Virus record (IMG/VR): IMGVR_UViG_3300042905_002309
Span: 169,278-233,277 of that record
Length of the DNA stretch: 64,000 nucleotides
DNA from: a virus
Lineage: Duplodnaviria > Heunggongvirae > Uroviricota > Caudoviricetes
Strand: one strand, 5' to 3'
In this document: in pieces, positions 1 through 64,000 of the stretch
How positions within the stretch are numbered: the first letter of the stretch is position 1
How the letters are laid out: every line of letters starts with the position of its first letter
Notes under the pieces: generated by a model
The model's input: the letters and a program-made list of their open reading frames with translations, nothing else
What the model was told of the DNA's origin: nothing
The model's database searches: none
Translations under genes and position numbers: made by a program

Positions 1-85
1 CCAAGAAGTATTTGGATTGGGTTAAGGGTATACGTGGTAAGTATGATGAAGAGAATGATGAATATGAGTATGGGTATGATGAAGG

Positions 86-358
86 TTGTGCGCCATGAAT
101 AAACGTTTCAGAGAAGTAATTTATTGTAACGGTTGTAGAAAAGAGCTTGACATTAATAATTTTTTCTGTAGTGAATGCGGTGGATCGGTGATAAATGGTA
201 AAATAGATCGTTTTGCTGTTGCAGAAGAAATTTATATTGAAATGAAGAACAAGTTTGTTTGGTATAAACCTTCAACATGGTTCAATACTTGTTTTTGGCA
301 GATTATTCAGATTAAGGATTGTTACGGATATACGCTCGATTCGATAAGAAAACATTAA
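86..358 (+). CDS. small Cys-rich (CxxC...CxxC) zinc-ribbon-like protein; C-terminus RKH overlaps conserved promoter element
   Basis: ORF track; two CxxC pairs; stop lies inside conserved agaaaacattaaaatttca promoter-upstream element. Confidence 0.5.
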   Translation: MCAMNKRFREVIYCNGCRKELDINNFFCSECGGSVINGKIDRFAVAEEIYIEMKNKFVWYKPSTWFNTCFWQIIQIKDCYGYTLDSIRKH

Positions 359-410
359 AATTTCACACAGCTATTGACATATGAACGGGTATATGGGAGA
401 CTTATTCACA
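345..410 (+). promoter_or_regulatory. early sigma70-like promoter cassette copy 1 (A-rich UP-like element, TTGACA 374-379, N17, GAGACT -10)
   Basis: Consensus shared with copies at 1185, 4595, 5420, 11172, 12168, 14778. Confidence 0.55.
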
Positions 411-458
411 TGGACAACGAAAGCATAGAAGAGTATATCAAGCGTAAAGGAAACTAAA

Positions 459-914
459 ATGAGTGTTGATCTAAGGACTTGTGTTAAGGGTGATAAGTTG
501 ATTTCAAAGCATGGAATGGTTCTGGAATATGTTGGGGTAACACCTGCGGGAAATTACAATGACCATTATGTGCAATATCCTGATGGGTCGAAAGGTACAC
601 GGACACATGAAGGATTCACATACAGGAATGTTGCTACACGGCTTGATACTGATCATGACATTGTGAACATTGTCAAGATTGTACCTAAAATTAAGATTAA
701 GTCTAAGGGACATCAGTTGTTCAATGTGCCTAACAACGAAGAGGGTAGAGAGTTCATACGCCTCATGAGGAAGTTCAACAACAAGAAACGCTTTGATTTG
801 AAGGGGCGTGGAAGTCGTTTAGTGTTTGCAAAGGCTACGAATGCTTACACGGCACAATGCAGTTTGCGTAAGTCTTATTCTGAATGGTTTGCTGTCTACA
901 CAAGAAAACACTAA
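459..914 (+). CDS. hypothetical protein (151 aa), ends RKH
   Basis: ORF track; RBS aaaggaaa upstream; same-strand packing. Confidence 0.55.
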   Translation: MSVDLRTCVKGDKLISKHGMVLEYVGVTPAGNYNDHYVQYPDGSKGTRTHEGFTYRNVATRLDTDHDIVNIVKIVPKIKIKSKGHQLFNVPNNEEGREFIRLMRKFNNKKRFDLKGRGSRLVFAKATNAYTAQCSLRKSYSEWFAVYTRKH

Positions 915-926
915 CAGGAGTGTATC

Positions 927-1196
927 ATGGATACATCGTATGAATGGGATTGGGAAGAGGTTGATACACACGGTGACATACTTGATCATAATTTTAGTGA
1001 TAAGCTCAAGAGTCAGCCTGAACCAGACAACGCACTAACACACTATGAATTAGTATTAGTTTACAATCGTGGTGATGATGTTGAAGGGATTGTTGATCGA
1101 TCATGGGCTTATGTACAGGATGGAAAGCTACCTGAAACCTTTCAGAATGGTATCAAGGTTCCTAAACGATTCCATGAAGAGATAAGAAAACATTAA
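927..1196 (+). CDS. hypothetical acidic protein (89 aa), ends RKH inside promoter element
   Basis: ORF track; RBS caggag upstream. Confidence 0.5.
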   Translation: MDTSYEWDWEEVDTHGDILDHNFSDKLKSQPEPDNALTHYELVLVYNRGDDVEGIVDRSWAYVQDGKLPETFQNGIKVPKRFHEEIRKH

Positions 1197-1250
1197 AATT
1201 TCATGCAGTAGTTGACATACTCATAGGGATGATGTAATCTTATTGAAGTT
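1185..1250 (+). promoter_or_regulatory. early promoter cassette copy 2 (TTGACA 1212-1217, N17, TAATCT; conserved tattgaagttgag leader)
   Basis: Near-identical to other copies. Confidence 0.55.
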
Positions 1251-1287
1251 GAGTGCATCAGGTAACAAACACAAACGGGAGAACGGT

Positions 1288-1671
1288 ATGAACGATCTGG
1301 AAAATGTCAAAGTCGGTGATAAGGTTGTGGCGATTAAGTATGGGTTTGGTTGTCTTCCTAGTGAACATACTTATACGGTGACGAGTATCACGCCTAAACT
1401 TCTGGTATGCAAGTGGGGTAATGATGCACAATACGCCACACGCATCAATAAAGAAACTGCCAAGGAGTATGGTGGTGAGTGTCATTATAATCATTCGTCG
1501 TACTTTCCTGAAACACATCAAACAGTTATCGAGCTTCATGCCAAGAAGTTTGAGTTGATGAAGTTTAACACGTTGAAAGAAGGTATCACCACGGCTATCA
1601 AGAATTCGTCTTGTCGTGCAGGGTTGTTGGCTTCACTTGAAATGATTCTTGAAATGGAGAAAGGTTCATAA
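1288..1671 (+). CDS. hypothetical protein
   Basis: ORF track (1243 TTG start); ATG 1288 follows RBS gggagaa and lies downstream of promoter copy 2. Confidence 0.55.
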   Translation: MNDLENVKVGDKVVAIKYGFGCLPSEHTYTVTSITPKLLVCKWGNDAQYATRINKETAKEYGGECHYNHSSYFPETHQTVIELHAKKFELMKFNTLKEGITTAIKNSSCRAGLLASLEMILEMEKGS

Positions 1672-1672
1672 T

Positions 1673-1930
1673 ATGTCTGATAAAGTAATTTTAACTGATA
1701 GTGTTGAAGATATATTAAAGAGTCATTTTGTCGGTAAAGTGATTTGGGACTTAGAATTTGGTACACGTACAGGTGAACGTTGGAAAGCTATTGGTCGGCG
1801 TATTGTTCGTATTGAATTAGGTGTCAATTTTGATGGGGATCGTGGCACGTTTGTTTATGTCGAAGGTATGGATTTTGGGGATGAAGGTATCTTTGTTCGT
1901 GGTAACGAATCAATTTATGTTGAGTACTAA
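1673..1930 (+). CDS. hypothetical protein
   Basis: ORF track; ATG 1673 with RBS gaaagg just upstream. Confidence 0.5.
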   Translation: MSDKVILTDSVEDILKSHFVGKVIWDLEFGTRTGERWKAIGRRIVRIELGVNFDGDRGTFVYVEGMDFGDEGIFVRGNESIYVEY

Positions 1931-1935
1931 AAGAT

Positions 1936-2145
1936 ATGAAAAAAGATTTAAAAGAACTGTTTAAAGTTATGGTAGCTGATGGGTGGCGTGTCAACCATGC
2001 AACAAAGCATTTGATGTGCTATGCGCCCAACGGTAAGGATATTCTAACCGTTGCAGGAACTTCCTCAGACCGAAATTTGATTCGGGTGTTAGGTCGTCAG
2101 ATGAAACATCTTGGTTATGTTGGATACACAAGATATTACAGATAG
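1936..2145 (+). CDS. HicA/YcfA-like small protein (mRNA interferase fold)
   Basis: DGWR...TKHL...APNGKDILTV.G......IRVLGRQMKHLG pattern resembles the HicA toxin family. Recalled motif, moderate confidence. Confidence 0.4.
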   Translation: MKKDLKELFKVMVADGWRVNHATKHLMCYAPNGKDILTVAGTSSDRNLIRVLGRQMKHLGYVGYTRYYR

Positions 2146-2150
2146 GATTT

Positions 2151-2396
2151 ATGAAACCACAAAGTCAAATAGCACATTACGATACTGAAATAGAATTATG
2201 TAAAGTTCGTATCGCTTACTGGTTAAGTTTTGCCACAAGTGAAACTAATTATAATAGAGTGGTTCAGAAGAATTATCACAGAAATCTAAATCGTGCAGAG
2301 CTTGAGAAAGAAGCTTTTGAGGTTGCAGAACGTCATATCGAGCGTATGCAACAGTTATCAGAAGCTAAAATAAAATTTATTGAGGAATTACCATGA
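2151..2396 (+). CDS. hypothetical protein (81 aa)
   Basis: ORF track; tight packing. Confidence 0.5.
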   Translation: MKPQSQIAHYDTEIELCKVRIAYWLSFATSETNYNRVVQKNYHRNLNRAELEKEAFEVAERHIERMQQLSEAKIKFIEELP

Positions 2397-2617
2397 TAGC
2401 AATCTTAGGTGGTATAACACTGGTCTTATTTATAACACTTCTAATATGTTTTCTAGTTATCCGATTTTTACACAACATGTGTAAATCATATGAAAACATT
2501 GTAGATACCTATGAAATTATGGAATGTGACTATAATCGTCTAGTAACTAATTATGCACACTTAGCACAGAAACTAGAAGCTTACAAGCGAATCATTGATA
2601 CTTATCGTGAGGGTTGA
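2393..2617 (+). CDS. small membrane protein (N-terminal TM helix)
   Basis: ORF track; hydrophobic N-terminus ILGGITLVLFITLLICFLVI. Confidence 0.45.
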   Translation: MIAILGGITLVLFITLLICFLVIRFLHNMCKSYENIVDTYEIMECDYNRLVTNYAHLAQKLEAYKRIIDTYREG

Positions 2618-2618
2618 T

Positions 2619-3098
2619 ATGTGTAATCCAAAACATAAAACTATTACACAAATTTTTGTACATGATCCACATCCATATTCACAAGCTTCACTGATTAAGT
2701 TACAACGTGATTATCGGCTGTTGGATGTTGATTGTTGGAACTACAATAAAGATTGGCGCAGAAATTATCTATCGACAAAGGTTGATAAACATGGTAAGTT
2801 GGTATGTGAATATTGTGGTAAGCGTAATTTACAGATTAAAGTTAATGGTAAATGTAATCAACATCTATTAGCCACGGTTGACCATGTGCGCCCTCTTAGT
2901 AAGGGTGGAAGTAAGTATGATACGAATAACTTCAAGGTGTGTTGTCCTGCCTGTAACTTGTTAAAGGATGATAGGACATTGGCTGAGTTTATGATTGATC
3001 TTGAAGCTTCTGGTAAAATTATTCGAAAAGAAAAGTTAAGTATTTTGAAGAGATGTTTGACAAAGGTTAAGGGTTGGTATAAGCTTATTAACAGTTGA
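2619..3098 (+). CDS. HNH homing endonuclease
   Basis: CEYCGKRN...ATVDHVRPLSKGG...NNFKVCCPACNLLK is a classic HNH motif; immediately upstream of the tRNA-like region. Confidence 0.8.
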   Translation: MCNPKHKTITQIFVHDPHPYSQASLIKLQRDYRLLDVDCWNYNKDWRRNYLSTKVDKHGKLVCEYCGKRNLQIKVNGKCNQHLLATVDHVRPLSKGGSKYDTNNFKVCCPACNLLKDDRTLAEFMIDLEASGKIIRKEKLSILKRCLTKVKGWYKLINS

Positions 3099-3113
3099 AC
3101 GAGATAGACAAAT

Positions 3114-3201
3114 GGTTGTTAACCGGATCGTCTAAATTGGCTAGGACACTTCAATGTATTTGGAGAGACTGTGGGTTCGATTCCCTACCGATTAACAACC
3201 G
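3114..3201 (+). tRNA. tRNA-like element (T-loop-like GGTTCGATTCC; 12-bp terminal helix GGTTGTTAACCG/CGATTAACAACC); isotype unresolved
   Basis: T-loop consensus and long terminal stem seen by eye; canonical cloverleaf could not be completed. Confidence 0.3.
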
Positions 3202-3401
3202 AAGGAACGTTACGTGAAATCCTCATTCAATTTGTGGTTAAAGGATTGTGAACGACTCGTAAGAATTGAAAACGATTTGATAACCACTTTATTTTCAGTG
3301 TGGTGTTCCAGAGATGAACATGACCCCTGCTTAGATCAGGTAGCGATTCGACGATGAAGCCACATTTAATTTATTGAAGTTGAAACACAAAGGAGCGTGT
3401 C

Positions 3402-3551
3402 ATGGATAAAGTAATCTGTAGTTGTTGTAAAGATCATGAAGCGGAACATTACGTGAAATCCCCTAATATTAATTTTGAATTTGTTGAAGAGATAGACGGT
3501 CATGGAACGAAGTACAAGGGAAGTTACTGGAACAAGAAACAACGTGTTTGA
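3402..3551 (+). CDS. 49-aa ORF, 5'-duplicated truncated paralog of the 4675-4929 Cys-rich gene
   Basis: 79-bp near-identical repeat (3371-3449 vs 4644-4722) covering leader, RBS and the first ~15 codons, then divergent. Confidence 0.3.
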   Translation: MDKVICSCCKDHEAEHYVKSPNINFEFVEEIDGHGTKYKGSYWNKKQRV

Positions 3552-3621
3552 ATTACGAACTCAATAGAAAGTGAAATCCTCTTTAACATTATTTTCAGTG
3601 TCCGTACAATGAGGTAAAATT

Positions 3622-3828
3622 ATGGATGAATATTTCAAATCTGAGGTGATCGATCAGCGTGGTAAAACTTTTGAAGAGGTTGCCACGTTGGATGGTAGTA
3701 ATCGGTGTAAGAAGTGTGCGTTCAGTCAGTATGACCCTGTGTTTGATTGTCTTGCTGATGAATATGGTATGCCTTCTTGTGAAGATCGTCTTGATGGAAC
3801 TACTGTATATTTCAAGAAAGTGAGTTAA
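3622..3828 (+). CDS. small Cys-containing protein
   Basis: ORF track; RBS gaggtaaaa. Confidence 0.45.
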   Translation: MDEYFKSEVIDQRGKTFEEVATLDGSNRCKKCAFSQYDPVFDCLADEYGMPSCEDRLDGTTVYFKKVS

Positions 3829-3829
3829 T

Positions 3830-4045
3830 ATGAAGAATAACAATGATGATGAGAATATGGCTTTTTTGGGGTTTATTATTGGCCTTGGGTTAGGTATATG
3901 TGCAATGGTAGTTGTTGCAATAAATGTTGCTGATGGTGCGGAACATCGTCAGAAAGTAAAGGCTGTACAAGCGGGTGTTGCACACTGGAACACTGCCACA
4001 AGTGGTGAGGTTACATTCAGTTTTAACACTGTTACGAATAAGTAA
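3830..4045 (+). CDS. small membrane protein
   Basis: ORF track; TM helix FLGFIIGLGLGICAMVVVAI. Confidence 0.45.
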   Translation: MKNNNDDENMAFLGFIIGLGLGICAMVVVAINVADGAEHRQKVKAVQAGVAHWNTATSGEVTFSFNTVTNK

Positions 4046-4054
4046 GGAATAAAT

Positions 4055-4348
4055 ATGTCTACACTATGGGGAAGCGTTGATGGTTCTATCCGTAACTTTA
4101 AGGCTATGGGTGATACACATTTGGCTAATGTTTTGTTGCATGTTCAACATTACAAGGGATATCCGATAACTATTCAGCATGAGATTTATAAGGAGATTGA
4201 GGCACGAGGTCTTTCAATGGAGTTTGTAAAAGGTGCGCCTTATCCTTGGAAGCATAAGCATACTGGCGAATGGTATATCTGGTCTTTTGATCGTGGGTAT
4301 GTTAAGAAGATTACAGAAGCAGAGGTTCTAGCGAGAGGATTAAAATGA
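4055..4348 (+). CDS. hypothetical protein
   Basis: ORF track; RBS taaggaataaat. Confidence 0.5.
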   Translation: MSTLWGSVDGSIRNFKAMGDTHLANVLLHVQHYKGYPITIQHEIYKEIEARGLSMEFVKGAPYPWKHKHTGEWYIWSFDRGYVKKITEAEVLARGLK

Positions 4349-4599
4349 ATTTATTTAATATATTTAAGAAAAAGAAGGTGGAAGTAGTTCTCACCGTTCC
4401 AAAGGGTTACGTCATTTTGAAGAATGGTATCGGTGAATATAAGTGGGAGAACACTAAAACAGGACGTAGTTCAGCCGATTACTCTTATGATATGTTTAAG
4501 AGTTATGATGAGGCTGTTCAAGATTTAATTAGAACTATTGAATGGTCAGAACGTTCCAGATTGCGTGATGTGTGGGAACGTCTTGATAAGAAAAGTTAA
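4345..4599 (+). CDS. hypothetical protein
   Basis: ORF track; ATGA overlap with upstream gene. Confidence 0.5.
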   Translation: MNLFNIFKKKKVEVVLTVPKGYVILKNGIGEYKWENTKTGRSSADYSYDMFKSYDEAVQDLIRTIEWSERSRLRDVWERLDKKS

Positions 4600-4660
4600 G
4601 TATTTCACAAGCCTATTGACATCTTAGTACACATGGTGCATACTTATTGAAGTTGAAACA
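4595..4660 (+). promoter_or_regulatory. early promoter cassette copy 3 (TTGACA 4616-4621, CATACT -10, conserved leader with aaggag RBS)
   Basis: Consensus shared with other copies. Confidence 0.55.
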
Positions 4661-4674
4661 CAAAGGAGCGTGTC

Positions 4675-4929
4675 ATGGATAAAGTAATCTGTAGTTGTTG
4701 TAAAGATCGTGAAGCGGAACATACTGGTAAAATTGAGTGTGAAGGTGATGAAGTAAGTCTTTGTTGGTCTTGTATGTCTCAAAAAGAATTAGCTTGGAAT
4801 TATGATGGCTATTTCTGTTCGGATCACGAGACTTGTCATATGTGCGGAGGTCGTGCAACTTGGTGTTCGTGTTGTCAAACCTATTTATCACATTGTTGTC
4901 AGGATTATGGTACTTGTCAATGTTCATAA
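4675..4929 (+). CDS. Cys-rich (about 17 Cys in 84 aa) putative metal-binding protein
   Basis: ORF track; many CxxC/CC pairs; perfect RBS. Confidence 0.55.
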   Translation: MDKVICSCCKDREAEHTGKIECEGDEVSLCWSCMSQKELAWNYDGYFCSDHETCHMCGGRATWCSCCQTYLSHCCQDYGTCQCS

Positions 4930-4955
4930 GGTTTGTTAAATAAAGGATTAATATT

Positions 4956-5210
4956 ATGGAAATCTTGAAAAGAAGTGATGATTTTTGGAAAGCACCAAAA
5001 GCAGTAGCGGTATCCGAAACGGATGTTATGCAGTGGATTGAACGCTCTATTAAGGAACTTCAAATTTATCCAACGCTTGAAATTGCCTGTGTTAGTTCAG
5101 GCAATAGGATGATAGAAGTTGAACGTGATGGATTTGATGAATCTGATAATAGACCTTTGTATAAAGCTTTTGTGTTTACTGATTACGAAATTTTCAAACT
5201 TAAAGGATAA
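4956..5210 (+). CDS. hypothetical protein
   Basis: ORF track. Confidence 0.5.
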   Translation: MEILKRSDDFWKAPKAVAVSETDVMQWIERSIKELQIYPTLEIACVSSGNRMIEVERDGFDESDNRPLYKAFVFTDYEIFKLKG

Positions 5211-5214
5211 AATT

Positions 5215-5421
5215 ATGGAAAAGTCAGAAGTATGCAATCAATGTTTTCTGTTGTTTCACACACATCGATTATTTGAGCAATTGAGTAACCCTGCGTGTCC
5301 TATCTGTGGTCAACCTATCACTACTGGTGAATTGATTCACTTGGAACCTACTGGTGATGGGCGTATCATGTACTCACATGGCGAATGTTTTCACTTTGTG
5401 GACTCTGAATCAGCCGTTTAA
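5215..5421 (+). CDS. zinc-ribbon small protein (CNQC...CPICG)
   Basis: ATG 5215 with RBS aaaggataaaatt; the track ORF started earlier at a non-ATG codon. Confidence 0.5.
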   Translation: MEKSEVCNQCFLLFHTHRLFEQLSNPACPICGQPITTGELIHLEPTGDGRIMYSHGECFHFVDSESAV

Positions 5422-5485
5422 GAAAACATTAAAATTTCATAATCCTATTGACAAGTTGATAGGGATATGAGAGACTTATTGAAGT
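5420..5485 (+). promoter_or_regulatory. early promoter cassette copy 4 (TTGACA 5448-5453, GAGACT -10)
   Basis: Consensus. Confidence 0.55.
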
Positions 5486-5516
5486 TGAACGAAAACTACT
5501 AACAAAGGATAATAAA

Positions 5517-5891
5517 ATGCAAAAGAGTTACAAAGCTTATAACGGAACGGAATTGACATTTGAGCGTGTGAAGTTCATTTTGAATCAAGGGAATTACATC
5601 GAAGCTATCAAGACGTATCGTTCTATCACTGGTGCGATGTTGAAGGAAGCAAAGGATGCAATCGATCAGAATTGTGCAAAGCGTAATCCTCAAGGTCAGA
5701 TGTACATTGATTATAGTAGTGCTGTGGCTTACTTTGAACCATTCTTCAAGCCTGATACGAAAGGGCTTTTGGAAGCTTTGACCTGTGCCATTGATAATTG
5801 GGAAACCTTGGGATTCGATTCACCTGTCAAAGCGTGTGAGAAGGTTTTGATTAATTTTGGTGCAAGTATTCATGCGCCTTGTGGATGTTAA
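5517..5891 (+). CDS. hypothetical protein (124 aa)
   Basis: ORF track; RBS aaggataataaa. Confidence 0.55.
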   Translation: MQKSYKAYNGTELTFERVKFILNQGNYIEAIKTYRSITGAMLKEAKDAIDQNCAKRNPQGQMYIDYSSAVAYFEPFFKPDTKGLLEALTCAIDNWETLGFDSPVKACEKVLINFGASIHAPCGC

Positions 5892-5895
5892 ATTT

Positions 5896-6123
5896 ATGTA
5901 CGAACTTCATGGAACAACGCTTAACGGATTCTTCACGGATAGTGAATATTGGGATTGCTCTTGTGATAACAATTACATTCATAAGAAATCTTCTGGTAAC
6001 TATTGTCCAAATTGTAATAAATTTATGGAAGAGATGCCTGACAGTCGTGTACTAGAGATTCCTAAACACTATGGCGATTACTCTGATAAATATATTCAAC
6101 ATAAAGTTTATGAGGAAGCATGA
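5896..6123 (+). CDS. zinc-ribbon small protein (CSCD...CPNCNKF)
   Basis: ORF track, ATG 5896. Confidence 0.5.
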   Translation: MYELHGTTLNGFFTDSEYWDCSCDNNYIHKKSSGNYCPNCNKFMEEMPDSRVLEIPKHYGDYSDKYIQHKVYEEA

Positions 6124-6329
6124 TGAAGATTGGACAGAAATTTAATGTAGAGGGTGAGGGAACCTTCATCACAGAAGCTATTACTGAACCAGTGGGTGAC
6201 GATGTTGATGTGTGTGCGGGGTGCGTAGCTGATGGATTACCCTTATGTGGTAAGATGCCTATAGAATGCACAACGGATTCCGAAAAGGGTGTATGGTTCG
6301 TTTATAAGAAATTTGAGAAGAAGTCATGA
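6120..6329 (+). CDS. hypothetical protein
   Basis: ORF track; ATGA overlap. Confidence 0.45.
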   Translation: MMKIGQKFNVEGEGTFITEAITEPVGDDVDVCAGCVADGLPLCGKMPIECTTDSEKGVWFVYKKFEKKS

Positions 6330-6490
6330 ACACCATCGAACATAAGCTATTTCGTGAGATGTTAAATCTGAGTGAGGAAGCACTAACTTTTGCTCACAAA
6401 TCCCCCTACAAAGCTGAATATAAGCTTATTAAAAAGCAGTATACCAGTATCGTTAAGCGATATCAGAAGCTTATTCAAAAGAAAACCTGA
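6326..6490 (+). CDS. small ORF (54 aa) not in track
   Basis: Read by eye; ATGA overlap with the upstream gene; same strand. Confidence 0.35.
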   Translation: MNTIEHKLFREMLNLSEEALTFAHKSPYKAEYKLIKKQYTSIVKRYQKLIQKKT

Positions 6491-6545
6491 GTATTTATAG
6501 ACAACCATTCTACCTTGTGGCATACTTTTAACAGTTGAAACACAA
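6483..6545 (+). promoter_or_regulatory. degenerate early promoter cassette copy 5 (CATACT -10 and conserved leader retained, -35 degenerate)
   Basis: cctgagtattt...catacttttaacagttgaaacacaaagg. Confidence 0.35.
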
Positions 6546-6554
6546 AGGTTAAAT

Positions 6555-6695
6555 ATGGCAACAAAACGTAAAGGTACATTGGTAGTGGCGAAAGAATGGT
6601 GGAAACATTTGCGTCCATTCGGTAAGCGTAATACAGCAAAGCGTGAGCGTCTTGCGAGTAAAAGAGAGATTAAAAAGGATATCAAAGATGAATAA
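6555..6695 (+). CDS. small basic ORF (46 aa)
   Basis: Read by eye, directly downstream of the conserved leader. Confidence 0.4.
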   Translation: MATKRKGTLVVAKEWWKHLRPFGKRNTAKRERLASKREIKKDIKDE

Positions 6696-7485
6696 ACTAA
6701 TTTTAATAATTTCTATTATAATCTTGGCGAATATTTCATATGGGAAGGGGTTCTGGTTTATTTCAATTCCCGTACATCAGGATAAAATACATCATATTGA
6801 TGATAATGGTAATGTTTATTATGATTCTGATGTCAAAGCTGATCAAAAAAGAAGTGCTGAAATTCAGAGACAAATAGATGCTAAATCTGGTCAATATTAT
6901 GAAGAATTTTTAAAAAATGATAGAAAATGGAAAGCAGAACGGGAAGAAAAAGAAAGAATAAAATTACAAAAACAAGCGGAATATCAAACTAAAAAGAATG
7001 ACTATGATGCGGAATATATTAACATTAATGTCAAATATAACTCAATATTATCTAACGCTGATGTGAATTATAAATCACCTCCAGATGTACTTTTACAATG
7101 CTTATCTGTTAGTAATAAATATGATCAAGAAATAATTAAACTTAAAAATAAATACTATAAACGAATTTCCTTTTTACAGGAACGACATGGCTTGAAGGAA
7201 GGATATTATAATAATGCAAAGGAATTAATGACTAGTAACGACCCCATTATGGTTAAAACTAGAACTAGAATGACAATGGAATATAATATTAAAATTGTAG
7301 AATTAAATAAAGAAATAAAAGATCAAATGTATGAATACGCACAGGTTCGGGATGAAAGAGTAAAAGAAATATTAAGATGGAATAAAAATAATACGTTGCG
7401 TGGTATTGATAAACAAAGAGAATCAAAACTAAAAGCATTAAAAGTTCCTGAACTGGAACGTCAATATAGTAATGATTATAATTAA
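6688..7485 (+). CDS. secreted K/E-rich coiled-coil protein with signal peptide
   Basis: ATG 6688 (MNKLILIISIIILANISYG), then charged repeats. Confidence 0.6.
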   Translation: MNKLILIISIIILANISYGKGFWFISIPVHQDKIHHIDDNGNVYYDSDVKADQKRSAEIQRQIDAKSGQYYEEFLKNDRKWKAEREEKERIKLQKQAEYQTKKNDYDAEYININVKYNSILSNADVNYKSPPDVLLQCLSVSNKYDQEIIKLKNKYYKRISFLQERHGLKEGYYNNAKELMTSNDPIMVKTRTRMTMEYNIKIVELNKEIKDQMYEYAQVRDERVKEILRWNKNNTLRGIDKQRESKLKALKVPELERQYSNDYN

Positions 7486-7536
7486 TTATTCTTCAATATC
7501 TTGTGGTAGTTCAGGTTGTGGATGTGGAGAAGGGAT

Positions 7537-7716
7537 ATGAAATACTGCATAGATGATAAAATAATCACTGAATTGGCAAGATTGTTGAAATTTTCTTTAG
7601 ACAATCCGTATTTGTCGCAAATAGATTATAATCAACATCTTGAAGAGTCAAAAGTATTGTTGGAACGAGTGAAAAAGAAACAGTACGATTTGACATCTGA
7701 AAGAAGCTTGTTATAA
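7537..7716 (+). CDS. hypothetical small protein
   Basis: ORF track; ATG 7537 with RBS gagaagggat. Confidence 0.4.
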   Translation: MKYCIDDKIITELARLLKFSLDNPYLSQIDYNQHLEESKVLLERVKKKQYDLTSERSLL

Positions 7717-7847
7717 TTATTTTCTTCTGAACGAAGTGAATAATTTTTAAGACGTTATGAAGAAGTTTTAAAGACTATTAAGAACAGTAAAGAGGATAAG
7801 CAGAGTATTAAGATTAAGAGAGCTTTATAAAGCTTTGAAAAGGATTT

Positions 7848-8066
7848 ATGACAACTGATGAAATAATTGATAAAGTAGTTGATGAATGGTTTGATAAGAA
7901 GTCTTCACAGTTCATGACACAAGAATCATTGATTAAGACTCTTAAAACCCGTTTTAATGAAGGTGTGTTTATTGATCTTAAAGATGCTTGTCCAGTGTGT
8001 AAAGAACAGTACAATTATACACCTATTTGTATTAATTGTGGTCGCATTCCGTTGATTGGAGCTTAA
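7848..8066 (+). CDS. zinc-ribbon small protein (CPVC...CINCG)
   Basis: ORF track. Confidence 0.5.
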   Translation: MTTDEIIDKVVDEWFDKKSSQFMTQESLIKTLKTRFNEGVFIDLKDACPVCKEQYNYTPICINCGRIPLIGA

Positions 8067-8067
8067 T

Positions 8068-8262
8068 ATGATACCTAAGAAGATTCGTAGAACGTTGACC
8101 ATTGACAAAGCTAGTTATGAGTATTGTGTAACTGGCAGGTTTGCTAAAAGCATCTTTGTAAAGAATTTAGGTACAAAGAAGAGTTTTAGTGTGTATATCG
8201 ATGATGAAGTTGGTATTCATCCGTGGGATATTAAAAAGTTGATTGGTGAAAAGAAAATCTGA
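8068..8262 (+). CDS. hypothetical small protein
   Basis: ORF track, ATG 8068. Confidence 0.45.
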   Translation: MIPKKIRRTLTIDKASYEYCVTGRFAKSIFVKNLGTKKSFSVYIDDEVGIHPWDIKKLIGEKKI

Positions 8263-8419
8263 AAATTGTTGTTGACGTTTTAAAGAATTTATGAGACACT
8301 GATTTAAGTTGGATGCAGAAAGACATTCGTAGCACGATTAGACTATGTGCAACTCCATTACAGGAGTCGAAAGCAGGAATTGGTCGGCCTGTCGGATGGA
8401 ACAATAGTGAAATCTCTGT

Positions 8420-8517
8420 ACAACTAGCGCAGAATTAAGGATAGACGTTTGGTAGTGTAATGGGAAACACGCACCTTTTATCAAGGTGAATAGCAGGTTC
8501 GATTCCTGCCCTTGGAA
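8420..8517 (+). tRNA. tRNA-like element / possible pseudo-tRNA (D-arm-like GTGT-AATGGGAA-ACAC, perfect T-arm GCAGG-TTCGATT-CCTGC; acceptor pairing not found)
   Basis: Read by eye; followed by GTGAAATCC motif as at 3214. Confidence 0.3.
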
Positions 8518-8572
8518 CAATTTGTGAAATCCCTTATTTTTTAATTTTGAGTTGTGTAAACGAAGGAATAAA

Positions 8573-8755
8573 ATGGAAGACGAAATTATGAATTTTGGTG
8601 GAAAATTTAATGCGGTTAAGGTTATTGTGTTGGTTGGATTAGGATTCGTTTTTATCTGTGGTTCAATAGGTTATCTAACTGACCATGTAATTGCAGGAAG
8701 TTTTATTGGGTTAGGAATTGCGTGTCTTGCGTCAGCTATTTATATTGAAAATTGA
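8573..8755 (+). CDS. small membrane protein (2 TM)
   Basis: ORF track; ATG 8573, RBS aaggaataaa. Confidence 0.45.
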   Translation: MEDEIMNFGGKFNAVKVIVLVGLGFVFICGSIGYLTDHVIAGSFIGLGIACLASAIYIEN

Positions 8756-8768
8756 AAGGAATAAAATT

Positions 8769-9446
8769 ATGCCAAATCATTATGCAACAAAGTTAGAGTT
8801 TACACACCCTGCACAATTGGCTATTGTTAAAGCTTTGTACAAGAATAAGGATTATGAAATCTGTCGTGATGTGATGCCAATGCCTGACATTTTTAATCAC
8901 ACTCAATCACCTTCCAATGGAATGTATTGTGAAGATGATCCACAATATCCTAAGTGTGGTATTAAAATTGGTGTGCGTGAGTTTACAGCAGAAGAACGTT
9001 TTATCTTTGTGCGAGAAGGTGTTGATAACTGGTATGATTGGGCTAATAAGAATTGGGGTACGAAGTGGGGAACCTATGATGCATCTTTTAGAAATGGATG
9101 CATGTATTTTAATTCAGCTTGGTGTCCACCGCAAGAAGTGATTTTCCAGAAATTTGCTGATAAATATAGTCTAAGTTTTGATGTTTGGGGTCATGATGAA
9201 GGTGTCAAAGATTTTGATTACTCTGGTGGATATGATGGTACTGATTATGAAGCACCAGAAGTTGATGTACAGGAACCTGTACAGGTTAAACGTATCAAAC
9301 CGATTAATCTTTGGGTAGTTGTTAAGGATGGTAAAGCTATTCCCGTTATATACTACACACGTAAAGAGGCACGTATGGTATCTAAGAAGGCTAAGACGTT
9401 TGGCATTAAATTAAGTGTTAAGAAAGCTTTGATTCAGAAAGGTTAA
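8769..9446 (+). CDS. hypothetical protein (225 aa)
   Basis: ORF track; ATG 8769, RBS aaaggaataaaatt. Confidence 0.6.
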   Translation: MPNHYATKLEFTHPAQLAIVKALYKNKDYEICRDVMPMPDIFNHTQSPSNGMYCEDDPQYPKCGIKIGVREFTAEERFIFVREGVDNWYDWANKNWGTKWGTYDASFRNGCMYFNSAWCPPQEVIFQKFADKYSLSFDVWGHDEGVKDFDYSGGYDGTDYEAPEVDVQEPVQVKRIKPINLWVVVKDGKAIPVIYYTRKEARMVSKKAKTFGIKLSVKKALIQKG

Positions 9447-9524
9447 TATGTTAGCATTTATTATTATGTGGAAGAGTGTTGTGAGTACGATTTGGAATGG
9501 TACAGAGAACAGCAATACAAATAA

Positions 9525-9773
9525 ATGAAATTTACATTCAGCTATGAGAAGAAGTATCTTGAACACGTAACGATTGATATTCCTGATGATCTTGAAGTCT
9601 TGAAAGAAGGTATGATTATAGAATACAATGATGTTTATATCGCCAATACTGACCATCGTTTGCATGATGCGGATCGTTGGCACGTTGGTACAAAATTTCA
9701 TTCAGATTATAACATGCCATTTTTTCGTAAAAAGATTGAGAAACCATTTGACACAGTTCACTTAATCGTGTAG
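9525..9773 (+). CDS. hypothetical protein
   Basis: ORF track. Confidence 0.5.
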   Translation: MKFTFSYEKKYLEHVTIDIPDDLEVLKEGMIIEYNDVYIANTDHRLHDADRWHVGTKFHSDYNMPFFRKKIEKPFDTVHLIV

Positions 9774-9803
9774 AGTATTAACAAGTAAGTAACAAAGGAG
9801 TTT

Positions 9804-10067
9804 ATGAAATCGGAACTAGAAGTAGCAATGTCAGAGAGTCTAAAAACTGTTTACCCTTATTTGGGAAAACATATGATGCGTCCAGATTTTTTACCATCGA
9901 CAATGGTAGTAGTGTTGTTTGTTGCGCCGAAATGCGGGGTAGTTATGTATGTGGGTGAAGATCATAATAAGACTTATAGTAGAAGTAAGAAATTGGGTGA
10001 ATGGCGTACTGATTGGATTGAAGGGGTATTTGAACGTTTTGAAGGTAAATTGGTGATGGAAAATTAA
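9804..10067 (+). CDS. hypothetical protein
   Basis: ORF track; RBS aaaggag. Confidence 0.5.
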   Translation: MKSELEVAMSESLKTVYPYLGKHMMRPDFLPSTMVVVLFVAPKCGVVMYVGEDHNKTYSRSKKLGEWRTDWIEGVFERFEGKLVMEN

Positions 10068-10068
10068 C

Positions 10069-10257
10069 ATGAAAACTAAGACACAAGAAAAGATTCAGTT
10101 GGCAAAGATGTATTATAATCTTATCATTGGTGATTGTTATGGACATAGACAATTAATGACCTATATGCGTTTGAAGTCGGAGTTGTTTGATAGTGGTTAC
10201 GAAGCTGATGAACAGGCAAAGAAAGTTGTTTTCAAGAAGTTTAATGTTAAAGGTTAA
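10069..10257 (+). CDS. hypothetical small protein
   Basis: ORF track. Confidence 0.45.
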   Translation: MKTKTQEKIQLAKMYYNLIIGDCYGHRQLMTYMRLKSELFDSGYEADEQAKKVVFKKFNVKG

Positions 10258-10276
10258 TTAAGAAAGGAATAAAATT

Positions 10277-10990
10277 ATGAAAGAGTCGAGTACGATTAGT
10301 GTGGTAGTTACAAAGGATAATAGCGTTGTGGCACTCTATGGCTATACGCCTGATGAGCAGGGTATCAAGGAAGCTAACGATCGTTACGGAAAACTTAGCA
10401 CGATTTATCTTGCCAAGTTTGAGTATAACGTTAGTCTCATTAAGTCAATGTACAAAGGTGCTAATGCATCCAATGTGCGTTATCTACAATCTAAGTATGA
10501 TGCGAAGCGTTTTGCCAAGATTGTTGATGGTAAGTTTGCAGAGATTAAGGAAGATGGTGTGAATCTTGGTGAAGTGGTCAACGGTCTTATCATCAAGGAT
10601 ATTCCTTATCTTCCTGAGAGTGGTGATTGGAAGGATTGTACCGAAGCGGATTACCAAGGTCTTGTGAAGCCTGTTGAACAGCCTGTGGCAAAGCCTATGG
10701 TTTGCAGTATCCACGAGTATATCAAGGATGTTGATGATAACCGTGTTGGTGTGTTCGTTGGTATTGGTGTCTGTGATTCAGGGTTCGATATCGGTTGGAG
10801 TAAAGTTAATGTGAACGCAGGTGATGTGTTCGATAAGTATGAAGGATTTAATATCGCTCTTAATCGAGCGCAAGAGTCTAAGCCTTATGAACAGAAGATT
10901 GCCGAAGTTCCTGATTCACTTTTGGATTACTACCAGTACTTCCAAGGTCGTTGTCAGCGTTACTTCAAGTGTGAACAGCTTTTGAAGTAA
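10277..10990 (+). CDS. hypothetical protein (237 aa)
   Basis: ORF track; RBS aaaggaataaaatt. Confidence 0.6.
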   Translation: MKESSTISVVVTKDNSVVALYGYTPDEQGIKEANDRYGKLSTIYLAKFEYNVSLIKSMYKGANASNVRYLQSKYDAKRFAKIVDGKFAEIKEDGVNLGEVVNGLIIKDIPYLPESGDWKDCTEADYQGLVKPVEQPVAKPMVCSIHEYIKDVDDNRVGVFVGIGVCDSGFDIGWSKVNVNAGDVFDKYEGFNIALNRAQESKPYEQKIAEVPDSLLDYYQYFQGRCQRYFKCEQLLK

Positions 10991-11006
10991 GAAGAAGGAT
11001 ATTAAG

Positions 11007-11174
11007 ATGCTTGAGATTTTTTACAATTGGTCGTTGATTATGGCGTGGATGATCGCAGTGATTCATGGATTTTGGATTATCTTGCGTTTCATTAGGTCAA
11101 AGGATGTACCGTATAACTTTGTACTCTATTGGTTCCTTGTGTCAGTTGCGTGGTTGATTGTGAATCGTGGATAA
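11007..11174 (+). CDS. small membrane protein (55 aa), not in track
   Basis: Read by eye; RBS gaagaaggat; two TM segments. Confidence 0.4.
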   Translation: MLEIFYNWSLIMAWMIAVIHGFWIILRFIRSKDVPYNFVLYWFLVSVAWLIVNRG

Positions 11175-11240
11175 GAAAACCTGAGTATTTCACAGAGTAG
11201 TTGACAAATCGATTACTCTGTGAGATACTTATTAATAGTT
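11172..11240 (+). promoter_or_regulatory. early promoter cassette copy 6 (TTGACA 11201-11206, GATACT -10)
   Basis: Consensus. Confidence 0.55.
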
Positions 11241-11279
11241 GGAAGTAAACAGCAACACATTAACAGGATAGTAATAAAG

Positions 11280-11447
11280 ATGAAGAGTTTTCGGGTGTAT
11301 ATTTATAACATTGATGGTGACAAGAATCCAGAGGATATCATTGATACCTACAAGATTTGGGGTATGACGGAGAAGGAAGTCATGACCAAGCTTAACACAG
11401 AGTTGGGTGAGGGTTCAGACGATTGGAGCGTTGAGGAAGTTAAATAA
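11280..11447 (+). CDS. hypothetical small acidic protein
   Basis: ORF track; ATG 11280. Confidence 0.45.
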   Translation: MKSFRVYIYNIDGDKNPEDIIDTYKIWGMTEKEVMTKLNTELGEGSDDWSVEEVK

Positions 11448-11721
11448 AATTAGGATAAACTTTTGGAATTTGCATGGATTTTGGTTCGTATTCTTCATGG
11501 CACTCTTTCCACGATTGACAATGTTAGTTACGGGTATTGCATTCATGCCGTATGCAGGATTGTTATATTGGTTTGGGTGGGTGTTAGCACCTCGATTGAC
11601 TGTAGCCGTTATTGCTACATTCATGTACTTTCACACTAATCCGATTTTGTGTGTGATTAGTTGGATTTGGGCTTTGGGTGGAGAATCAACTGAAAAGAAA
11701 TATGCTTGTAAATGTAAATAG
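11407..11721 (+). CDS. small membrane protein (start uncertain, GTG 11407 or ATG 11497)
   Basis: ORF track; hydrophobic. Confidence 0.4.
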   Translation: MRVQTIGALRKLNKIRINFWNLHGFWFVFFMALFPRLTMLVTGIAFMPYAGLLYWFGWVLAPRLTVAVIATFMYFHTNPILCVISWIWALGGESTEKKYACKCK

Positions 11722-11730
11722 GAGAATATT

Positions 11731-12057
11731 ATGTTAGACCATGAAATTGTTAATTTGACGAATACGATTATGGGTGTGTTGCGTGAACACGAATCACAAA
11801 TCACTCACACATCTTCAAAAGATCAAGATGAATTGATGCAAACCTTGGTCAAAGATGGTATTGAATTATTCTTCAAGAATCAGATTGCAGTGATCTGGAC
11901 GGTGGAAGATGTTCAGTCCGTGGCAAAAGGTGAAGGCATCGTAATGACCGATGATGAAGCCAATGAGATACTTGATCTAATGTTGGGCGATCATGATGCA
12001 AATGTTGGATTCAATTGGGATTCAATTCGATATACGGTATTGCATTACAAAGATTGA
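11731..12057 (+). CDS. hypothetical protein
   Basis: ORF track; RBS taggagaatatt. Confidence 0.55.
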   Translation: MLDHEIVNLTNTIMGVLREHESQITHTSSKDQDELMQTLVKDGIELFFKNQIAVIWTVEDVQSVAKGEGIVMTDDEANEILDLMLGDHDANVGFNWDSIRYTVLHYKD

Positions 12058-12167
12058 GAATAAATATTAGTAACAGCTAGACGAATGGATTGACAAATTA
12101 ACAAATCAATCGCCAGTAAATCTCCCCTGAAACTGGAAAGCGGGTATTAAGCCTCGCAACCTCCTTA

Positions 12168-12240
12168 TAAAAAACTTGAGTATTTCATAGAGTAGTTGAC
12201 AATGGAACGGCTGTAGTGCATACTTATTAACAGTTGAACG
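12168..12240 (+). promoter_or_regulatory. early promoter cassette copy 7 (TTGACA 12196-12201, CATACT -10)
   Basis: Consensus. Confidence 0.55.
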
Positions 12241-12276
12241 TCATTAGTAACAAATCAAAACGAAAGTGTGAAGATT

Positions 12277-12531
12277 ATGTGCGAAGTTAAAACATGTTTG
12301 GAATGCAAGAAACTCATCCCCTGTCACAAGAAGGCTGAGAAGCGTGAAATGGTTATTTGTGCGGATTTCATTGACATGTATCCTGATGATGATGGTACTC
12401 TCACGATGGAAGAGATTCAGGCACTCAATGCCAGTATTCCAGAGGATGTTATTGAACCTGATTATACGGGATGTGAAGATGATCCTAATGATGTTAATCC
12501 TTGTGAGGGTTGTACCCTTTGTGGAGAATAA
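12277..12531 (+). CDS. Cys-rich zinc-binding small protein
   Basis: ORF track; ATG 12277; CxxC x3. Confidence 0.5.
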   Translation: MCEVKTCLECKKLIPCHKKAEKREMVICADFIDMYPDDDGTLTMEEIQALNASIPEDVIEPDYTGCEDDPNDVNPCEGCTLCGE

Positions 12532-12548
12532 ATAAAATTTAATGTAAT

Positions 12549-12623
12549 GCTCCTAAAACTTTTATGGTGAAGTACCAGACTTTTAATCTGGTTAATTCAG
12601 TTCAAGTCTGAATAGGAGTACCA
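12549..12623 (+). tRNA. tRNA-Lys (anticodon UUU), CCA encoded
   Basis: Acceptor GCTCCTA/TAGGAGT (G1-U72), D-stem ACTT/AAGT, anticodon stem CCAGA/TCTGG with loop CTTTTAA, T-arm TTCAG-TTCAAGT-CTGAA, A73, CCA. Confidence 0.8.
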
Positions 12624-12738
12624 AAACAATCCAAGAATCCCCAAGAGTAACGTGGTAGGGATAAACGAAGCAACACATTCATAGGCTCATTAGTGTTGTT
12701 GTGAATGAGACAGGGTTACTCACACTTTAAGGAATGTT

Positions 12739-12912
12739 ATGAATCGAGAAGAATTTATTAAACAGTTTGTGCTAAACTATACCGCTATTAAGTTCGCTAA
12801 CACCAATATTGGGACTCAAAGTTATGTAGATACTAAACGAGCAATTGAGAATGCTACATTTCTCGCTAAATCTCTCGCATATCGAGTATGGGATGAACTA
12901 CATAAGGATTAA
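12739..12912 (+). CDS. small ORF (57 aa), not in track
   Basis: Read by eye; RBS aaggaatg. Confidence 0.4.
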   Translation: MNREEFIKQFVLNYTAIKFANTNIGTQSYVDTKRAIENATFLAKSLAYRVWDELHKD

Positions 12913-12919
12913 ATTTAAT

Positions 12920-13168
12920 ATGAAATATGTTATCGGTGATGATCTTTTTGCAGTAATTTTTAATGAAGCTATTTCACATGACAAGGTTCGTTGTGGTATG
13001 CGTATCACGAGTGCAGGGTTCTGTAGCATAGACCATAGCGGAGAAGATAGGTGTTTTGAAGATGATGTTATTGTGAAGGTTTGGGGAAAATCGGTCAGTC
13101 TAGGACTCGATTCACTTCCTGATGATGCAGAAATTATAAAGCAAACACTCAGTTTTAAAGGATTTTAA
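12920..13168 (+). CDS. hypothetical small protein
   Basis: ORF track; ATG 12920, RBS aaggattaaattt. Confidence 0.45.
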   Translation: MKYVIGDDLFAVIFNEAISHDKVRCGMRITSAGFCSIDHSGEDRCFEDDVIVKVWGKSVSLGLDSLPDDAEIIKQTLSFKGF

Positions 13169-13171
13169 TTT

Positions 13172-13254
13172 GGCTACGTGGTGGAATTGGCATACACAAG
13201 GGACTTAAAATCCCTCGCTTCGGCATAAGGGTTCGACTCCCTTCGTAGCCACCA
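13172..13254 (+). tRNA. tRNA-Leu (anticodon UAA), long variable arm, CCA encoded
   Basis: Acceptor GGCTACG/CGTAGCC, anticodon stem AGGGA/TCCCT with loop CTTAAAA, variable hairpin, T-arm AAGGG-TTCGACT-CCCTT, A73, CCA. Confidence 0.8.
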
Positions 13255-13260
13255 ATTTAT

Positions 13261-13380
13261 GGGAACGACCTATATGATAGATATGTTTAGTACTGGACAT
13301 ATTAATTCTATAATGGTAGATAGGTGAAAAGGGGTAGATATACCCAATATGTGGAAGTTCGACTCTTCCCGTTCCTGCCA
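13261..13380 (+). tRNA. atypical 120-nt tRNA-like gene (acceptor GGGAACG/CGTTCCT, T-arm GGAAG-TTCGACT-CTTCC, G73, CCA); internal ~35-nt insertion, isotype unresolved
   Basis: Ends fold canonically, the interior does not; possible intron or extra arm. Confidence 0.45.
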
Positions 13381-13387
13381 ACTTGAA

Positions 13388-13450
13388 AAGAAAACTTGAG
13401 CATTTTAAAACAATATTGACAATTTAATCAGAAAGGTGTAAAGTATTAAT
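13388..13450 (+). promoter_or_regulatory. promoter cassette variant (same A-rich upstream element, TTGACA 13416-13421, divergent -10)
   Basis: gaaaacttgagcatttt...ttgaca. Confidence 0.4.
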
Positions 13451-13451
13451 T

Positions 13452-13625
13452 ATGACTATACAAGATGCTAAAGAGGTGCGTATCGGTGAATCGGTGTTGG
13501 TGAATGGTTGTTTGTCAACTGTGCTAAACACTATGCCATTGTCGGCAGATAAGGTGTTATTTGAAGTATGTAATAAATATGATGGTGTTATCGATGTAAC
13601 CCATCAAGAGATTGAATTGTTTTAA
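13452..13625 (+). CDS. small ORF (57 aa), not in track
   Basis: Read by eye. Confidence 0.4.
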   Translation: MTIQDAKEVRIGESVLVNGCLSTVLNTMPLSADKVLFEVCNKYDGVIDVTHQEIELF

Positions 13626-13650
13626 GGATAAATTGTGATGTAACAAGTAA

Positions 13651-13836
13651 ATGAAAGCCAAACCAATACCAAAAGTTTGTAAGTTTTGTGAAGTAGTGCC
13701 TGAATTGAAACGAGCGTCTAACCAGTTCAGGTATGAATGTCCTAAGTGCTTCTTATGCACACCTTTATATAAGAATAAGGTGAGGGCTAGAGGATATTGG
13801 AATAAATTTAATAAGAACTTGAAGAGTGAATTATGA
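13651..13836 (+). CDS. zinc-ribbon small protein (CKFCE...CPKC)
   Basis: ORF track. Confidence 0.5.
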   Translation: MKAKPIPKVCKFCEVVPELKRASNQFRYECPKCFLCTPLYKNKVRARGYWNKFNKNLKSEL

Positions 13837-14066
13837 AAAAAATTAAAGTAACTGGTTATGTGATTGAGACACCAGACGGTGATACACTCGATTCAACGTT
13901 TGATAATGATCCTACTGAATGTATCGGCAGATTTATGTATAAGTTTAATATCTTCACTAAACTTAATGAAGATGATCCATATCTTGATTATATTTGTTGG
14001 AATGATTTGTATGAAGATGGGTATCGAGTTGTGCCAGTAACTTTGACAGGAGTTGTAAGCAAATGA
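13833..14066 (+). CDS. hypothetical protein
   Basis: ORF track; ATGA overlap. Confidence 0.5.
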   Translation: MKKIKVTGYVIETPDGDTLDSTFDNDPTECIGRFMYKFNIFTKLNEDDPYLDYICWNDLYEDGYRVVPVTLTGVVSK

Positions 14067-14326
14067 GTATGCACATTAACGGTATGCCAATTGAAGTCTT
14101 TCGTCAGCAGATTCGTTTCAGCAAGGCGAAGAACATCACAGGTGATGCAGACCTTATCATTGGTGCATCACAGCCCCTTGACGATCAGATTAAATTTAAT
14201 GTGAACCCTGTAACTGGTACAATTGAGGTCTTGACAAGTGAAGTGCCTTCTGTTAGTGTTGTACCGATGGTTGAAGAAGTAAAAGAAATAGTAAATAAAG
14301 GAGAAAAAGATGAGCAAAACGTTTAA
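14063..14326 (+). CDS. hypothetical protein
   Basis: ORF track; overlap. Confidence 0.5.
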   Translation: MSMHINGMPIEVFRQQIRFSKAKNITGDADLIIGASQPLDDQIKFNVNPVTGTIEVLTSEVPSVSVVPMVEEVKEIVNKGEKDEQNV

Positions 14327-14504
14327 AACTAAGAATGACCCTTCTTTCCGTATTCCTACTGTTGTGATTGAAGTTCGTGGTGGAGTTCCTAATATTGTAA
14401 GGAAAGATAAATGTATCTCGTTGGTAATCAAGGACATGGATTGTGGTGATGATAATGAGAAACTTGGTAAAGATATCGTATCTCTTTCATATGAGAAAGT
14501 TTAA
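14310..14504 (+). CDS. hypothetical protein
   Basis: ORF track. Confidence 0.45.
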   Translation: MSKTFKTKNDPSFRIPTVVIEVRGGVPNIVRKDKCISLVIKDMDCGDDNEKLGKDIVSLSYEKV

Positions 14505-14513
14505 GAGTACAAT

Positions 14514-14777
14514 ATGTTCCTATTAATTCTAGTTATAGGTGTACTAACTGTATCACAGTATTACATGTGGGGTAAGATTCTTCGTTATGAAGGCGAAATG
14601 CGTATCATGAAGGAAGTTACCTTAAAGTTTATCAAGCGTTATTACAATCAAGATAGTGAATTGTATAAACGTGCTGACCAGATTGAGCGTACAAAGTGGA
14701 GTCCTGATATCATTGAAAACCACATGGCAGAAGGTAATCCACCCGCTGAAACATTGCTTCCTTTCGTAGGGCGATAA
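14514..14777 (+). CDS. small membrane protein
   Basis: ORF track; N-terminal TM helix. Confidence 0.5.
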   Translation: MFLLILVIGVLTVSQYYMWGKILRYEGEMRIMKEVTLKFIKRYYNQDSELYKRADQIERTKWSPDIIENHMAEGNPPAETLLPFVGR

Positions 14778-14850
14778 GAAAACATTAAAATTTCACGCAG
14801 TAGTTGACAAGTCACAGGGGATAGTTCATACTTATTGAAGTTGAGTGCAT
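14778..14850 (+). promoter_or_regulatory. early promoter cassette copy 9 (TTGACA 14804-14809, CATACT -10) driving rIIA
   Basis: Consensus. Confidence 0.55.
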
Positions 14851-14884
14851 AAGGCATCAAACGTAAAACAAGGTGAGATTAGTT

Positions 14885-17056
14885 ATGATTCAAAATGAGA
14901 TTAGAAATGTGATCGAGCGTTCAGATAGTTTTCCAGAAAAGACTTTCCAAATTGAGGCATCAGCAAAAGCTTTTCGTATTCTGTTTGATGGTTTGTACTC
15001 TGACAAGCCCACTGCAATCATGCGTGAATTGGGTTGTAATGCCTATGATGCACATGTCACGGCAGGTAAGGCAGACTTTAAGTTTGATGTACATCTTCCT
15101 AGTACACTTGAACCATTTTTCATGCTCCGTGACTATGGTATCGGGTTGGCACATGAAGACATTGTGACTATCTACACGATCTTGTTCAAATCCACCAAGA
15201 CTAATTCCAATGACCAAGTTGGATGCCTTGGATTGGGTTCTAAGTCTCCTTTCTCGTACACTGATAACTTCACTGTTATCTCGTATTTCAATGGTGTCAA
15301 GACGGTGTATAACATGTTCTTGAATGAGAATGATATCCCTGCTTACGCAACTTTGTTGACTGAGGAAACCACTGAACACAATGGACTTGAAATAAGTTTC
15401 TCTGTGAAACAGCAGGATATCTATACATTTTATTCCAAAGCACGAAGTACCTATACCTACTTCAAGACGAAACCCAATTTCATTGGACGTACCTGCGACA
15501 TTCCCGAAGTGACCTACATTCAGAAACGTGATGGTAAGTGGGGTTTGCGTGATGCTGATAGTTGGGGTAATGCCAATGCAGTTATGGGTAATGTTGCTTA
15601 TAGCATGGGTGGAGCCGACTTTGATACGCTTACGACAGAAGAAAAGGCTATCTTGAAGTTGAATATCGATATCTTTTTCAATATCGGTGAATTGGATGTT
15701 GCCGCTAGTCGTGAAAAACTTTCATACAACACACAAACCAAGAAAAACATTAAGGATAAACTAACTCTTATTGTTAAAGAGTTGGCAGAAGAACTTAATA
15801 ATGAGATTGCCAACTGCAAAAGTCTTTGGGATGCTAAGATTTTGTTGCATGAATTGACCAGTGGTTCCATGAAAGTTTTCCGTAATATTGTGGAAAATAT
15901 TTCCGTCACATTCAATGGTGAACCTGTCGGTAAAGAGGAAATTTGTTTCGGTGAGACAGATTATCATTCATTCAATGTTACTTCACATCTTTTCACGAAA
16001 ACTAGACGTTCTAATCGTGATCGTTATGGCTTCAATACGCTTCATTATCTTGTTGCTACAAAGTCACAGAAATTCTTTGCAGGTGATACCACAAAGAATG
16101 TTAAAGCACGTATTACCAAGTACATACAGGAACAGAAAGCTTTGGGTGTGGAAAAGGTTATCGTAAATCTTATTCACTCTGCTCACCCTGATTTACTTAA
16201 CGAAGCTGTTAAAGCGTTCAAAGTTAAAATTGGTATGGCAGATGATGTTGTGATTACGCCTGTCAGTGAGTTACCTTTTGATAAGGTTGTGCGTTGCTCT
16301 AGTCAGTCTAGCGGTGGTGGTGTGTATAACTATAAGAATACCAAGAAGATTTTCAAGTATGTTGGTGGTGGTTATAGCGATGGTGACAATTGGGAAGTGG
16401 CTGAACCAGAGTTAGATGATGGTGGTGTCTATGTTATCATTAACCGATATCGCATTGACGGTGAGAAGGCACAAAGCTACCTTGACGAATATGTAAATTT
16501 ATTCGAAAAGATTAGTGATGAACCTGTCACGATCTATGGTATCAAGTCGAATGAGTATTCAGCTACTTTTGCACCTTTGACCAATTGGGTTCCGTTGAAG
16601 ACCTATACGGAAACTTTGGTTAAGGATTATATCAAAGACAATGAACTTGAAGAGATTGTGAATATCAGTAAGGCGTATAATAGTGATTCCGTGAAGTGTA
16701 CGACTGATTTGAATGGTTATCACAATCAAACTGCTCAAAACCGAACATACTTCGAAACTTACATTGATTCACTTAAAAATCTTGTAAAGTATAAAGATAA
16801 TATCGAAACGATTCTTGAACTTTTTACGAATAAAGAAATTATTCCTTTCTTGACACCGTATGTAACGCTTGACATTGATAAGATTGGTAAGTATCGTGAA
16901 ACGTTCAAAAGTATGTTTGAAAGTATCGAGATGGATTTCCCAATGATTCGTTTTGCGGATAACTTCAATGCCAATGGTTTACAGATTGTGAAAGACTATA
17001 TTGAAATAATGATTAAAAATTCAGGAATGCTTATTGACAATCCTGCGGTAGCGTGA
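14885..17056 (+). CDS. rIIA: rIIA protector-from-prophage-induced-lysis protein (GHKL ATPase-like N-domain)
   Basis: ASAKAFRILFDGLYSDKP...GLGSKSPFSYTDNFTVISY matches T4 rIIA (GFGLGSKSPFSYTD); 724 aa; ATG 14885 after RBS aaggtgag. Confidence 0.9.
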   Translation: MIQNEIRNVIERSDSFPEKTFQIEASAKAFRILFDGLYSDKPTAIMRELGCNAYDAHVTAGKADFKFDVHLPSTLEPFFMLRDYGIGLAHEDIVTIYTILFKSTKTNSNDQVGCLGLGSKSPFSYTDNFTVISYFNGVKTVYNMFLNENDIPAYATLLTEETTEHNGLEISFSVKQQDIYTFYSKARSTYTYFKTKPNFIGRTCDIPEVTYIQKRDGKWGLRDADSWGNANAVMGNVAYSMGGADFDTLTTEEKAILKLNIDIFFNIGELDVAASREKLSYNTQTKKNIKDKLTLIVKELAEELNNEIANCKSLWDAKILLHELTSGSMKVFRNIVENISVTFNGEPVGKEEICFGETDYHSFNVTSHLFTKTRRSNRDRYGFNTLHYLVATKSQKFFAGDTTKNVKARITKYIQEQKALGVEKVIVNLIHSAHPDLLNEAVKAFKVKIGMADDVVITPVSELPFDKVVRCSSQSSGGGVYNYKNTKKIFKYVGGGYSDGDNWEVAEPELDDGGVYVIINRYRIDGEKAQSYLDEYVNLFEKISDEPVTIYGIKSNEYSATFAPLTNWVPLKTYTETLVKDYIKDNELEEIVNISKAYNSDSVKCTTDLNGYHNQTAQNRTYFETYIDSLKNLVKYKDNIETILELFTNKEIIPFLTPYVTLDIDKIGKYRETFKSMFESIEMDFPMIRFADNFNANGLQIVKDYIEIMIKNSGMLIDNPAVA

Positions 17057-17103
17057 TAAAGTATTAGTAACGAGTGAGACAATAATAACAAAGGAGAATG
17101 AAA

Positions 17104-18186
17104 ATGCAAACAGTTGGTTCTATGATTAGTGGCAGTGGTAAGATTACGATCATCATTGGTTCAAAGGTTTATACCGTTGAAACCGATCATGTATCATATC
17201 AGGACATCCTTGGTGCGCTTCGTACTAAAGATTATTCTGAATTGGAAAACCTTTTGGAAGTGGGTAAGCAGATTAATAAGTTTGGTGAAGGTAAAGTGCA
17301 GGTTATCGATGGGATCATTTATTATGATTCTATGCCCGTACATTCGGCTTTGACTAATCGTATCATCTCTTTGATGAACCAGAAGATGCCTTTTGCACCT
17401 ATGGTTAAGTTCTTTGAGAATCTTATGCTTAATCCGAGCAAGAATACTTGCGATCAAATTTACACGTTCTTGGAGTTTAATGCACTCCCTATCTGTGAAG
17501 ATGGTTGTTTCTTCGCTTACAAGCGTGTGACGGAAGAGTTCAAAGACTTTTTTAGTGGTAAATTTGATAACAGCGTTGGTGCAGTTGTCAAGATGCCTCG
17601 TAACCAGTGTAACGATGATATGCACGTTACGTGTTCTACGGGTTTGCATGTGTGTTCAAAAGATTATCTTCCCTACTATCAGGGTGGTCAGGGTCGAATG
17701 ATTATTGTTAAAATTAATCCGAAGGATGTGGTTGCTGTTCCTGTGGATTATAAGAACACCAAGATGCGTTGCTGTGAGTATACGGTTGTGGCAGAAATTC
17801 CTAAGACTATTGAGGAACCTAATAGCAAGGAATACTTCACTGCTCCCTTGTACACTGCAAAGGGTGAAGTCGCTCAAGCTGTAACGAAAGTTAATAGTCC
17901 TGTGGAAGGTGCTGATCCGTATGAACTTGGTAGTGATGCCTTTGATCGTGGTGTGGATGATGATATGAATCCTTACGAATTTGGTACGGATGATTATGAT
18001 ACGTGGTTTGAAGGTTATCAAGACGCAGAAAACGATTGTTCTGCTTATGACGAGGAAGAAGATGAAGAAGATGATGGTGGCGAGGATACACAAGGTGAGA
18101 TTGAGTTTGATCGTTCCAAGTCCGATAGTGTTGTGACTACTTATCACAACGTGCGTGATAGTAAGGGTCGTTTCGTTAGTCGCTAA
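17104..18186 (+). CDS. rIIB: rIIB protein
   Basis: FDNSVGAVVKMPR...VTCSTGLHVCSKDYL matches T4 rIIB (FDNSVGKIVKM...SFGLHVCSKNYL); acidic C-tail; start 17098 or 17104. Confidence 0.85.
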   Translation: MQTVGSMISGSGKITIIIGSKVYTVETDHVSYQDILGALRTKDYSELENLLEVGKQINKFGEGKVQVIDGIIYYDSMPVHSALTNRIISLMNQKMPFAPMVKFFENLMLNPSKNTCDQIYTFLEFNALPICEDGCFFAYKRVTEEFKDFFSGKFDNSVGAVVKMPRNQCNDDMHVTCSTGLHVCSKDYLPYYQGGQGRMIIVKINPKDVVAVPVDYKNTKMRCCEYTVVAEIPKTIEEPNSKEYFTAPLYTAKGEVAQAVTKVNSPVEGADPYELGSDAFDRGVDDDMNPYEFGTDDYDTWFEGYQDAENDCSAYDEEEDEEDDGGEDTQGEIEFDRSKSDSVVTTYHNVRDSKGRFVSR

Positions 18187-18187
18187 T

Positions 18188-18240
18188 AGTTCCCTGCGGG
18201 GAGTGTGGTGTTACCCTCACCCACTCCCTGCCGTTTCGTT
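18188..18240 (+). terminator. stem-loop (GGGAGTG...CACTCCC) after rIIB, weak T tract
   Basis: Inverted repeat seen by eye. Confidence 0.4.
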
Positions 18241-18250
18241 TGAGGTATAT

Positions 18251-18670
18251 ATGTACTCAGGATATAAAGAGTTTGAGGTCACATCAAGTCATTATAAATT
18301 TTTATTCATAAAGGCTTTGACCAGAGGTTTACATGCATGGGAAGTCGTAGATAAAACCCAATTGGTATCAAGATTAGTTAATGTGCGTGATATCAAAGAT
18401 GGAGAGAATTTTTTAAAATCAATCGGTGCTTGGGAACAGTTTGAGAAAGAATATACAAACATTCCAAAGATTGAGAATAAAATTACTCCAGAAGATAATT
18501 TCAGTGTTGGTACAATTGAGAAAGAAAGTGAGAAGAAAATTATGTCATTGAAGGTTGATGAGAAGATTACACCAGATAGTGTTGAACAGATTAATCAACA
18601 AATTCAAGGCGAAATTAAACGTAGAGGTCGTCCAAAAGGTTCTAAAAATAAATTAAAGGAAGGAAAATAA
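18251..18670 (+). CDS. protein with C-terminal AT-hook (KRRGRPKGSKNK)
   Basis: ATG 18251 with RBS gaggtatat; GRP core. Confidence 0.5.
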   Translation: MYSGYKEFEVTSSHYKFLFIKALTRGLHAWEVVDKTQLVSRLVNVRDIKDGENFLKSIGAWEQFEKEYTNIPKIENKITPEDNFSVGTIEKESEKKIMSLKVDEKITPDSVEQINQQIQGEIKRRGRPKGSKNKLKEGK

Positions 18671-18672
18671 TA

Positions 18673-18867
18673 ATGAGTATATTTGCAAAGCTTGAGAATG
18701 GTCGTGTGATAATTTTGAATGAGCGTGGTCAGGGTAATGGTCGTGCATCAGTTGGGAGTGGTTATGTCAGTGTACAGGTGAATGGGGATTTCATCATGGC
18801 TACACGTAAAGACGGACGCATTGAATTCCTTGATAAACACGCTCAATATACTGGCAGAAGTGCTTAG
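18673..18867 (+). CDS. hypothetical small protein
   Basis: ORF track. Confidence 0.45.
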   Translation: MSIFAKLENGRVIILNERGQGNGRASVGSGYVSVQVNGDFIMATRKDGRIEFLDKHAQYTGRSA

Positions 18868-18869
18868 TT

Positions 18870-19205
18870 ATGAACGATTTACAATACGAGAAATTGTTGA
18901 AGAGTTGTACATCAGAGTGTACACATCCGTATTGTTTCTTAAAGATGTTCTTCATGAAGCAACATCCTAGTGAACGTGTAGTAGTTCAATTAAAATGTAT
19001 TGAAATCGCTAAATGGACTTGGAGTTCCGAAATAGGTAAAGATATAGGTTGGGAAGCTACTGGTATGCGGTGGGTATCTGATGGGTACGCAAAGGCATTT
19101 GCTACAGCTTATAATGAGAACGATGAAGTCTTGGCAATATTTAAACTTACAATGGATATTGTCAAAGATGAAATGAAAGCCAAGTCAGGGGAAATACAAT
19201 TTTGA
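18870..19205 (+). CDS. hypothetical protein
   Basis: ORF track. Confidence 0.5.
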   Translation: MNDLQYEKLLKSCTSECTHPYCFLKMFFMKQHPSERVVVQLKCIEIAKWTWSSEIGKDIGWEATGMRWVSDGYAKAFATAYNENDEVLAIFKLTMDIVKDEMKAKSGEIQF

Positions 19206-19417
19206 ATGATGATATTGACAATATGGACGTATCGACATTACTTACCGAACAAACACGTTTGTATGAAATTTTAAATAAAGGTGATGTCATGAATGATAAC
19301 CCTTTAATCCCTCGTCTTAAAATGGTGAAAGAAGAGATTGACAGTAGACGAATTGTTGGTAATCTATGTACTGATAAGAACATTTTAACTAGGCTTTTAA
19401 GGGTGATACATGGATGA
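19202..19417 (+). CDS. hypothetical protein
   Basis: ORF track; overlap. Confidence 0.45.
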   Translation: MNDDIDNMDVSTLLTEQTRLYEILNKGDVMNDNPLIPRLKMVKEEIDSRRIVGNLCTDKNILTRLLRVIHG

Positions 19418-19787
19418 TATAATTACAGAACAGCTTCAAGAGCGTGTGATTAATAAGACACATGAAATGTTTTATGTGCTTATGAATAAACTATTCTTAG
19501 GTGGTTCGTACTTACAACCATCATTACCTTACATTAAATTTAACTTAAAGGGTAAAACCGCAGGGAAGACTTATGTAGAAGATAATGTGATAAAGTTCAA
19601 TATGTATTTTATTGAACACAATCTTAATGATTTTCTACGTGACACTGTACCGCACGAAGTCGCACATCTTTATGAATGGTCTATATACCGATCAATTGGA
19701 CATAAGAAGCATTGGAAAGAATTTATGCAGATGATGGGTGTACTTAATCCGAAGCGTTGCCACTATTATTTAACGGTGAAAAAATGA
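19410..19787 (+). CDS. SprT-like zinc metalloprotease domain protein (HEVAHL...H)
   Basis: HExxH plus downstream His/Glu in a 125-aa protein. Confidence 0.45.
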   Translation: MDDIITEQLQERVINKTHEMFYVLMNKLFLGGSYLQPSLPYIKFNLKGKTAGKTYVEDNVIKFNMYFIEHNLNDFLRDTVPHEVAHLYEWSIYRSIGHKKHWKEFMQMMGVLNPKRCHYYLTVKK

Positions 19788-20062
19788 TAACTTGGAGTAC
19801 AGTATTTGCAGTGGCTATCTTCATAGCGGGTTGGAATGTCAATAATGAAGCCTATAAGTTTCTATTAAGTTATTTGAAGAATGAATACTTTTGCGCTTTA
19901 CTTTGTTGGGTGTCTCGTGTTATTATATTGAGTCAGTTGGGTTCTTGGATAATTCCTGTACATCCAATATTCTTTCAGTATATGATGGGTTGGCATGTGA
20001 TCGAAGGCGTATTGATGATCTTGATCTTAATTGCAGGAGCTTTTGTAAAGGTGAAAAAATGA
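19784..20062 (+). CDS. small membrane protein
   Basis: ORF track, ATG 19784. Confidence 0.45.
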   Translation: MITWSTVFAVAIFIAGWNVNNEAYKFLLSYLKNEYFCALLCWVSRVIILSQLGSWIIPVHPIFFQYMMGWHVIEGVLMILILIAGAFVKVKK

Positions 20063-20331
20063 TTTTAATAGCATATTTAATTGACTACCCTAATGTGAAA
20101 ATGCGTATTGATATTGGTATTATTTCACCTGTGAAGGAATTTACTACTAATAATACCATTGAACGATTGGTAACACAGAATGTATCTATTGCACCACATA
20201 AGGTGATTAACTGGTGTAAGAAGAATAATCCTAAAATGATTGTTTCTGATATTGACGGTAGCAATGAAATGGTATATGATTATTTGAATGGATATGTCGG
20301 TGAACAACTTAAATTGAAATTAGAGGAATAA
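20059..20331 (+). CDS. hypothetical protein
   Basis: ORF track, ATG 20059 with RBS aaaggtgaaaaa. Confidence 0.45.
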   Translation: MILIAYLIDYPNVKMRIDIGIISPVKEFTTNNTIERLVTQNVSIAPHKVINWCKKNNPKMIVSDIDGSNEMVYDYLNGYVGEQLKLKLEE

Positions 20332-20332
20332 T

Positions 20333-20551
20333 ATGAAAATTGTAATATTAATGGTATGTTTGATTGGTATCGTAATTCCTTTGGCAGGGATTTTAAGTGT
20401 TTTTAAGAATTATCAATTTACACCAAAGCACGAATTTTTGAATAAAGTTTACTTTTATAAGGGTATTCTTGTTGATGCTATCATTGTGTCAGCGTTGTTG
20501 ATTATTGGTCAGTATTCTGTTCAATTATTTTTATCGACTTTGGTAAAATAA
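20333..20551 (+). CDS. small membrane protein (2 TM)
   Basis: ORF track. Confidence 0.45.
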   Translation: MKIVILMVCLIGIVIPLAGILSVFKNYQFTPKHEFLNKVYFYKGILVDAIIVSALLIIGQYSVQLFLSTLVK

Positions 20552-20600
20552 TTGTTGACGGATTAATAAAGGTGTGTTAGAGTATTTACATTGAGTGCGA
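20552..20600 (+). promoter_or_regulatory. sigma70-like promoter (TTGACG, N17, TAGAGT)
   Basis: Spacing and hexamers by eye. Confidence 0.35.
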
Positions 20601-20624
20601 GAAGTAACAACACAGGAGATAAAG

Positions 20625-20795
20625 ATGATTAAGCAGAAAGTTTGTCCTAAATGTGGGTATGATGTTTATATCAAAGCTGATCTTAGTTGGGATGAGGTTA
20701 AACAGAATTGGGAAGTTGTTTGGACTAACGATCAAATCAGTTGTGCAAGATGTCATAACGAGTTTCGAATAAAAGATATTAAAGATGTAATGTAA
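20625..20795 (+). CDS. zinc-ribbon small protein (CPKCG...CARCH)
   Basis: ATG 20625 after RBS caggagataaag. Confidence 0.45.
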   Translation: MIKQKVCPKCGYDVYIKADLSWDEVKQNWEVVWTNDQISCARCHNEFRIKDIKDVM

Positions 20796-20799
20796 AGAA

Positions 20800-20950
20800 T
20801 GCAGATGGGTTTGTGTGGTTCGGATACAACGAAGTAGATTCGGTAAATAAATCCACACAGATTAATGCGACAGGGGGAGTTCCAAAGTCTCCCTATGAGG
20901 CGAACATAGTAACGAATAAGAGGTCGCTAATACCTCATAAAGTGAACGGG
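20800..20950 (+). ncRNA. structured non-coding region (several hairpins, e.g. TGTGTGG...CCACACA, GGGAG...CTCCC, GAGG...CCTC); possible small RNA
   Basis: No ORF; multiple inverted repeats by eye. Confidence 0.2.
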
Positions 20951-21042
20951 GATTGGTAAGTAGGTGTACAACGCTTACTGTATTGCTGAACACGACTTTG
21001 GTGCAATTTAGTGTTGAAAACGTTAGTGAAAGGAATAAAATT

Positions 21043-21342
21043 ATGAAATGTATTAAGAAAGAGAATGTTGTAAAGCGTGTGAAGAATGATTCAGCTACCT
21101 ACCTTGTTAAACAGGGTTGGGCTTATGTGGCGAAGAAAGAGTGGAAAGTTGCCAAGGCAGGTAAACCCTCAACTTCACAGGATGAAGCCGTTGTAGAGGA
21201 TGTGAAGCGTGTTAAAAAGGCCAAGGGAGCAAAGGTCAAGAAGCAGAAGGTGGAAGAGGTTGAAGATACTGTGGAACCTGTGGTTGCAGATGTTCCCAAG
21301 GTTGTGAAGAAAGCTAAGAAAAAGATTTCGATTGAGGTATAA
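21043..21342 (+). CDS. lysine-rich (histone-like tail KKAKGAKVKKQK) DNA-binding candidate
   Basis: ORF track; ATG 21043, RBS aaaggaataaaatt. Confidence 0.5.
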   Translation: MKCIKKENVVKRVKNDSATYLVKQGWAYVAKKEWKVAKAGKPSTSQDEAVVEDVKRVKKAKGAKVKKQKVEEVEDTVEPVVADVPKVVKKAKKKISIEV

Positions 21343-21343
21343 T

Positions 21344-21562
21344 ATGATAAAAGTTACAAAATGGGTTTTAGCTACTAAGAAACCAGAATATAGCGATATT
21401 AAAAATAGAATGTATCTTAACTGTGTCGATGATAGTTTTGAGGTTGGTGATATAACACATCGCGGATTAGTTTTGTGTCATACCAGAGAAGGTGCTAGAA
21501 ATTTAGGTCATGGGTTTTTCGATTTGACACCTAAAAAACTTACATTGACAGTAGAGGATTAA
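21344..21562 (+). CDS. hypothetical protein
   Basis: ORF track. Confidence 0.45.
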   Translation: MIKVTKWVLATKKPEYSDIKNRMYLNCVDDSFEVGDITHRGLVLCHTREGARNLGHGFFDLTPKKLTLTVED

Positions 21563-21563
21563 T

Positions 21564-22454
21564 ATGAACGTATCAAAAAATGAGATTCCTGTAGTATGGT
21601 ATGATTTTAGTATTCATTCATGCTCTAGCGCAAAGAAAGCTAAAACCATTTCCAAAGAGACAGAAGAGTTTAATACTTCTGATAATGGAACTGTATCAGC
21701 TATGGTATCCATTATCCCTAAGATTTGGGCTAAACCTATCCGTACAATCGAAGGGAAGATTCGTAATCATTTTAACCTACATGCTATCCAAATTGGTAAC
21801 ATGTATGCAGTTCCTATCACAACTTACCCTAAGTTTAAACATGACTTGGATATGTTACTTTCAGAACATTATATCAAAGTCGAAGCTTTGCTTAAAGTGG
21901 CTGAAACGGGTGAACTTTATGAAGTCGCTAAGAAACAATTGAGTAAAATTACTGACAAGGAAAATATCAAGTTGCCTAGCGTTGAAGAGATTCGTACAGG
22001 CTACGGAGTTGATATCAATGTTAATGTGAATTTTGAGTCTGAGCGTACACAGACAGCTTTGAAAGTGTTAGGTAACGATATTAAGGATAAGCTTGTGGAA
22101 GATGTTAAGGCTAGTGCGGAAGCTAGTGTACGTGATCAACAAAAGGCTATCATGGAAACTATCTTGAATCCTGTCAAAGCTTTGATTAAGGATATCCAAG
22201 ATCGTTGTAACCGTGGTGAAGATGATTCCAAGGTTGTTTGGAAGACACTTGTGGATAAGATCAAGCATATTACTGAGGTTTTGCCACAGTATAATATTAA
22301 TAATGATCCAGAAGTTTCAAAGATGTTTGACGCTTTGAAAGAGAGTTTCGGCAACTTGGACAAGGAAACTTTGAAAGTTAGTGCTGATGTCCGTAAGGAT
22401 GCGGTTGTTAAGGCTGAGAAGATTGCGATGGATTTCTCTAAGATGTTTGCTTGA
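21564..22454 (+). CDS. hypothetical protein (296 aa)
   Basis: ORF track. Confidence 0.6.
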   Translation: MNVSKNEIPVVWYDFSIHSCSSAKKAKTISKETEEFNTSDNGTVSAMVSIIPKIWAKPIRTIEGKIRNHFNLHAIQIGNMYAVPITTYPKFKHDLDMLLSEHYIKVEALLKVAETGELYEVAKKQLSKITDKENIKLPSVEEIRTGYGVDINVNVNFESERTQTALKVLGNDIKDKLVEDVKASAEASVRDQQKAIMETILNPVKALIKDIQDRCNRGEDDSKVVWKTLVDKIKHITEVLPQYNINNDPEVSKMFDALKESFGNLDKETLKVSADVRKDAVVKAEKIAMDFSKMFA

Positions 22455-22462
22455 AAGGATTT

Positions 22463-22711
22463 ATGAGTAAAAAGATATTATTTAAGAATTTAGTTGCATT
22501 ATTGGTTACGGGTACATTGGGAAGTTTTTTTATATTTGTGATTATTGGTTTAATGATCTATGCACCACCCTTTAGAATTTTCAGTATAGTTGCTTTTGCT
22601 GTTGCTATGCTTATGTGGGCTATAGTTCGTGTATGTGATATGGTTGCACATTGGAAATATTTTATGAGTGGTAAAAAATCTTTGAAGAAATTATTGACAG
22701 AAGCGGATTAA
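22463..22711 (+). CDS. small membrane protein
   Basis: ORF track; ATG 22463. Confidence 0.45.
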   Translation: MSKKILFKNLVALLVTGTLGSFFIFVIIGLMIYAPPFRIFSIVAFAVAMLMWAIVRVCDMVAHWKYFMSGKKSLKKLLTEAD

Positions 22712-22785
22712 TAGTGTAACCTATTATCTGTAAGTGAGAGATGTGTTGGTAAACGTGTGTTTAAATGTGAGAGAAGGAGAAAGAA

Positions 22786-23016
22786 ATGAACTATAGTATT
22801 GTTGATGTGAAGAGTGGTAAGAAGGGTCGTCCTGCTAAGTTGGTGAAGTTTACTGATGGTAGCGAGATTATGTTGAAGGAGTGGATTAAGGTTACTCCCG
22901 AAGGTAAGCTCTTTGCCAAGGAACTTCGTAAGGCTAAGAAAGTTGTCGCACAGGTTTCCACACCTGTTGAAGCCCCTACTGCGCCTGTTGCCGAGTCTGT
23001 CGGCATCGGTGCGTAA
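22786..23016 (+). CDS. small protein with AT-hook-like KKGRPAK
   Basis: ORF track; RBS gaaggagaaagaa. Confidence 0.5.
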   Translation: MNYSIVDVKSGKKGRPAKLVKFTDGSEIMLKEWIKVTPEGKLFAKELRKAKKVVAQVSTPVEAPTAPVAESVGIGA

Positions 23017-23026
23017 GTAGTATCCA

Positions 23027-23078
23027 ACCCCTGTCTGGTGGTTTACAATATCATCAGACAGGGGAAGGGATTTTAATA
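23027..23078 (+). terminator. rho-independent terminator (10-bp stem CCCCTGTCTG/CAGACAGGGG, then T-rich tract)
   Basis: Seen directly. Confidence 0.6.
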
Positions 23079-23080
23079 TT

Positions 23081-23164
23081 GCACCCGTAGTCGGACTAGG
23101 TTTCTACCCTATGTAACCGTAATTGGAACTGCAACTACAGGTTCGAATCCTGTCGGGTGTACCA
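23081..23164 (+). tRNA. tRNA-like gene (acceptor GCACCCG/CGGGTGT, T-arm ACAGG-TTCGAAT-CCTGT, A73, CCA); 84 nt, interior not resolved
   Basis: Canonical 3' half and acceptor pairing by eye. Confidence 0.5.
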
Positions 23165-23177
23165 TTTGAAAGGACTT

Positions 23178-23351
23178 ATGAAACAATATAAACATGTGTT
23201 AGATTTTTGTTTTACCGTGGATACTAATATTGGTTATGAGTCCATTCCACGAGAAGTTTTACTTAAAGCTTTGAAAGATCGTATTAAACGTATTGAAGAG
23301 TCTGGTGAAGATACTGGTATTGGACTAGTTGACACAGAAGAGATTAAGTAA
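23178..23351 (+). CDS. hypothetical small protein
   Basis: ORF track; ATG 23178. Confidence 0.45.
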   Translation: MKQYKHVLDFCFTVDTNIGYESIPREVLLKALKDRIKRIEESGEDTGIGLVDTEEIK

Positions 23352-23686
23352 TGACAGCTTCACCCGAATTGGTGCAACAAGGAATACGTAAAGCTTTAAA
23401 AAGTCATTGTCACACTAAGGTAGCTGTGATATGCTTTGATAAGCGTGGTAAATTGCTTGGTGTGGTGGTTAATAGCCAACGGTTTAATCGTAAGGGTGGA
23501 GGTTTTCATGCCGAAATTCAAGCCTTACGTAAGTATGGACAAAGATTATTCAGTATTGTCTTGCTAAGAACAGGGAAGAGTGGCATACTTAGACCAATTG
23601 AATGTTGTCCAGTATGTGCGAAACTTTTAGAAGAGAATAATATTAAAGTAACAACGATTAAAGGAGAGAATTGTGAAGATAGTTGA
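23351..23686 (+). CDS. cytidine/deoxycytidylate deaminase-fold zinc enzyme (HAE...PCxxC)
   Basis: GGFHAEIQAL...CCPVCAKLL. Confidence 0.55.
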   Translation: MTASPELVQQGIRKALKSHCHTKVAVICFDKRGKLLGVVVNSQRFNRKGGGFHAEIQALRKYGQRLFSIVLLRTGKSGILRPIECCPVCAKLLEENNIKVTTIKGENCEDS

Positions 23687-23999
23687 AATGGTTGAAGGTG
23701 CTTTTAATGGGTTGAATACTCAAATTGAAACTCTTACCAAAGAGCGTAATGAAGCTAGGGAATGGGTTCAAAAGCTTCAACGTACTACACAGACGTTGAC
23801 TTGTGTGTATTGTGGGCAAATGTATCCACCTAACACACCTACACACGGTTCAGAAGTCTTGACAGAGCACATCAAGGTATGTGAAAAGCATCCTATGCGT
23901 AAGATTGAGGAAGAGAATAAAGAGTTACGTAAGCGTGTGGCAGAATTGGAAAAAGATTTGGATAGTGCTTACAATGAAATGGCAGGAGAGGATATCTAA
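23673..23999 (+). CDS. coiled-coil protein
   Basis: ORF track. Confidence 0.5.
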   Translation: MKIVEMVEGAFNGLNTQIETLTKERNEAREWVQKLQRTTQTLTCVYCGQMYPPNTPTHGSEVLTEHIKVCEKHPMRKIEEENKELRKRVAELEKDLDSAYNEMAGEDI

Positions 24000-24000
24000 T

Positions 24001-24165
24001 ATGCTCGGTCTAGGTGGGGATGATAAAGATTCACAACGATTTTGGAATCTAATCGTATTTAAGATGTACGCTACTGATGATGAGATTGAAGATATGATGC
24101 CTATATTTGGTATTATTATTTTGCTTGTAATCGTCGGTGGATTGATATATCATTTTTGTAAATAA
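24001..24165 (+). CDS. small membrane protein
   Basis: ATG 24001; C-terminal TM helix. Confidence 0.35.
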   Translation: MLGLGGDDKDSQRFWNLIVFKMYATDDEIEDMMPIFGIIILLVIVGGLIYHFCK

Positions 24166-24176
24166 GGAGAATTAAA

Positions 24177-25310
24177 ATGAGTGAGAGAAAATTAGCAAGT
24201 ATTCAGAAAATTATTGATGTTAAAGCCATTGACGGTGCTGATAAAATCGAACTAGCCTTTGTCAAGGGTTGGCAAGTTGTTGTGGCTAAGAAGGATGGAT
24301 TCAAGATTGGTGATTTAGTCGTCTATATCGAAATTGATTCACTAGTACCTGATCGTCCTGAATTTGAATTCCTTCGTGAGCGTAAGTTCCGTGTAAGAAC
24401 TATCAAGCTTCGTAAACAGCTTTCACAAGGTCTTATCGTTCCTATTGATACTATTTCTAATTTACGTCATGCTCTAATTTCATTAAAGACTATTGAAGAG
24501 GGTGATGATGTTACAGCACTTATGGGTATCACTAAGTATGATCCACAGGCACAGGAAGAGAAAGCTCTTAGCGTCCCTAAACACCAGAACAAGGTGCTTA
24601 GATACCTTATGAACTTCAAAGCCTTTAGAACGGTTTACTTAAAATTAAATCAAAAGGAGAACGGTTGGCCTGTCGGTGTTGTCTCTAAGACTGATGAAGA
24701 GAATATCCAGAATATGTACAATGTCATTTCTGAGAACTTTGAGAAGAGTTTTTATGTGACTGAGAAGTTAGAGGGACAGAGTGCGACATTCTATACCACG
24801 TTTGAGAAACATTGGGGTTTCAATCGTAAGGTGTTTGGTGTATGCTCTCGTAATATCAAACTTGAGAAACCTGACAACTCTAAGTACTGGCAGACCGCAA
24901 AGCGATATGATCTTGAGAAGGTTTTAAAGTCTTACAAGTGCCGTGTTGCTATTCAGGGTGAGCAAGTAGGTGAGGGTATTCAGGGTAATATCTATAAACT
25001 TACTGGTGTTGATCTATTTGTATTCAACGTGTATATGGATGGTAAACGTTTAGGTGTAGATGAATTGAAGGCATTTTGTGATAAGCATGGTTTAACGACT
25101 GTGCCTGTACTTGATGCAAACTTCGTTCCTTCTAAAGAAATAGTTTGCAATACCAAGGATGTTATTGTACATTACTTACTTGGATACAGTAATGGGACAT
25201 CTGTGTTATACAAGACTATGCGTGAGGGTGTTGTTTTACGATTAAATGAGAATCCTAGCGTATCAGTCAAGGCACGTAGTCCTGATTACTTAATTAAACA
25301 TGAGGAATAA
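24177..25310 (+). CDS. ATP-dependent RNA ligase-like nucleotidyltransferase (N-terminal OB-like domain plus NTase; Rnl5/DraRnl-like?)
   Basis: Putative motif I TEKLEGQS, motif IV REGVVLR; covalent nucleotidyltransferase-like layout; RBS aaggagaattaaa. Confidence 0.5.
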   Translation: MSERKLASIQKIIDVKAIDGADKIELAFVKGWQVVVAKKDGFKIGDLVVYIEIDSLVPDRPEFEFLRERKFRVRTIKLRKQLSQGLIVPIDTISNLRHALISLKTIEEGDDVTALMGITKYDPQAQEEKALSVPKHQNKVLRYLMNFKAFRTVYLKLNQKENGWPVGVVSKTDEENIQNMYNVISENFEKSFYVTEKLEGQSATFYTTFEKHWGFNRKVFGVCSRNIKLEKPDNSKYWQTAKRYDLEKVLKSYKCRVAIQGEQVGEGIQGNIYKLTGVDLFVFNVYMDGKRLGVDELKAFCDKHGLTTVPVLDANFVPSKEIVCNTKDVIVHYLLGYSNGTSVLYKTMREGVVLRLNENPSVSVKARSPDYLIKHEE

Positions 25311-25313
25311 ATT

Positions 25314-25466
25314 ATGAACAAATCAATGACAATAGCATCTTATGTGATTTTTTACCTAGCATTCGGTTTAATAGGATTCGGAACTAGTGGAGATGATGGA
25401 TCAAAATTCCGAGATATCGCAATCTTTTTAATGGGATGGGCTATCTTTATCAGACAAGGGGAATAA
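25314..25466 (+). CDS. small membrane ORF (50 aa), not in track
   Basis: Read by eye. Confidence 0.35.
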   Translation: MNKSMTIASYVIFYLAFGLIGFGTSGDDGSKFRDIAIFLMGWAIFIRQGE

Positions 25467-25561
25467 TATGAAACATACAGCAATAATCTTAATACTATTA
25501 ATTATCTTTGTAATGTTGTTCACTTCTGGTTGTGGATTCATAGTTCTATTTGGTATTTAAT

Positions 25562-25834
25562 ATGATAACTGCATACGGTGAAGATATCGCCTTTGCTATG
25601 TGCGGTGGGTGTCCTGTGCCGAAAGTGGCAAGGGATGCCTTCTGTCATATGTATAAAGGTAATGATGCTATGGAATATGGTAATCTATGTTTATTGCGTG
25701 AGATTGAACGTAGACAAAACGGTATATTAAACTTGTCACCATTCCAACCATGTGATAGTGAAGAAGCTAAAGCATCTTTGGAACGTCGAAGAGAACGTAT
25801 TATAGGTAAAGAATGGCAGGAATATTATGGTTAA
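25562..25834 (+). CDS. hypothetical protein
   Basis: ORF track; ATG 25562. Confidence 0.45.
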   Translation: MITAYGEDIAFAMCGGCPVPKVARDAFCHMYKGNDAMEYGNLCLLREIERRQNGILNLSPFQPCDSEEAKASLERRRERIIGKEWQEYYG

Positions 25835-26357
25835 AATAAAATATGTTGAGGGTGATCTTACTGATCCTATTTCACTTGTTAGTGATAATGGAATATTAGT
25901 TAGTACGCTTATTATGCATATAGTGAACGATCAAGGTATGATGGGTTCTGGCGTTGCTAGAGCTTTGTATGAAAAATGGCCTAAAGTTCGTAGTGAATAC
26001 ATTCGATGGTTTAATGAACCGAATACTTTTGATGTTGATACAGCTTTCCGACTAGGTAAGACACAATTTGTGACTGTATCCCCACCATCACTATATGATA
26101 TCGTGGTAGCTAATATGGTAGGTCAACACATGGTTGGTGCTGATGAACATGGTAATCCACCTATCCGCTATGATGCCTTGGATAGTTGTTTAACGCATGT
26201 TAAGAATTATGCAGAAAGATTTGAATTTTCTGTACATATGCCTTATAAAATGGGTGCAGATCGTGCCAGAGGTGATTGGAACAAAATTGTACAGATGGTT
26301 GAAGATATCCTTTGCAAAAATGATATCGCTGTGGTAGTCTATAAGTTGAAAGGTTAA
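25827..26357 (+). CDS. macro-domain-like protein (ADP-ribose / ADP-ribose-1''-phosphate processing)
   Basis: IKYVEGDLTD...HIVNDQGMMGSGVARAL resembles the macro N(A)AN...GGGV signature; 176 aa. Confidence 0.5.
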   Translation: MVKIKYVEGDLTDPISLVSDNGILVSTLIMHIVNDQGMMGSGVARALYEKWPKVRSEYIRWFNEPNTFDVDTAFRLGKTQFVTVSPPSLYDIVVANMVGQHMVGADEHGNPPIRYDALDSCLTHVKNYAERFEFSVHMPYKMGADRARGDWNKIVQMVEDILCKNDIAVVVYKLKG

Positions 26358-26358
26358 T

Positions 26359-26526
26359 ATGAAAATAAAAACGTTATGGATTATCAAAGAGAAGGAATCT
26401 GGTGAACATAGATGGTATACGTTCACAAGACAACAAGCCAGAGATACTATTAAGGATTATAGATACTGGAATGGATTTAGTGCTAAACAATTAGTCGTTA
26501 AGCAAGGAAGGGTATTTGAAGTATGA
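26359..26526 (+). CDS. small ORF (55 aa), not in track
   Basis: Read by eye. Confidence 0.4.
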   Translation: MKIKTLWIIKEKESGEHRWYTFTRQQARDTIKDYRYWNGFSAKQLVVKQGRVFEV

Positions 26527-26924
26527 ATATTGAAAATGCAGAAAAACGTAAGCAAGGTCGCCCAAAAGATAATACATTTCCTACATTTGTTACATGTCGT
26601 GTGACAGGGAAACAAAGTAAAATTAATGTAACACTTTTGCGTAGACAACTCCAAAAGAACGGTAAAACTATTGAAGAGTATTTGTCAAATTATGTGAGCC
26701 GAGAGGGTAAACACATTGAGGAAGATGCCTCAGATACTACACAAGTACTTCCCCCGATCAATCCAGACCTTGGTAAGGCTATTGAAGTAGAGGAACGAGT
26801 ATACGATGAAGATACGTTAGAAAAACGTAAAGTCATTATCAAAGATTTGTGGAATAAAATTGCACAACAGCCTCCTGAATATTATCAGGAACAATTTAAG
26901 ATTATAGGTTATCGTGGAAAATAA
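26523..26924 (+). CDS. protein with N-terminal AT-hook-like KQGRPKD
   Basis: ORF track. Confidence 0.5.
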   Translation: MNIENAEKRKQGRPKDNTFPTFVTCRVTGKQSKINVTLLRRQLQKNGKTIEEYLSNYVSREGKHIEEDASDTTQVLPPINPDLGKAIEVEERVYDEDTLEKRKVIIKDLWNKIAQQPPEYYQEQFKIIGYRGK

Positions 26925-27099
26925 AGTAAGAACCGAACTATTATTACAAACTGCTAACATTAGAACGTTATGCAATGAAGTGTTGGATGATTATAACGAC
27001 AAGAAATTAACACTTGTCGAAATGGATGCCCGTATGGTAGTGTTAAGTAAGAAATTAACCGAGTTGTCAGAAAGACTTGAAAATGAAAAATTCGGATAA
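26914..27099 (+). CDS. hypothetical small protein
   Basis: ORF track. Confidence 0.45.
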   Translation: MENKVRTELLLQTANIRTLCNEVLDDYNDKKLTLVEMDARMVVLSKKLTELSERLENEKFG

Positions 27100-27163
27100 A
27101 GCTATTATTATCATTGTAATCCTTTTACTATTTGGTGTAAAATGTTGCTAATGTGCGTGTTAT

Positions 27164-27436
27164 ATGAAACTATTACAAAGTGTCCTACTATCGATTGTGT
27201 TACTTTATTCTGGTGGGTGTGCGGGATATCCATTTGATAACGCTGACCATGAAGCATTGATTTTAATGTATAGTAGGCAACATGCCATTGAAGAACAAGT
27301 GAGACATCAGGCAGAGATTAGTGAAGCGGTAAAAAACTTTCAAATTCAAGCAATTAAAGGTGGCTTTGCTTATTGGGATGTGGTAGACTATTCAGGACGA
27401 GTGGAATTTAAATGGGTTGGACAGAAAAGGAAATAA
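27164..27436 (+). CDS. putative lipoprotein (signal peptide LYSGGC)
   Basis: ORF track; lipobox-like. Confidence 0.5.
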   Translation: MKLLQSVLLSIVLLYSGGCAGYPFDNADHEALILMYSRQHAIEEQVRHQAEISEAVKNFQIQAIKGGFAYWDVVDYSGRVEFKWVGQKRK

Positions 27437-27437
27437 T

Positions 27438-27902
27438 ATGATTAATTTACAATTAGATATACCTGCATTGGAACGATTGATTGGCGATGATAAAGAATTC
27501 GAATTGAAGTTGAAGGATGGAGTCATTGCGAATTTCGTTGACAAACATCTTAGAGTTCTTTTGAAGGATGAACTTATCAAGGCTAAGATTGAGGAAATCA
27601 CCAAGAAGATTAATGGTGAGGCTGATAAGATCGTTGCCAAGGAATTTGGTAACATGTCTAGTACTGGTTATGGCTATGCAATCAAATTGAATACGGAGTT
27701 TGAGAAGCATCTTAAAAGTCTTATTCGTTCACATGTTGATACTATGGTTTACACTATTATTGATGATAAGGTGAAAGAGTCTATTGCTAGTATTGATATT
27801 GGTGCGTATGCAGACCGTATTATGACGCTTCGTATGAACGAATTGTGTAAAGATGCTATCAACACTAAGGCTAAAGCGTTGATTGCCAATGCTTTGAAGT
27901 GA
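27438..27902 (+). CDS. hypothetical protein
   Basis: ORF track; ATG 27438. Confidence 0.55.
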   Translation: MINLQLDIPALERLIGDDKEFELKLKDGVIANFVDKHLRVLLKDELIKAKIEEITKKINGEADKIVAKEFGNMSSTGYGYAIKLNTEFEKHLKSLIRSHVDTMVYTIIDDKVKESIASIDIGAYADRIMTLRMNELCKDAINTKAKALIANALK

Positions 27903-27911
27903 GGTATATAT

Positions 27912-28055
27912 ATGGACGGTTCAGCATTCAGCGGTATGGGTGAAGTTATTGCAACGATGATGATAGCGTGTGTAATATTTGTCCCATTAGGTATATGGAA
28001 ATGTGTTGACATTATCATCTGGTTATGGCATCATTTTCACATAGTAATTACTTGA
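27912..28055 (+). CDS. small membrane ORF (47 aa)
   Basis: Read by eye. Confidence 0.3.
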   Translation: MDGSAFSGMGEVIATMMIACVIFVPLGIWKCVDIIIWLWHHFHIVIT

Positions 28056-28062
28056 GGTAAAT

Positions 28063-28362
28063 ATGAAAACTAAAATAACTAAAATTAGTGCTGTTGATAA
28101 TCCGCTTGTACCTACTGCAAGTGTTGAACAGTATGAGTGTGGACATCTTAATGACTTGTCACCGTTTGATGGGTATTGGGTTACAGGGAAATTGGTTAAA
28201 CCAATTGTCGTAGGCGAATCTATCCTATTGGAGCGTGATTGTCGAAATGGTGTTAAAGTTGATGGAATGTTTGTTTCTTCAACGGTTAAAAAAACTGGTA
28301 AAAATTATGGTAAGTTGTTTGTATTTACAGATAATTCTATCTATAGAGTTGAGGAAGTATGA
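28063..28362 (+). CDS. hypothetical protein
   Basis: ORF track. Confidence 0.5.
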   Translation: MKTKITKISAVDNPLVPTASVEQYECGHLNDLSPFDGYWVTGKLVKPIVVGESILLERDCRNGVKVDGMFVSSTVKKTGKNYGKLFVFTDNSIYRVEEV

Positions 28363-28871
28363 AAATTGTACGTGACTTTCTAAGAGAGGTTTCGCTTGAA
28401 GAGTTCTGTGATGAAAATGATATTGAAATTATCATCCATGAACGTCCTAATGGTAGAGCGACAGGAAACGGCAACTTGACTCGCTATTATGGTGGATTAC
28501 AGAATAATATTAGTACACTCTGTGAAATTATTCGTCCTTCTATATTGAGTGGTGTTGTGGCTAATGGTAATACTGAGGAAGACGTTTTGAATCAAATAGT
28601 AGAAACTATTAGTGAAGAATCTATAACATTTGAAGCGATGAAAAAAGATCGTAGGATTTATAAGGTTCCTCGCTTAATTTCAGTGTGGACAGTTGATAAG
28701 AAATCAATTGCACCACCTGAAGAAAAAACTCATTATAAACCTTCAATTAGTAAAGAAAAATTTGAGAGAAGTTGTAAAAAGTGTGGATATCTAACTAAGA
28801 ATGTTAGTCACGGATATTATAAATGTCATTGCGGTGAATGTCCCGCTATAACTAAAAAGATACCAAAATGA
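28359..28871 (+). CDS. hypothetical protein with C-terminal Cys cluster
   Basis: ORF track. Confidence 0.55.
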   Translation: MKIVRDFLREVSLEEFCDENDIEIIIHERPNGRATGNGNLTRYYGGLQNNISTLCEIIRPSILSGVVANGNTEEDVLNQIVETISEESITFEAMKKDRRIYKVPRLISVWTVDKKSIAPPEEKTHYKPSISKEKFERSCKKCGYLTKNVSHGYYKCHCGECPAITKKIPK

Positions 28872-29329
28872 AAAAGAAGCCTGAAATGATTATAATGATG
28901 GGCTTACCCGCTTGTGGTAAGAACACTTGGATTAAAAATAACAAGAAGTCTCACGTTGTAGTTGAACTTGATTGGATTCGTAGACATATCTTTGGACATC
29001 AGTATCATAAAGAAGCTGAACCATTTATCATCGGTATGGCGAAAAGTATTACCAGAATGCTTTTATCACAAGGCAAAGATGTGATTATAAATTCAACTGG
29101 TTTGGTGGCACAAATTCGTAATGAGTGGGTGAATATGGCTGATGAATACGAATATACTACCAAAATTGTTTTTATTGACATACCCATTATGAAGTGCTAT
29201 TCTCGTAATAGTAAGCGAGTAGAAGATAAGGTTCCAGAAGAAGTGATTGAACGAATGGGTAACATCTTACAACGACCTAATATCTCTTGTATCGATAAAG
29301 CCGATAAAATTTTGATTGCGGAAGATTAA
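28868..29329 (+). CDS. pnk: polynucleotide 5'-kinase (T4 Pnkp kinase-domain-like, no phosphatase domain)
   Basis: P-loop GLPACGKNTW; VFIDIPIMKCYSRNSKRVEDKVPEEVIERM parallels T4 Pnkp [29 protein letters not shown]. Confidence 0.8.
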   Translation: MKKKPEMIIMMGLPACGKNTWIKNNKKSHVVVELDWIRRHIFGHQYHKEAEPFIIGMAKSITRMLLSQGKDVIINSTGLVAQIRNEWVNMADEYEYTTKIVFIDIPIMKCYSRNSKRVEDKVPEEVIERMGNILQRPNISCIDKADKILIAED

Positions 29330-29331
29330 TT

Positions 29332-30450
29332 ATGAAGAAAATGACTGTTGAAGATTTGCGAAAGACAGGATACATCATCTTTGAATGTATCAGTGGTTCA
29401 CATGCTTATGGAACCAATATTGAAACCTCTGATACCGATATCAGGGGTATCTATATTTTTCCTGAAAGTGAAAAGACTTTATTTGACGATCACCAATTGG
29501 AAGTCGCTGATGATAAACAGGATATCAAGTTTTTTGAACTACAGAAGTTCATGCAACTTTGCGCTGAAAATAATCCCAATGTGTTAGAGCTATTGTTTAC
29601 TCCCGCTGAGTGCATCATTTATAAGGATGCCCGAATGGATGTATTACTTACCAATAATGAATTGTTTGTAAGTCAGAAGTCTTACCATAGTTTTAATGGA
29701 TACGCTTATGCACAGATTCAAAAGGCAAAGGGTAAGAATAAGAAGGTGAATAATCCGAAGCCTGTAGAGCGTCCTGTCAAGGAAGATTACTGCTTTGTAA
29801 TTCCAGAGGGAAGGATATACAATCTTCCACCTGCTAGACCTATTAAACTTACTGAAATTACTAGTACTTATGGTGGCAGTACCGAAGTAGTTCCTTTTGA
29901 TTTGAGTAAATTTAATTGTGCTAGACTTGAACAAACTGCACATATCTATAGACTTTATTACTACGGTGATGAAGCTAAAGGTGTGTTTCGTGGTGATGAA
30001 AATCTTGTGCCAGAGTCTATCCCATTGGAAGACGAAGTTACTAAGTTTTATGGCTTACTCATTTGGAATGAAGATGCCTATAAGCGTGATGTAGCTGAAT
30101 GGAAGTCTTATTGGGAGTGGAAGAATAATCGTAATGATGCACGTTGGGTGGATCAGGAAAAGGGATTGCTTGACTACGATCAAAAGAATATGATGCATTG
30201 CATGAGACTAATGTTAAGTGGAAAGAACATCTTGACAAATGGTGTGCCACTTGTTCGATTTGATGGTGAACAGTTGCAGTATCTACGTGACATTCGTGCA
30301 GGTAAGTTTGAATATAATTTTATTATGAACGCTGTTGAAGAAAAGATGAAGGAATTGGAAGTATTAAAGGATACTACTAAGCTTCGATATGCTGTTGATA
30401 ATTACGCAATTAGCGAGATTTACAAAAAGTTGATTTATTACACACTTTAA
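29332..30450 (+). CDS. minimal nucleotidyltransferase (Pol-beta superfamily, GS-x9-13-DxD); RNA-repair-associated NTase candidate
   Basis: ISGSHAYGTNIETSDTDIRG. Confidence 0.55.
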   Translation: MKKMTVEDLRKTGYIIFECISGSHAYGTNIETSDTDIRGIYIFPESEKTLFDDHQLEVADDKQDIKFFELQKFMQLCAENNPNVLELLFTPAECIIYKDARMDVLLTNNELFVSQKSYHSFNGYAYAQIQKAKGKNKKVNNPKPVERPVKEDYCFVIPEGRIYNLPPARPIKLTEITSTYGGSTEVVPFDLSKFNCARLEQTAHIYRLYYYGDEAKGVFRGDENLVPESIPLEDEVTKFYGLLIWNEDAYKRDVAEWKSYWEWKNNRNDARWVDQEKGLLDYDQKNMMHCMRLMLSGKNILTNGVPLVRFDGEQLQYLRDIRAGKFEYNFIMNAVEEKMKELEVLKDTTKLRYAVDNYAISEIYKKLIYYTL

Positions 30451-30525
30451 TGTTGACTATGCTATCTTTGTTTGGTATCGTATTTAGCAGTGGTGGAAAT
30501 AATAACAAACAAAAGGGATAAAAGA

Positions 30526-31281
30526 ATGAAGAAAATTATTGTAATGGTGTTGGCAGTGTTGATGTGTGTCTCGTATGCTGATGCTAGAGGTTCAAGTTCT
30601 AGTTCACGTTCATCTGGATCACGCTCTTATAGTAGTAAGAGTTCTACCTCTAGTAAATCATATAACTCTTCTAGTAGGTCTGCAACACCTAGTAAGTCTG
30701 TCAGAACCCCTAGCATTACTCCAAGGTCTACACCCGCACCATTGACGATGCCAAAATATAACTCATCTTCAAGTAAAATTACTCCTAAATATACTCCTGC
30801 ACCTATTAAAACCTCTTCCCGTAGTTGGTTTAATAAGTCTACTCCAAGTCACTCAACAAGTCGAATGGTTCCTAATTATCATCGATCATATTCCTATGAC
30901 CGTCCTTCCTATACCACACATCATTCATCAGGGTTTGGAATGACTGATTATTTGATGTTGTATATGATTTTTGGCAATCATAATAACAACTCTACAAAAA
31001 GTTATGTAAATAACGCATATCCAGTTGCACCTACACTTGTAACAACTCGTTCAAATGTGGTAACGACCGTTCCTGCATATCTATGTAATACACAGTATCT
31101 TGGAACAGTTGAAGCCGATGAAAGAGTCAATGGAACTTATACCGTGTCTGATGAGACAGCAAGAAAAGTTGAACAAAGTAAAAATAGTGTTATGCTTTTC
31201 AACGTGGGTATGCTAGTATTGATCGTGTTGGCAGTATTTGGAGTGATTGGTTGGATTGTTTATATTAAAACGAAAGGATAA
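30526..31281 (+). CDS. secreted Ser-rich protein with C-terminal TM anchor
   Basis: Signal peptide MKKIIVMVLAVLMCVSYA; low-complexity S/T/P region; C-terminal hydrophobic helix. Confidence 0.55.
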   Translation: MKKIIVMVLAVLMCVSYADARGSSSSSRSSGSRSYSSKSSTSSKSYNSSSRSATPSKSVRTPSITPRSTPAPLTMPKYNSSSSKITPKYTPAPIKTSSRSWFNKSTPSHSTSRMVPNYHRSYSYDRPSYTTHHSSGFGMTDYLMLYMIFGNHNNNSTKSYVNNAYPVAPTLVTTRSNVVTTVPAYLCNTQYLGTVEADERVNGTYTVSDETARKVEQSKNSVMLFNVGMLVLIVLAVFGVIGWIVYIKTKG

Positions 31282-31378
31282 ACATGCGCTAGATAATAAA
31301 GATAAAGTGTGTGAATATGTTGGATAAAGTGTTGATAGTAAATGTATTAAATAAATGTTAGTAAAAGAAAGAATAAAA

Positions 31379-32650
31379 ATGAAAACAAAGTTGATTGTGT
31401 TGGGATTGTTGACGTTGGTGGTAGTGTGTATTTGTGCGTTGTGGGGTCAGGCTGTTGAACCTGTCATTTCTACGAAGTTGGCTCTTGCCAATGTGAATGG
31501 AACTGATGGCGATTGGCAGACCTTGAACGTGTTTACAGCTAATAAGTTCTTGATTAAGACTGTATTAGTGGCTTTGCTTGGCATCGTGGCAATGTTTATG
31601 TTCCTTCCTAAGAATACTGGTAAGAACGTGAGTATTGTTATTGGTATGCTTATCATTGGTTTGAATACTACTGGTTGTATGCGACCTTACGATATTCCTG
31701 AATACAGGGATGTTAAGCCTAATGAGACAGCTTTCGTCATTCCTTTGGATATTGACGGAAACGGTCAAGTGAAGTTCAACTCTGCATCATTCTTGGAAAC
31801 GAAAAAGGTTGCATCTAAGCGTATTCAGGTTATGCATCGTTGGGTACAGGAAGGTCGCTTGATCGCTGATGGTAAGTATATTCCGACTTCTGTATTGATT
31901 ATCGTTGATCGTCAACCTGTTACAGAGGAATGGGTTGCAAAAGAAGGTCAGGTAAAGGGTAAAGATAATGCTATCTGGACTGAAAGTATGGATTCAGTTG
32001 GATTCAGCATGGGTTGGACTTGTACCGCTTATATCAAGGAAGAGGATGCTTCTAATTTCTTGTACTTCTACCCTAGTTCTGGTTTGAAAGCTGTTATGAA
32101 TAGTGAAATTCGTGGAAGGGTTCAAATGACTTCTGCTAACTTCTCTGCTCAGTATAAGCTTGACGATTTGCGTAATAAGAAGAATGAAATGGCAAAGAAG
32201 GTTCAGGAAGATGTTATTGAGTTCTTCAAGACTCGTGGTATCACTATTACAATGGTTGGTATGTTCGGTGGTATGACCTATGAAAATCCTAAGATTCAGG
32301 ATGCTATCGATCAGACCTTTGTAAGTCAGCAGGAAAAGGTTAATGCGTCAGCTTTCTTGGATGCACAGAAGGATAAGAATGCTCGTATTAATAGCGAGGC
32401 TACGGCACTTGCAGAAGCGTCACGTTCAAAAGCCAAGGGTGAAGCTGATGGTATTGAGTTTATCAATGTCGCACTTGCCAAGGCTAATAACAACCCTCAG
32501 TTGATTGAGTTGCGTCAAATTGAGGTTGAGAAGGCACGTATCGACAAGTGGAATGGCACGTATCCTAGCACCGTTGCAGGAGCAGGGGCGCAGACATGGG
32601 TAGGATTGTCCCAAAAGGATGAAGTAGCACCTGTAATGCCTAAGAAATAA
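31379..32650 (+). CDS. SPFH/band-7 (stomatin/prohibitin/HflC-like) membrane protein
   Basis: N-terminal TM, central SPFH-like region, Ala/Glu-rich coiled coil (AEASRSKAKGEADGIEFINVALAKA). Confidence 0.55.
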   Translation: MKTKLIVLGLLTLVVVCICALWGQAVEPVISTKLALANVNGTDGDWQTLNVFTANKFLIKTVLVALLGIVAMFMFLPKNTGKNVSIVIGMLIIGLNTTGCMRPYDIPEYRDVKPNETAFVIPLDIDGNGQVKFNSASFLETKKVASKRIQVMHRWVQEGRLIADGKYIPTSVLIIVDRQPVTEEWVAKEGQVKGKDNAIWTESMDSVGFSMGWTCTAYIKEEDASNFLYFYPSSGLKAVMNSEIRGRVQMTSANFSAQYKLDDLRNKKNEMAKKVQEDVIEFFKTRGITITMVGMFGGMTYENPKIQDAIDQTFVSQQEKVNASAFLDAQKDKNARINSEATALAEASRSKAKGEADGIEFINVALAKANNNPQLIELRQIEVEKARIDKWNGTYPSTVAGAGAQTWVGLSQKDEVAPVMPKK

Positions 32651-32667
32651 CTTTAACCAGAAGTTAG

Positions 32668-32700
32668 AAGTCCCCTGCCCGAAAGGGTGGTGGATTTTTT
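32668..32700 (+). terminator. putative rho-independent terminator (GCCCGAAAGGGT hairpin plus TTTTTT)
   Basis: Seen directly. Confidence 0.45.
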
Positions 32701-32736
32701 GTTGACAGTATCACGTTTTTATGAGAGACTATAAAC
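32699..32736 (+). promoter_or_regulatory. promoter (TTGACA, N17, GAGACT) immediately upstream of 32737
   Basis: Same -10 type as the cassette family. Confidence 0.35.
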
Positions 32737-33072
32737 ATGAAGAAGCAGTATAAGAAATCTTGTAAAGAAGTATTGATTAAATATACTGAACAGGGTTCAG
32801 ATGCAATTAAACAGGTGATAGTTCACCACACTAGTAAGAGTAAGGCTATATTGGCATGGAAGAAAAGTAATCCCAATGCTCGATTAGTACCTATGCCATC
32901 AAGTGGTGAATATTCTGTAGAGGCTTATACTATAGTAAAATGTTGTAGAACGTGTAAACATTTTCAAGAATATTGCAATCTATATCCAGACTATCCTTCA
33001 AGAGGACAATGTTTAAAAACCACCAACATGATGTTATGGTTTAACGAATGTAAGGATTTTGAGGCTAAATGA
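32737..33072 (+). CDS. hypothetical protein
   Basis: ORF track. Confidence 0.5.
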   Translation: MKKQYKKSCKEVLIKYTEQGSDAIKQVIVHHTSKSKAILAWKKSNPNARLVPMPSSGEYSVEAYTIVKCCRTCKHFQEYCNLYPDYPSRGQCLKTTNMMLWFNECKDFEAK

Positions 33073-33195
33073 AACCATATAGTGATAAAATTAATCCTAA
33101 AGGTATGTCAGGTCGTAGGAAGTCAAAGAATACTGCACATCGTAGACGATCATTAAGAGTTGATAAGAAGTCAGCAAGACAGGCAGGAAAGAAAA

Positions 33196-33663
33196 ATGAA
33201 TATTAATCTAAAATATCTAAGATACATTTTAATACATAAGTACTACGTTTTTAAAGCCTGTCTAAAATATGGATTGGTTTGGCGAGGGCTTGTACACGAT
33301 TTATCAAAATTGCGTCCATCAGAGTTTATACCTTATCGTGAATACTTTTATGGAGATTTAAGCAATACTGATGAATGTGCAACAAACTTTGATTATGCTT
33401 GGAAGTCTCACCAGAAATGTAATAAACATCATCCCCAATATTGGCTATTGAAGAATGATGATGGTAAGCTACGCCCCTTAGAAATGCCATTGGTATACCG
33501 TCAGGAGATGGTAGCAGATTGGAGAGGTGCAGGGATGGCTATCAATAGTAAGGATGAGGTTCTAGCGTGGTATACTAAAAATAGGTTGAAAATGATTATT
33601 GCGCCTGTTACCAGAGCATGGGTTGAAAATGAAATTGGATATAAAGAAGGAAAGGTAATATGA
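33196..33663 (+). CDS. hypothetical protein
   Basis: ORF track; ATG 33196. Confidence 0.5.
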   Translation: MNINLKYLRYILIHKYYVFKACLKYGLVWRGLVHDLSKLRPSEFIPYREYFYGDLSNTDECATNFDYAWKSHQKCNKHHPQYWLLKNDDGKLRPLEMPLVYRQEMVADWRGAGMAINSKDEVLAWYTKNRLKMIIAPVTRAWVENEIGYKEGKVI

Positions 33664-34046
33664 AAACTATAAAGGGTTGGAAAGTAATTAGAGTAAAAGA
33701 TAGAAGGTCGGCAGTTACGACAATGGGTTGCACAGAGCAAGGAAAGTATATTTTACATTACCCTGTAGGTGTTACAGTTAAACCTAAAGTAGCGGGTACT
33801 AAGATATTATTTTTCAAAAAATTAGTACACGCCGAAATCTTTCGAGATATAAATAGTAAAGATTATAACGAACTTTTTATTGTTCCTTGTATTGCACAAG
33901 GGGCTTCAAAAATTAAAATAGTTTCTAATTTAATGCAAATTGATGATTTTTGGAAGCTTAAAAAATCCAAAAAAGGTGTTGGTTGCTTTAGTTGGATGGC
34001 TCCAAGTGGAACATATGGCGCAGATTCAATTAAATGTTTGAAATAA
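33660..34046 (+). CDS. hypothetical protein
   Basis: ORF track. Confidence 0.5.
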   Translation: MKTIKGWKVIRVKDRRSAVTTMGCTEQGKYILHYPVGVTVKPKVAGTKILFFKKLVHAEIFRDINSKDYNELFIVPCIAQGASKIKIVSNLMQIDDFWKLKKSKKGVGCFSWMAPSGTYGADSIKCLK

Positions 34047-34112
34047 ATTTGTTTAGGTTGTGGTATTGTTTTATCAGCTTGTAGACTAAATAATTGTAGG
34101 AGTAATACAATT

Positions 34113-34808
34113 ATGTACATTTACAAGACAACTAACAAATTAAATGGTAAAATTTATATCGGACTTTCAAAGTTTGCGCCACAAGAAAATCCAGAGTATT
34201 TAGGTTCTGGTTATATCTTAAAGAAAGCTATTGAATGTTATGGTGCAGAGAATTTTGTAAAAGTTATTTTAGAAGAATGTTCTACACAGGAACAGCTATT
34301 AGAACGAGAAAGATACTGGATAGCCACATTAAAAGCTAATGACCGCAATGTGGGTTATAATATTTGTGAGGGTGGAACATGGGGTGACAATTGGACTAAT
34401 CATCCTAATAAAGAAGAATGGCGCAAAAAACTTAGTGAATCTAATCGTGGCAAGAAGAATGGTAATTATGGTAATCGATGGACTGATGAACAGAAAAGAA
34501 AAGCATCAGAAAGAGTAAAATTAAATCCTATAGGAATTGATCCTAAAACTGGTGAACACTATACAAAGAATCCTGAAACTAGAAAAAAATTATCAGATAC
34601 GAAATTAGGTTTAAATAATCCACACTCAAATTTATGGAAATTAGTATCGCCCATAGGTGAAATTTTTATAATAGAAGGTGGAATCAAAAAGAAAATTAAA
34701 GAATGTGGTTCAGACTATCAACAATTTAAACACGCTTTAATATTACCTGACGGTGGACGAAGAAATCTTAAAGGTTGGACACTATATAAATTAGAAAAAC
34801 CAATATAA
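34113..34808 (+). CDS. GIY-YIG homing endonuclease (Seg/I-TevI-like, NUMOD-like C-terminal repeats)
   Basis: YIYKTTNKLNGKIYIGLS ... NVGYNICEGG. Confidence 0.85.
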   Translation: MYIYKTTNKLNGKIYIGLSKFAPQENPEYLGSGYILKKAIECYGAENFVKVILEECSTQEQLLERERYWIATLKANDRNVGYNICEGGTWGDNWTNHPNKEEWRKKLSESNRGKKNGNYGNRWTDEQKRKASERVKLNPIGIDPKTGEHYTKNPETRKKLSDTKLGLNNPHSNLWKLVSPIGEIFIIEGGIKKKIKECGSDYQQFKHALILPDGGRRNLKGWTLYKLEKPI

Positions 34809-34847
34809 TTGTTGACAATAGCTACGAAATAATGTAGATTATTACAC
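34808..34847 (+). promoter_or_regulatory. promoter (TTGACA 34812-34817, N17, TAGATT) upstream of rtcB
   Basis: By eye. Confidence 0.35.
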
Positions 34848-36038
34848 ATGAAAGAGATTAAAGGACAATTTAATACTGCGAAGGTGTTTGCATCAACAGT
34901 CGAACCTTCTTGTGAAGCACAAATTTTAGAGTTATGTAATGAAGAATGGGTATATAACTCTAAAATACGCATTATGGCAGACTGTCATTCTGGTAAGGGA
35001 TGTGTTATTGGTACTACTATGACAATTATTGATAAAATTGTTCCTAATTTAACCGGGGTTGATATCGGATGTGGGGTTCTTGTGACTAAATTTGATACGC
35101 TTTCTTTAACCTTGGAACAGGTTGACTCAATTGTTAAGCGTAACATCCCTATGGGTATGAATTCTCGTCAGTCTATGGTGGTTGACTTTACTCCTGAATT
35201 GGATAAGGCTATCTGTAAGGAAGCTTTTGATCCTCGTCAGGTTTGTAAGTCCATTGGTTCGTTGGGTGGTGGAAACCACTTTATCGAAATTGATAAGGAC
35301 GATGAGGGTAATTTTTATTTAGTCGTACATACGGGTTCTCGTAACTTTGGTAAGCGTGTTGCTGAACATTACCAGAACAAGGCTGTTGATTATCATTCCA
35401 AGAAGGGTTTGAAGTCTACTCAAGAAATCATTAACGAGTTGAAAGCCAAGGGGTTACAACACATGATTCCTGCTGAATTGAAGAAACGTAATGCCGTGGC
35501 TAACGAAGCTTTGACCTATTTGGAAGGTGACTTGTTTGATTGTTACTTAAACGATATGCATATTGCTCAGAAGATGGCAAGTGAGAACCGTAAGGCTATT
35601 GCAGATATCTTGTGCCGTACAATGCATATTAAGCCTACTGAACAATTTGAAACGATTCATAACTACATTGATGTTCATGCTATGATTTTGCGTAAAGGTG
35701 CTATCTCTGCGAAAGCGGGTGAAGTGTGCTTAATTCCTATCAATATGCGTGATGGTTCGTTAATCTGTGTTGGTAAGGGTAACGAAGATTATAACTATTC
35801 TGCGCCTCATGGTGCAGGTCGTTTAATGTCTCGTAAACAGGCGAAGCGTGAATTGTCTTTGGAAGGGTTCAAGGATACGATGAAGGATATTTATTCATCT
35901 ACGGTGGGTGCGTCTACGTTGGACGAAGCACCTGATGCTTACAAGCCTATTGCTGAAATCTTGGAGAACATTCAGGATACGGTTACGGTGTTGAAGCAGA
36001 TCAAGCCTATTTACAATGTGAAAGCGGAAGAGGAATAA
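34848..36038 (+). CDS. rtcB: RtcB RNA 3'-phosphate/2',3'-cyclic-phosphate ligase
   Basis: MADCHSGKGCVIG...GVDIGCG...GGGNHFIEID...HGAGR align with E. coli RtcB MPDVHLGKG...GVDIGCG...GNHFIEI...HGAGR. Confidence 0.95.
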   Translation: MKEIKGQFNTAKVFASTVEPSCEAQILELCNEEWVYNSKIRIMADCHSGKGCVIGTTMTIIDKIVPNLTGVDIGCGVLVTKFDTLSLTLEQVDSIVKRNIPMGMNSRQSMVVDFTPELDKAICKEAFDPRQVCKSIGSLGGGNHFIEIDKDDEGNFYLVVHTGSRNFGKRVAEHYQNKAVDYHSKKGLKSTQEIINELKAKGLQHMIPAELKKRNAVANEALTYLEGDLFDCYLNDMHIAQKMASENRKAIADILCRTMHIKPTEQFETIHNYIDVHAMILRKGAISAKAGEVCLIPINMRDGSLICVGKGNEDYNYSAPHGAGRLMSRKQAKRELSLEGFKDTMKDIYSSTVGASTLDEAPDAYKPIAEILENIQDTVTVLKQIKPIYNVKAEEE

Positions 36039-36165
36039 ATAATGAAGGTACTACTATGTCTAGTTTGTATTACATTTATTACTGGATGTTCGACATACAA
36101 TAATAGAAAATACATACCAGAAGCGGGTAGTACCGAATTATTTCCAACCCATAGGATAAATTAAA

Positions 36166-36393
36166 ATGAACGAAGATATTAAACCATTACCATGTCCCTT
36201 TTGTGGCGAGATTCTTACATTTCAAATTGATGAAATGGGTGGGGTGTGGTACGAACATAGTGATCGCAATCCTTATACTGTCTTTACATATAAGACAAAC
36301 TATAATGAAGCAAAGCGTTGTGTGTTGTCACATTTTACCTTAGATGGTGATCCAAAAGCTATTAAACAATGGAATGATCGAATAAAGGATTAA
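36166..36393 (+). CDS. zinc-ribbon small protein (CPFCGE)
   Basis: ORF track. Confidence 0.45.
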   Translation: MNEDIKPLPCPFCGEILTFQIDEMGGVWYEHSDRNPYTVFTYKTNYNEAKRCVLSHFTLDGDPKAIKQWNDRIKD

Positions 36394-36394
36394 T

Positions 36395-36973
36395 ATGGAC
36401 ATTCGCAAAGTTAGTAAAATATTGTGTTTAAGTTTACGACATAAACCAGAACTTTTGAAATTGAATATGGATTCCGAAGGTTGGGTTGATGTCAATGAAT
36501 TAATCCGCAGATACAATAATTACTATAAGCCTGACACTTACCTTAATAGGAATTTTCTTGATAAGGTGGTTGAAGAGAACAATAAGAAGCGTTTCGCCTA
36601 TAGTGATGATGGTACAAAGATTCGTGCCTCTCAGGGACATTCGATTAATATTAATTTGAATCTTCCTGAGAGTGTTCCAGAAGATATTTTATATCATGGA
36701 ACAGCTAAACGTTTTCTTAATGGTATCATGAAAGAAGGTTTGAAGAAAATGGAGCGTCAACACGTTCATTTATCTGACAATCTTAAAACAGCTTATTCAG
36801 TAGGTTCACGACATGGAGAACCTATTATTCTTATGGTACATGCGGGTGTAATGCATAAGAATGGGTTTAAGTTTTACAAATCCGAGAATGGGGTATGGTT
36901 GACTGATAATGTTCCGAAACAATATCTTGACTTTGCACCAATAATTGCGTATACTACTGGCTACGGTAAATAA
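36395..36973 (+). CDS. kptA: RNA 2'-phosphotransferase Tpt1/KptA
   Basis: SKILCLSLRHKPE...GWVDV...KRFAYSDDGTKIRASQGHS...YHGTAKRFL...HVHLS matches KptA along its whole length. Confidence 0.95.
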   Translation: MDIRKVSKILCLSLRHKPELLKLNMDSEGWVDVNELIRRYNNYYKPDTYLNRNFLDKVVEENNKKRFAYSDDGTKIRASQGHSININLNLPESVPEDILYHGTAKRFLNGIMKEGLKKMERQHVHLSDNLKTAYSVGSRHGEPIILMVHAGVMHKNGFKFYKSENGVWLTDNVPKQYLDFAPIIAYTTGYGK

Positions 36974-36983
36974 AGGATAAATT

Positions 36984-37217
36984 ATGGGATATGATTTTAC
37001 AATAGAGAAGTATTACAAAGTTAAAAAGGAAGGTCGCTATCCTGCACCATGTCCTAGAGATAAAAACGACACTTGGTTGTTATTTGATGATGATATTTTG
37101 ACTAAAAATGAAGATGGTACGTTTGCGTGTCAAACAGGTATATGCAGAATTGGCATTATCCTTAAAGATGATGAAATTGAATATTTTGAGAAACCAGTTA
37201 GATTACGTATCGGGTAA
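36984..37217 (+). CDS. hypothetical small protein
   Basis: ORF track. Confidence 0.45.
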   Translation: MGYDFTIEKYYKVKKEGRYPAPCPRDKNDTWLLFDDDILTKNEDGTFACQTGICRIGIILKDDEIEYFEKPVRLRIG

Positions 37218-37225
37218 GGCTTAAT

Positions 37226-37564
37226 ATGAATAACTTTGAAAAACTAGCTAAGAAATCACATGAAGATGCAGTTAAATTTTGGTCGAGTGTCCCTTGGCAT
37301 TTGACTAATCAAGAAATTGAACAGGTAATCAATCGACCTTACAACACTATTGCTATGTATCGTAAAAATTATGCTTCACATACACTTGGTGTTAGGAAGA
37401 GTTGGAAACCAAAGGTTCTAAAGCTTATCAAAGGTGACTTAAATTACATTGTAGCTAAGAATTTTGTAGAACAAGCGAGTGCTAGAGTTGCGGGATATGC
37501 TTTAGGCAAACAATTGAAACAGTCTCGTAAACCTAGTTTAATCTATCTCAAATTAAAGGATTAA
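37226..37564 (+). CDS. hypothetical protein
   Basis: ORF track. Confidence 0.5.
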   Translation: MNNFEKLAKKSHEDAVKFWSSVPWHLTNQEIEQVINRPYNTIAMYRKNYASHTLGVRKSWKPKVLKLIKGDLNYIVAKNFVEQASARVAGYALGKQLKQSRKPSLIYLKLKD

Positions 37565-37565
37565 T

Positions 37566-37793
37566 ATGGATTTTGACACACTACGAAATGATATTGATGA
37601 AATGAATAATAGAATTATGGCAGAACTTGATGCAGAGATATCAGATTTTGTTGAATGGTATAGGTTAGTTGAAAGAATTGGTAAGATCGTTGGTCTTCCT
37701 TCATCAAAATTCCCAAAGGGTAATGAGCATATTGTCGAGAAGATTCAAGAGTTGGTGGATGCCAAAAATCGTTATACTGATGATGGAAAATAA
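37566..37793 (+). CDS. hypothetical small protein
   Basis: ORF track. Confidence 0.45.
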   Translation: MDFDTLRNDIDEMNNRIMAELDAEISDFVEWYRLVERIGKIVGLPSSKFPKGNEHIVEKIQELVDAKNRYTDDGK

Positions 37794-37832
37794 TTATTGA
37801 CTAATACAATTAAACAATGTAGTCTATTAAAC

Positions 37833-38960
37833 ATGAATAAAACATATCCAATTATTTACAAAAGAACTAAAACGTCAGCAATTCAGACATGGCAGATCAT
37901 AGTCGAGGGTAACACTTATTATACCGTAGATGGTCAAATAGACGGTGTTAAGAGCAAATCTGCGCCTACTGTGTGTAAGGGTAAGAACATTGGCAAGGCT
38001 AATGAGACTTCCGATGAACAACAGGCTATTGCAGAGGCAGAAGCTAAAATTGAAAAGAAGCTTAAAACAGGCTATAGTGAAGATATTGCAAATATCGATA
38101 CCTGTCTAAAGTATTTTGAGCCACAACTTGCTGAAAAGTATATTGAATTTAAGGATAGTGTTGTATTCCCCATCTTGGCAAGTCGTAAGATCGATGGTGC
38201 AAGAATGGTGAATACAGCTACAGCTATTACCACTCGTAAGGGTGAAGATTATCTAAGCTGTCCACATATTCAGAAGGCACTTAAACCCTTCTTTGCCAAG
38301 CATCCTAAAGGTGTGGTTGATGGTGAAATTTATTCACACGGTCAATTCTTTGAGAAGATCATGAGTCTTGTGCGTAAGAAGAAACCAACACAAGCTGAAA
38401 TTGATGAAAGTGAGAAGCTTTGTAAATTGTGGATTTTCGATGGTATTGTAGACGATTCAAAGGAAGGTTTTGCAAAGCGTTTTTCAGACCTTAAACGAGA
38501 ATTGAAGGCTACTATTGATTCTAAAACACTTGAAAAGTATTTTGTGTTTGTAGAGAATGTAGTAATCAACAGTCATGAAGCGTTTGAAGCTGAACATGAT
38601 AAGTATGCGGGTGAAGGATTTGAAGGTGCAATTCTTCGTTATGCCAATGCTCCGTATTACAATAAGCGTAGTAAGTATCTTTTGAAGTATAAGCATTTCA
38701 TTGATGAAGAGTTTGTGATTGTTGATTTTCTTGAAGGTACTGGTTCTGATGCAGGGTTGGCTAGTAAGATCGTAGTCCGTTTGAAAGATGGTTCAACGTC
38801 AGAAGCGGGTATCCGTGGTGATACTGCATACGTCACTCAGTTGTTGAAGGATCGTAAGCATTACATTGGCAAAAAGGCAACAGTTCGTTATCAGAATTTC
38901 ACCAAGTATGGTAAGTTACATTTTGGTGTAGCGGTTAATATTGATCGATTTGATATATGA
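37833..38960 (+). CDS. ATP-dependent polynucleotide ligase (DNA-ligase-type motif I KxDGxR)
   Basis: SRKIDGARM (motif I), EGAILRY (IV), LLKYK (V). Confidence 0.7.
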   Translation: MNKTYPIIYKRTKTSAIQTWQIIVEGNTYYTVDGQIDGVKSKSAPTVCKGKNIGKANETSDEQQAIAEAEAKIEKKLKTGYSEDIANIDTCLKYFEPQLAEKYIEFKDSVVFPILASRKIDGARMVNTATAITTRKGEDYLSCPHIQKALKPFFAKHPKGVVDGEIYSHGQFFEKIMSLVRKKKPTQAEIDESEKLCKLWIFDGIVDDSKEGFAKRFSDLKRELKATIDSKTLEKYFVFVENVVINSHEAFEAEHDKYAGEGFEGAILRYANAPYYNKRSKYLLKYKHFIDEEFVIVDFLEGTGSDAGLASKIVVRLKDGSTSEAGIRGDTAYVTQLLKDRKHYIGKKATVRYQNFTKYGKLHFGVAVNIDRFDI

Positions 38961-39217
38961 GAAACCTACAGTCAGTTGATTTGAAATTAGGTGAGTTCTA
39001 CGATGTATCTTATTATAATGGTAAGATTATTAAAACCAGAATGATTAAGGTTACACGTAAAGGATTCAACCTTTTAAATTTATTGACAAATCGATGTTTA
39101 TTGCACCGACACTTATACATGACAGGAATGGGTGACAAAGAATTTACTAAGAAGGGGGAAATTTCTGGTAAGTTTCTCGTTCACAAATTTATTACTGTAC
39201 ATCCTGTAAAAGTATGA
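38957..39217 (+). CDS. hypothetical protein
   Basis: ORF track. Confidence 0.45.
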   Translation: MRNLQSVDLKLGEFYDVSYYNGKIIKTRMIKVTRKGFNLLNLLTNRCLLHRHLYMTGMGDKEFTKKGEISGKFLVHKFITVHPVKV

Positions 39218-39246
39218 TATGATTATACGAAATAAAGGAGATTCAG

Positions 39247-40281
39247 ATGAACTTAACAAGCATAGAAACATTAAAAGCCAATTATGATGTTACAGAATTT
39301 AAAGAATATGTAATACCGATTCCAGAAAAGCCTACCAAAGGTTTAGTTTTAATTGTGGGTAATAGTGGTAGTGGTAAGTCTACTATCATTAAGAAGTGGT
39401 TTCCTGATGTCGAACCTATCGCCTTCGATAATAAAGTTAGCGTTATTGAGAATTTCAAAACACTTGAAAATGGTGAAAAACTATTGAAGTCGTTTGGGTT
39501 ACGTTCCATTCCAACGTGGTTTCGCCCTTTTAGCACTCTTTCAAATGGTGAGGCACATCGAGCCTACTGTGCAAAGTGTATTGACTCTGGAATAAATTTT
39601 ATTGATGAATTTACATCTGTTGTAGATCGTGATACTGCGAAATCCTTATCAGCTTCTATTAAAAATTGGTATAAAGATGGGTTATTAGTTTTAGCAACTT
39701 GCCACCATGACGTTGAGGAATGGCTATGTCCTGACGTTATATATGACGCTGATAGGCAAGAGTTCAGAGAAAGAAGGTATCTTTGGCGACCAAAAATCAA
39801 ACTTGACATTTATCCATCCACAGTCAAAGATTGGATTTTATTCAAAAAGCATCATTATCTAAGTGGTGACTTAGCTTCATCCTGTCATTGTTATACTGCT
39901 TACATCGGAGAAAAGCCTGTTGGTTTTGTTGGGGTGATACACGGTACTGGTAGAGATATTAAAAGCTATTGGAGAGAAAGCCGAATTGTCGTGTTACCTG
40001 AGTTTCAAGGTTTAGGTATTGGTAAGACGCTTAGTGATGCTATTGCACAGGAATATAAAGATCGAGGGTTAAGATATTTCTCTAAAACAGCGCATCCTGT
40101 ACTAGGCAATTATCGAAATGCTTCTAAATTGTGGAGAGGCACTAGTACTAATGGTAAAGCTAGACCGTCTTATATTAAAAAGGATGGTCAAGCAAGAACA
40201 CATAAAGGATTTGGCACTACAAAGGAATCACTTTTAAGAGATTCAGTACGTGTTTGTTTTTCACATGAATATATGGGGTAA
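39247..40281 (+). CDS. ABC-type ATPase domain fused to GNAT acetyltransferase domain
   Basis: Walker A GNSGSGKST, ABC signature-like LSNGEAHR, Walker B IDEFTSVVD; C-terminal VVLPEFQGLGIGKTL GNAT motif A. Confidence 0.6.
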   Translation: MNLTSIETLKANYDVTEFKEYVIPIPEKPTKGLVLIVGNSGSGKSTIIKKWFPDVEPIAFDNKVSVIENFKTLENGEKLLKSFGLRSIPTWFRPFSTLSNGEAHRAYCAKCIDSGINFIDEFTSVVDRDTAKSLSASIKNWYKDGLLVLATCHHDVEEWLCPDVIYDADRQEFRERRYLWRPKIKLDIYPSTVKDWILFKKHHYLSGDLASSCHCYTAYIGEKPVGFVGVIHGTGRDIKSYWRESRIVVLPEFQGLGIGKTLSDAIAQEYKDRGLRYFSKTAHPVLGNYRNASKLWRGTSTNGKARPSYIKKDGQARTHKGFGTTKESLLRDSVRVCFSHEYMG

Positions 40282-40300
40282 ACTCCATTAGAAAGTTAAT

Positions 40301-41041
40301 ATGAAAGAAGTAAAAATAGTAGCAACTAGCGATATACATGGGGAACTTGAATTCAAGATTCCTTCTGGTGATATTTTGACTATTAGTGGTGATATCTGTC
40401 CTGTTAATGGCTCACATAATCCGACTAATCAGATGTATTGGCTTAAAAACCATTTCCTACCTTGGACTGACCAGTTAATTAAGAATAAAGTGGTTAAGCA
40501 TGTTGTCTTTATTGCGGGGAACCATGATTTCGTCTTTAAAAAGGTTACTACTAATACTACAGGTGATTTCTATATGTCGTTACCTGATAATGTACATTTT
40601 CTAAACGATTCTGGCGTTGAACTTGAAGGTGTTAAAATCTATGGTACACCGTGGACACCGACCTTTGGTAATTGGGCGTTTATGACTTGTGAGGAAGCTT
40701 TGGATAATATTTATTCTAAGATTCCAGAAGGTTTGGATATACTTTTATCTCATGGCCCTGCTTATGGTTGGAATGATGTAATCTTAAAAGGCCCGTATAA
40801 AAGTTATTCCAGAGAAGATGAACATATCGGTTCAAAATCTTTGAGAAAACACATACTTAGAGCTAAACCTAAACATTTTTGTTATGGTCACATACATGAG
40901 TGTTCACATACTCCGTTAATTATTCCACATATTAACGAAAATATTGAACGGGTATCAGAAACTACTAGTAATTGTGTTTCTTTGCTTAATGATGATTATG
41001 AGATTGAATATCCAACATATCAATTTAATCTTGTAAAATAG
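40301..41041 (+). CDS. calcineurin-like metallophosphoesterase
   Basis: TSDIHGE, GDICP, GNHDF, SHGPAYG, GHIHE motifs. Confidence 0.75.
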   Translation: MKEVKIVATSDIHGELEFKIPSGDILTISGDICPVNGSHNPTNQMYWLKNHFLPWTDQLIKNKVVKHVVFIAGNHDFVFKKVTTNTTGDFYMSLPDNVHFLNDSGVELEGVKIYGTPWTPTFGNWAFMTCEEALDNIYSKIPEGLDILLSHGPAYGWNDVILKGPYKSYSREDEHIGSKSLRKHILRAKPKHFCYGHIHECSHTPLIIPHINENIERVSETTSNCVSLLNDDYEIEYPTYQFNLVK

Positions 41042-41093
41042 GTTTGTACATATCATTATACGATGAAAAAATTACAGGAGAAAGTGTATAAAA

Positions 41094-41582
41094 ATGAAAG
41101 AAATTAGATACGAAACTAATATACATACATTAAAATTTGATGTACCTAGTATTTTTCTAGCGGGTGTGACTGTTAGAGGAAATCAAACCCACTTGACTTC
41201 ATGGCGTTTTGAAGCTATTGAATTATTCAAGTCTAAAGGATTTGATGGCAATTTAATCATTCCTGAATTTATTGATAAGACTGAATCTGATAAGTATCGC
41301 TATGATTTACCAGTGTGGGAAAATTGTGGACTTTCGAATTCACATGTGATAATGTTTTGGATACCACGAACAAGAGAATTAATTGGACTTACGACTAATT
41401 TTGAAATGGGTTATTGGATGGCTCGACATCGTAGAAAACTTGTCTACGGTAGACCTGATGATTCATTTCGACATAATTATAATGATATCATGTGGGTGGA
41501 AGATGCTCAACGAGTTGGTGCGTCATGTCCAATTTATAACACTTTGGAGAAGACGGTTGATGCCTCTTTAAAACATTTATGA
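41094..41582 (+). CDS. nucleoside 2-deoxyribosyltransferase-like protein, paralog A
   Basis: IFLAG...GFDG...VIMFWIPR...GLTTNFEMGY...YGRPD; paralogous to 57396-57881. Confidence 0.5.
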   Translation: MKEIRYETNIHTLKFDVPSIFLAGVTVRGNQTHLTSWRFEAIELFKSKGFDGNLIIPEFIDKTESDKYRYDLPVWENCGLSNSHVIMFWIPRTRELIGLTTNFEMGYWMARHRRKLVYGRPDDSFRHNYNDIMWVEDAQRVGASCPIYNTLEKTVDASLKHL

Positions 41583-41812
41583 ATAACCATATTAAAACTT
41601 GTCCATATTGTCAAGGTGATGGCGTTGTGACTAAAGATTGGGAAGATATTGAAGTCGGTGATGTAGTTATTTGGAAAGGTTATGGTAACACTCCATCTTA
41701 TATAGTAACTGCTATCGAATCAAGAATCCCCATACATAGTTGGATTGTTGAACATGATGGTGATAAGTTTGAAATGTATGAAGCTAATTTTGGTGGCTTT
41801 GTAAAGGATTAA
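41579..41812 (+). CDS. zinc-ribbon small protein (CPYCQGDG)
   Basis: ORF track. Confidence 0.45.
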   Translation: MNNHIKTCPYCQGDGVVTKDWEDIEVGDVVIWKGYGNTPSYIVTAIESRIPIHSWIVEHDGDKFEMYEANFGGFVKD

Positions 41813-41813
41813 T

Positions 41814-42239
41814 ATGCAAACATTTTTACCATCTAATGATTTTATCGAATGTGCTAAAATACTCGATAAACGGAGACTCAATAAACAGAAGGTTGAATGT
41901 TATCAAATATTAAAAACATTGCATCTAGGTGATAATGCTAAAGGTTGGCGTAATCATCCTATTGTTAAAGCGTGGAGAACACATGAGGAAACATTAATCG
42001 AATATTCATTAATTATTGCCAACGAATGTATCAAACGTGGTATGAAGGATACATTAATACCTAAAATTTCAGAATTTAAAAATTATTTCAAAAATACTAC
42101 ATATCCTTCTTGGTTAGGTGACGAAGCTTTTCATAACACACATAAATCAAATTTAATGCGTAAAGCACCGGAATACTATAAACAATTCAATTGGAAGGTT
42201 CCCAATAATTTACCGTATATTTGGCCTATTGGTAATTGA
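41814..42239 (+). CDS. hypothetical protein
   Basis: ORF track. Confidence 0.5.
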   Translation: MQTFLPSNDFIECAKILDKRRLNKQKVECYQILKTLHLGDNAKGWRNHPIVKAWRTHEETLIEYSLIIANECIKRGMKDTLIPKISEFKNYFKNTTYPSWLGDEAFHNTHKSNLMRKAPEYYKQFNWKVPNNLPYIWPIGN

Positions 42240-42270
42240 CATTCAATAAGAAGGGGTATATGGTTACGCT

Positions 42271-42666
42271 ATGAAAATTAACAAAGTAAATATGATTAAT
42301 GTAAGTGAATGGGATAAGCTCGTAAAGGATACTTATAAGCGACCATATTGCTTCCAACAACAAGATGGGTGTAAAGATCGAGGAACTTTTCCTATAACTG
42401 TACCAGAGTTTGCAGATGATTATGAAAATGATACTGTTCCAGAAGAGGTCAATCACGAAGAAATGGGTGTAAGTTTTAAGGCATGGCTTAATCGTGACCC
42501 CAAATCACCATTGAAAGACGAAGAAGAGGGTAGTGACACAGAACAATGGGAGATTGATATGTGGTGGGATCGCAACTTCTATCCTAATATTCAAATGATT
42601 GCAAACGATTTACAGGAACGTGGTCTATTAGATGCTGGTGATTATGTGATAAATATTGATTGGTGA
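42271..42666 (+). CDS. acidic hypothetical protein
   Basis: ORF track. Confidence 0.5.
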   Translation: MKINKVNMINVSEWDKLVKDTYKRPYCFQQQDGCKDRGTFPITVPEFADDYENDTVPEEVNHEEMGVSFKAWLNRDPKSPLKDEEEGSDTEQWEIDMWWDRNFYPNIQMIANDLQERGLLDAGDYVINIDW

Positions 42667-42670
42667 AATT

Positions 42671-42952
42671 ATGAAATGTATACAAACTTACGCAAAATGT
42701 CGTTTGAATAAGGGTACTTGTGGTTATAGTTGCAGATATTTGTTAGTAGAGAAACCTATTACAAAAGTTGCCAAAAAGAAGAAGGTATTTCCTAATGCAA
42801 ATCTTACCCGTATACCTAAATGGTTTAATTATATGTTTGAATGCACGTTGGAACAATGCCCAACTGCAAGAACATTTCCAGAACTTTTGGCCTATAGAGC
42901 GTATCTATTAGGTAAGGCTACTGAAAAATATCCTGCGGATTATACGAAATAA
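42671..42952 (+). CDS. Cys-containing hypothetical protein
   Basis: ORF track; ATG 42671. Confidence 0.45.
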   Translation: MKCIQTYAKCRLNKGTCGYSCRYLLVEKPITKVAKKKKVFPNANLTRIPKWFNYMFECTLEQCPTARTFPELLAYRAYLLGKATEKYPADYTK

Positions 42953-43270
42953 GTTGACTTTGAAATTAGAATAGCATAGAGTATTACTTTCAGAACGAGG
43001 TAGGATTAGAAGTGTCCATCCTTTAAAGAGTGAGTCGAATAAAAGGAATAGTTACATATTCATAAATGGGTGATCCCGTTTAACACGTTCCAAAAGCGTT
43101 AATATGTCCAACATAAATAGACTATTAGATATATGAAGAAGTCTTGGTTGACGGTGTATGAGAAGGTTGGATTAAATCTACAGCACAACGAAAGTAACGG
43201 TAGGCCAAGCTTTAGACTCTTTGGTGTAATAACACAATTCTGAAATTCATTGATAAAATAGAAAGGAAAT

Positions 43271-43513
43271 ATGTTTAAATTTAATAAAAAGTTAATTACG
43301 GTAGATGAAATTCAAAAAGAGGTTGACACTTATGAATGTTGGTCGGTGGAATGGATATCACATACTGGCGATTATTATGCATACAGGAGAAACTGTAAAG
43401 AGTTTTTTACCAAAGAAGATGATGCTAATATATTTCACAAGAATATTGTTGACGCAGGTAAACTTCTTAGATACAACGCATTAACGGTATATCCTGTTAA
43501 AAAAGAAAATTAA
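43271..43513 (+). CDS. hypothetical protein
   Basis: ORF track; RBS gaaaggaaat. Confidence 0.45.
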   Translation: MFKFNKKLITVDEIQKEVDTYECWSVEWISHTGDYYAYRRNCKEFFTKEDDANIFHKNIVDAGKLLRYNALTVYPVKKEN

Positions 43514-43516
43514 AAT

Positions 43517-43551
43517 ATTAGTTGACTTTGTAACGAAAATAGTAAACAATT
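43517..43551 (+). repeat. promoter-like repeat GTTGACTTTGTAACGAAAATAGTAAA(C/T)AATTGA, copy 1 (copy 2 at 43777-43811; related AGTTGACTTTGAAATTAG at 42951)
   Basis: ~30-bp near-identical direct repeat preceding consecutive genes. Confidence 0.5.
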
Positions 43552-43556
43552 GATTT

Positions 43557-43778
43557 ATGAAACGTGGTAAAAAATCCTGTACTAATAAGAAAAAATGGGC
43601 AGACACCCTTCCAGACCCACAATTTTGCATAAGGTGTAAGAAAAGTGCTGATGGTTATATCTTAAAAGATAGTATTTTGGATAGTTATACCACAGAAGGT
43701 TCACAACCACCCGCAAAATTGGGCATATGTAAACAATGTAAACAATCGTCTGGAACAAGAATATATTGGTATAAATAG
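43557..43778 (+). CDS. zinc-ribbon small protein (CIRCKKS...CKQCKQS)
   Basis: ORF track. Confidence 0.45.
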   Translation: MKRGKKSCTNKKKWADTLPDPQFCIRCKKSADGYILKDSILDSYTTEGSQPPAKLGICKQCKQSSGTRIYWYK

Positions 43779-43880
43779 TTGTTGACTTTGTAACGAAAAT
43801 AGTAAATAATTGAAACATTGCGATAGATAATAGTTATAAGCAATGTTTAACTGAAATAATAAGATCGAAAGGAAAATATT

Positions 43881-44789
43881 ATGAAGAAAGTAGAGAAACC
43901 TACCGAGGATATCGGAATTGTGATAGGGCGTTTTCAGGTGCATGAACTCCATTCTGCACATTTAGATTTAATTCAAAGTGTTTGCAATGAACATGAGAAA
44001 GTTATTATCTTTCTTGGATTAAGTCCTTTAATGGTTACATCAAATAACCCTTTAGACTTTGAATCCCGTAAACAAATGATTTTAGAGAGTTTTCCAAAAG
44101 TTATTGTAATGTATATTAAAGATAATCCATCTGATGAAGTTTGGTCTAAAGATTTAGATGAAAAAATCCGAGATTTAGCAAGTCCTACGCAATCCGTTGT
44201 CCTATACGGAAGTAGAGATTCTTTCATTACACATTATTCTGGTAAGTATCGTACACAAGAATTGATGCAGGAAACTTATATTTCTGGTTCTGAAATTCGT
44301 AAGAATATTTCAAAGAAGGTTAAATCTTCTGCGGATTTCCGAGCAGGGGTGATTTGGGCTTCTGGAAATCGTTTTCCTACCTGTTTTCCTTGTGTTGATA
44401 TCGCTATCTTCAATGAAGATTATAGTAAGATTCTATTAGCTAGGAAGGCTAAAGAAACACTCTACCGCTTTGTAGGAGGCTTCGCAGACCCTAAATCAGA
44501 CTGTTACGAGACTGATGCCCGTAGAGAGGTTCAAGAGGAAACTGGACTCGAAATTGGGGATTTGAAATATCTTGGTAGTACTATTATCAACGATTTTCGT
44601 TACAGACGAGAAATAGATAAAGTCAAAACACTATTTTTTGTTGGAAAAATCTTATTTGGTCGTCCAGAAGCGAATGATGATATCTGTGAAGTCAAATTCT
44701 TTGATATTGACAAGCTAACGGCTACTGATATGATTCCTGAACATAAGCCATTATTTGATATGTTACAAAAATATTTGAAGAAATCTTAA
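43881..44789 (+). CDS. natV: bifunctional NMN adenylyltransferase / Nudix hydrolase (NadM-Nudix, NatV-like)
   Basis: IGRFQVHELHSAH (GRFQPFHxGH-type) N-domain; Nudix box GGFADPKSDCYETDARREVQEETGLE. Confidence 0.85.
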   Translation: MKKVEKPTEDIGIVIGRFQVHELHSAHLDLIQSVCNEHEKVIIFLGLSPLMVTSNNPLDFESRKQMILESFPKVIVMYIKDNPSDEVWSKDLDEKIRDLASPTQSVVLYGSRDSFITHYSGKYRTQELMQETYISGSEIRKNISKKVKSSADFRAGVIWASGNRFPTCFPCVDIAIFNEDYSKILLARKAKETLYRFVGGFADPKSDCYETDARREVQEETGLEIGDLKYLGSTIINDFRYRREIDKVKTLFFVGKILFGRPEANDDICEVKFFDIDKLTATDMIPEHKPLFDMLQKYLKKS

Positions 44790-45035
44790 AATGAACGACT
44801 TATTTGAAAAAGAGCCAATATGCTTTGAAAGTCCTGAAAAGAATGTATGGAAATATATTTTCCACTTTAAAGTGGCTATAGCGGAAGCAGTATTATACCG
44901 TTATAACTCTTTTGAAGATAGGACAGTTCTTTGCGTTTCGGTTTCTAGTGGCTGTAGCGTTGGATTTTTTAGAGGGTTGTAAGTTATATTTGAAACGAAG
45001 AGAAGAATTGAAAAAAGCATTGAAAGGATAAAATT

Positions 45036-46415
45036 ATGGAAAACAACATTATTACATTGACTGATAGTTATAAATTTACGCATTTTCAACAGTATCCCAA
45101 AGGTACGGAATACATTTACTCATACTTTGAGTCTCGTAATGGAGCCAAGTACAACAAGACTGTGTTTTTCGGTTTGCAATATTACCTTAAAGCATACTTG
45201 CAGGGTACGGTAGTTACTCGTAAGGGTATCGAAAGTGCCGCAAAACTTTGTAAGGCTCACTTTGGTACTGAAAAGAATTTTAATCGTGAGATGTGGGAAT
45301 ACATACTTGAGAAGTATGATGGGAAGCTACCTATCAGCATCAAGGCAGTACCAGAAGGTACTCCTGTATCAGTTTCAAACGTTCTTATGACGGTTGTTAA
45401 TACTGATCCTAAGTGTGCGCCTTTGACGAATCATTTGGAAACATTATTGTCTCAGATTTGGGGAGCTTCGACTGTCGCAAGTCTTTCCTATGAGACATAT
45501 AAATTGATTGAATTTTATCGTGATCGCACAGGAACACGTAATGGAATTAAGTTTGGTTTACATGATTTTGGATTCAGGGGTGTTAGCTCTGTAGAATCTG
45601 CTGGTGTGCTTGGTGCAGGACATTTGCTAAATTTTCTTGGTACTGATACCGTAAAGGCTATGGAAGTGGCAATGGAATACTACAATGCACCACTAGACGG
45701 ATTGGCATATTCAGTCCCGGCTACTGAACATTCGGTCATGACAGCTAGGGGTAAAGAAGGCGAAGAACAAGTTTTTGCTGAATTACTTGGTACATATCCA
45801 GAAGGTATCTTGAGTGTGGTTATCGATTCTTACGACTATAAGAACTTTGTAAATGTAATTGTTCGTAAGTATAAGGATGTGATTCTTGCTCGTAATGGTA
45901 AGCTTGTTTTACGCCCAGATTCGGGCGATCCCACATCTGTAACAATTGATGTGTTTAATATGGTTGCGGATATCTTTGGAACAACTAAAAATGACAAAGG
46001 TTATAAGGAATTACACCCAAAACTTGGTGTTCTATGGGGTGACGGTATTGATTATGCGGGTATCCGTAGCATCTTATTCAGTTTGAGTAATAATATGTAC
46101 TCTACTGATAGTCAAGTTTTTGGTCAAGGTGGAGGCTTACTACAAAAGATCGACAGGGATTTTCAGCGTTTTGCATTTAAATCTTCTGCACAATGCCGTG
46201 AGGGTGTATGGTACGATATCTTTAAAAATCCTTTGGAAGTTAGTAAGGTTTCCAAGAAAGGTAAGTTGAAACTCATTAAAGATGAAAAGGGTGATTTTCA
46301 TACTGTTGGATTAAGTGATCCTCGTCCTGACGAATTAGTTGAAGTGTTTCGTGATGGTGAAATCCTTAAAGAATATACCTTTGACGAAGTTCGTAAGAAT
46401 GTTGGAACTTGGTGA
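45036..46415 (+). CDS. nadV: nicotinamide phosphoribosyltransferase (NadV/NAMPT)
   Basis: TDSYKFTHFQQYP...YSYFESR...FFGLQYYLK matches NAMPT (DSYKVTHYKQYP...YSYFECR...FYGLQYIL). Confidence 0.95.
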   Translation: MENNIITLTDSYKFTHFQQYPKGTEYIYSYFESRNGAKYNKTVFFGLQYYLKAYLQGTVVTRKGIESAAKLCKAHFGTEKNFNREMWEYILEKYDGKLPISIKAVPEGTPVSVSNVLMTVVNTDPKCAPLTNHLETLLSQIWGASTVASLSYETYKLIEFYRDRTGTRNGIKFGLHDFGFRGVSSVESAGVLGAGHLLNFLGTDTVKAMEVAMEYYNAPLDGLAYSVPATEHSVMTARGKEGEEQVFAELLGTYPEGILSVVIDSYDYKNFVNVIVRKYKDVILARNGKLVLRPDSGDPTSVTIDVFNMVADIFGTTKNDKGYKELHPKLGVLWGDGIDYAGIRSILFSLSNNMYSTDSQVFGQGGGLLQKIDRDFQRFAFKSSAQCREGVWYDIFKNPLEVSKVSKKGKLKLIKDEKGDFHTVGLSDPRPDELVEVFRDGEILKEYTFDEVRKNVGTW

Positions 46416-46524
46416 TGAAAAAGGACAATATTCTTAACTACATCAGAAAGCATAAAAAGGTTAAGGGAGTCAACAAGAAAACTGTTGACTTCTATACCGA
46501 ATATAAACCGAATAAGAAGGGTTA
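46414..46524 (+). CDS. tiny basic ORF (36 aa)
   Basis: Read by eye; overlaps nadV stop. Confidence 0.25.
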
Positions 46525-46527
46525 ATT

Positions 46528-46950
46528 ATGGCAAATATTCGACAAAGTATTTTAGTTAGAACAGATTTAAACCTTCCTAAAGGATTATCAGAAGCACAAG
46601 TGGCACACATTCATTTTGAGATGTTTAGAAAATTGTTATTAAATGATATTACTAAATCACAGTTAGATAATGATTTTAGTGTTAAAGTTACGATAGATAA
46701 GTCAATTTTAGAATGGTTAGATAGTCCGTATATTTTTGTACACGGTGTACCAAATATGGAAGTCTTGCGTCATTTTATTACACAAGCTAATACACTTAAA
46801 GTTCCTTATACTGAATGGCGAGATACTATCTATGTAAAAGTATCTGAAACACAAAAGATTGTGGTTGAAGATTGCTTAGTAGGTGTGGCCTTTTTGGGTG
46901 ATAGTGACAAGATTCGTGCTATAATTGGTGACTTGCCGTTATTGGGGTAA
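46528..46950 (+). CDS. hypothetical protein
   Basis: ORF track. Confidence 0.5.
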   Translation: MANIRQSILVRTDLNLPKGLSEAQVAHIHFEMFRKLLLNDITKSQLDNDFSVKVTIDKSILEWLDSPYIFVHGVPNMEVLRHFITQANTLKVPYTEWRDTIYVKVSETQKIVVEDCLVGVAFLGDSDKIRAIIGDLPLLG

Positions 46951-46954
46951 TATT

Positions 46955-47179
46955 ATGAATATAACCGAAGATATGCAATTTTGTAAACGTGAGCCGTATA
47001 AGATATCATTTTTTGATAGAATTAAATGTATCTTTGGTAAACATGATTGGGGATATTGGGGTACATTTAATGATGAATTTAATTTAGACGATATTACAAA
47101 TGAAAGAACGTGTATGGTTTGTCGTAAACATCAAACCGAAGTTGATTTAAACCTTTCTATCTGGAAAACTGTGAAATAA
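46955..47179 (+). CDS. Cys-containing small protein
   Basis: ORF track; ATG 46955. Confidence 0.45.
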   Translation: MNITEDMQFCKREPYKISFFDRIKCIFGKHDWGYWGTFNDEFNLDDITNERTCMVCRKHQTEVDLNLSIWKTVK

Positions 47180-47180
47180 C

Positions 47181-47534
47181 ATGGATTTACGTATGCCATC
47201 ACCGACATCTAGCCCATTTGGTAAGCTAATTGAAAAGCCTTTAGCACAAATGGGATACAGACCTTACAACGGTTCAAATAATCTTTTTGCAAAGACTGTT
47301 GGATATACTTTGTTAGTGGTCGATACAAATGACTTGACGCTAACACAGTTCTTTAGTAAGGTAGATGGGAAAGGTGCAATATATAAGACACATACCATAA
47401 GTGAGGAATGTAATATATTGGATCGTATTAAAGATATTGAAAGTTTTGGATGTAAGTATGATTTTTGTTGGAGCAAGGATTTGAAAGATTTCAGTTTTCT
47501 ATCAATTTCAGAACAGTTAGGATTTATTTTATGA
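47181..47534 (+). CDS. hypothetical protein
   Basis: ORF track. Confidence 0.5.
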   Translation: MDLRMPSPTSSPFGKLIEKPLAQMGYRPYNGSNNLFAKTVGYTLLVVDTNDLTLTQFFSKVDGKGAIYKTHTISEECNILDRIKDIESFGCKYDFCWSKDLKDFSFLSISEQLGFIL

Positions 47535-47950
47535 AAAATTACATATGGGTTACAGAACAATATTTTAAGAATAAATGGAATGTTACTGACGGTGTATTCT
47601 TTACTAGAAAGGAAGCAAGACAATTTTGCAAAGCCAATCCTCTCTGCAATTTTAGATATAGAAAATATGTCACAGAACAGGTTGTAGCACCAGAACCTCC
47701 GTTTACACGTTATAATATTAATGATATGGTTATGGTTTATTTAACATCTGAGGGTGCAGAAGAATTGATGAATTATAATATAGTACACGCACCAATTTCT
47801 ACATATCAAACAATACCAACTGGATACAATCCCACTACACGTTTATTTAAGACTGAACTTTGGAATCTTATGCTTATTTTTGGACGTTTCTTATATATGG
47901 GCGGTAGACCTATGTTTATTCAAAACATCATTTGTATTAAGAAAGATTAA
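47531..47950 (+). CDS. hypothetical protein
   Basis: ORF track; ATG 47531 (ATGA overlap). Confidence 0.5.
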   Translation: MKNYIWVTEQYFKNKWNVTDGVFFTRKEARQFCKANPLCNFRYRKYVTEQVVAPEPPFTRYNINDMVMVYLTSEGAEELMNYNIVHAPISTYQTIPTGYNPTTRLFKTELWNLMLIFGRFLYMGGRPMFIQNIICIKKD

Positions 47951-47953
47951 TTT

Positions 47954-48127
47954 ATGAATGAAGATACAACCGAGTTAAAGAAGGCGATTAATAATCTAAT
48001 TTGGATGTATAGTCCACAAATGATAACAATCTATAAAGCAGAACAGATTGCTATTGATATCTTGGCTATGATTCAAAGTGGCTATGATATTCAAGAGGTG
48101 CAGGTTTCAAGGATAACACGTTTATGA
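47954..48127 (+). CDS. small ORF (57 aa), not in track
   Basis: Read by eye. Confidence 0.35.
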   Translation: MNEDTTELKKAINNLIWMYSPQMITIYKAEQIAIDILAMIQSGYDIQEVQVSRITRL

Positions 48128-48555
48128 GCATAACTAAGGCAATTTCTACTGCTTGGCAGAAAAAAAGAGAACGTGGACATCAATTTATTTACTGGTGTGT
48201 AGATGTTCATGGTGTTATCGTTACCCCTACATACAAGCTTAATAATGATGGTGCATTTTTTTACGAAGTAGGTGTTGAGGGTTTACAGATGATTTCTTCT
48301 GACCCTACCAATAAAATTATTCTATGGAGTTCTTCATATGATGAACCTTTTAAAGCCATAGTTAAACAATTAAGTTTTCGTAATGTACGAGTTGATTATG
48401 TGAACGAAAATCCAGAATGTCCTTCTACAGAACTTTGTGATTTTTCAAAGAAGTTTTACATGGATATTATTTTAGACGATAAAGCAGGATTCGAACCTAA
48501 TGAAGATTGGGAACTCATCTATCAATTTCTTAAAAATAAGAAAGATTATGAATGA
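48124..48555 (+). CDS. hypothetical protein (possible HAD-like fold, weak)
   Basis: ORF track; WCVDVHGVIV only loosely DxDGT-like. Confidence 0.5.
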   Translation: MSITKAISTAWQKKRERGHQFIYWCVDVHGVIVTPTYKLNNDGAFFYEVGVEGLQMISSDPTNKIILWSSSYDEPFKAIVKQLSFRNVRVDYVNENPECPSTELCDFSKKFYMDIILDDKAGFEPNEDWELIYQFLKNKKDYE

Positions 48556-48833
48556 AAACTTGGGAAACACGTTTGAAAGAAGCGGTTCAAAATAAACGCT
48601 TTACCAAAGAAGATGTCAAAGAAGCGCAATTGTGGACTACTGATCCTATCTCCGAAATTAAAGATAAGATAGAACTTAAAAACAATGACATTAAATTTGG
48701 CCCGAAAGATATCTACCTAATCTTAGATGGAATCTTCTTTACCAAAGGTGTCGAAGAGAATGATGTAGCGTTAGCAGAGGCTTGTTACAAGGGAATTCAT
48801 AAAAGAGTTGAAAAACTTTACAAAACAGTTTGA
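48552..48833 (+). CDS. hypothetical protein
   Basis: ORF track. Confidence 0.45.
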   Translation: MKTWETRLKEAVQNKRFTKEDVKEAQLWTTDPISEIKDKIELKNNDIKFGPKDIYLILDGIFFTKGVEENDVALAEACYKGIHKRVEKLYKTV

Positions 48834-48865
48834 CATTTAATAACGAAAAGGGTAATCTATTACAC

Positions 48866-49927
48866 ATGAAAGTATACAACACAGACAAACTACGAATTTG
48901 CAAAAGCGAAGATTATAACTACGTTTTTGACAAGACAAACGGATTCTTCGCTCGTTGGGGTAAAACGAAAGAAGACGATCCTCAGTTCGCACCGATGCCT
49001 GAAATCCTTGATATCGAAGTGACTACCATTTGTTATGGTGTGCCACATATTGATAAAGAGGGTAAACCTACTCCCCGTATCCCTTGTAAATTCTGTTACA
49101 AGTCAAATACATCGAATGGTGTCAATATGCCTTTCTCCAATTTCAAGATCATCCTTGATAAGATGCCTTGGTTGCTTCAAGTAGCCTTTGGTGCTGATTC
49201 AGAGTGTTCTTCAAATCCTGATATCTGGAAAATGATGGGTTACTGCCGTGAGAAGGGTGTCGTGCCTAATATCACTGTAGCTAATATTACTGACGAAACT
49301 GCTGACAATTTGAAGAAATATTGTGGGGCTGTTGCTGTCTCTCGTTATGATAATAAAAACCTCTGCTATGATTCTGTCAAGAAATTAACGGATCGTGGTA
49401 TGGAACAGATTAATATTCACATTTTGGTGTCTGATAACACCTATGATATGGTTATGGAAACTCTTAAAGACCGATTGACCGACAAGCGACTTGAAAAGCT
49501 TAATGCCATCGTACTCTTGAACTTGAAACAAAAAGGTCGTGGTGAGGCGTATAACACCCTTACTGATGATAAATTCAAGGTGCTTGTAGACTTTGCGTTT
49601 GATAATAAGATTACTATTGGGTTTGATTCATGTGGTTGCAACAAGTTTCTACGTGTAATCAAGGATTATCCTAATTTTAAAGAAATGGAAATGGTGTCGG
49701 AACCTTGTGAGTCAAGTTTATTCAGTTCGTACATTGATGCTAACGGAGATTTCTATCCTTGTAGCTTCTGTGAGGGACATTGCAAAGGTTGCTTGTCTTG
49801 GGAAACTGGTTTAAGCGTGTTGAAGGCTGATGATTTCCTCAAGGATATCTGGCATAATGAGAAGACAAAAATTTTTAGGGACGTACTTTTGAAAAATGGT
49901 CGTAATTGCCCTATGTATAATGTGTAA
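48866..49927 (+). CDS. radical SAM / SPASM-domain enzyme (atypical Cx17Cx2C cluster; C-terminal Cx12Gx4C...CxxC...C SPASM-like cluster)
   Basis: EVTTICYGVPHIDKEGKPTPRIPCKFCY; FGADSECS (GGEP-like); EPCESSLFSSYIDANGDFYPCSFCEGHCKGC fits the SPASM Cx9-15Gx4C...CxxC pattern. Confidence 0.55.
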   Translation: MKVYNTDKLRICKSEDYNYVFDKTNGFFARWGKTKEDDPQFAPMPEILDIEVTTICYGVPHIDKEGKPTPRIPCKFCYKSNTSNGVNMPFSNFKIILDKMPWLLQVAFGADSECSSNPDIWKMMGYCREKGVVPNITVANITDETADNLKKYCGAVAVSRYDNKNLCYDSVKKLTDRGMEQINIHILVSDNTYDMVMETLKDRLTDKRLEKLNAIVLLNLKQKGRGEAYNTLTDDKFKVLVDFAFDNKITIGFDSCGCNKFLRVIKDYPNFKEMEMVSEPCESSLFSSYIDANGDFYPCSFCEGHCKGCLSWETGLSVLKADDFLKDIWHNEKTKIFRDVLLKNGRNCPMYNV

Positions 49928-49935
49928 GGAGTAGT

Positions 49936-50280
49936 ATGAAAATTCGAAGTGGATTTGTAAGTAATAGTTCAAGTAGTTCATTCATCGTACAGGCATGTGA
50001 TGTAGAACGTGCTAAAAGTATGGGTTTAACACTCATTTCAGTTAAAACTCTTAAAGAGTATAATAAAAAGCTTACAGAACTTGAAAACTCTAAAGCTGAG
50101 ATTATGAAGGATGTGCCTAGTTTTCTTGGTGGTGGATATAATTATTATGGATCACAAATTGATATCTTAGGTATTGATAATTTGGATGATGCAGATTTCA
50201 TTTCGGAGCCGTATGACCGTGATGAGGCGTATAGAAGTGGTATGGATGATTATTTTAGCACATTTTTGAGTGACTTGTAA
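49936..50280 (+). CDS. tandem paralog 1 sharing N-terminus MKIRSGFVSNSSSSSFIV with the next four genes
   Basis: ORF track; strong RBS aggagtagt. Confidence 0.7.
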   Translation: MKIRSGFVSNSSSSSFIVQACDVERAKSMGLTLISVKTLKEYNKKLTELENSKAEIMKDVPSFLGGGYNYYGSQIDILGIDNLDDADFISEPYDRDEAYRSGMDDYFSTFLSDL

Positions 50281-50288
50281 GGAGATTT

Positions 50289-51098
50289 ATGAAAATTAGA
50301 AACGGATTTGTGAGTAACAGTAGTTCTAGTAGCTTTGTGGTAGTATTACCTAAAAAGCCTGAATACTGTCAACAAGTTTATGAAATGTTATTCAATAGTA
50401 AGAAAGAGATAATCAAAGAAGAGTATTTAGGTGAATTGGATACTCATCAAATTTCAGAACTCGTATATAGGGATTTAGTCAATACTAAATTCAAGAGAGC
50501 TACGGTTCAAGAGGTTGCTGACTTATTTTCTGCACGTTATCATTATTGGATCAACGCTAATAGTCTCATGATGGATAATAAGGTCGTTGATAAAGACGGT
50601 GGAACCTTTTACTGTGCATCCAATAATTTTTGGGGTACTGATAAGAAGTTATTAGAATTATACAAACAATCCGTTATCAAATGTGACAAAAACTCCAAAA
50701 TGATTCAGAAACGTGCTAACGAAGTTGAAAAGAATGCACCGAATCGTGTTGAATATGCTTATAAAGACGGAAAGAATTATAAGGACGTACCTTATACTGA
50801 TACCCAAATTAAAGCCTATAAGAAATACGAAAAAGAACTTGACTTTTATCAGAAAAATGATAAAGTTTACAAAGATTTTATCAAATGGAGAGATAAGATT
50901 CATAGGTCTGATTGGGACTTGGAGCATAAATATCGCCATGCGTTAGCTAAAGTAGATGCCAAAGCATTTTTGAAGGCGTACAAGGGTAAGTTTGTATTCA
51001 CTACATCTTATTCAGATAATGATGGTTCAATTGGAGCCTTGATGGAGCATGGAAATATTTTTAGAAATGTCGAGCATGAGCGTATTAGTATGCATTAA
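50289..51098 (+). CDS. tandem paralog 2 (MKIRNGFVSNSSSSSFVV..., 269 aa K/D-rich body)
   Basis: ORF track; RBS aaggagattt. Confidence 0.7.
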   Translation: MKIRNGFVSNSSSSSFVVVLPKKPEYCQQVYEMLFNSKKEIIKEEYLGELDTHQISELVYRDLVNTKFKRATVQEVADLFSARYHYWINANSLMMDNKVVDKDGGTFYCASNNFWGTDKKLLELYKQSVIKCDKNSKMIQKRANEVEKNAPNRVEYAYKDGKNYKDVPYTDTQIKAYKKYEKELDFYQKNDKVYKDFIKWRDKIHRSDWDLEHKYRHALAKVDAKAFLKAYKGKFVFTTSYSDNDGSIGALMEHGNIFRNVEHERISMH

Positions 51099-51109
51099 GA
51101 AAGGAAATT

Positions 51110-51409
51110 ATGAAAATTAGACAAGGATTTGTAAGTAACAGTTCTAGCAGTTCGTTCTGCATCTATGGTGCGTACCTTGGTGAAGATCGTGATGAAGCAG
51201 AAGCTATTGAAGCGAAGATTGGTGAACTTGGATTAAAATTAGAGGTTCATTATGGGGAGTATACTCGATGTGTTGGACGCTCATGGTGTTCTATCGGAAA
51301 TGATGAAACTGGTAAAGCATTCAAGGATGGTATTGATGAAGCTGTAACGAAACTTGGTCTTGATGCCAAAAAGACCACTACAATCGAAGAGTCTTGGTAT
51401 AACGGTTAA
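51110..51409 (+). CDS. tandem paralog 3 (MKIRQGFVSNSSSSSFCI...)
   Basis: ORF track; RBS gaaaggaaatt. Confidence 0.7.
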   Translation: MKIRQGFVSNSSSSSFCIYGAYLGEDRDEAEAIEAKIGELGLKLEVHYGEYTRCVGRSWCSIGNDETGKAFKDGIDEAVTKLGLDAKKTTTIEESWYNG

Positions 51410-51418
51410 GGAGAAATT

Positions 51419-51796
51419 ATGAAAATTAGAAACGGATTTGTGAGTAATAGTAGTTCAAGTAGTTTTTGTATCTTTGGTGTCGAGTTGACCGAAAAGGAAT
51501 ACAAAGCACTTATAGCAAAAGAAATTGCTGCAATGAAAGAAGAAGAGGGTGAAGATTTTGATGAAGAAAGTTGCGATATCCAAGATATGCTTTCAGAATG
51601 CGCCTATATTAAAAAGAATAAGTTAGATATAGTATCAACGTCCTTGGATGGTGTCAGTCTTTGTATTGGATTAGATTTATCAGATTCTTCATTAAAAGGT
51701 GAAAAACTTATTATTGAACTTACCAGAATTCATAATATTTTAAATCGTGATTATTCCCATGAGGTAGAAATCTTTTCGGGTGAGACTTATAATTAA
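51419..51796 (+). CDS. tandem paralog 4 (MKIRNGFVSNSSSSSFCI...)
   Basis: ORF track; RBS aaggagaaatt. Confidence 0.7.
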   Translation: MKIRNGFVSNSSSSSFCIFGVELTEKEYKALIAKEIAAMKEEEGEDFDEESCDIQDMLSECAYIKKNKLDIVSTSLDGVSLCIGLDLSDSSLKGEKLIIELTRIHNILNRDYSHEVEIFSGETYN

Positions 51797-51805
51797 GGAA
51801 TAAAT

Positions 51806-52138
51806 ATGAAAATTAGAAACGGTTTTGTAAGTAATAGTAGCAGTTCTTCATTTATTTGTTCAGTCTGTGGTGAATCTGAAACATATTATGATGGGCTTGA
51901 AGAAGCGGGTGCAATACAGTGTGAAGGTCAATGGCATATTTTCCACGAGGATTGTGTCAAGAAATTTGATCTTGAATTTACGGAAGACCGTAATTATGGT
52001 AAATGTGTGACAAGAGCTAGTTGTCCTATTTGTAATCTTTCGGTTCTTCCAGACAGTGACGAGTTGACATTCTTACGTGAAAAGTATAAGATGTCTAAAG
52101 ATGAGATTCTAACAGAGTTACGTAAAACGAAAGGTTAA
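51806..52138 (+). CDS. tandem paralog 5 (MKIRNGFVSNSSSSSFIC...; Cys-rich zinc-finger-like body)
   Basis: ORF track; RBS taaggaataaat. Confidence 0.7.
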   Translation: MKIRNGFVSNSSSSSFICSVCGESETYYDGLEEAGAIQCEGQWHIFHEDCVKKFDLEFTEDRNYGKCVTRASCPICNLSVLPDSDELTFLREKYKMSKDEILTELRKTKG

Positions 52139-52139
52139 T

Positions 52140-52484
52140 ATGAGTTTTGTACTAATCAGTTGGGTATTATTTCTACATTTTGTATTTGACTTTATGTGTC
52201 AAACCGACAAGATGGCAATTAATAAGAGTAAGTCGTTTAAATGGCTTTTTACACATACCAGTGTATACAGTCTTATGGCTTTTCTCGTGGGATTACCTTT
52301 TCCATTAGCTATAGGATTCTACTTATACCTCTTTGTTACTCATAGTATCATTGATGGTATCACCTCACGTATAACTTCATACTTGTGGGTGAAAGAACAG
52401 CGTCATTGGTTCTTTGTAACGATTGGATTTGACCAGTGGTTGCATTATGTGACAATCTTCTGGTTCTTGAGTAAAGTCATATGA
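52140..52484 (+). CDS. multi-pass membrane protein (about 4 TM)
   Basis: ORF track; hydrophobic. Confidence 0.5.
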   Translation: MSFVLISWVLFLHFVFDFMCQTDKMAINKSKSFKWLFTHTSVYSLMAFLVGLPFPLAIGFYLYLFVTHSIIDGITSRITSYLWVKEQRHWFFVTIGFDQWLHYVTIFWFLSKVI

Positions 52485-53029
52485 ATAAAGTTGATGTAAA
52501 AAATTATATCGATCCATCTTGGGATGTTTCTGATATTGTAGTGGAAGCATCTCAAGAGTTGGTTGATAAATGGTTGCCTATGATGAATTATAGTTCTGAT
52601 TCGTGGAGAAACTTTCATTTTACTGAACAAGATATTACATCACATAGAGATGAAACCAAATATTATGGTAACAAATATAAATTACCATCTGTAGATTTAA
52701 AAGATAGATTAGAAGTTTCAAAAAATCTAGAATTTTTGGAGTTGGTATATAAAGCTAATTATAAAGAATGTGGATTCACCTATAAAGTCCGATGGGCAGT
52801 GATGAATTATAGGGGAGATTGTACTAAACGACTACATACTGATGCAGAAGCGTATAAATTGAATGTTAAAGAAACCATAGACTTAATTAATTATAATAAA
52901 AATTCGATCAACATAATATCTTCTGATATAGAGTACAAACAACGTGAATTGTTGCACACACAAGACGCATTAAAAAGATTTGAAGAAGCGTTAATTAGAT
53001 TAAAAGAACAAGAAAAGGATTATGAATGA
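52481..53029 (+). CDS. hypothetical protein
   Basis: ORF track. Confidence 0.5.
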   Translation: MNKVDVKNYIDPSWDVSDIVVEASQELVDKWLPMMNYSSDSWRNFHFTEQDITSHRDETKYYGNKYKLPSVDLKDRLEVSKNLEFLELVYKANYKECGFTYKVRWAVMNYRGDCTKRLHTDAEAYKLNVKETIDLINYNKNSINIISSDIEYKQRELLHTQDALKRFEEALIRLKEQEKDYE

Positions 53030-53562
53030 GTAAAACAATTGTAGTAAATTTATTTGCAGGTCCGGGAACTGGTAAATCAACCACTATGGCAGGTGTGTTC
53101 AGTGAGTTGAAATTGCGTGGCATTAACTGTGAAATGGCTCCTGAATTTGCCAAGGAAAAGGTTTGGGAAGGCTCATTAGGCATCCTTGAGAACCAGATTT
53201 ATATCTTTGGTAAGCAGTTACACGCTATTCATCGACTATTGGGAAAGGTTGATGTGATTATTACAGATTCACCCTTGCTATTATCATTGGTTTATGGTAA
53301 ACATGAAACTGAAACTTTTAAGAAGTTTGTATTAGAGGTGTTTCATAGACAGAATAATGTCAACTATTTCTTGGAACGTAAAAAGGCTTACAATCCTTCT
53401 GGGCGATTACAGACAGAGGAACAAGCGAAGGGTATTGATCGTACTGTATATGATCTTTTAATGGCAAATGATGTACCATTCTTTAAGATTCCAAGTTGTA
53501 AAGATTCTTTTAGTGTGATTGCTAACGATGTAGAAGAAATGATGAAGGTTCGACATGGATAA
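53026..53562 (+). CDS. P-loop NTPase/kinase (AAA_28/NadR-kinase-like?)
   Basis: Walker A FAGPGTGKSTT; small size; sits near the NAD and nucleotide-metabolism genes. Confidence 0.5.
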   Translation: MSKTIVVNLFAGPGTGKSTTMAGVFSELKLRGINCEMAPEFAKEKVWEGSLGILENQIYIFGKQLHAIHRLLGKVDVIITDSPLLLSLVYGKHETETFKKFVLEVFHRQNNVNYFLERKKAYNPSGRLQTEEQAKGIDRTVYDLLMANDVPFFKIPSCKDSFSVIANDVEEMMKVRHG

Positions 53563-54166
53563 TGATATAAATGTTATGAAAATCAAGCTTTTACACCCTG
53601 ACGCAAAATGTCCAGTACAGGCGCATCCAAATTCAGACGCAGGTTATGATGTGTTTGCTATCGATGATGGTGTAGAAAAAATAGAGATTAGAAGGGAATA
53701 TATAGCTGATAATCCAGTCGCCAACGTAAGAGAAATTTTCATATACAGAGAGTATCGTACTGGATTGGCTATAGAATTACCTATTGGTTATCATTGTGAA
53801 TTATTTCCACGTTCATCTATTACTAAAATGGATTTAATGTTGAAAAATTCCATTGGATTAATTGATAATGAATATCGTGGTGAATTGATATTCAGGTTTC
53901 ACCAGTTTCCAATGGTAAATGGTACAAATTCTGTTTACAAAAAGGGTGATAGGATTGGTCAAATTGTCTTGAGAAAGACTATCCATATGCCTATAATGGT
54001 TGTCGATGAATTAAGCGATACGAGTCGTGGTACAGGTGGATTTGGTAGTAGTACAGGTGAATTCCATATCGTGGCAGGTGCTACAAACGTGGGTAAAAGT
54101 TGTTTTAAAAGTGAAGAAGTGAATCCGATTTATAAATCAATTGGTGTAGATACAAGGATGATATAA
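53555..54166 (+). CDS. dut: dUTP diphosphatase (dUTPase) with ~40-aa C-terminal extension
   Basis: AGYDVFA, RSSITK...GLIDNEYRGEL, GDRIGQIVL, RGTGGFGSSTG motifs. Confidence 0.85.
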   Translation: MDNDINVMKIKLLHPDAKCPVQAHPNSDAGYDVFAIDDGVEKIEIRREYIADNPVANVREIFIYREYRTGLAIELPIGYHCELFPRSSITKMDLMLKNSIGLIDNEYRGELIFRFHQFPMVNGTNSVYKKGDRIGQIVLRKTIHMPIMVVDELSDTSRGTGGFGSSTGEFHIVAGATNVGKSCFKSEEVNPIYKSIGVDTRMI

Positions 54167-54168
54167 TT

Positions 54169-54687
54169 ATGAAATACAAAAGTGAATTATTAGGTGCAAC
54201 AGTTTATCCTGAATTAGATGTAATATTCTTCTACGGGGGAATCTTCTCACAATGGGCAGAATGTAAGTTCCATTGTACAGCATTAAACCTTGAAGTGAAT
54301 TGTGCTGAACAAGCGATGATGCTTCATAAGGCAAAATTCTTTAAAGATCAGGAAATCTATGATGCCATTCTTGCAACAGATCATCCTAGAGATCAAAAGG
54401 CTTTAGGTCGTATGGTTAAGAATTTTGATCCTATGGCATGGGAAACGGTTGCATTTAATTATGTCAAAGATATCAATGTTGATAAATTTGGTCAAAATAA
54501 GGGATGGAAAGAATTGTTATTCTTGACTGATCCTTACCATTTGGTCGAAGCTTCTCCTACAGATAGAATTTGGGGTATTGGTATGGGTGAAGATAATCCA
54601 GATATTTTGAATGATACGAAATGGGGTAGAAACCTATTAGGTGAAGCTATTGTACAGGCTAGAGTAGAATTGATGTTTCCATCCTAA
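54169..54687 (+). CDS. NADAR (YbiA-like, DUF1768) domain protein
   Basis: FFYGGIFSQWAECKF...CAEQAMMLHKAKFF...LATDHPRDQKALGRMVKNFDPMAW...EASPTDRIWGIGMG. Confidence 0.8.
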   Translation: MKYKSELLGATVYPELDVIFFYGGIFSQWAECKFHCTALNLEVNCAEQAMMLHKAKFFKDQEIYDAILATDHPRDQKALGRMVKNFDPMAWETVAFNYVKDINVDKFGQNKGWKELLFLTDPYHLVEASPTDRIWGIGMGEDNPDILNDTKWGRNLLGEAIVQARVELMFPS

Positions 54688-55099
54688 GATTAAGATAATA
54701 ATTAACAACTAAAAATTGTTTGTAATACTCAATGTCTTTTGGTGTAACACGGTTATAAGCAACCCACCCAAAGGCATTGAGTACTTGTGTCATAACTTGA
54801 CGCTTACCCCAAGCAATATCATTACGCTTACAAAGATCGTACCAAACATCATTAGCCTTCATTACACCTACATAATGGGTGCGATAAAGGATGTCATGTA
54901 CAATTGCGGCAGGTAATATCTTACCATTAAAAGGTGTTTCGCCTATAATAGACCAAGCAAACCAAGGGATAGATGCCCCATCAAAAATAAAACCACGCTT
55001 TATAGTAATTTTACCTATAATTGTATCAATAGTGTAATCAGTTAAAAGATAAGCTTCTTTTTCACTAATAAAATAAATCTCTGGTGATGGCAAATTCAT
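54659..55099 (-). CDS. DUF1353-like protein
   Basis: RGFIFDGASIP motif; minus-strand module. Confidence 0.55.
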   Translation of the reverse strand: MNLPSPEIYFISEKEAYLLTDYTIDTIIGKITIKRGFIFDGASIPWFAWSIIGETPFNGKILPAAIVHDILYRTHYVGVMKANDVWYDLCKRNDIAWGKRQVMTQVLNAFGWVAYNRVTPKDIEYYKQFLVVNYYLNLRMETSILL

Positions 55100-55119
55100 G
55101 ATCCGTACCTTTCAATTAT

Positions 55120-55446
55120 TTATAACTGCTTCACAAAAAGTTTCAAAATAGTTATAACTTCTTCCATAGTAATGTAATGCTTAATAACCTTTTCTGACTT
55201 AATTACCTTAGTTTCAGTCCAATCCTTATGTAAATAATGCACCATCTCGTGTAAGAGTGTAGGGATTACATCATAGAATGCTGCTAGTGTGATCGTTTCC
55301 TCGTCATAAAAGCCTGTAATGCCTTTTAAATGCTTCTTGAATACGAAGTCAGGCATATCATCTTTTGGTTGTTTTAAAGCCATTGTGATAGCCTTAATGA
55401 GGGTCTTAGCCTGTTTCTCTTTATCCTCTCGTGACTTAGCTTTCAT
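55120..55446 (-). CDS. hypothetical protein (HEMVHYLH motif)
   Basis: ORF track, minus strand. Confidence 0.5.
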   Translation of the reverse strand: MKAKSREDKEKQAKTLIKAITMALKQPKDDMPDFVFKKHLKGITGFYDEETITLAAFYDVIPTLLHEMVHYLHKDWTETKVIKSEKVIKHYITMEEVITILKLFVKQL

Positions 55447-55464
55447 AATAGCCCTTTATAAGGG

Positions 55465-55896
55465 TTAATGCAAACTATCGTATACTTTACAGAATTCTTT
55501 GAAGGTCATTTTCTCCTTCAAGTTATAAATTTCTTTCATGTTAAAATTTTTATCGTATTGATCCTTGACAGTACTGGATAAATGTGGTTTAGTGTCCTTT
55601 AAGAATTTTTGTACAACTGGTGGGATTTTCTTCAAAGTTAATGGGTCGTACTTATAGCTTTTATGCTTCTTAGCGTCATGAATCATTGGTTTGGTACATT
55701 CGGGACAGTCTAAGCCATAGAGAAAGGTTTTCATATACATTCTGATGATTTTTTTAAGATCAGGTGTATTATAAGGCCAAGTTTCTACTCGTGCATCAGC
55801 ATCAAAGGTTATGCCACAATGTGGACAAGTTGTATCTGCAATCCAAGGCATTTCCTGGATCAATTCTAATTTTGTATATGGATTTAATATACGCAT
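55465..55896 (-). CDS. hypothetical zinc-binding protein (CPHCG...CPEC)
   Basis: ORF track, minus strand. Confidence 0.5.
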   Translation of the reverse strand: MRILNPYTKLELIQEMPWIADTTCPHCGITFDADARVETWPYNTPDLKKIIRMYMKTFLYGLDCPECTKPMIHDAKKHKSYKYDPLTLKKIPPVVQKFLKDTKPHLSSTVKDQYDKNFNMKEIYNLKEKMTFKEFCKVYDSLH

Positions 55897-56045
55897 AAAA
55901 GTATTTAGTATTTAAAGTTGGTGTTTTGGGGTATCGAATCACCCTTTAATAAATTTTCGTCTATAAATAGAGGTTGTAAATTACCCCAATGAAAAGCTAA
56001 AATTCTACCTGTATTATCATCCAATAAATCGTTCTTAACAAAGAA

Positions 56046-56085
56046 AGAAAAAGAGTCAGAACGTTAATCCTGACTCTTTTCTAAT
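56046..56085 (-). terminator. rho-independent terminator (AGAGTCAG-N10-CTGACTCT flanked by A/T runs on both strands) downstream of minus-strand gene 56101-56892
   Basis: Seen directly. Confidence 0.55.
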
Positions 56086-56100
56086 ATCTATCAAGGTTTC

Positions 56101-56892
56101 TTAGAATTCGCCTTGAATGTATAAACGTCCATGTTCAAGTTGGGATGTCCAAATACCCCACGTAGGTTGAGCACTAGCTTCAACAACCAAAGAAGTCTTA
56201 CCAACATCATCGGTAGCATATACACCATAGTAATAAGTTTCATCAGAATAAGCCGCAACTGTAAGATCAACTGCACTCATAGAAAGTGAAGTTGCTGTAT
56301 AAACGGCTGTACCCATACCAACGGCTGTCACAGGAGCCACAATGCTTTGTTCAACTGTTACTGTAACCCAATCAGCGGCGGGATTTGTCCAAGTTAAAGC
56401 CACTTGTTTATCACCTGCTGTAGCGGTTAATCCTGTAACAGGATCGGGGGCTGCTGAATCACCTAAAACAACAAGAACACCCGGATTAGATGTCATAAAA
56501 TTACCTCTATAAGATGAAGTTTCTGCACCTTGGGTAGTTCCAGCACTTATTTCTGCATAAGCTGTCATATAAGAAGATAATATAAGATTATCTGTATTTG
56601 CATGTAAATAGTCATTATTAACTGTTACTGTATAACCAATATACTCCGTTGTAGAACCATCTACAACTAGTGTGCGTGGCAATGCTGCACCAGATATAGT
56701 AAATGTATAAGCTGTTGGGCTAGAGGACACTGCATTCCCCATAGTCATTTCGTCTATTCGTACTGCCGTTACTGATGATACGCTAAGACTGTCTGTTAAA
56801 CCGAATCGTACTAATCCTTCATATGTCCCACTAGCACCATAGTTTAAAGATTGTCCAGAAATCACTTCCATTGTTGTTATTTGTATTGCCAT
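56101..56892 (-). CDS. Ig-like/FN3-like domain protein (possible virion decoration or fibre-associated)
   Basis: GLTATAGDKQVALTWTNP...VTV beta-sandwich-like segment; RBS caggagaataattt. Confidence 0.5.
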   Translation of the reverse strand: MAIQITTMEVISGQSLNYGASGTYEGLVRFGLTDSLSVSSVTAVRIDEMTMGNAVSSSPTAYTFTISGAALPRTLVVDGSTTEYIGYTVTVNNDYLHANTDNLILSSYMTAYAEISAGTTQGAETSSYRGNFMTSNPGVLVVLGDSAAPDPVTGLTATAGDKQVALTWTNPAADWVTVTVEQSIVAPVTAVGMGTAVYTATSLSMSAVDLTVAAYSDETYYYGVYATDDVGKTSLVVEASAQPTWGIWTSQLEHGRLYIQGEF

Positions 56893-56970
56893 AAAATTAT
56901 TCTCCTGTTTTCTTATAAGTATTTATCGAATTTGATTGCAATTTTATGAAAATATGGTAAATTATTACAT

Positions 56971-57408
56971 ATGAACACACCAGAATACAAAATTTTAGCA
57001 GGATTATCCGTAGATGAGGTACAAAGGCTTGTAAATCAAGCTATTCAGGAAATTGGCAAAGAAGTAACTTTATTAGGGGGTATGGTAGCAGAAATATATC
57101 AAGGATTTCCACCTACGTACTATCAGACCGTTTTAATCACTAATAAATTTAGCGAAGCACTATTAATGGAAAATTTTGGCATAGGAATTGATTATAAACG
57201 AGAATTGCAACTTTTACACGAAGATAAAGAAAAGTCTACACCTTCTGCAAGTGATCCCTACCCTCTTGAAGTTTTAACCGAACCTATTAAAGAAGGTGTC
57301 ATTACTACTATTATACCAGATCATCTTAAAAAATCGAAGAAAAAGAAAGATGTTCCAAAGGTAATACACGAATCTAATCAACGAACACCTAATTCTTGGG
57401 ATTTATAA
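56971..57408 (+). CDS. hypothetical protein
   Basis: ORF track; divergent from 56892. Confidence 0.5.
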   Translation: MNTPEYKILAGLSVDEVQRLVNQAIQEIGKEVTLLGGMVAEIYQGFPPTYYQTVLITNKFSEALLMENFGIGIDYKRELQLLHEDKEKSTPSASDPYPLEVLTEPIKEGVITTIIPDHLKKSKKKKDVPKVIHESNQRTPNSWDL

Positions 57409-57881
57409 TGAAAATATTTACACCAGATAATAAACCTGCACAAGGTCGTGGTAAAATTGACCCCTATATGAAGGCTATTTTCCTAGCAGGGCCAACTCCA
57501 CGAAGTAATGACGTAAAAGGATGGCGACCAGAAGCTTTAGAAATACTAGAATCTTTTGGATTCGATGGTATAGTGTATGTACCAGAACGTGCAGATTGGG
57601 CTGTTAAATTTAATTATGACGATCAAATTACTTGGGAACTTAATGGCTTAGATTATTGTAATGTTATTATGTTTTGGATTCCTAGAAATATGGAAACTTT
57701 ACCCGGATTGACAACTAATGTCGAATTTGGTATGAATATTAAAAATAATAGTGTAATATACGGAAGACCGGATGGTGCTATTCACACGAAGTATCTTGAT
57801 ACAATTTATCAGTTATATACACAAAGAAATCCTTGTAAAACCCTACAAGAAACTGTAGAATGTACTTTACAAATTTTATGA
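57396..57881 (+). CDS. nucleoside 2-deoxyribosyltransferase-like protein, paralog B
   Basis: IFLAGP...GFDG...VIMFWIPR...GLTTNVEFGM...YGRPD. Confidence 0.5.
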   Translation: MGFIMKIFTPDNKPAQGRGKIDPYMKAIFLAGPTPRSNDVKGWRPEALEILESFGFDGIVYVPERADWAVKFNYDDQITWELNGLDYCNVIMFWIPRNMETLPGLTTNVEFGMNIKNNSVIYGRPDGAIHTKYLDTIYQLYTQRNPCKTLQETVECTLQIL

Positions 57882-58351
57882 GTACTATTAAACATCTCAC
57901 CTACAAACACATTCATACCACCATTTTAGAGATGGTAGAAATGTTGAAGAAAGCGGAATACACCCCACAGGTTATTATGCCTGTTGCTAAAGGTGGTTTA
58001 ATTCCTGCTGGTTTGCTCGGACAATATTATCCAGATGCTTTATTCTACATAATTCAAACAAAAGGCTATTTAGGTGTTGACAAAAAGCACGATTCTGTTA
58101 AGGTGTTTATACCTAAATCGATAAAGCGTGATATTGACAAGAATGCTAAAATATTGATTGTGGATGATATTTACGATACAGGTAGGACGATCACAGAGAT
58201 TATTAAAGTGTTGAAAGAAAATGGTGTTAAGAATAATATTGCTACCGCAACGTTATATCATAAACAAGAGGCTGATGGTACGCCTGATTTCTTTTGTAGG
58301 ACTGTTAAGAAGGGTACGTGGATAAATTTTCCTTGGGAGTTAAAAATATGA
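57878..58351 (+). CDS. purine phosphoribosyltransferase (type I PRTase, XGPRT/HPRT-like)
   Basis: AKILIVDDIYDTGRTI PRPP-binding motif. Confidence 0.75.
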   Translation: MSTIKHLTYKHIHTTILEMVEMLKKAEYTPQVIMPVAKGGLIPAGLLGQYYPDALFYIIQTKGYLGVDKKHDSVKVFIPKSIKRDIDKNAKILIVDDIYDTGRTITEIIKVLKENGVKNNIATATLYHKQEADGTPDFFCRTVKKGTWINFPWELKI

Positions 58352-58467
58352 AACCATTAAGTGAAATGTCGATGAAAGAAGTTAGGGATAAATATATCAA
58401 TATCTGGGAACGAAACAAAAGAAGAGATTCTTAAAATACTTGAATATACAATAATAATGGAGAAATT

Positions 58468-59064
58468 ATGAATAAGATATCGTTAGAAGATTTTGACATC
58501 GTTTACATGGAGATTTTTGATATCCATAACACGCCTTTGTTTGTAGTCCAAGAATCTTATGATGCTTGGATACATTATCAGGAATATGCTGAAACTGTAA
58601 CCGAAGAAGAGAAACAGAAGCATAAATATGTTATCTATGAAGATTTTCCTACAGCCGAATCATGGTTGATTCATAAAAAGAAGCGTATGGAAGCTGATAA
58701 AAAGCGATATGCCGAACATGCGAAATATATGAAACTTCCTTGGTATGAGAAGCTTTTAACCGAAGATGGTACATGTAAGATTAAAGATCAACTTATTGAA
58801 GCTTTTATAAATAATAAAGACGGTGAAAAAATAAGACTTAATTTATGTGTATGGAATATTACACCAGATATCCTATTTAATGCTATTAAACACTTTGCTC
58901 CTTATATTACAGATAGAAAATTCACAGATGAAGAAATTACTGCGTTTCTAAATAGAAATTCAGATGAAATAAAAGCAATGGGTGCAGGTGTGGCAGGTGA
59001 CGGTGGCAGAGTGTTGAGAACCTTGAAATGGGTTTGTACATTATTTTATAAAGAAATGGTCTAA
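58468..59064 (+). CDS. hypothetical protein
   Basis: ORF track. Confidence 0.5.
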   Translation: MNKISLEDFDIVYMEIFDIHNTPLFVVQESYDAWIHYQEYAETVTEEEKQKHKYVIYEDFPTAESWLIHKKKRMEADKKRYAEHAKYMKLPWYEKLLTEDGTCKIKDQLIEAFINNKDGEKIRLNLCVWNITPDILFNAIKHFAPYITDRKFTDEEITAFLNRNSDEIKAMGAGVAGDGGRVLRTLKWVCTLFYKEMV

Positions 59065-59065
59065 T

Positions 59066-59440
59066 ATGAATCAATTTAAATACAGAGAATTAAAATTTAG
59101 AGCGTGGTCAACAAAGAAGAATGAATTCTTAGCCACTGGCTTTCATATCATTGGCGAGACAGTAATGTTTGATTTATTAAACCAAACTCGTATTGAAGAT
59201 TTGGATACATTACATGTTCAACAATATACTGGAAGTGTTGATAAAAATGGTGTAGATATCTATGAAGGTGATCTTGTAGAGCATATATCAGGTAGAATTT
59301 GTAACGGTAAAACAGGTGAAGTAATATTTGCTACTGGTTGTTGGATGATTATGGATAATGAAGGTGCATTAAATTCGCCTGTATTTGAAACCGCAGGTAA
59401 TCTAACTGTAGTTGGAAACATTTTCGAAGGAGAGAAATAA
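59066..59440 (+). CDS. hypothetical protein
   Basis: ORF track. Confidence 0.5.
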   Translation: MNQFKYRELKFRAWSTKKNEFLATGFHIIGETVMFDLLNQTRIEDLDTLHVQQYTGSVDKNGVDIYEGDLVEHISGRICNGKTGEVIFATGCWMIMDNEGALNSPVFETAGNLTVVGNIFEGEK

Positions 59441-59688
59441 TGATTATACATAGAGGAATAGATGGAAAAACAGCTTTCGTACTCAATAAAAAGGGTGGTA
59501 TGTTAGCCTATATCGATGAAGATATTGCAAAGATTTTAGACGGTCTTTTTGGTGATAAAAATGGAGCTTGGAGTATCCATTCTAAACAAATGCGTAAAGA
59601 TATGGAAGGTACTGAATTCTGTATCGTTCAAATTACTGATAAAGATAATGACGCTCATACAATCTTCTTTAAGATAAATATTGTATAG
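59440..59688 (+). CDS. hypothetical protein
   Basis: ORF track. Confidence 0.45.
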   Translation: MIIHRGIDGKTAFVLNKKGGMLAYIDEDIAKILDGLFGDKNGAWSIHSKQMRKDMEGTEFCIVQITDKDNDAHTIFFKINIV

Positions 59689-59697
59689 AGGTACAAC

Positions 59698-59844
59698 ATG
59701 ACAACAAAATTCACAGAATTATTCAGACAAATCCGTAAGGATATGCCTAAACCAACAAAGAAGATCAAATCTGCCAAAGACCGTATGCGTGAAGCCGATA
59801 TGAAAAAGGGTCGTAAAAATTGGAAAGACGATAGAGATGCATAA
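59698..59844 (+). CDS. small basic ORF (48 aa)
   Basis: Read by eye; RBS agaggtacaac. Confidence 0.3.
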   Translation: MTTKFTELFRQIRKDMPKPTKKIKSAKDRMREADMKKGRKNWKDDRDA

Positions 59845-60148
59845 AGATAAATCAGTCATACCTAAAGGTGATTACTGCTATACAATAAGTCGTGTAGATA
59901 TGAAGGAAAGTAAAATCTACACAAAAAACTGCCCGTACTATGACTATACGGTATTGTGTGATGTGTTAATCCCAACTTGTAAATATCTTGAAAAAATGGG
60001 AACACCGGGTTGCACAGATGAAGAATACAAAAGATTACTTGATTTCTACGGGGATCATGATACTCTTAGTAAAGCAATGCCATTAAGTTTATTATGGGAT
60101 AGTTGTAAAGAATGTGGTGTAAATGAGTGTGATTGTTTAAATAGTTAG
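59837..60148 (+). CDS. Cys-rich hypothetical protein
   Basis: ORF track. Confidence 0.45.
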   Translation: MHKDKSVIPKGDYCYTISRVDMKESKIYTKNCPYYDYTVLCDVLIPTCKYLEKMGTPGCTDEEYKRLLDFYGDHDTLSKAMPLSLLWDSCKECGVNECDCLNS

Positions 60149-60162
60149 AAGAAAGAAAACAT

Positions 60163-60984
60163 ATGAATATACTAAAACGTAAGGATTATCGATTAGTGGT
60201 TGTTAGTGACATGCATTGCGGTCACGCAGTGGGTCTAACACATCCAGATTATCAAGGTAAAATTGTATCAGATGATGTAGGTAAACGTAATAAACTTAAT
60301 AATATCCAAAAAGCAATTTGGGATTTTTATGCAACAGAAATAACAAATTTACAAAGAGATAAGAAAATTGATATTCTTGTTTCTAATGGTGATGCAATCG
60401 ATGGTGATGGATGGCGTTCTGGTGGAACTGAATTAATAACTACTGATAGAAATATGCAAGTTCAAATTGCGAAAAGTGCAATTAAAAGGGCTAATGCAAA
60501 CACAAATATAATTGTAGCGGGAACCCCCTATCATACTGGTAATGTGGAAGATTTTGAAGAAATTTTAGCACAACAAATTAATGGTAAGTTTGAAAATCAC
60601 GCATGGTTAGATATTAATGGAGTAATTTTTGATATTAAACATAATGTGGGTAGTAGTAGTGTACCTCAAAGTAGACAAGCTCCTATTGCTAAAGAAATGA
60701 TTTGGGCAAAGTTGTGGCAAGAAAAAGAATTGATTCCTAAGCCTGTAAGTTATTTAATTCGATCCCATATACATTACTTCAATCTTTTAGATGATGGTGA
60801 TATGACAGCAATTACAACTCCCGCCCTTCAAGGATTCGGATCAAAGTTTGGTTCAAAAATGTGTAGTGGTATACCAACTATCGGTTTCGTTTCTTTCGAT
60901 ATTTTGGCTAATAAAACTGTGATTATGCGTAAACACTTTCTTAATTTAACTACACAAAAGGCAAAGGCAACTTTGTTCAATTAA
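60163..60984 (+). CDS. putative phosphoesterase (calcineurin-like, weak)
   Basis: VVVSDMHCGH, NGDAIDGDG, HYFN motifs. Confidence 0.4.
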   Translation: MNILKRKDYRLVVVSDMHCGHAVGLTHPDYQGKIVSDDVGKRNKLNNIQKAIWDFYATEITNLQRDKKIDILVSNGDAIDGDGWRSGGTELITTDRNMQVQIAKSAIKRANANTNIIVAGTPYHTGNVEDFEEILAQQINGKFENHAWLDINGVIFDIKHNVGSSSVPQSRQAPIAKEMIWAKLWQEKELIPKPVSYLIRSHIHYFNLLDDGDMTAITTPALQGFGSKFGSKMCSGIPTIGFVSFDILANKTVIMRKHFLNLTTQKAKATLFN

Positions 60985-61280
60985 TGAACCGATCAGAATA
61001 TATAAATTCTCCATCAAAGAAGGTTAGGTTAAAATCAATAGAGATTGATACCTTCTTTGATGTCACACCTATAAATAATACTATAATACCAAGGGGTTAT
61101 CATACTGCTATAGAATATGCTGATATGGTAAAAGTATCTGAAAGAACTATCCAACGAAGATTAAAGAGATTATGGAAACTAGGTAAAATTAAAATAGAAT
61201 TTTACTACACAAAAAGTATTTTAAATCATAAAATACGTACTCCTTATTATATGGTGGATAAAATTAGCTTATTAAAATAG
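60984..61280 (+). CDS. putative HTH DNA-binding protein
   Basis: ADMVKVSERTIQRRLKRL. Confidence 0.45.
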   Translation: MNRSEYINSPSKKVRLKSIEIDTFFDVTPINNTIIPRGYHTAIEYADMVKVSERTIQRRLKRLWKLGKIKIEFYYTKSILNHKIRTPYYMVDKISLLK

Positions 61281-61896
61281 TATCACTTTTAGATAAATTT
61301 TCTTCTGCCCATAGTGGTTGTAAATTAGTATAATGGAAGCATTTCTTTTGCTGTTCAGGATCAGTTAAATCGAATGAAGCACATGGTAAAATATGATCAA
61401 TATGCCAACCAAATTTACCATGATTGTCCCAAGTCATATCATCTCTAAATTGTTTTTCTAAATGCATCATTAATGTAGGAATATCACATCCGATTAATTC
61501 TTTAGTTGCTTTAGATTTATTTTTACCATTTAAAGCATCACGTATCCTACAACTCAAAATGCTTCTTAATTTATAATCAATATCGGTTTGTCTTCTATCT
61601 CTCGTATATTTGGTTTGATATTCAGTAATCTTTTTACGATTCTCTTTATCGTATGTTTTATGATAAGCTAAAACTTTATCTCTATTATTTTGATAATAAC
61701 CTTTAACTTTTTCTATAATTTTATCTTTGTTTTTTAAATATTTTAATTTATTTCTAAGACTTATAGCTTCTTTATTTTGTTCTCTATATATTTTACTTTT
61801 TCTTAAAATTTCTTCTTTATTTTCTTGATAATACGTTTTATTTGACATAATAGCACTCCTTATAAATACTTTGGTAGCAGGACAGCGAGTATTCAC
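61264..61896 (-). CDS. HNH homing endonuclease
   Basis: GWHIDHILPCASF...NLQPLWAEEN. Confidence 0.8.
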   Translation of the reverse strand: MNTRCPATKVFIRSAIMSNKTYYQENKEEILRKSKIYREQNKEAISLRNKLKYLKNKDKIIEKVKGYYQNNRDKVLAYHKTYDKENRKKITEYQTKYTRDRRQTDIDYKLRSILSCRIRDALNGKNKSKATKELIGCDIPTLMMHLEKQFRDDMTWDNHGKFGWHIDHILPCASFDLTDPEQQKKCFHYTNLQPLWAEENLSKSDTILIS

Positions 61897-61994
61897 TCCA
61901 CTTGTTTCAAAGAAGATTCCAGCCTTCTTTGATTACTGCTATAACTATTTATTGACTTGTATAACAAAATCCACTATTATTGCTAAATATTGAT

Positions 61995-63455
61995 ATGAAC
62001 ACTTTTAACAAACTTTACAACTCTTTGACAGAAGCAGAAATTCGCCAGAAATTGGATAATTTTGAAGGAATCCTTCACACTAATCCGGATTTAGCTACTG
62101 CTATGGAATTATGCAAAGAAATTGAAGCCCTTGAACCTAATGCAGAAGCTTTGGTCGTAGGTGGTTCAGTTCGTGATTTAATTCTCAAAAAAGCCCCTAA
62201 AGATATCGATATTGCTACAAATGTTGATATTGAGAAGATTGCCACACACTTTCATAGTGCTGATATTGGCAAATCTAAGGATTTTGGTATCGTAGCTGTC
62301 CAATACAAGGGTCAAATCTTTGAAGTAGCTCATTACAGAGAGGATGTTTACACTGGAACGACTGATTCTAGACATCCTTCTGGAGTAAATTTAACTAAAT
62401 CCTTTGAAGCTGACAGTGAACGTAGAGATATTACGATTAATTCGTTAGGTTTGACTACTTCTGGTGAAATCGTGGATTATCAGGGTGGACTTGAAGACAT
62501 CAAGAATGGCATCATAAAGGCTGTTGGTAGCCCCAAGGATCGATTTATTGAGGATGCCCTACGCATGATGAGGGTTGGGCGTTTTATGGCTAGATATGGC
62601 TTTAAACTCGATCCTGAGACTAGACAGGCTATTATTGATTTAAAAGACCTTATTAAGAAGGTTTCCCCTGAACGTATTCGTGATGAATTGTTCAAATCTG
62701 CCTCTTCTGGTACAGCTTTGGCTAATTATATTGAACATTTAAAAGACGTTGGACTTTTAGCATTAATTTTACCTGAAATTGATATTATGGACAAGTACGA
62801 GCATACACCTGAAAGTCACCCCGAAGGTGGAGTATTTGCACATACTATTCAAGCTATCAGAAAAAGCCCTAGTAAGAATCCAATTACAAACATGGCTATC
62901 TTATTTCATGATATTGGTAAACCTGCTTCTCAAAGCTTTGATATTGATACGCATAACGTCAAATATCATGGACACGATAAGGTTGGTAGTGAAGTCTTTG
63001 ATAAGGTTGTAAAGCGTTTAAAGTTTACTAACGATCAACGTGACGCTATTTTATTTGCCATTGAGAATCACATGTTAGCACATCACATGACTGACATGAA
63101 GAAGTCACGAATTTTGGATATTCGTCAAAGTCCTCATTGGGAAACACTTAAAGATACAACTTACGCTGATGATGCGGCTAGAGGTGATAGATTTGATGCA
63201 AATGCCTATGCTGACAAGATGAATAAAGTTGAAGACATTGCCAGTAAGTTTGGTGAGAAACAAGCTTTTGAAAAGCGTATGTCTGGTTACGTAGATGGTC
63301 GAATGATTATGAATATCCTTCCTAAGATTAAAGGAACGGATATTGGAGTCATTAAAAATGCTGTACGTGAGTGGATTATTTCAAAGGACTTTAATGTACA
63401 ACCAGAAGAGGTTACAGAATACATTAAAGAATTAGGGAAAAGTCTTAATCTTTAA
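61995..63455 (+). CDS. cca: tRNA nucleotidyltransferase (CCA-adding enzyme) with HD domain
   Basis: ALVVGGSVRDLIL...DIDIAT head domain; HDIGK HD motif. Confidence 0.9.
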   Translation: MNTFNKLYNSLTEAEIRQKLDNFEGILHTNPDLATAMELCKEIEALEPNAEALVVGGSVRDLILKKAPKDIDIATNVDIEKIATHFHSADIGKSKDFGIVAVQYKGQIFEVAHYREDVYTGTTDSRHPSGVNLTKSFEADSERRDITINSLGLTTSGEIVDYQGGLEDIKNGIIKAVGSPKDRFIEDALRMMRVGRFMARYGFKLDPETRQAIIDLKDLIKKVSPERIRDELFKSASSGTALANYIEHLKDVGLLALILPEIDIMDKYEHTPESHPEGGVFAHTIQAIRKSPSKNPITNMAILFHDIGKPASQSFDIDTHNVKYHGHDKVGSEVFDKVVKRLKFTNDQRDAILFAIENHMLAHHMTDMKKSRILDIRQSPHWETLKDTTYADDAARGDRFDANAYADKMNKVEDIASKFGEKQAFEKRMSGYVDGRMIMNILPKIKGTDIGVIKNAVREWIISKDFNVQPEEVTEYIKELGKSLNL

Positions 63456-63459
63456 ACCA

Positions 63460-63801
63460 TTATTCATGGCTGTATTTAATCTTGGTATTACCCCAATATT
63501 CTTGACAAACCTTAATTTGTTCCATCAATTCAATTGGTTTATTATTAAGCTTACGGTGTAAGGAATCTAAGATTATTGCACTCATATCATCTGGATGGTT
63601 TATACCAACCCCTTTGAACCATGTAGATAAAATTGAGACAGACCATAGATTCCAATTATTACGAATACTTCTACCTAAATTTTGATGATAGCCTGATTGA
63701 TCAATTTGTTCTTTAATTCGTTTCAAATCATCTTTATGTAAAAGACTCTCAAGAATTATTAATGCGGTGTCTAAGTCTTTAGGTATTTTATTCATGTCCA
63801 T
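63460..63801 (-). CDS. hypothetical protein
   Basis: ORF track; RBS aagaggatcatt. Confidence 0.5.
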   Translation of the reverse strand: MDMNKIPKDLDTALIILESLLHKDDLKRIKEQIDQSGYHQNLGRSIRNNWNLWSVSILSTWFKGVGINHPDDMSAIILDSLHRKLNNKPIELMEQIKVCQEYWGNTKIKYSHE

Positions 63802-63819
63802 AATGATCCTCTTATTTTC

Positions 63820-64000
63820 ACTAATTTTGTTAATACTGCCTGTGTTTCAATATACAATAACTCTTCAAGTAATGGTAAACGCTCCCATGCTTCTTGACAC
63901 TCTTTAGTGCGCTTCATTTGAACTGTTTTACGTTTATCGAGTGCGAATCCACCTGTTGCTCTTTCCAATTCAAACCAATTATCTAAAGCGTCCTCAATTT
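63820..64000 (-). CDS. partial ORF running off the window end
   Basis: Open minus-strand frame by eye, no start seen. Confidence 0.2.

Follow-up and report, generated by a model that had tools for sequence, protein, structure and literature searches.

Predicted early promoters in near-identical copies, with segment exchange among them, in the small-gene region of an uncultured large phage

The block of small ORFs upstream of rIIA and rIIB in an uncultured phage of roughly 250 kb is punctuated by near-identical repeats, which an earlier note took for mobile early-promoter cassettes resembling the PeSL modules of T4-like phages; the question raised by this locus is what the repeats are and what keeps them alike. 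In the window, that is, the whole 64,000-nucleotide stretch analyzed, 11 significant copies were found, all on the + strand and spanning 341-14838; counting 3-4 others that lie shortly before the window (L049 6145, 8089, 8787, and 5645), the phage holds at least 14 copies of a 75-base promoter unit that would serve small early genes. With an nhmmer profile, 11 matches reached E ≤ 4.5e-5, each of them in 341-14838 and in + orientation, and the next had E = 0.12, these E-values being inflated by the training of the profile on the same copies. In pattern searches, TTGACA-N17-SAKACT with at most one mismatch matched 10 times where 1.8 matches were expected (a count of 10 was reached in 0 of 100 shuffles), AAGAAAACNTNANNATTTCA with at most two mismatches 9 times against 0.26, on the + strand only, and ACTTATTGAAGTTGA with at most three 14 times against 5.7. 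All nine copies listed earlier were found in their places, with -35 starts at 374, 1212, 4616, 5448, 6498 (TAGACA), 11201, 12196, 13416, and 14804, and c3057 and c8272 in the window, plus the 3-4 copies upstream of it, were added to them.

All 11 profile matches fall in the run of small ORFs that precedes rIIA/rIIB. Cassettes are co-directional with the genes, and the distance from each to the ORF or tRNA that it precedes, rIIA included, is 1-52 nt; the predicted +1 is followed after 1-50 nt by an ORF start in 10 copies and by a tRNA or tRNA-like gene in two. The flanking ORFs are ORFans. While rIIA and rIIB are present, rIIA being at most 37% identical to known isolate phages, no T4 core genes were seen. 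No copy of the family was present in 80 distant phage contigs with rIIA or in the other collections scanned, and the family is lineage-specific.

The whole unit extends from about -63 to +6 and is composed of four blocks, namely, an A/T-rich upstream block, TTGACA, a 17-nt spacer with nAnACT, and TATTGA-AGTTGA, which surrounds the predicted start. The upstream block, with the consensus (G)ATAAGAAAAC-T-A--ATTTCA at about -63 to -44, was matched in the form AAGAAAAC.T.A..ATTTCA 9 times against 0.26 expected; its type-B form has conserved G/C positions (CCTGAG), and in c6498 and c8272 it is displaced by 7-9 nt, still conserved. The TTGACA-N17-nAnACT arrangement occurs in every copy, with the -35 perfect in 9 of 11 and nAnACT, often preceded by TRTG, at the end of the 17-nt spacer. 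The most invariant alignment columns are the -35, A-11, T-7, and the A-tracts. The perfect -35, the 17-nt spacing, A-11/T-7, the A/T-rich upstream block, and the co-directional placement support the earlier reading of the repeats as early promoters, apparently strong and of host type, at the level of a prediction from sequence. The -10 hexamers, in which A-11 and T-7 are always present, agree with TATAAT at only 3-4 of 6 positions, an observation that speaks against a promoter.

Other parts of the earlier description fared less well. The "conserved 5'UTR and RBS" (AACACAAAGGAG) proved common to only 3-4 copies, the other leaders varying from 1 to 52 nt. Mobility in the autonomous sense was not borne out, as the cassette alignment contained neither terminal inverted repeats nor flanking duplications and all copies lie in gene orientation. 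An autonomous mobile element (MITE, IS, or homing-type) was considered and rejected, an HNH ORF overlapping one copy only (c3057). The likeness to PeSL modules held for the sigma-70-like promoter, the A/T-rich block, and the recombining copies, but a stable stem-loop was found in only 2 of 12 copies: c5448 (z = -3.6) and c11201 (z = -7.0) alone folded better than shuffles, and none was found in the other 10 (z -0.85 to +1.8). The conserved GAAA-N9-TTTC was not counted as a stem-loop, being too weak, and a terminator scan gave 6 sites against 9 in shuffles. The long hairpins of the two copies are not required by a simple promoter reading.

At least 11 unrelated ORFs terminate within the upstream block, either with RKH, KKS, KKT, or KKI before the stop codon or at a TAA on its edge, and the RKH ends pointed out earlier were confirmed by translation of the ORFs ending at 358 (SIRKH), 914 (YTRKH), and 1196 (EIRKH). 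ORF 96-358 ends inside c374 (343..415; GATAAGAAAACATTAAAATTTCA, -35 at 374, -10 GAGACT ending at 402; E 1.8e-13), the downstream block of which has diverged and which is predicted to drive ORF 459-914. The RKH of the latter ORF is supplied by no more than 12 nt of upstream-block sequence (903..914, + strand; AGAAAACACTAA) with no promoter behind it, a fragment retained in the relative L137 (AGAAAACATTAA) and not in L136 (AGAATCCGCTAA). ORF 927-1196 ends inside c1212 (1181..1253; type-A upstream block, -35 at 1212, -10 TAATCT, then TATTGAAGTTGA), the predicted promoter of ORF 1288-1671. The KKS end belongs to ORF 4345-4599, inside c4616 (4585..4674; type-B upstream block, -35 at 4616, -10 CATACT, TATTGAAGTTGA, leader AACACAAAGGAG), which would drive ORF 4675-4929. 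ORF 6326-6490 ends in KKT inside c6498 (6477..6548; -10 CATACT, leader AACACAAAGG; E 2.8e-5), where the upstream block lies ~9 nt nearer a degenerate -35 (TAGACA at 6498; TCGACA in L133), and ORF 8068-8262 ends in KKI inside c8272 (8250..8313; shortened upstream block, -35 TTGACG at 8272, -10 GACACT; E 4.5e-5), predicted to drive a tRNA-like region at 8359-8518. Stops at the edge TAA were seen for ORF 5215-5421 at c5448 (5417..5489; type-A upstream block, -35 at 5448, -10 GAGACT), whose hairpin carries the -35 in its loop, and for ORF 14514-14777 at c14804 (14773..14884; type-A upstream block, -35 at 14804, -10 CATACT, TATTGAAGTTGA), located upstream of rIIA and having a conserved GCATAAGGCATCAA segment in its leader.

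Unrelated proteins have common tails (RKH, KKS, KE(K/M)LSIL) because the upstream ORFs run into the block and stop there; tight gene packing would lead the preceding ORF into the A/T-rich block, where a built-in TAA or TGA would end it. Stops in all three frames were not enriched (9 of 12 copies vs 60% of shuffles). The claim that the element "overwrites" the C-terminus of the preceding gene was supported in that the last codons and the stop are encoded by the block, but not as regards the replacement of an older C-terminus.

Four further cassettes were delineated. c3057 (3025..3101; type-B upstream block, -35 at 3057, -10 TAAGCT; E 2.1e-6) is contained entirely in the final 24 codons of HNH ORF 2619-3098, the stop of which is the TGA of AGTTGA, and is predicted to drive tRNA-Tyr 3120-3196. 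In c11201 (11170..11245; type-B upstream block, -35 at 11201, -10 GATACT), a 23-bp hairpin with the -35 in its loop is followed by TTATTAAT, the two forming a predicted promoter/terminator composite. The intergenic c12196 (12165..12240; type-B upstream block, -35 at 12196, -10 CATACT, then TATTAACAGTTGA) would drive ORF 12277-12531 and tRNA-Lys, and a near-identical version of its promoter core occurs at a different locus in L136. At c13416 (13387..13451; type-B upstream block, -35 at 13416, -10 TAAAGT; E 2.2e-6), the ATG at 13452 comes 7 nt past the -10, and the mRNA may therefore be leaderless.

The earlier note would have had its reading refuted by absence of the repeats from relatives; the cassettes are conserved there, and this refutation fails. 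c11201 is identical at 63/63 positions in L134 and L135, with flanking DNA and genes 78% identical, and its hairpin is perfectly conserved in L134. From -35 to +40, c8272 is identical at 63/63 positions in L133 vs 86% in the flanks, and the upstream block and -35 of c14804 (GATAAG to TTGACA) at 35/37 positions in L019/L020, with rIIA at 51% protein identity. The gene directly upstream of the rIIA cassette in L019 lies on the opposite strand, and the conservation of this cassette therefore does not derive from coding. These cassettes are best read as maintained by purifying selection.

Sequence comparison further revealed that two orthologous cassettes in relatives contain segments that belong to other paralogues. 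In L133, the orthologue of c4616 has c4616-like flanks (32/34 and 38/40), but its spacer and -10 are those of c1212 (21/23 vs 10/23), and the cassette occupying the u8787 locus in L136 is of the c12196 type over 51/53 nt and then continues into the u8787 leader. Likewise, the flanks of c14804 match c1212 (29/30 and 21/22), and its spacer and -10 match L049_8787 (21/23). Distances between copies in the left, middle, and right segments showed no correlation (Mantel r -0.14 to 0.08). The chimeric cassettes presumably arose by recombination between copies, and gene conversion between copies, which would both homogenize and reshuffle them, is the best reading.

A half-cassette at 3371..3449 (+ strand) is a 79-nt, 99% identical copy of 4644-4722 that begins exactly at the TTATTGAAGTTGA block and runs from the downstream block through leader and RBS to codon 16 of ORF 4675, without -35 or -10; it falls within a 224-nt segment (3367-3591) missing from L136. 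Together with the 903-914 fragment, it marks scars of rearrangement, and in L133 the upstream half of c5448 alone remains after a deletion. When cassette junctions were compared among relatives (L133, L134, L136, L137, and L019), about 7 of 14 indels touched a cassette, those adjoining one including ORF 96-358, a 70-aa ORF of L136/L137, and an endonuclease gene in L019; the chance expectation is ~34%, cassettes occupying ~19% of gene junctions. The other 7 had both breakpoints outside cassettes, and several clean gene indels used RBS/ATG homology (the exchanged ORF 4956-5210) or microhomology (a 1.36-kb deletion at 9446-9525). A part of the units in recombination is supported by the half-copies, mosaics, and segment swaps, but not a role as the main driver of gene shuffling, the share of indels touching a cassette being about that given by chance.

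We consider it probable that the repeats are early promoters of a lytic phage, used by a host sigma-70-type RNA polymerase, and that the copies are kept alike by selection and exchange. The upstream block would most likely be a UP element contacted by the alpha C-terminal domains, the nAnACT -10 would be weak but fixed, with A-11 and T-7, and TATTGA and AGTTGA would constitute the discriminator and start region, and therefore transcripts would begin AGUUGA, with a variable leader and an AAAGGAG-type RBS following the putative +1. Of two forces acting on the likeness of copies, one would be purifying selection for promoter function and the other frequent exchange between copies, by gene conversion or crossing-over, for which the invariant blocks TTGACA, ACTTATT, and AGTTGA are candidate exchange points; the same homology would now and then yield half-cassettes, duplications, and deletions. 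It was also observed, against a UP element, that conservation of the upstream block is stricter than a UP function would demand and that the block includes G/C positions (CCTGAG). The conserved +1 block is without an established role.

That the units are instead true PeSL-type composites of promoter and terminator stem-loop, and that recombination between them is what chiefly drives the gain, loss, and swapping of ORFans in this phage, seems unlikely. The A/T-rich block, sigma-70 promoter, Shine-Dalgarno site, ATG, and ORFan-rich setting fit the published description (PMC2839356, PMC4122927), as do the strong hairpins of c11201 (perfectly conserved in L134) and c5448, in both of which the loop carries the -35, the half-cassettes at rearrangement scars, and the abutment of about half of the 14 indels on a cassette. 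However, 10 of 12 copies are devoid of a stable stem-loop, the terminator scan fell below shuffles, the breakpoints of 7 indels lie off cassettes with ~34% touching by chance alone, no T4 core genes were seen, and rIIA is divergent (≤37%).

The excess of conservation over that usual for UP and initially transcribed sequences (35/37 at 51% protein identity, 63/63 at 78% in flanks), the -10 fixed in a non-consensus form (ACT), and the lineage-specific distribution would also be expected if one or both of the upstream and +1 blocks bound a factor specific to the phage, for instance an early or injected protein by which early promoters are marked, strengthened, or later silenced, or acted as a signal at the RNA 5' end. 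We regard this as improbable: no candidate factor emerged, gene conversion alone could explain the excess identity, and the 7-9 nt shift of the block in c6498 and c8272 suits a flexible alpha-CTD contact better than a rigid operator. Phage early promoters, those of T4 among them, have an extended consensus from about -60 to +10, and because of this, convergence of independent strong promoters selected to the same optimum, without common descent or exchange, gains some plausibility, as it does from the invariance of precisely the functional columns (-35, A-11, T-7, A-tracts). It is nevertheless hardly credible here, since spacers, normally unconstrained, are common to copies at 21/23, the 79-nt, 99% identical duplicate reaches into coding sequence, and orthologous loci carry segments of different paralogue types, swaps that already contradict convergence.

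With the promoter reading preferred, the unit adds a new example to a known type of phage regulatory repeat and does not represent a novel type of mobile element; the case is ordinary but cleanly documented. The closest known systems include the PeSL cassettes of T4-like phages (Arbiol et al., 2010, PMC2839356; Comeau et al., 2014, PMC4122927), recombination between which was proposed to drive the gain, loss, and swapping of ORFans in RB49/phi1, T4/PST, and KVP40/nt-1. Both are repeated units of ~70-100 bp in an ORFan-rich early region, with an A/T-rich block before a sigma-70-like -35/-10 at N17 spacing, a 3' end extending to the Shine-Dalgarno site and ATG, recombining copies, and degraded half-copies near indels, and the hairpin around the -35 in c5448 and c11201 is one PeSL layout. 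Unlike PeSL, the present family does not have the terminator half as a family trait, as 10 of 12 copies are without a stable stem-loop; its -10 is nAnACT, not TATAAT, its start region TATTGA-AGTTGA is conserved, its upstream block regularly holds the stop codon of the previous gene, its host genome is that of an uncultured ~250-kb virus with no T4 core genes seen, and, in the available comparisons, indel breakpoints show no excess at its cassettes.

The early promoters of T4 reportedly have an extended consensus with A-rich, UP-like regions. Like the present family, they are dozens of promoters for the host RNA polymerase, conserved from about -60 to past the -10, concentrated in small-ORF early regions and also found upstream of rIIA, with overlap of the 3' end of the preceding ORF being common; in contrast, the T4 consensus is GTTTAC...TATAAT, and the copies here are near-identical paralogues with common spacers and documented segment swaps. 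The E. coli rrnB P1 UP element and the SELEX UP consensus resemble the present block in being A/T-rich upstream of the -35, with phased A- and T-tracts and an AGAAAA...AAATTTC motif. Relative to the rrnB P1 UP element, the block here is ~6 nt farther from the -35; it differs as well in lacking an A-rich proximal subsite between -46 and -38 and, in type B, in its conserved G/C positions, the UP function being putative. A related predicted promoter of rIIB, TTGACA-N17-TAAAGT with TG and without the upstream block (17034..17062, + strand), lies within the end of rIIA, is retained in L019, and falls outside the family by profile (E 0.25).

The genes of the window lie nearly all on the + strand, at a GC content of about 36%. 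Its first 14.8 kb (1-14.8 kb) hold small ORFs, tightly packed and matching no family, next to three or four tRNA genes and an HNH endonuclease, and are followed by rIIA (14885-17056) and rIIB (17098-18186), 3' of which are found RNA ligase, RtcB, DNA ligase, NAMPT, NUDIX/cytidylyltransferase, dUTPase, a CCA-adding enzyme and homing endonucleases. No close relative was identified among annotated or isolate phages, megablast returning only a 40-nt tRNA match and rIIA being at most 37% identical. The identical phage (99.99-100%) was present in at least 15 metagenome samples, including JGI samples 3300042860 and 3300042402, and because the longest contig measured 249,720 bp while no isolate is close, it was taken to be an uncultured phage of about 250 kb. 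These near-identical environmental copies (L043-L052, 99.99-100%) held no informative variation; L049, the same phage extending upstream of the window, places the start of the + strand block about 4.3 kb ahead of it.

All nine promoter cassettes listed in the earlier note were present in the window, and two more were recognized, c3057 and c8272 (named by the start of the -35); c3057 lies within the 3' end of the HNH ORF and feeds tRNA-Tyr, and c8272 feeds a tRNA-like gene. TTGACA-N17-SAKACT matched 10 times against 1.8 expected, a number reached by none of 100 shuffles, the upstream block pattern AAGAAAACNTNANNATTTCA matched nine times against 0.26, on the + strand only, and the pattern ACTTATTGAAGTTGA 14 times against 5.7. 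A profile search recovered 11 copies with E <= 4.5e-5, all on the + strand within 341-14838, and a next match at E = 0.12, these E-values being inflated by the construction of the profile from the same 11 copies. With three further full copies and one promoter without upstream block in the 9.5 kb upstream of the window (L049), the genome carries at least 14 paralogous promoter units. Rfam detected only tRNAs and no known RNA family overlapping the cassettes, a literature search with the motif strings gave nothing relevant, and two scans of genome contigs gave zero matches and thereby no clue to the host.

The unit opens with an upstream block at about -63 to -44, which occurs as type A, (G)ATAAGAAAACATTAAAATTTCA, or type B, (G/C)A(T/A)AAGAAAA(C/G)(C/T)T(G/T)A(G/A)GTATTT(C/T)A. 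Eight variable bases, often ending in GTAG or CCTA, lead to the -35 (TTGACA), followed by a 17-nt spacer with sub-families of its own, e.g., AGTCACAGGG(G/T)ATAGT and A(G/C)T.ATAGGGAT, and frequently a TRTG end, and by a -10 of the form nAnACT (CATACT, GAGACT, GATACT, TAATCT). In c6498 and c8272, the upstream block is located 7-9 nt nearer to a degenerate -35. After the -10 stands TATTGA-AGTTGA or, with one base more, TATTAAC-AGTTGA, and in both versions the predicted start, about 7-8 nt past the -10, falls on the A of AGTTGA. The leader measures 22-52 nt and contains an AAAGGAG-like RBS; c13416 is the exception, with its ATG only 7 nt past the -10. In the rIIA leader, the segment TTGA(G/T)TGCATAAGGCATCAA (14842-14862; about 4600-4625 in the relative L019) is kept between distant relatives, and by eye a 7-bp bulged hairpin is possible there at the predicted mRNA 5' end.

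Protein look-ups recovered five diverged relatives, namely L019/L020 (ERZ18640406 for L019; rIIA 51% identical in protein), L133 (SRR26784438; about 80-88% nucleotide identity), L134/L135/L136 (ERZ19569301/ERZ19569463; about 75-88%) and L137 (SRR29362700; about 82%); P0002 (ERZ1426824) is a further rIIA relative, at 79%. Cassettes were present in relatives, and in L019/L020, L133 and L134 they were far better conserved than their surroundings: c11201 including its hairpin was identical at 63/63 positions in L134 with flanks at 78%, c8272 from -35 to +40 at 63/63 in L133 with flanks at 86%, and the upstream block and -35 of the rIIA cassette (GATAAG to TTGACA) at 35/37 in L019. The cassette was found at none of the aligned rIIA loci of 80 distant rIIA-bearing IMG/VR contigs, and in IMG/VR an rIIA protein scan, two cassette patterns and an 18-mer gave chance single matches or nothing. 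The family is lineage-specific, no true copy having come up in any pattern scan. The matches from the metagenome pattern scan were rejected as cassette relatives, being an unrelated tandem-repeat family that fits the pattern by chance; in these contigs (L021, L023, L027-L029, L031, L034, L037, L038, L041, L042), each unit of about 800 bp has AAAAAAACATAAAAATTTCTAGAATTTTTTGACA followed by a conserved ATG context.

The observation that consecutive upstream ORFs end in RKH was correct. In 8/10 window cassettes preceded by a + strand ORF, that ORF stops within the upstream block, at -27 to -8 counted from the -35. A tally of the window cassettes, the fragment 903-914, two L049 ORFs and two read-through cases showed that the TAA of GATAAG serves as the stop in three cases, and that a T(A/G)A 8 or 9 bases beyond it yields the tail RKH in three ORFs, KKS in two, and KKT and KKI in one each. 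The two read-through ORFs stay in the open frame, the HNH ORF with the tail KEKLSILKRCLTKVKGWYKLINS and its stop in AGTTGA, and L049 8593-8820 with the tail KEMLSILGEG and the TGA of TTGACA as stop. In L019/L020, the upstream block of the rIIA cassette is intact (GGATAAGAAAACATTAAAATTTCA) despite the gene immediately upstream lying on the opposite strand, so that the constraint acts on the DNA and the protein tails are passengers. Tails common to unrelated small proteins accordingly arise as a by-product of constraint on the DNA rather than as a protein motif. As for the proposal that the element overwrites the preceding C-terminus, the ORFs are seen to end within the element, and an overwriting would be an inference from this. 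A role as universal three-frame translational stop was rejected, all frames being closed in 9/12 copies versus 60% of shuffles; likewise rejected were the 151-aa ORFs at L049 6234 and window 459 as cassette-flanked paralogues, BLASTP detecting no similarity between them.

Among the copies of the genome, the similarities of left, middle and right segments were uncoupled (Mantel r -0.14 to 0.08). The flanks of c14804 are those of c1212 (29/30 and 21/22), and its spacer and -10 are those of the copy at L049 8787 (21/23). The L133 orthologue of c4616 has kept the c4616 flanks (32/34 and 38/40) around a c1212-type spacer and -10 (21/23 vs 10/23), and at the locus of the L049 8787 copy, the L136 cassette is c12196-type for 51/53 nt through AGTTGAACGT and then continues with the L049 8787 leader. 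Judged from their sequences, the L133 and L136 swaps are non-allelic conversions or crossovers with junctions in invariant blocks.

Partial copies were also found. Segment 3371-3449 is a 99% identical copy of 4644-4722 that starts exactly at TTATTGAAGTTGA, takes in the first 16 codons of ORF 4675 and stops where GGAACAT forms a microhomology to another local repeat, and the 224-nt segment holding it (3367-3591) is missing from L136. In L133, a deletion extending from just before the c5448 -35 to the interior of ORF 6120-6329 has left only the upstream half-cassette. The 12-nt piece 903-914 is retained in L137 and not in L136, and none of the relatives has a full cassette at this position. The scar downstream of tRNA-Tyr spans 3197-3620, where TTATTTTCAGTGT is duplicated too and a fusion has produced a truncated 49-aa ORF (3402-3551). 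Copies of a second repeat, GGAACrTTACGTGAAATCC, are located at 3204, 3443 and 8514, always after a tRNA or tRNA-like gene.

The earlier note had likened the cassettes to PeSL (promoter-early-stem-loop) modules, a proposed cause of gene shuffling in T4-type phages. By our own informal tally, the window and its relatives differ by about 14 indels or replacements. Seven of these involve a cassette, namely ORF 96-358 (5' edge of c374), a 70-aa ORF of L136/L137 (c374 RBS/ATG), the insertion of 3367-3591, the deletion at c5448, a 1.36-kb L133 module with a cassette inside, extra ORFs after the L019 cassette at 783, and an endonuclease gene abutting the L019 rIIA cassette on its 5' side. The seven away from cassettes include ORF 4956-5210, exchanged via AAAGGAT..ATTATGGAAA RBS/ATG homology, ORFs 1674-1930 and 9804-10067, and the replacement of 6679-7501 by a radical-SAM gene. 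Roughly 19% of gene junctions carry a cassette, so that contact with one is expected by chance for about 34% of two-ended events, and 50% of 14 is therefore no significant excess. Most gene gain and loss here seems to need no cassettes, which tempers the original claim, and mobility is unsupported beyond passive recombination.

PeSLs are defined by a promoter-terminator composite (PMC2839356; PMC4122927). Stem-loops better than those of shuffles were found only in c5448 (z = -3.6) and c11201 (z = -7.0), the latter a 23-bp hairpin with the -35 in its loop, followed by UUAUUAAU, and not in the other ten copies, so that the composite is an occasional elaboration and not a family trait; terminator-like sites in 1-20 kb were not above chance. 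The likeness to PeSLs thus holds in that copies recombine and leave half-copies, but membership is not established, stable stem-loops being confined to two copies and no T4 core gene being seen that would mark a T4-type context.

The best explanation takes the units as predicted early promoters of sigma-70 type whose upstream block is UP-like, and as kept by selection while recombination among copies homogenises and reshuffles them. In a bolder reading, which we consider unlikely, the cassette would act as an expression adaptor that homogenises itself, and a phage-specific factor or 5'-end chemistry, rather than host polymerase acting by itself, would read its unusually exact upstream and +1 blocks. 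Gene conversion would then spread and maintain the stop codons, the UP-like block, the promoter, the fixed 5' end (AGUUGA) and the RBS somewhat independently of the genes served; if true, this lineage of uncultured jumbo phage would have an early-gene code of its own. The window is a clean natural data set on phage early-promoter evolution, in which environmental relatives at 51-88% identity reveal purifying selection on the whole unit together with promoter-segment swaps between non-allelic copies. The idea of PeSL-like recombining regulatory cassettes would be carried past the cultured T4-like phages, into an uncultured phage of about 250 kb, with the stem-loop dispensable. In practice, the consensus offers a means of annotating early transcription units and of placing the early/late boundary in this lineage.

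Several further features were recorded. The tRNA-like gene downstream of c8272 (8359-8518) gave a partial tRNA in Rfam (8451-8511) and, in ARAGORN with introns allowed, a tRNA-Pro(ggg) with a 67-nt intron at 8359-8518, the default ARAGORN run making no call. The interval from tRNA-Leu to c13416 (13262-13386), called as tRNA by no tool, starts with GGGAACG and ends with CGTTCCTGCCA, as if an acceptor stem with its CCA enclosed a long insert. A low-GC island (6643-7800; 31.7%) contains a 265-aa Lys-rich ORF and, at 7690-7717, a perfect TTGACA-16-TATAAT promoter with TG outside the cassette family; in L133, a 69-aa ORF and a 446-aa radical-SAM ORF stand in place of the part with ORF 6688-7485. 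Segment 61836-61951 is 90.6% identical to L019 4374-4488 although rIIA is only 51% identical in protein, and adjoins a minus-strand endonuclease-like ORF (61264-61896; endonuclease VII/HNH phrog matches). In L019 this ORF is inserted directly upstream of the rIIA cassette, which gives it the look of a mobile endonuclease gene.

Some 4-5 kb ahead of the window, where the early region starts, 1.1 kb of non-coding DNA (L049 4600-5716) separates divergent gene blocks. This gap contains promoter-like sites and two copies of a 55-nt direct repeat at 88% identity (4960-5014 / 5029-5084), and could be a control region or genome end. At 32664-32740, TTGACA-N17-(TATGA)GAGACT with an ATG 6 nt past the -10 comes directly after a classic intrinsic terminator, formed by a GC-rich hairpin and a T-run; this is a true terminator-promoter composite whose mRNA is probably leaderless, a layout also seen in c13416 and the L019 cassette at 783.

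Follow-up and report, generated by a model that had tools for sequence, protein, structure and literature searches.

Macrodomain, Tpt1 and NADAR genes alongside NAD+ salvage genes in the early region of a T4-like phage look like separate, thematically linked counter-defence modules

With reference to the literature, it can be observed that erasers of nucleic-acid ADP-ribosylation have been described in T4, where the macrodomain Tk.4 (AdfM) is required against DarTG2 (bioRxiv 10.1101/2025.11.20.689424), and gp30.3 (AdfN), along with two unrelated phage NADARs, neutralises DarTG1 (PMC11257639). Cells are rescued from DarT by the macrodomain SCO6735, which strips T-ADPr off ssDNA (PMC9411070) and also U-ADPr off ssRNA (PMC13036486). 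G-ADPr is hydrolysed by all tested NADAR types (PMC11125620, PMC11833690), and ADP-ribose linked through phosphate was not attacked by NADARs in experiments (PMC11833690); E. coli YbiA hydrolyses G-ADPr in vitro, yet gives no rescue from DarT1 in vivo (PMC11125620). NARP2 is defined as the conversion of nicotinamide to NAD+ via NMN (PMC13464706), and RslTpt1, the closest solved homologue of the Tpt1 discussed here, removes terminal phosphates poorly (PMC6573784). For jumbo phages, a KptA-2H-Macro(-NADAR) logic was proposed by Aravind's group, and the general pattern is already known for medium and jumbo phages (PMC9503650).

In this study, we investigated a stretch of 64,000 nucleotides (the window) that represents the early region, devoted to host takeover, of a T4-like phage with a genome of about 250 kb; it also carries rIIA, tRNA genes, DenV and nucleotide-metabolism genes. 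A preliminary description had placed in it a macrodomain, a Tpt1 and a NADAR gene, not adjacent to one another, alongside NAD+ salvage. We found all three as plus-strand ORFs with the starts it gave, at 25827-26357 (176 aa), 36395-36973 (192 aa) and 54169-54687 (172 aa), respectively, separated by gaps of about 10 kb and 18 kb. They look like separate, thematically linked counter-defence modules without a single pathway, and modules of these kinds appear to have been described earlier, so that no new pathway seems to be involved. By organism counts, 61 of the 98 Tpt1-positive cultured phages are Erwinia phages, while Erwinia falls outside the ten commonest organism names in the macrodomain and NADAR match lists; the macrodomain is present in T-even phages, and Escherichia phages are absent among the Tpt1 matches listed. 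These differing organism distributions speak for modules that are independent of one another.

On homology and its predicted structure, the protein encoded at 25827..26357 (+) belongs to the macrodomains, in the SCO6735/BT1257 branch of the ALC1/TARG1/DarG-like class. The Pfam Macro profile scored below threshold (E 0.061, 13.7 bits against a cut-off of 22), and the macrodomain proposed in the preliminary description was nevertheless recovered through homology to PDB entries and its predicted structure. With phmmer against the PDB, full-length matches were obtained to BT1257 (2AFC/2FG1, E 2e-25) and SCO6735 (5E3B, E 2e-21); the AlphaFold2 model reached a pLDDT of 92.6 and a pTM of 0.89, and its top Foldseek matches were all macrodomains, with 2AFC at TM 0.83/0.95. 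Foldseek also returned Poa1p (E 5e-10); in profile comparison SCO6735 reached E 3e-58 against 2e-10 for Poa1p, the latter over the N-terminal part only. A full-length homologue is also found in T4 Tk.4 (26.7% identity, E 7e-6). Residues H31, N34 and Q100 are equivalent to H24, N27 and the essential Q85 of SCO6735, and are invariant in 34 homologues and in the T4-type Tk.4. Judged by a plain Pfam check alone, this protein would be discarded as a macrodomain.

The diphosphate loop of the macrodomain is variant (G143-A-D145-R-A-R-G-D-W151), and this altered GADRA loop is the odd feature here. Asp145 stands at the equivalent of SCO6735 G128, where a G128E substitution lowers activity, Ser41 stands at the equivalent of K34, and the Lys-rich mobile loop of SCO6735 is replaced by an acidic GADEHGN; therefore, going by these residues, the substrate may be something other than DNA. 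A 12-residue insertion at positions 16-27 was noticed only here and in a 93% identical protein (P0001). The gene lies inside an RNA-repair block, as it does in loci L001 and L004/L034, with Rnl as its neighbour in the window and in L001, and RlaP in L004/L034, where the RlaP homologue is 79% identical. This neighbourhood suits a role linked to RNA or a metabolite no less well than one in protecting DNA, and homologues are annotated in databases as "phosphatase" or "ADP-ribose 1''-phosphate phosphatase related".

The RNA-repair block extends over about 17 kb and holds both the macrodomain and Tpt1. The genes described in this paragraph are all on the plus strand and include an ATP-dependent RNA ligase of the DraRnl/Rnl5 type with an N-terminal OB domain and a nucleotidyltransferase domain (24177..25310; Pfam PHA02142 OB 1.5e-30 and RNA_ligase 7e-22, PHROG 968, NCBIfam TIGR02306 153.4 bits against 151.15). 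A P-loop kinase resembling Pnkp or PSTK kinase domains, probably an RNA 5'-kinase (28868..29329; Pfam AAA_33 3e-21, NCBIfam bacter_Pnkp kinase region 1.3e-11), is followed by RlaP, the RNA-ligase-associated Pol-beta nucleotidyltransferase (29332..30450; Pfam PF10127 4.7e-23), and by the 3'-phosphate/5'-OH RNA ligase RtcB (34848..36038; Pfam RtcB 7e-59, PHROG 1075 5e-129). RtcB and the DraRnl-type Rnl are the RNA ligases of the window. An ATP-dependent DNA ligase (37797..38960; Pfam DNA_ligase_A_M 8e-15, PHROG 114 1e-66) and a calcineurin-like metallophosphoesterase, a candidate end-healing phosphatase or cyclic phosphodiesterase (40301..41041; Pfam Metallophos 8e-08) that is conserved in L001 and L037, were also found. 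At 61980..63455 (+), a CCA-adding tRNA nucleotidyltransferase with an HD domain is predicted to serve tRNA 3'-end repair (Pfam PolyA_pol 1e-28, PolyA_pol_RNAbd 1e-15, HD 5e-07).

Within this block, the protein at 36395..36973 (+) is a clear member of the Tpt1/KptA family of NAD+-dependent RNA 2'-phosphotransferases, as previously suggested, matching Pfam PF01885 over its full length (E 2.5e-48, 164.9 bits against a cut-off of 26) and also NCBIfam, with RslTpt1 (PDB 7KW8, E 5.8e-48) as its best solved homologue. Its R-H-R-R catalytic tetrad is intact (R15, H16, R77, R121), aligning with R16/H17/R64/R119 of RslTpt1 and R18/H19/R68/R119 of CthTpt1, and its nearest cellular homologues are from Bacteroidota. 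One small ORF separates Tpt1 from the upstream RtcB, an order that is kept in L037/L038 (94% identity) and L034/L035 (67%). Elsewhere, the Tpt1 gene overlaps an RNA ligase gene (L013), lies 1.5 kb from Hen1 (L014), or has RlaP at 4-8 kb (L011, L015 and L016). Tpt1 is thus grouped with RtcB and RNA repair, apart from the macrodomain and NADAR.

The NAD+ salvage pair named in the preliminary description, NadV and NatV (the NARP2 pair), was confirmed by Pfam and NCBIfam. The NatV-like gene (43881..44789, +) is predicted to encode a bifunctional NMN adenylyltransferase and Nudix hydrolase, with an N-terminal nucleotidyltransferase (PHROG cytidyltransferase, residues 4-75), a C-terminal Pfam NUDIX domain (5e-13, residues 171-293) and the motifs GRFQVHELH and RREVQEETG; the NCBIfam bifunctional NMNAT/Nudix models match weakly. 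The nicotinamide phosphoribosyltransferase NadV (45036..46415, +) matched NAMPT_N (6e-39), NAPRTase (4e-36), NF006629 (539 bits against a cut-off of 405) and PHROG. A nucleoside 2-deoxyribosyltransferase-like protein (41094..41582, +) was just below the cut-off of Pfam PF15891 (1.7e-06, 28.7 bits against 30), and has a 55% identical homologue in the unrelated contigs L020-L022, flanked there by the NAMPT-like gene and NADAR; downstream of NatV, these contigs carry an unbroken run of NAMPT-like, NDT-like, NADAR and Macro genes. In L032, NADAR lies 4 kb from NadV.

NADAR itself (54169..54687, +) is of the YbiA type, with Glu in the last strand, and scored far above the cut-offs of Pfam PF08719 (E 3.2e-42, 145 bits against 35.1) and NCBIfam TIGR02464 (126 bits against 73.7). 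Residues E47, K54, K77, R81, W91, E127, D132 and W135, matching E43, K50, K75, R79, W89, E125, D130 and W133 of PnNADAR, are kept, as are all PnNADAR contacts with ADP-ribose with the exception of R93, so that both the identity proposed earlier and the catalytic residues are borne out. The gene is coupled to those of an AAA_28 P-loop kinase (53026..53562, +; Pfam AAA_28 5e-08), which shares 8 nt with the following gene, and a dUTPase-like protein (53555..54166, +; PHROG 135 1.7e-35), which stops 2 nt before NADAR. An identical dUTPase-like gene in L039 carries a Pfam dUTPase annotation, and NADAR has a dUTPase, ThyX or ThyA as neighbour both here and in closer relatives. A 41% identical kinase homologue overlaps the Tpt1 start in L014; a search for PDB relatives of the kinase returned none.

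From the gene identities, retained active-site residues and conserved gene neighbourhoods observed, we infer the biochemical activities, the substrates in vivo and which host defences are countered. The genes probably act as separate counter-defence modules, one for RNA repair, one for replenishing NAD+ and one made up of two complementary erasers. The DraRnl-type ligase, Pnkp-like kinase, RlaP, RtcB, Tpt1, metallophosphoesterase and CCA-adding enzyme would restore tRNAs or other RNAs cleaved by host anticodon nucleases or toxins, with Tpt1 spending NAD+ to strip an internal, or possibly a terminal, 2'-phosphate that would otherwise obstruct repair or remain as a scar. NadV and NatV would rebuild NAD+ from nicotinamide, countering NAD+-depleting immunity and incidentally feeding Tpt1. 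The SCO6735/AdfM-like macrodomain and NADAR would form an "orphan antitoxin-like" eraser pair, the former removing ADP-ribose from thymine or uracil bases and the latter from guanine, possibly cytosine, bases; the pair would in this way reverse the ADP-ribosylation of phage nucleic acid by DarT2-type and DarT1-type enzymes or similar ones. Reversal of host ADP-ribosylation immunity, one of two readings offered previously, is thus favoured for the macrodomain and NADAR on the precedents of T4 AdfM/Tk.4, AdfN/gp30.3 and SCO6735-DarT, and does not extend to Tpt1, which belongs with RNA repair; in our analysis it is better supported for these two proteins than the eukaryote-like splicing and clearance pathway also offered.

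That pathway, in the form of NAD+-dependent RNA repair integrated with by-product clearance, is unlikely. It would open a cyclic-phosphate RNA end to a 2'-phosphate before an RNA ligase seals; Tpt1 would then give Appr>p, to be opened to ADP-ribose-1''-phosphate and dephosphorylated by a Poa1p-like macrodomain, and NADAR and the NatV Nudix domain would process leftover ADP-ribose while NadV/NatV regenerate NAD+. The placement of the macrodomain in the RNA-repair block, its Foldseek match to Poa1p, the phosphatase-type annotations and the proposed KptA-2H-Macro(-NADAR) logic speak for it, and a phosphodiesterase activity might come from the metallophosphoesterase or from the HD domain of the CCA-adding enzyme. 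However, Pfam disclosed no 2H cyclic phosphodiesterase and no Trl1/fungal-type ligase among nearly all window ORFs of at least 100 aa, nor did PHROGs among ten unannotated ORFs at 26-53 kb, and a twin H-x-T/S motif scan of 29 unannotated ORFs at 25-53 kb gave no 2H enzyme; because these enzymes were not found, the yeast-like route is incomplete. RtcB ligates without creating the 2'-phosphate that Tpt1 removes; to our knowledge, neither RtcB nor a DraRnl-type Rnl leaves a 2'-phosphate junction, and we know of no enzyme identified as generating the 2'-phosphate for bacterial Tpt1 generally. The macrodomain resembles the base-ADP-ribose glycohydrolases, SCO6735 among them, far more than it does the Appr-1''-p phosphatase Poa1p, its Poa1p profile match being weak and N-terminal, most Tpt1-positive cultured phages appear, by organism counts, to be without this macrodomain class and NADAR type, and NADARs do not attack phosphate-linked ADP-ribose (PMC11833690).

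Equally doubtful is an "NAD+ economy" in which macrodomain and NADAR, alongside NARP2, would break down small immune signals or toxins derived from ADP-ribose, for example cyclic ADP-ribose isomers and ADPr-phosphates from host TIR, SIR2 and ART effectors, instead of nucleic-acid adducts. The shared neighbourhoods of L020-L022 and L032 and the acidic mobile loop, which is not DNA-binding, are consistent with this, but we found no report of a phage Macro or NADAR degrading an immune signal, T4 genetics ties both families to DarTG, and all tested NADARs and SCO6735-class relatives act on base-linked nucleic-acid ADP-ribose (PMC11125620, PMC11833690, PMC13036486). Least probable is a YbiA-like metabolic N-glycosidase acting on reactive riboflavin/nucleotide intermediates for the adjacent nucleotide-metabolism genes, unrelated to ADP-ribosylation, which the name of TIGR02464 ("riboflavin biosynthesis intermediates N-glycosidase") and the translational coupling of NADAR to kinase and dUTPase, with ThyX or ThyA beside its relatives, would suit, but against which stand the kept ADP-ribose contacts, the lack of riboflavin pathway genes seen in the window and the hydrolysis of G-ADPr by YbiA itself (PMC11125620).

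Comparatively, SCO6735/BT1257 (PDB 5E3B, 2FG1/2AFC) are the closest solved structures to the macrodomain (34-37% identity, TM up to 0.95), sharing with it a catalytic Gln where TARG1/DarG have lysine, the PPIRY motif and a long mobile loop; in the phage-encoded protein, embedded among RNA-repair genes, the K34, K89 and K93 equivalents are instead non-basic and the G128 equivalent is Asp. The tetrad of the window Tpt1 is identical to that of Runella slithyformis Tpt1 (PDB 7KW8) and bacterial KptA, though the gene is phage-encoded and located directly after RtcB. As in NARP2 and the NadV-NatV of Vibrio phage KVP40, NAMPT and bifunctional NMNAT-Nudix genes stand together (246 bp apart), whereas NadV is only 46% identical to its best phage match and NatV matches the bacterial bifunctional models weakly. 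The YbiA-type NADAR (Glu) is unlike the DarG1 type (Asp and an N-terminal extension), and its last-strand Glu127 contrasts with the His of T4 AdfN-type NADARs (PMC11125620). Like T4 with AdfM and AdfN, this phage encodes an ALC1-like macrodomain and a NADAR that both stand alone, without a cognate toxin gene; in either phage the genes lie in early regions with many nucleotide-metabolism genes, and the MGSGVA loop and invariant H, N and Q recur in Tk.4; the GADRA loop differs from the canonical RIGCGIAGG of Tk.4, and T4 is without Tpt1, RtcB and NARP2. With the jumbo-phage KptA-2H-Macro-NADAR networks (Iyer, Burroughs, Anantharaman, Aravind 2022), the locus shares the domain set apart from 2H, which was not found in the window, the enrichment in large myovirus-type genomes and the placement amid early host-manipulation and RNA-repair genes, with RtcB as the conserved neighbour of Tpt1.

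The Tpt1, macrodomain and NADAR genes lie among many repair and salvage genes, in a window of about 36% GC transcribed almost wholly from the + strand up to about 54.7 kb. An rIIA homologue (727 aa, 14873-17056), which has no Pfam match and was identified by tblastn, identifies the region as an early one concerned with host interaction. Beyond it, we observed a DraRnl-type RNA ligase (start 24177), the macrodomain, a Pnkp-like kinase (28868), RlaP (29332), a Band-7 protein (31355), a DUF5662 protein (33160), RtcB (34848), Tpt1, an ATP-dependent DNA ligase (37797), DenV (41814), the NAD+ salvage genes, PTH2 (46528), NADAR and a CCA-adding enzyme with an HD domain (61980). Genes for tRNA-Tyr, tRNA-Lys(UUU) and tRNA-Leu(UAA) were also noticed, the tRNA sites being 3120-3196, 8451-8511, 12549-12623 and 13172-13254; the tRNA-Tyr gene, called by ARAGORN only, stands just after an HNH endonuclease ORF (2595-3098), and the partial tRNA at 8451 was called by Rfam only. 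PrrC, an anticodon nuclease, classically targets tRNA-Lys(UUU), whose presence here fits the RNA-repair theme. The sigma-70 promoter and terminator scans gave counts at the level of shuffled sequence (79 against 74±10 and 10 against 7.8±2.8, respectively), so transcription units were not definable from these scans. No close relative of the window phage was found among 50,697 deposited phage genomes, and a megablast of window positions 34-40 kb against the 50,697 phage records returned no match.

The Tpt1 placed at 36395 in the preliminary description was confirmed as an ORF of 192 aa (36395-36973) that matches PF01885 with an E-value of 2.5e-48 (164.9 bits against a cut-off of 26; profile positions 5-176 of 177) and scores 231.5 bits with the NCBIfam equivalog NF002014, slightly below its cut-off of 239. 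The Arg-His-Arg-Arg tetrad is present as R15, H16, R77 and R121, aligned with R16, H17, R64 and R119 of RslTpt1, the Runella slithyformis enzyme. Judged by its sequence, the protein is unambiguously a Tpt1/KptA family member, predicted to remove RNA 2'-phosphates in an NAD+-dependent manner. RslTpt1 is also its best solved relative; the Runella gene itself lies in a putative RNA-repair cluster (PMC6097658), and the enzyme is poor at terminal-phosphate removal (PMC6573784). Among cellular homologues, the nearest (55-59% identity) belong to Bacteroidota, which makes this the suspected host group. The order RtcB-small ORF-Tpt1 is kept in the related phage loci L037/L038 (Tpt1 94% identical) and L034/L035 (67%), the intervening ORF being retained in position but not in sequence. 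A free-standing GIY-YIG/NUMOD3 homing endonuclease (34113-34808) is found directly upstream of RtcB, as it is in the close relatives L037 and L038. On unrelated viral contigs, the Tpt1 gene overlaps an RNA ligase gene (L013), stands between an AAA_28 homologue and Hen1 (L014), or lies 4-8 kb from RlaP (L011, L015 and L016), and the surroundings of kptA in phiCD211, Erwinia phage Y3 and Klebsiella phage KpLz-2_45 are annotated mostly as hypothetical proteins. The conserved RtcB-Tpt1 pairing offers a tractable system for the long-standing question of which targets bacterial and phage Tpt1 proteins serve when a 2'-phosphate-generating ligase is absent.

Relatives of the window phage retain the RNA-repair block: a 16-kb contig (source of loci L004 and L034) holds RtcB, Tpt1, Rnl, DNA ligase, RlaP and a macrodomain within about 11 kb. 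In L001, from a related phage, the macrodomain follows an Rnl gene split by a homing endonuclease: the DraRnl-type ligase (38-2154) consists of two ORFs, for the OB domain and the ligase domain, separated by a NUMOD3/GIY-YIG endonuclease ORF, whereas the window gene is intact. The protein at 39247-40281, which combines a P-loop at its N-terminus with a GNAT acetyltransferase domain at its C-terminus, is 81% conserved in a relative's block (L004, 11292-12323) and may acetylate tRNA or other RNA. Together with a metallophosphoesterase (40301), it precedes the NDT-like gene at 41094, unlike in L037, where an overlapping triad of AAA_33 kinase, CTP_transf_like nucleotidyltransferase and NDT-like protein is found (5900-7324); this difference shows that modules have been swapped in the region.

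The macrodomain reported at 25827 (ORF 25827-26357, 176 aa) missed the PF01661 threshold of Pfam (13.7 bits against 22, E 0.061), and its identity was upheld instead by homology to solved structures and by its predicted fold. This profile is insensitive to the SCO6735/BT1257 subclass, with a precomputed match in only one of 51 homologues. End-to-end alignments were obtained with BT1257 (2AFC/2FG1, E 2e-25) and SCO6735 (5E3B, E 2e-21), and the AlphaFold2 model, built on 34 homologues, displays the macro fold with a pLDDT of 92.6. The Foldseek matches listed were macrodomains, save two designed hydrolases at ranks 46 and 48, and ran in the order BT1257 (best TM 0.83/0.95), SCO6735, ALC1, Poa1p, TARG1 and DarG. 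With the family profile, the E-values were strongest to BT1257 (1e-67) and SCO6735 (1e-58), followed by ALC1 (5e-22), TARG1 (4e-13) and DarG (1.5e-7), which makes the protein a member of the ALC1-like class, within its SCO6735 branch. Three SCO6735 residues with described roles (PMC9411070), namely H24, N27 and the essential, catalytic Q85, correspond to H31, N34 and Q100 of the window protein and are invariant in both macrodomain alignments (A1 and A2), T4-type Tk.4 included. In DarG and TARG1, the position of Gln100 is held by a catalytic lysine (K80 and K84, respectively); the window protein also has no Asp equivalent to Asp125 of TARG1 and reached 20 bits against a cut-off of 250 with the NCBIfam DarG equivalog. 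The basic Lys34, Lys89 and Lys93, which bind DNA in SCO6735, are not kept (window equivalents include S41 and G104), and the mobile loop is acidic. Gly128 in the diphosphate-binding loop of SCO6735 is D145 here, within KMGADRARGDW. This GADRA loop is common to 10 of the 34 aligned sequences, all metagenomic, and a similar loop, GSDR, occurs in another lineage. Because of the altered loop, the substrate could differ from that of SCO6735: the variant replaces a glycine whose mutation impairs SCO6735, and may set a substrate preference of its own within the TARG1/DarG-like class. A peptide-pattern search of IMG/VR for the window macrodomain gave no match. A role as regulator of a phage Alt/Mod-type ADP-ribosyltransferase was dropped: none turned up, and the 727-aa protein considered for it proved to be rIIA.

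The third enzyme, NADAR, described earlier at 54169, is encoded by an ORF of 172 aa (54169-54687) matching PF08719 unambiguously (E 3.2e-42; 145 bits against a cut-off of 35.1). Its ADP-ribose-binding and catalytic residues E47, K54 and E127 correspond to E43, K50 and E125 of the characterised PnNADAR, and K77, R81, W91, D132 and W135 to K75, R79, W89, D130 and W133; only R93 is lost among the residues compared, being replaced by Ala. The last-strand Glu and a TIGR02464 score above its cut-off place it in the YbiA type. It differs from the DarT1-associated antitoxin DarG1, which has a last-strand Asp, an N-terminal fold extension and an adjacent darT1 gene, whereas the window NADAR has Glu127 and no extension, and no ART besides Tpt1 was detected among the ORFs scanned. 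It also differs from the T4 AdfN type, which carries His at the last-strand catalytic position (PMC11125620) where the window protein reads L-V-E127-A-S. Weak matches to Peptidase_C16 and OmpA structures were discarded as sub-threshold or compositional. An identical NADAR is present on at least 16 metagenomic contigs, the longest of 249,720 bp, which points to a recurrent phage of about 250 kb as the source; an exact 50-mer of the gene had no match in GTDB genomes, hence no host was assigned.

With regard to its neighbours, NADAR adjoins ThyX or ThyA in closer, T4-like relatives with Gp23, paralleling the dUTPase (53555) beside it in the window. An AAA_28 P-loop kinase (53026) is translationally coupled to dUTPase and NADAR (53026-54687), and its homologue, 41% identical, overlaps the Tpt1 start in L014 (7448-8525), so that the kinase connects the Tpt1 and NADAR neighbourhoods indirectly; neither a PDB relative nor an NCBIfam match was found for this kinase. 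Linkage of NADAR to a radical-SAM-like gene recurs in two other viral lineages, one (L026-L030) with NADAR at about 8001 and the gene about 0.9 kb downstream, the other (L036, 1267-2597) with the two overlapping. Distant homology (22-25% identity) relates the L026-L030 gene to the window protein at 48830, a 365-aa product with a SPASM-domain match only and a non-canonical Cys pattern, C68...C86xxC89, without CxxxCxxC. Directly downstream of it stand five consecutive paralogues (starts 49936, 50289, 51110, 51419 and 51806; region 48830-52138), all opening with MKIR[S/N/Q]GFVSNSSSSSF and diverging afterwards, so that the set could represent a candidate maturase with its substrate family.

The NAD salvage genes reported alongside were likewise borne out: NadV (45036-46415) by NAMPT_N and NAPRTase matches with NF006629 above its cut-off, and NatV by a NatV-like nucleotidyltransferase-Nudix fusion (43881-44789) next to it. 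This is the arrangement of NARP2, the NadV plus NatV pair (PMC13464706). On the unrelated contigs L020-L022, a contiguous set of NAMPT-like, NDT-like, NADAR and Macro genes stands downstream of NatV, and in L032 the distance between NadV and NADAR is 4 kb. Two nucleoside-2-deoxyribosyltransferase-like paralogues were noticed in the window: one (41094-41582) has its homologue between the NAMPT-like gene and NADAR in L020-L022, and the other (57396-58351) exceeds the Pfam cut-off and has a reading frame overlapping that of a type I phosphoribosyltransferase.

From gene identities, retained residues and synteny, we infer the activities and targets of these proteins, and favour with moderate confidence a stack of separate counter-defence modules: RNA repair, with Tpt1 attached to RtcB; NAD+ replenishment, which NadV and NatV would provide; and a pair of complementary erasers, the macrodomain for T/U-linked and NADAR for G-linked ADP-ribose. 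This reading draws, besides NARP2, on precedents for both erasers. SCO6735 acts on ssDNA, where it removes thymine-linked ADPr, and it rescues cells from DarT (PMC9411070); it is active on ssRNA too, removing uracil-linked ADPr (PMC13036486), but not on 5'-phospho-ADPr (PMC11833690). Every NADAR type assayed cleaves guanine-ADPr in DNA as well as RNA and is inactive on phosphate-linked ADPr (PMC11125620, PMC11833690). DarTG1 is neutralised by T4 gp30.3 (AdfN) and by two phage NADARs that were acquired independently (PMC11257639).

The main idea of the preliminary description, that Tpt1, macrodomain and NADAR act together in a single clearance pathway, appears unlikely. The macrodomain does sit among RNA-repair genes and its fold resembles Poa1p (Foldseek E 5e-10, TM 0.64, 19% identity), the profile similarity to Poa1p (E 2e-10) being confined to the first 70, N-terminal positions. 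However, the cyclic phosphodiesterase steps are missing from the window ORFs scanned: within these 64 kb of the roughly 250-kb genome, Pfam and PHROG scans gave no family match to a 2H phosphoesterase, and neither a Trl1-type ligase nor an ADP-ribosyltransferase besides Tpt1 was detected. A hidden 2H enzyme was also rejected, the twin H-x-T/S motif being absent from the 29 unannotated ORFs scanned between 25 and 53 kb. The window thus differs from fungal/plant tRNA splicing (Trl1-Tpt1-Cpd1-Poa1), whose Trl1-type ligase and 2H cyclic and Appr>p phosphodiesterases were not found in it. NADAR would moreover have no role on phosphate-linked ADPr, and the pathway is not mirrored in gene co-distribution. 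In cultured phages, Tpt1 is rare (98 records, 61 of them from Erwinia phages), the macrodomain class is recorded 572 times, mainly in T-even phages and Rheinheimera, and the NADAR type 661 times, mainly in Staphylococcus, Listeria and others; the organisms concerned are for the most part not the same, which speaks against a pathway in which all three enzymes are obligatory.

Degradation of small-molecule signals by the macrodomain and NADAR would suit their NAD-salvage neighbourhood in L020-L022 and the non-basic macrodomain loop, but has no experimental precedent in the cited literature, and we consider it improbable. A comparably doubtful proposal is that the GADRA macrodomain, of a subgroup with Asp-Arg in the diphosphate loop and an acidic mobile loop, may serve RNA repair specifically instead of mimicking DarG, removing ADP-ribose from RNA before the ligases reseal it. 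Among contigs whose context is informative, it adjoins RNA ligase or RlaP in the window, L001 and L004/L034, but not on the contig of the homologous protein P0003; candidate substrates may include uracil-linked ADPr, the 2'-phospho-ADPr intermediate of Tpt1 and ADPr-capped ends made by host RNA-targeting ARTs. If true, de-ADP-ribosylation and ligation would be coupled in one RNA-repair pathway, of a kind not yet described in phages. A purely metabolic NADAR is the least likely of the rivals and very improbable.

Under the favoured reading of stacked modules, the window would be a compact natural example of NAD+-centred counter-defence stacking in a large phage, combining RNA repair by an NAD+-consuming Tpt1, NARP2 replenishment and a T/U- plus G-specific eraser pair. 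Among known systems, T4 offers a homologue of the window macrodomain in Tk.4 (AdfM), which is required against DarTG2 (bioRxiv 10.1101/2025.11.20.689424). Iyer et al. 2022 (PMC9503650) described joint action of KptA with 2H, Macro and possibly NADAR in the RNA repair of jumbo phages, found NADAR enriched in medium-sized and jumbo phages (>48% of them) and Macro, NADAR and Nudix co-occurring above chance, and placed such genes among early host-manipulation and RNA-repair genes. The overall pattern is therefore already catalogued there, and partly validated by experiment with AdfN, AdfM and NARP2. To this the locus adds another example, from an uncultured phage lineage, its own modestly interesting specifics being the conserved RtcB-Tpt1 pairing and the GADRA macrodomain variant.

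What the first reader, a model, noticed from the sequence alone, without database searches (positions are those of the whole stretch)
43881..46415. NadV + NadM-Nudix (NatV) two-step NAD+ salvage pathway
Clear NAMPT and bifunctional NMNAT-Nudix genes lie adjacent. This pair is the pathway known from vibriophage KVP40. It has recently been described as an NAD-reconstitution route that lets phages survive NAD+-depleting defences such as Thoeris, DSR and Sir2-type systems.
Basis: partly seen in the sequence, partly recalled or inferred. Interest (0 to 1): 0.65.

Follow-up and report, generated by a model that had tools for sequence, protein, structure and literature searches.

The report
Phage NAD+ salvage gene pair
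A large T4-like phage carries two intact genes that should rebuild the coenzyme NAD+ from nicotinamide; this pathway is already known from other big phages and from bacteria, so the find is real but ordinary.

Summary
ORF 43881-44789 (+, 302 aa) has a NadM-type NMN adenylyltransferase domain fused to a Nudix domain. ORF 45036-46415 (+, 459 aa) is a full-length nicotinamide phosphoribosyltransferase (NadV/Nampt) with every catalytic residue I checked.

The interpretation, a KVP40-type two-step salvage now called NARP2, is supported, with four qualifications.
- The NadM-Nudix protein belongs to a divergent short subfamily. It is about 21-23% identical to canonical phage NadM-Nudix proteins, has HSAH instead of HxGH after a 2-residue insertion, and has a linker about 37 residues shorter. 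It scores far below NCBIfam equivalog cut-offs. A family profile still matches NadM-Nudix crystal structures (E 2e-28) and KVP40 NatV (hhalign 98.9%) across both domains.
- This subfamily sits directly upstream of NAMPT in 72 of 80 viral loci and 77 of 80 bacterial loci. One of these is an NrtR-regulated operon in a Mucilaginibacter chromosome. The pair is therefore a conserved operon, probably of Bacteroidota type.
- The 246-bp spacer holds a 63-codon remnant of an RlmN/Cfr-like radical-SAM gene, so the close spacing here followed a deletion.
- The NAMPT is Nampt-type, not the NARP1 Namat type.

The anti-defence role is inferred by homology only. This is a new member of a known kind.

The parts
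43881..44789 (+). Gene for a short-type NadM-Nudix protein (302 aa), predicted to be a bifunctional NMN adenylyltransferase and ADP-ribose/NAD(H) pyrophosphatase
   Evidence: ORF. The AF2 model (pLDDT 83) best matches the NadM-Nudix structures 2qjt, 2r5w and 2qjo (E 1e-16). The family profile matches 2qjt at 2e-28 and 2qjo at 1e-23, both domains aligned. hhalign against KVP40 NatV gives 98.9% probability. Compared with a relative of 81% identity, pN is 0.13 and pS 0.81.
43881..44366 (+). N-terminal NMN adenylyltransferase domain (aa 1-162). Motifs: G16-R-F-Q19, then V-H-E-L, then H24-S-A-H27; D81...W88; I134-S-G-S-E-I-R140
   Evidence: Motif positions. Alignment to 2qjt, 2qjo and 1f9a. Family conservation: R17 and W88 invariant; H27 in 111 of 120; R140 in 115 of 120; [HT]x[GA]H in 95 of 120.
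44382..44786 (+). C-terminal Nudix hydrolase domain (aa 168-302). Nudix box is G200-x6-D207-x7-R215-E-V-Q-E219-E220-T-G-L, with an invariant H288 in the C-terminal helix
   Evidence: Pfam NUDIX at 171-293, E 5e-13. E216, E219 and E220 are conserved in 116-119 of 120 family representatives. The domain aligns to the Nudix domains of 2qjt and 2qjo, and to the NrtR-like 2fml and 3gz8.
44791..44982 (+). 63-codon ORF in the spacer, a 5' remnant of an RlmN/Cfr-like radical-SAM gene. It is not part of the NAD pathway
   Evidence: Residues 1-58 are 78% identical to the start of the full radical-SAM gene directly downstream of nadM in L095. They are 67% identical to L043:11324-12214 and 53% to L059:10769-11725. 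The match ends at SGCSVG, just before the CxxxCxxC motif, and no other piece of that gene is in the window. The relatives match Pfam Radical_SAM and NCBIfam RlmN/Cfr models, below cut-off.
45036..46415 (+). Gene for nicotinamide phosphoribosyltransferase (NadV/Nampt, 459 aa)
   Evidence: Family and structure matches. Motifs located: Y12, F178, R181, D204, H232, R293, D295, G335-D336, G365-G367, K371, R374. These correspond to human Y18, F193, R196, D219, H247, R311, D313, G353-D354, G383-G385, K389 and R392, by the alignment and human numbering from my own knowledge. 38% identical to KVP40 NadV.
43868..43873 (+). Shine-Dalgarno AAAGGA, 7 nt upstream of the nadM-Nudix ATG
   Evidence: Read directly from the sequence.
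45023..45028 (+). Shine-Dalgarno AAAGGA, 7 nt upstream of the nadV ATG
   Evidence: Read directly from the sequence.
43782..43810 (+). Sigma-70-like promoter match (TTGACT-17-AATAAT), about 70 nt upstream of nadM-Nudix. Weak evidence only
   Evidence: From. The number of such sites in the region (20) is not above the shuffled expectation (16 +/- 4).

Best explanation
The two genes encode a working nicotinamide salvage route.

NadV (Nampt type) condenses nicotinamide with host-made PRPP to give NMN. The N-terminal domain of the short-type NadM-Nudix protein then adenylylates NMN with ATP to give NAD+. The C-terminal Nudix domain most likely splits ADP-ribose (and possibly NAD(H)) into AMP and ribose-5-phosphate. 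That removes ADP-ribose and returns ribose-5-phosphate for PRPP synthesis.

The pair has the gene order and protein subfamilies of the NrtR-regulated nadM-nadV operon of Bacteroidota. It was probably captured as a unit by a lineage of large phages. In this roughly 250-kb T4-like phage it should keep NAD+ high during infection. That includes infection of cells whose defence systems cleave NAD+ to ADP-ribose and nicotinamide, which is the NARP2 strategy.

Shown here: gene integrity, homology of both domains, catalytic motifs, operon conservation, and Nampt rather than Namat features. Inferred: the enzyme activities, the Nudix substrate, and the counter-defence benefit.
For: NAMPT:
- Above the curated NCBIfam cut-off (539 against 405).
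- E 1e-113 to 2e-116 to human NAMPT over its full length.
- All checked active-site motifs present.
- Nampt-like GGGLLQK at the positions where Namat has Phe392 and Tyr396 (PMC12774641).
- Bit scores fall in the order human NAMPT 383-392, Xanthomonas Nampt 333, SPbetaL1 Namat 9W5X 257.
- No Prs/Adps-like gene in the window.

NadM-Nudix:
- Foldseek top hits are the three NadM-Nudix crystal structures.
- The family profile matches 2qjt at 2e-28 and 2qjo at 1e-23 over both domains, and archaeal NMNATs at 1e-10 to 1e-8.
- hhalign against the characterised KVP40 NatV gives 98.9% probability.
- GRFQ, H..H, D81/W88, ISGSEIR and REVQEETGL are all conserved.
- pN 0.13 against pS 0.81.

Coupling:
- NAMPT lies in the same locus in 72 of 80 IMG/VR loci, and in 71 of those 72 it is downstream of nadM-Nudix on the same strand.
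- The same holds in 77 of 80 bacterial genome loci.
- A Mucilaginibacter chromosome has the order NrtR, NadM-Nudix, NadV.

Literature:
- KVP40 Nampt plus Nmnat make NAD+ and overcome type I Thoeris and other NAD+-depleting systems (10.1101/2024.02.11.579819).
Against: - No enzyme of this short NadM-Nudix subfamily has, to my knowledge, been assayed.
- The ATP-binding signature is HSAH with a 2-residue insertion rather than HxGH.
- The protein scores only 45 bits against NadM-Nudix equivalog models whose cut-offs are 350-450 bits. Pfam's cytidylyltransferase model is not matched at E 0.01.
- No host or defence system is known for this metagenomic phage.
- The rest of the genome (about 186 kb) was not examined for other NAD genes.
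- No promoter or terminator signal stands out above chance.
Confidence: 0.78

Rival explanations
1. The same chemistry operates, but the selective benefit is general metabolic support rather than counter-defence. The phage would be supplying NAD+ for its own replication and for NAD+-consuming phage enzymes, such as the Tpt1 RNA 2'-phosphotransferase encoded 7 kb upstream. This is an auxiliary metabolic gene reading.
For: The same operon is a housekeeping, NrtR-regulated salvage unit in Bacteroidota chromosomes. NARP2 raises NAD+ even without a defence system. The window encodes an NAD+-using Tpt1/KptA (Pfam E 2.5e-48) and a NADAR protein (E 3e-42).
Against: The KVP40 pair was shown experimentally to overcome NAD+-depleting defences. 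The two benefits are not mutually exclusive. Stoichiometric NAD+ use by Tpt1 should be small relative to the cellular pool (inference).
Confidence: 0.25
2. The adenylyltransferase domain of this short subfamily is inactive or acts on another substrate, because of HxAH and the 2-residue insertion. Only NMN synthesis and Nudix hydrolysis would be phage-encoded, and the host NMNAT would finish the job.
For: The motif deviates from the canonical (H/T)xGH. Some family members have clearly degenerate motifs such as HxEH, HxGQ or NxVM. Curated NadM-Nudix thresholds are not met.
Against: Ala at this position is the second commonest state in the family (39 of 120), and both His residues are kept. HxAH members retain NAMPT in 39 of 40 loci. 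R17, D81, W88 and R140 are invariant or nearly so. HxAH is functional in ATP sulfurylase of the same superfamily (my own knowledge). The domain is under strong purifying selection. The same subfamily sits in NrtR-controlled operons.
Confidence: 0.07
3. The NAMPT-family protein is a Namat (NARP1 type). It would ligate nicotinamide to ADPR-pyrophosphate to form NAD+ directly.
For: Namat and Nampt are homologous, about 36% identical, and share the catalytic core (PMC12774641). KVP40 Nampt shows weak activity on ADPR-PP.
Against: There is no Adps/Prs-like gene beside it or anywhere in the window. The clamp positions are Gly367 and Lys371, as in Nampt, not the Phe and Tyr/Phe seen in SPbetaL1 and Staphylococcus phage PM34 Namat. 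The protein is closer to human and Xanthomonas Nampt than to the Namat structure 9W5X. Its partner is an NMNAT.
Confidence: 0.03

Closest known systems
Vibrio phage KVP40 NadV + NatV (NARP2; Osterman et al. 2024, bioRxiv 10.1101/2024.02.11.579819, and the earlier KVP40 study it cites)
   Same: The two enzyme families and the predicted chemistry are the same: nicotinamide plus PRPP gives NMN, and NMN plus ATP gives NAD+, with a Nudix domain fused to the NMNAT. Both phages are large and T4-like. The window NadV is 38% identical to KVP40 NadV over its full length. NatV aligns over both domains to the family profile.
   Different: The NadM-Nudix here is a different subfamily. A single-sequence BLASTP against the NatV of KVP40's congener ValKK3 finds only the first 88 residues. 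The window protein is 302 aa against 341 aa for NatV, has HSAH after a 2-residue insertion, and lacks about 37 linker residues. KVP40's natV (94.5 kb) and nadV (138.2 kb) are 43 kb apart. Here the genes are 246 bp apart and in operon order.
Bacterial NadM-Nudix + NadV salvage operons under NrtR. Structures: Francisella tularensis 2qjt/2r5w and Synechocystis 2qjo
   Same: Same two-domain architecture, with both domains aligning. Same gene order, nadM-Nudix followed by nadV. The identical short subfamily is found in Mucilaginibacter, Chitinophaga, Marivirga and Fulvivirga chromosomes at 41-45% identity, followed directly by NAMPT. In Mucilaginibacter sp. McL0603 the pair is preceded by NrtR.
   Different: The phage copy has no NrtR regulator nearby. 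It sits among phage early-type genes. It is 18-21% identical to the crystallised proteins.
NARP1 (Adps + Namat)
   Same: The NAMPT-family catalytic core is shared, and the end product is NAD+.
   Different: There is no Adps here. The adenine-clamp residues are Nampt-like. The partner is an NMNAT-Nudix protein.
NARP3 (PnuC + NadR; PMC13464706)
   Same: It is a phage route that rebuilds NAD+ through an NMN adenylyltransferase of the same HIGH-motif superfamily.
   Different: NARP3 starts from imported nicotinamide riboside and uses a NadR kinase fusion. No PnuC or NadR was seen in the window. The only candidate is a small AAA_28 P-loop kinase at 53026-53562, and it is ambiguous.

Membership tests
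NadV / Nampt (nicotinamide phosphoribosyltransferase) | NAMPT_N plus type II PRTase (NAPRTase) domain architecture, scoring above a curated family cut-off | tested here: met
   Pfam NAMPT_N 6e-39 and NAPRTase 4e-36. NCBIfam NF006629 scores 539 bits against a cut-off of 405.
NadV / Nampt (nicotinamide phosphoribosyltransferase) | Active-site residues: Tyr18, Phe193, Arg196, Asp219 (nicotinamide specificity), His247 (autophosphorylation), Arg311, Asp313, Gly353-Asp354, Gly383-Gly384, Arg392 (human numbering, from my own knowledge) | tested here: met
   Y12, F178, R181, D204, H232, R293, D295, G335-D336, G365-G366 and R374 all lie in the aligned motifs.
NadV / Nampt (nicotinamide phosphoribosyltransferase) | Nampt rather than Namat: no aromatic adenine clamp (Namat has Phe392 and Tyr396), and no adjacent Adps | tested here: met
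   The window has GGGLLQK, against GSFSYQF in a Namat that lies next to a Prs-like gene. The mutants F392G and Y396K in PMC12774641 point to Gly and Lys as the Nampt states. No Adps is present in the window.
NadV / Nampt (nicotinamide phosphoribosyltransferase) | Catalyses nicotinamide plus PRPP to NMN | not testable with these tools
   Needs an enzyme assay.
NadM-Nudix bifunctional NMNAT / ADP-ribose pyrophosphatase (NatV) | Two-domain architecture: N-terminal NadM-type nucleotidyltransferase and C-terminal Nudix | tested here: met
   Foldseek top six hits are 2qjt, 2r5w and 2qjo. The profile matches both domains of 2qjt and 2qjo. hhalign against KVP40 NatV covers residues 3-338.
NadM-Nudix bifunctional NMNAT / ADP-ribose pyrophosphatase (NatV) | (H/T)xGH ATP-binding signature directly after GRFQP-F | tested here: inconclusive
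   The window has GRFQ-VHEL-HSAH. Both His residues are kept, Gly is replaced by Ala, and there is a 2-residue insertion. The insertion is present in nearly every family member in which the motif could be located (96 of 97). Ala occurs in 39 of 120 representatives, and these still pair with NAMPT in 39 of 40 loci.
NadM-Nudix bifunctional NMNAT / ADP-ribose pyrophosphatase (NatV) | Second nucleotidyltransferase motif, ISxTxxR | tested here: met
   I134-S-G-S-E-I-R140. R140 is conserved in 115 of 120. It aligns to ISAT..R of canonical phage NadM proteins.
NadM-Nudix bifunctional NMNAT / ADP-ribose pyrophosphatase (NatV) | Nudix box GX5EX7REUXEEXGU with the catalytic glutamates | tested here: met
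   R215-E-V-Q-E-E-T-G-L is intact. The upstream part is Gx6D, one residue longer. E216, E219 and E220 are conserved in 116-119 of 120.
NadM-Nudix bifunctional NMNAT / ADP-ribose pyrophosphatase (NatV) | Reaches the curated equivalog score of the NCBIfam NadM-Nudix models, or the Pfam CTP_transf_like model | tested here: not met
   The best score is 44.8 bits against a cut-off of 409. No Pfam nucleotidyltransferase hit appears at E 0.01. I therefore file it as a distinct short subfamily of the NadM-Nudix superfamily, not as an equivalog.
NadM-Nudix bifunctional NMNAT / ADP-ribose pyrophosphatase (NatV) | Genomic coupling with nadV | tested here: met
   72 of 80 viral loci and 77 of 80 bacterial loci. 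One bacterial locus has NrtR upstream.
NARP2 (phage NAD+ reconstitution pathway 2) | A Nampt-clade gene and an Nmnat gene in the same phage genome, without Adps | tested here: met
   Both genes are present. The phage context is shown by rIIB and by RNA ligase, DenV and related genes. No Adps is in the 64-kb window. The rest of the genome was not seen.
NARP2 (phage NAD+ reconstitution pathway 2) | Restores NAD+ and rescues phage from NAD+-depleting defence | not testable with these tools
   Needs infection assays.

The most novel reading that the evidence does not exclude
The short NadM-Nudix subfamily is shared by Bacteroidota NrtR operons and by well over a thousand metagenomic sequence clusters, many on large-phage contigs, yet it is nearly absent from cultured phages. 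It may be biochemically distinct from the characterised NadM/NatV enzymes. Its remodelled ATP loop (GRFQ-xx-L-HxAH), truncated linker and lengthened Nudix loop could give a different substrate range or a different coupling between NAD+ synthesis and ADP-ribose hydrolysis. Its recurrent neighbourhood with RlmN/Cfr-like radical-SAM genes could point to an additional, unknown linked function.
Probability: 0.1. Interest if true: 0.45.

Novelty: new member of a known kind. Interest (0 to 1): 0.25.

Why it matters
This adds one more large environmental phage to the list that carry their own NAD+ salvage, which is now understood as a broad counter-measure to NAD+-depleting immunity.

The modestly useful points are three.
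- The NMNAT partner belongs to a short subfamily that is abundant in metagenomes and, to my knowledge, has not been characterised biochemically.
- The phage pair mirrors a Bacteroidota nrtR-nadM-nadV operon. This hints at the host phylum and at capture of the operon as a unit.
- The gene order is plastic, with radical-SAM genes inserted and lost between the two genes.

None of this changes the current understanding of the pathway.

Tried and rejected
- Megablast of the locus against 50,697 phage records found nothing. The phage has no close cultured relative.
- A single-protein scan of IMG/VR found nothing. An alignment query was needed.
- Rfam at E <= 1 over 42500-47500 found nothing, and at gathering threshold over the whole window found only tRNAs. 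No riboswitch or RNA element is associated with the pair.
- The promoter and terminator scan gave counts no higher than shuffled sequence.
- The spacer does not fold better than shuffles (z +0.95).
- Two blind fetches of KVP40 blocks missed nadV and natV. The genes were found later by similarity search.
- I first took the gene downstream of nadM in L095 for NAMPT. BLAST showed it is not. It is the intact radical-SAM gene of which orf63 is the remnant.
- The Namat (NARP1) reading was rejected on the clamp residues, similarity ranking, partner gene and absence of Adps.
- dN/dS on orf63 could not tell a decaying remnant from a constrained gene. pN is 0.14 and pS 0.86, the same as for the neighbouring gene.
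Full report
**Observation**

The window has two + strand ORFs exactly at the reported coordinates. One is 43881-44789 (302 aa) and the other is 45036-46415 (459 aa). Each is preceded by AAAGGA 7 nt upstream of its ATG. They are separated by 246 bp, and that spacer contains a 63-codon ORF (44791-44982).

The window as a whole has about 36% GC, and nearly all its genes lie on the + strand. It carries an rIIB gene preceded by a large 727-aa ORF. It also carries RNA ligase, RtcB, Tpt1, DNA ligase, DenV, dUTPase and a CCA-adding enzyme. This is a T4-like early or auxiliary gene region. The same proteins occur on metagenomic contigs of up to 249,720 bp. No cultured phage is close at the DNA level.

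**The 459-aa protein is a bona fide NadV/Nampt**

- It matches Pfam NAMPT_N (6e-39) and NAPRTase (4e-36).
- It exceeds the curated NCBIfam cut-off (NF006629, 539 bits against 405).
- It matches PHROG 448 at 6e-149.
- It aligns with human NAMPT structures over its full length at E 1e-113 to 2e-116.

The motifs that hold the human active-site residues are all present:

| Motif in the window protein | Human residues |
|---|---|
| DSY12K | Y18 |
| HDF178GFR181G | F193, R196 |
| GTD204T | D219 |
| EH232S | H247 |
| R293PD295SG | R311, D313 |
| G335D336G | G353, D354 |
| G365GGLLQK371 | G383 to K389 |
| DR374D | R392 |

The human numbering is from my own knowledge.

**Nampt or Namat?**

Phages also carry a NAMPT homologue, Namat, which uses ADPR-pyrophosphate in NARP1. 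I tested that alternative in four ways.

- The Namat structure paper (PMC12774641) identifies Phe392 and Tyr396 as the adenine clamp. The authors mutated them to Gly and Lys, which I take to be the Nampt states.
- In the window these positions are Gly367 and Lys371. A Staphylococcus Kayvirus homologue has GSFSYQF at the same place. That homologue lies next to a Prs-like gene (PHROG 619, 9e-91).
- The window protein scores higher against human Nampt (383-392 bits) and Xanthomonas Nampt (333 bits) than against SPbetaL1 Namat 9W5X (257 bits).
- No Prs/Adps-like sequence exists in the window.

It is 38% identical to the characterised KVP40 NadV (E 1e-102).

**The 302-aa protein is a divergent NadM-Nudix**

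The Nudix half is clear (Pfam 5e-13, residues 171-293). The N-terminal half gives only weak single-sequence matches:
- NCBIfam NadM-Nudix equivalogs: at most 44.8 bits against cut-offs of 350-450.
- PDB 2qjt: 3e-6.
- ValKK3 NatV (a close relative of KVP40): only 88 residues align, at 30% identity.

The family itself is large. There are 3,227 hits in the 90%-clustered database. Among 50%-identity representatives, 1,246 reach E <= 1e-30.

Evidence at the family level is much stronger.
- An AlphaFold2 model built from 43 homologues (mean pLDDT 83) has the NadM-Nudix crystal structures 2qjt, 2r5w and 2qjo as its six best Foldseek hits (E 1e-16 to 1e-14).
- A profile of 120 representatives matches 2qjt at 2e-28 and 2qjo at 1e-23, with both domains aligned. 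It also matches archaeal NMNATs 1f9a (1e-10) and 1ej2 (3e-8).
- hhalign of that profile against KVP40 NatV gives 98.9% probability and E 1.4e-17 over 275 columns spanning both domains.

**Catalytic motifs of the NadM-Nudix protein**

The protein has G16RFQ19, then VHEL, then H24-S-A-H27. Canonical NadM has GRFQP-F-HxGH. The window protein therefore has a 2-residue insertion and Gly replaced by Ala.

- The insertion is present in nearly every family member in which the motif could be located (96 of 97).
- At the Gly position the family has G in 61, A in 39 and S in 4 of 120 representatives. The last His is kept in 111 of 120 and the first His or Thr in 115 of 120.
- R17 and W88 are invariant. 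D81, R140 (in ISGSEIR) and the Nudix residues E216, E219 and E220 are nearly so.
- D81 and W88 align with the Asp and Trp conserved in canonical phage NadM proteins.
- Among IMG/VR loci, HxAH members have NAMPT beside them in 39 of 40 cases.
- HxAH is the natural motif of ATP sulfurylase in the same superfamily (my own knowledge).

I therefore read HSAH as a subfamily variant, not as an inactivating change. This remains untested biochemically.

Two further differences from canonical proteins show up in the alignment.
- About 37 residues are missing from the linker between the domains.
- One extra residue sits in the Nudix loop (Gx6D in place of Gx5E).

Compared with a relative of 81% identity, pN is 0.13 against a saturated pS of 0.81. 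This indicates purifying selection.

**Coupling of the two genes**

In 80 IMG/VR loci that carry this subfamily, NAMPT lies within the fetched flank in 72. In 71 of those 72 it is downstream on the same strand, usually less than 160 bp away. Two of the eight exceptions are cut off by contig ends.

In 80 loci from bacterial genomes the same arrangement holds in 77. These include complete chromosomes of Mucilaginibacter and Mb-scale contigs of Chitinophaga, Marivirga and Fulvivirga. There the proteins are 41-45% (NadM-Nudix) and 44-48% (NAMPT) identical to the window's.

In Mucilaginibacter sp. McL0603 the order is NrtR (NUDIX plus NrtR winged-helix domain), then NadM-Nudix, then NadV, then a TonB-dependent receptor. 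NrtR is the known Nudix-related repressor of NAD metabolism (my own knowledge), so this is independent contextual evidence that the short subfamily works in NAD+ salvage.

The phage pair therefore looks like a captured Bacteroidota-type nadM-nadV operon without its regulator. This weakly suggests a host in Bacteroidota or a related phylum, which fits the low GC content.

In cultured phages the subfamily is rare. It matches 16 of 50,697 records, only five of them above 30% identity. Those five include four huge uncultured-phage genomes (462-642 kb) and Tunturiibacter phage Tunturi_5. A canonical NadM-Nudix query matched 456 records.

**The spacer**

orf63 starts 1 nt after the nadM-Nudix stop codon (TAAAATG). 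Its first 58 residues are:
- 78% identical to the start of the full-length gene in the same position in the closest distinct relative (L095);
- 67% identical to the start of L043:11324-12214 and 53% identical to L059:10769-11725, proteins of about 300 aa that lie just downstream of NAMPT in two other phages.

Those proteins carry the CxxxCxxC motif and match Pfam Radical_SAM. Their best NCBIfam matches are RlmN/Cfr RNA methyltransferases (1e-32, below cut-off).

In the window the similarity stops at SGCSVG, immediately before the cysteine motif. The ORF then ends (FFRGL*), and nothing else of that gene is present in the window. The same 63-codon ORF is called in several independent assemblies, so it is not an assembly artefact.

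I conclude that a deletion of roughly 0.8 kb removed a radical-SAM gene that once lay between the two NAD genes. Radical-SAM genes of two types lie beside the NAD pair in 8 of 80 viral loci and between the two genes in L096. The junction is thus a hot spot for insertion and loss. I could not determine whether orf63 is still expressed.

**Mechanism**

Steps supported by homology and context:
1. NadV makes NMN from nicotinamide and PRPP. The PRPP must come from the host, because no Prs gene is in the window.
2. The NadM domain makes NAD+ from NMN and ATP.

Steps inferred from the characterised relatives:
3. The Nudix domain hydrolyses ADP-ribose, and perhaps NAD(H), to AMP and ribose-5-phosphate. 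The basis is the set of characterised relatives: KVP40 NatV (whose Nudix activities I recall from the earlier KVP40 study, not read here), Francisella and Synechocystis NadM-Nudix (PDB titles), and the nearest Nudix sequences, which are NrtR-like or ADPRase-like.
4. The two products of defensive NADases (TIR, SIR2, SEFIR), ADP-ribose and nicotinamide, would then both be recycled.

The counter-defence benefit is an inference from the KVP40 experiments. A general metabolic benefit is equally compatible, and the two are not exclusive.

**Comparison and novelty**

This is the NadV plus NadM-Nudix module long known in large phages. Iyer et al. 2022 (PMC9503650) report NadV in 22-33% of medium-sized and jumbo phages, and NadV in every phage that has NadM. 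The module is called NARP2 since 2024.

The particulars here do not change the concept: a short Bacteroidota-type NadM-Nudix subfamily, operon order, a radical-SAM remnant, and a neighbourhood rich in RNA-repair, NADAR and Tpt1 genes. JGI pipelines already label the protein 'bifunctional NMN adenylyltransferase/nudix hydrolase'.

**Verdict**

This is a new member of a known kind, with interest about 0.25.

Noticed in passing
window 44791-44982 (+): The 63-codon ORF between the two NAD genes is the 5' remnant of an RlmN/Cfr-like radical-SAM gene. It is cut off just before the CxxxCxxC motif. Intact copies sit in the same place in L095, and downstream of NAMPT in L043 and L059.
   Followed up: yes
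L016, L032, L034, L043, L059, L064, L067, L069, L095, L096: RlmN/Cfr-like radical-SAM genes of two types recur beside or between the nadM-Nudix and nadV genes of large phages (8 of 80 IMG/VR loci). The reason for the association is unknown.
   Followed up: partly
L130 3216-7793 (Mucilaginibacter sp. McL0603 chromosome) and L127-L178: The same short NadM-Nudix subfamily forms a chromosomal nrtR, nadM-Nudix, nadV operon in cultured Bacteroidota. This points to a cellular origin of the phage pair and possibly to the host phylum.
   Followed up: yes
window 24177-25310, 28868-29329, 29332-30450, 34848-36038, 36395-36973, 46528-46950, 61980-63455: The window holds a dense RNA-repair and translation-rescue set: RNA ligase, a KTI12/AAA_33 kinase, an RlaP nucleotidyltransferase, RtcB, Tpt1/KptA (RNA 2'-phosphotransferase, which consumes NAD+), a PTH2-like peptidyl-tRNA hydrolase directly downstream of nadV, and a CCA-adding enzyme. 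It looks like an anti-anticodon-nuclease toolkit.
   Followed up: partly
window 53026-54687 (+): Three consecutive genes: an AAA_28 P-loop kinase (PHROG label 'thymidylate kinase'; AAA_28 is also the fold of the NadR kinase domain, by my own knowledge), a dUTPase/dCTP deaminase-like gene, and a NADAR domain protein (E 3e-42). Published work links NADAR to NadM/NadV neighbourhoods in phages (PMC9503650).
   Followed up: partly
window 57396-58351 (+) and 41094-41582 (+): A purine-type phosphoribosyltransferase (best match is xanthine/hypoxanthine PRT; it is not Prs) is preceded by a nucleoside 2-deoxyribosyltransferase-like protein. A second such protein lies 2.3 kb upstream of nadM-Nudix.
   Followed up: partly
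window 43813-43848 (+): A perfect 9-bp hairpin (AAACAUUGC ... GCAAUGUUU, 18-nt loop) sits in the leader between a promoter-like site and the nadM-Nudix ribosome-binding site. Its fold z-score is -2.6. Conservation was not checked.
   Followed up: partly
window 44707-44734 (+): The best sigma-70-like match of the region (TTGACA-16-TATGAT with an upstream TG, 11 of 12) lies inside the 3' end of nadM-Nudix. It could be the former promoter of the lost radical-SAM gene, and may now drive nadV.
   Followed up: no
L056, L057, L058 (IMG/VR): The only viral loci whose NadM-Nudix has HxEH instead of Hx[GA]H also lack NAMPT within 8 kb. This may be a sublineage that lost the salvage function.
   Followed up: no
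window 3120-3196, 8451-8511, 12549-12623, 13172-13254: Phage tRNA genes: Tyr-GTA (found by ARAGORN only), Lys-TTT and Leu-TAA (found by both tools), and one more tRNA-like hit found only by Rfam (39 bits, partial model).
   Followed up: no
window 48830-49927 (+): A second, unrelated radical-SAM/SPASM-like protein (365 aa; SPASM E 3e-4) has no NCBIfam match.
   Followed up: no
window 2595-3098 and 34113-34808: HNH and GIY-YIG/NUMOD3 homing-endonuclease-like genes are interspersed among the early genes.
   Followed up: no
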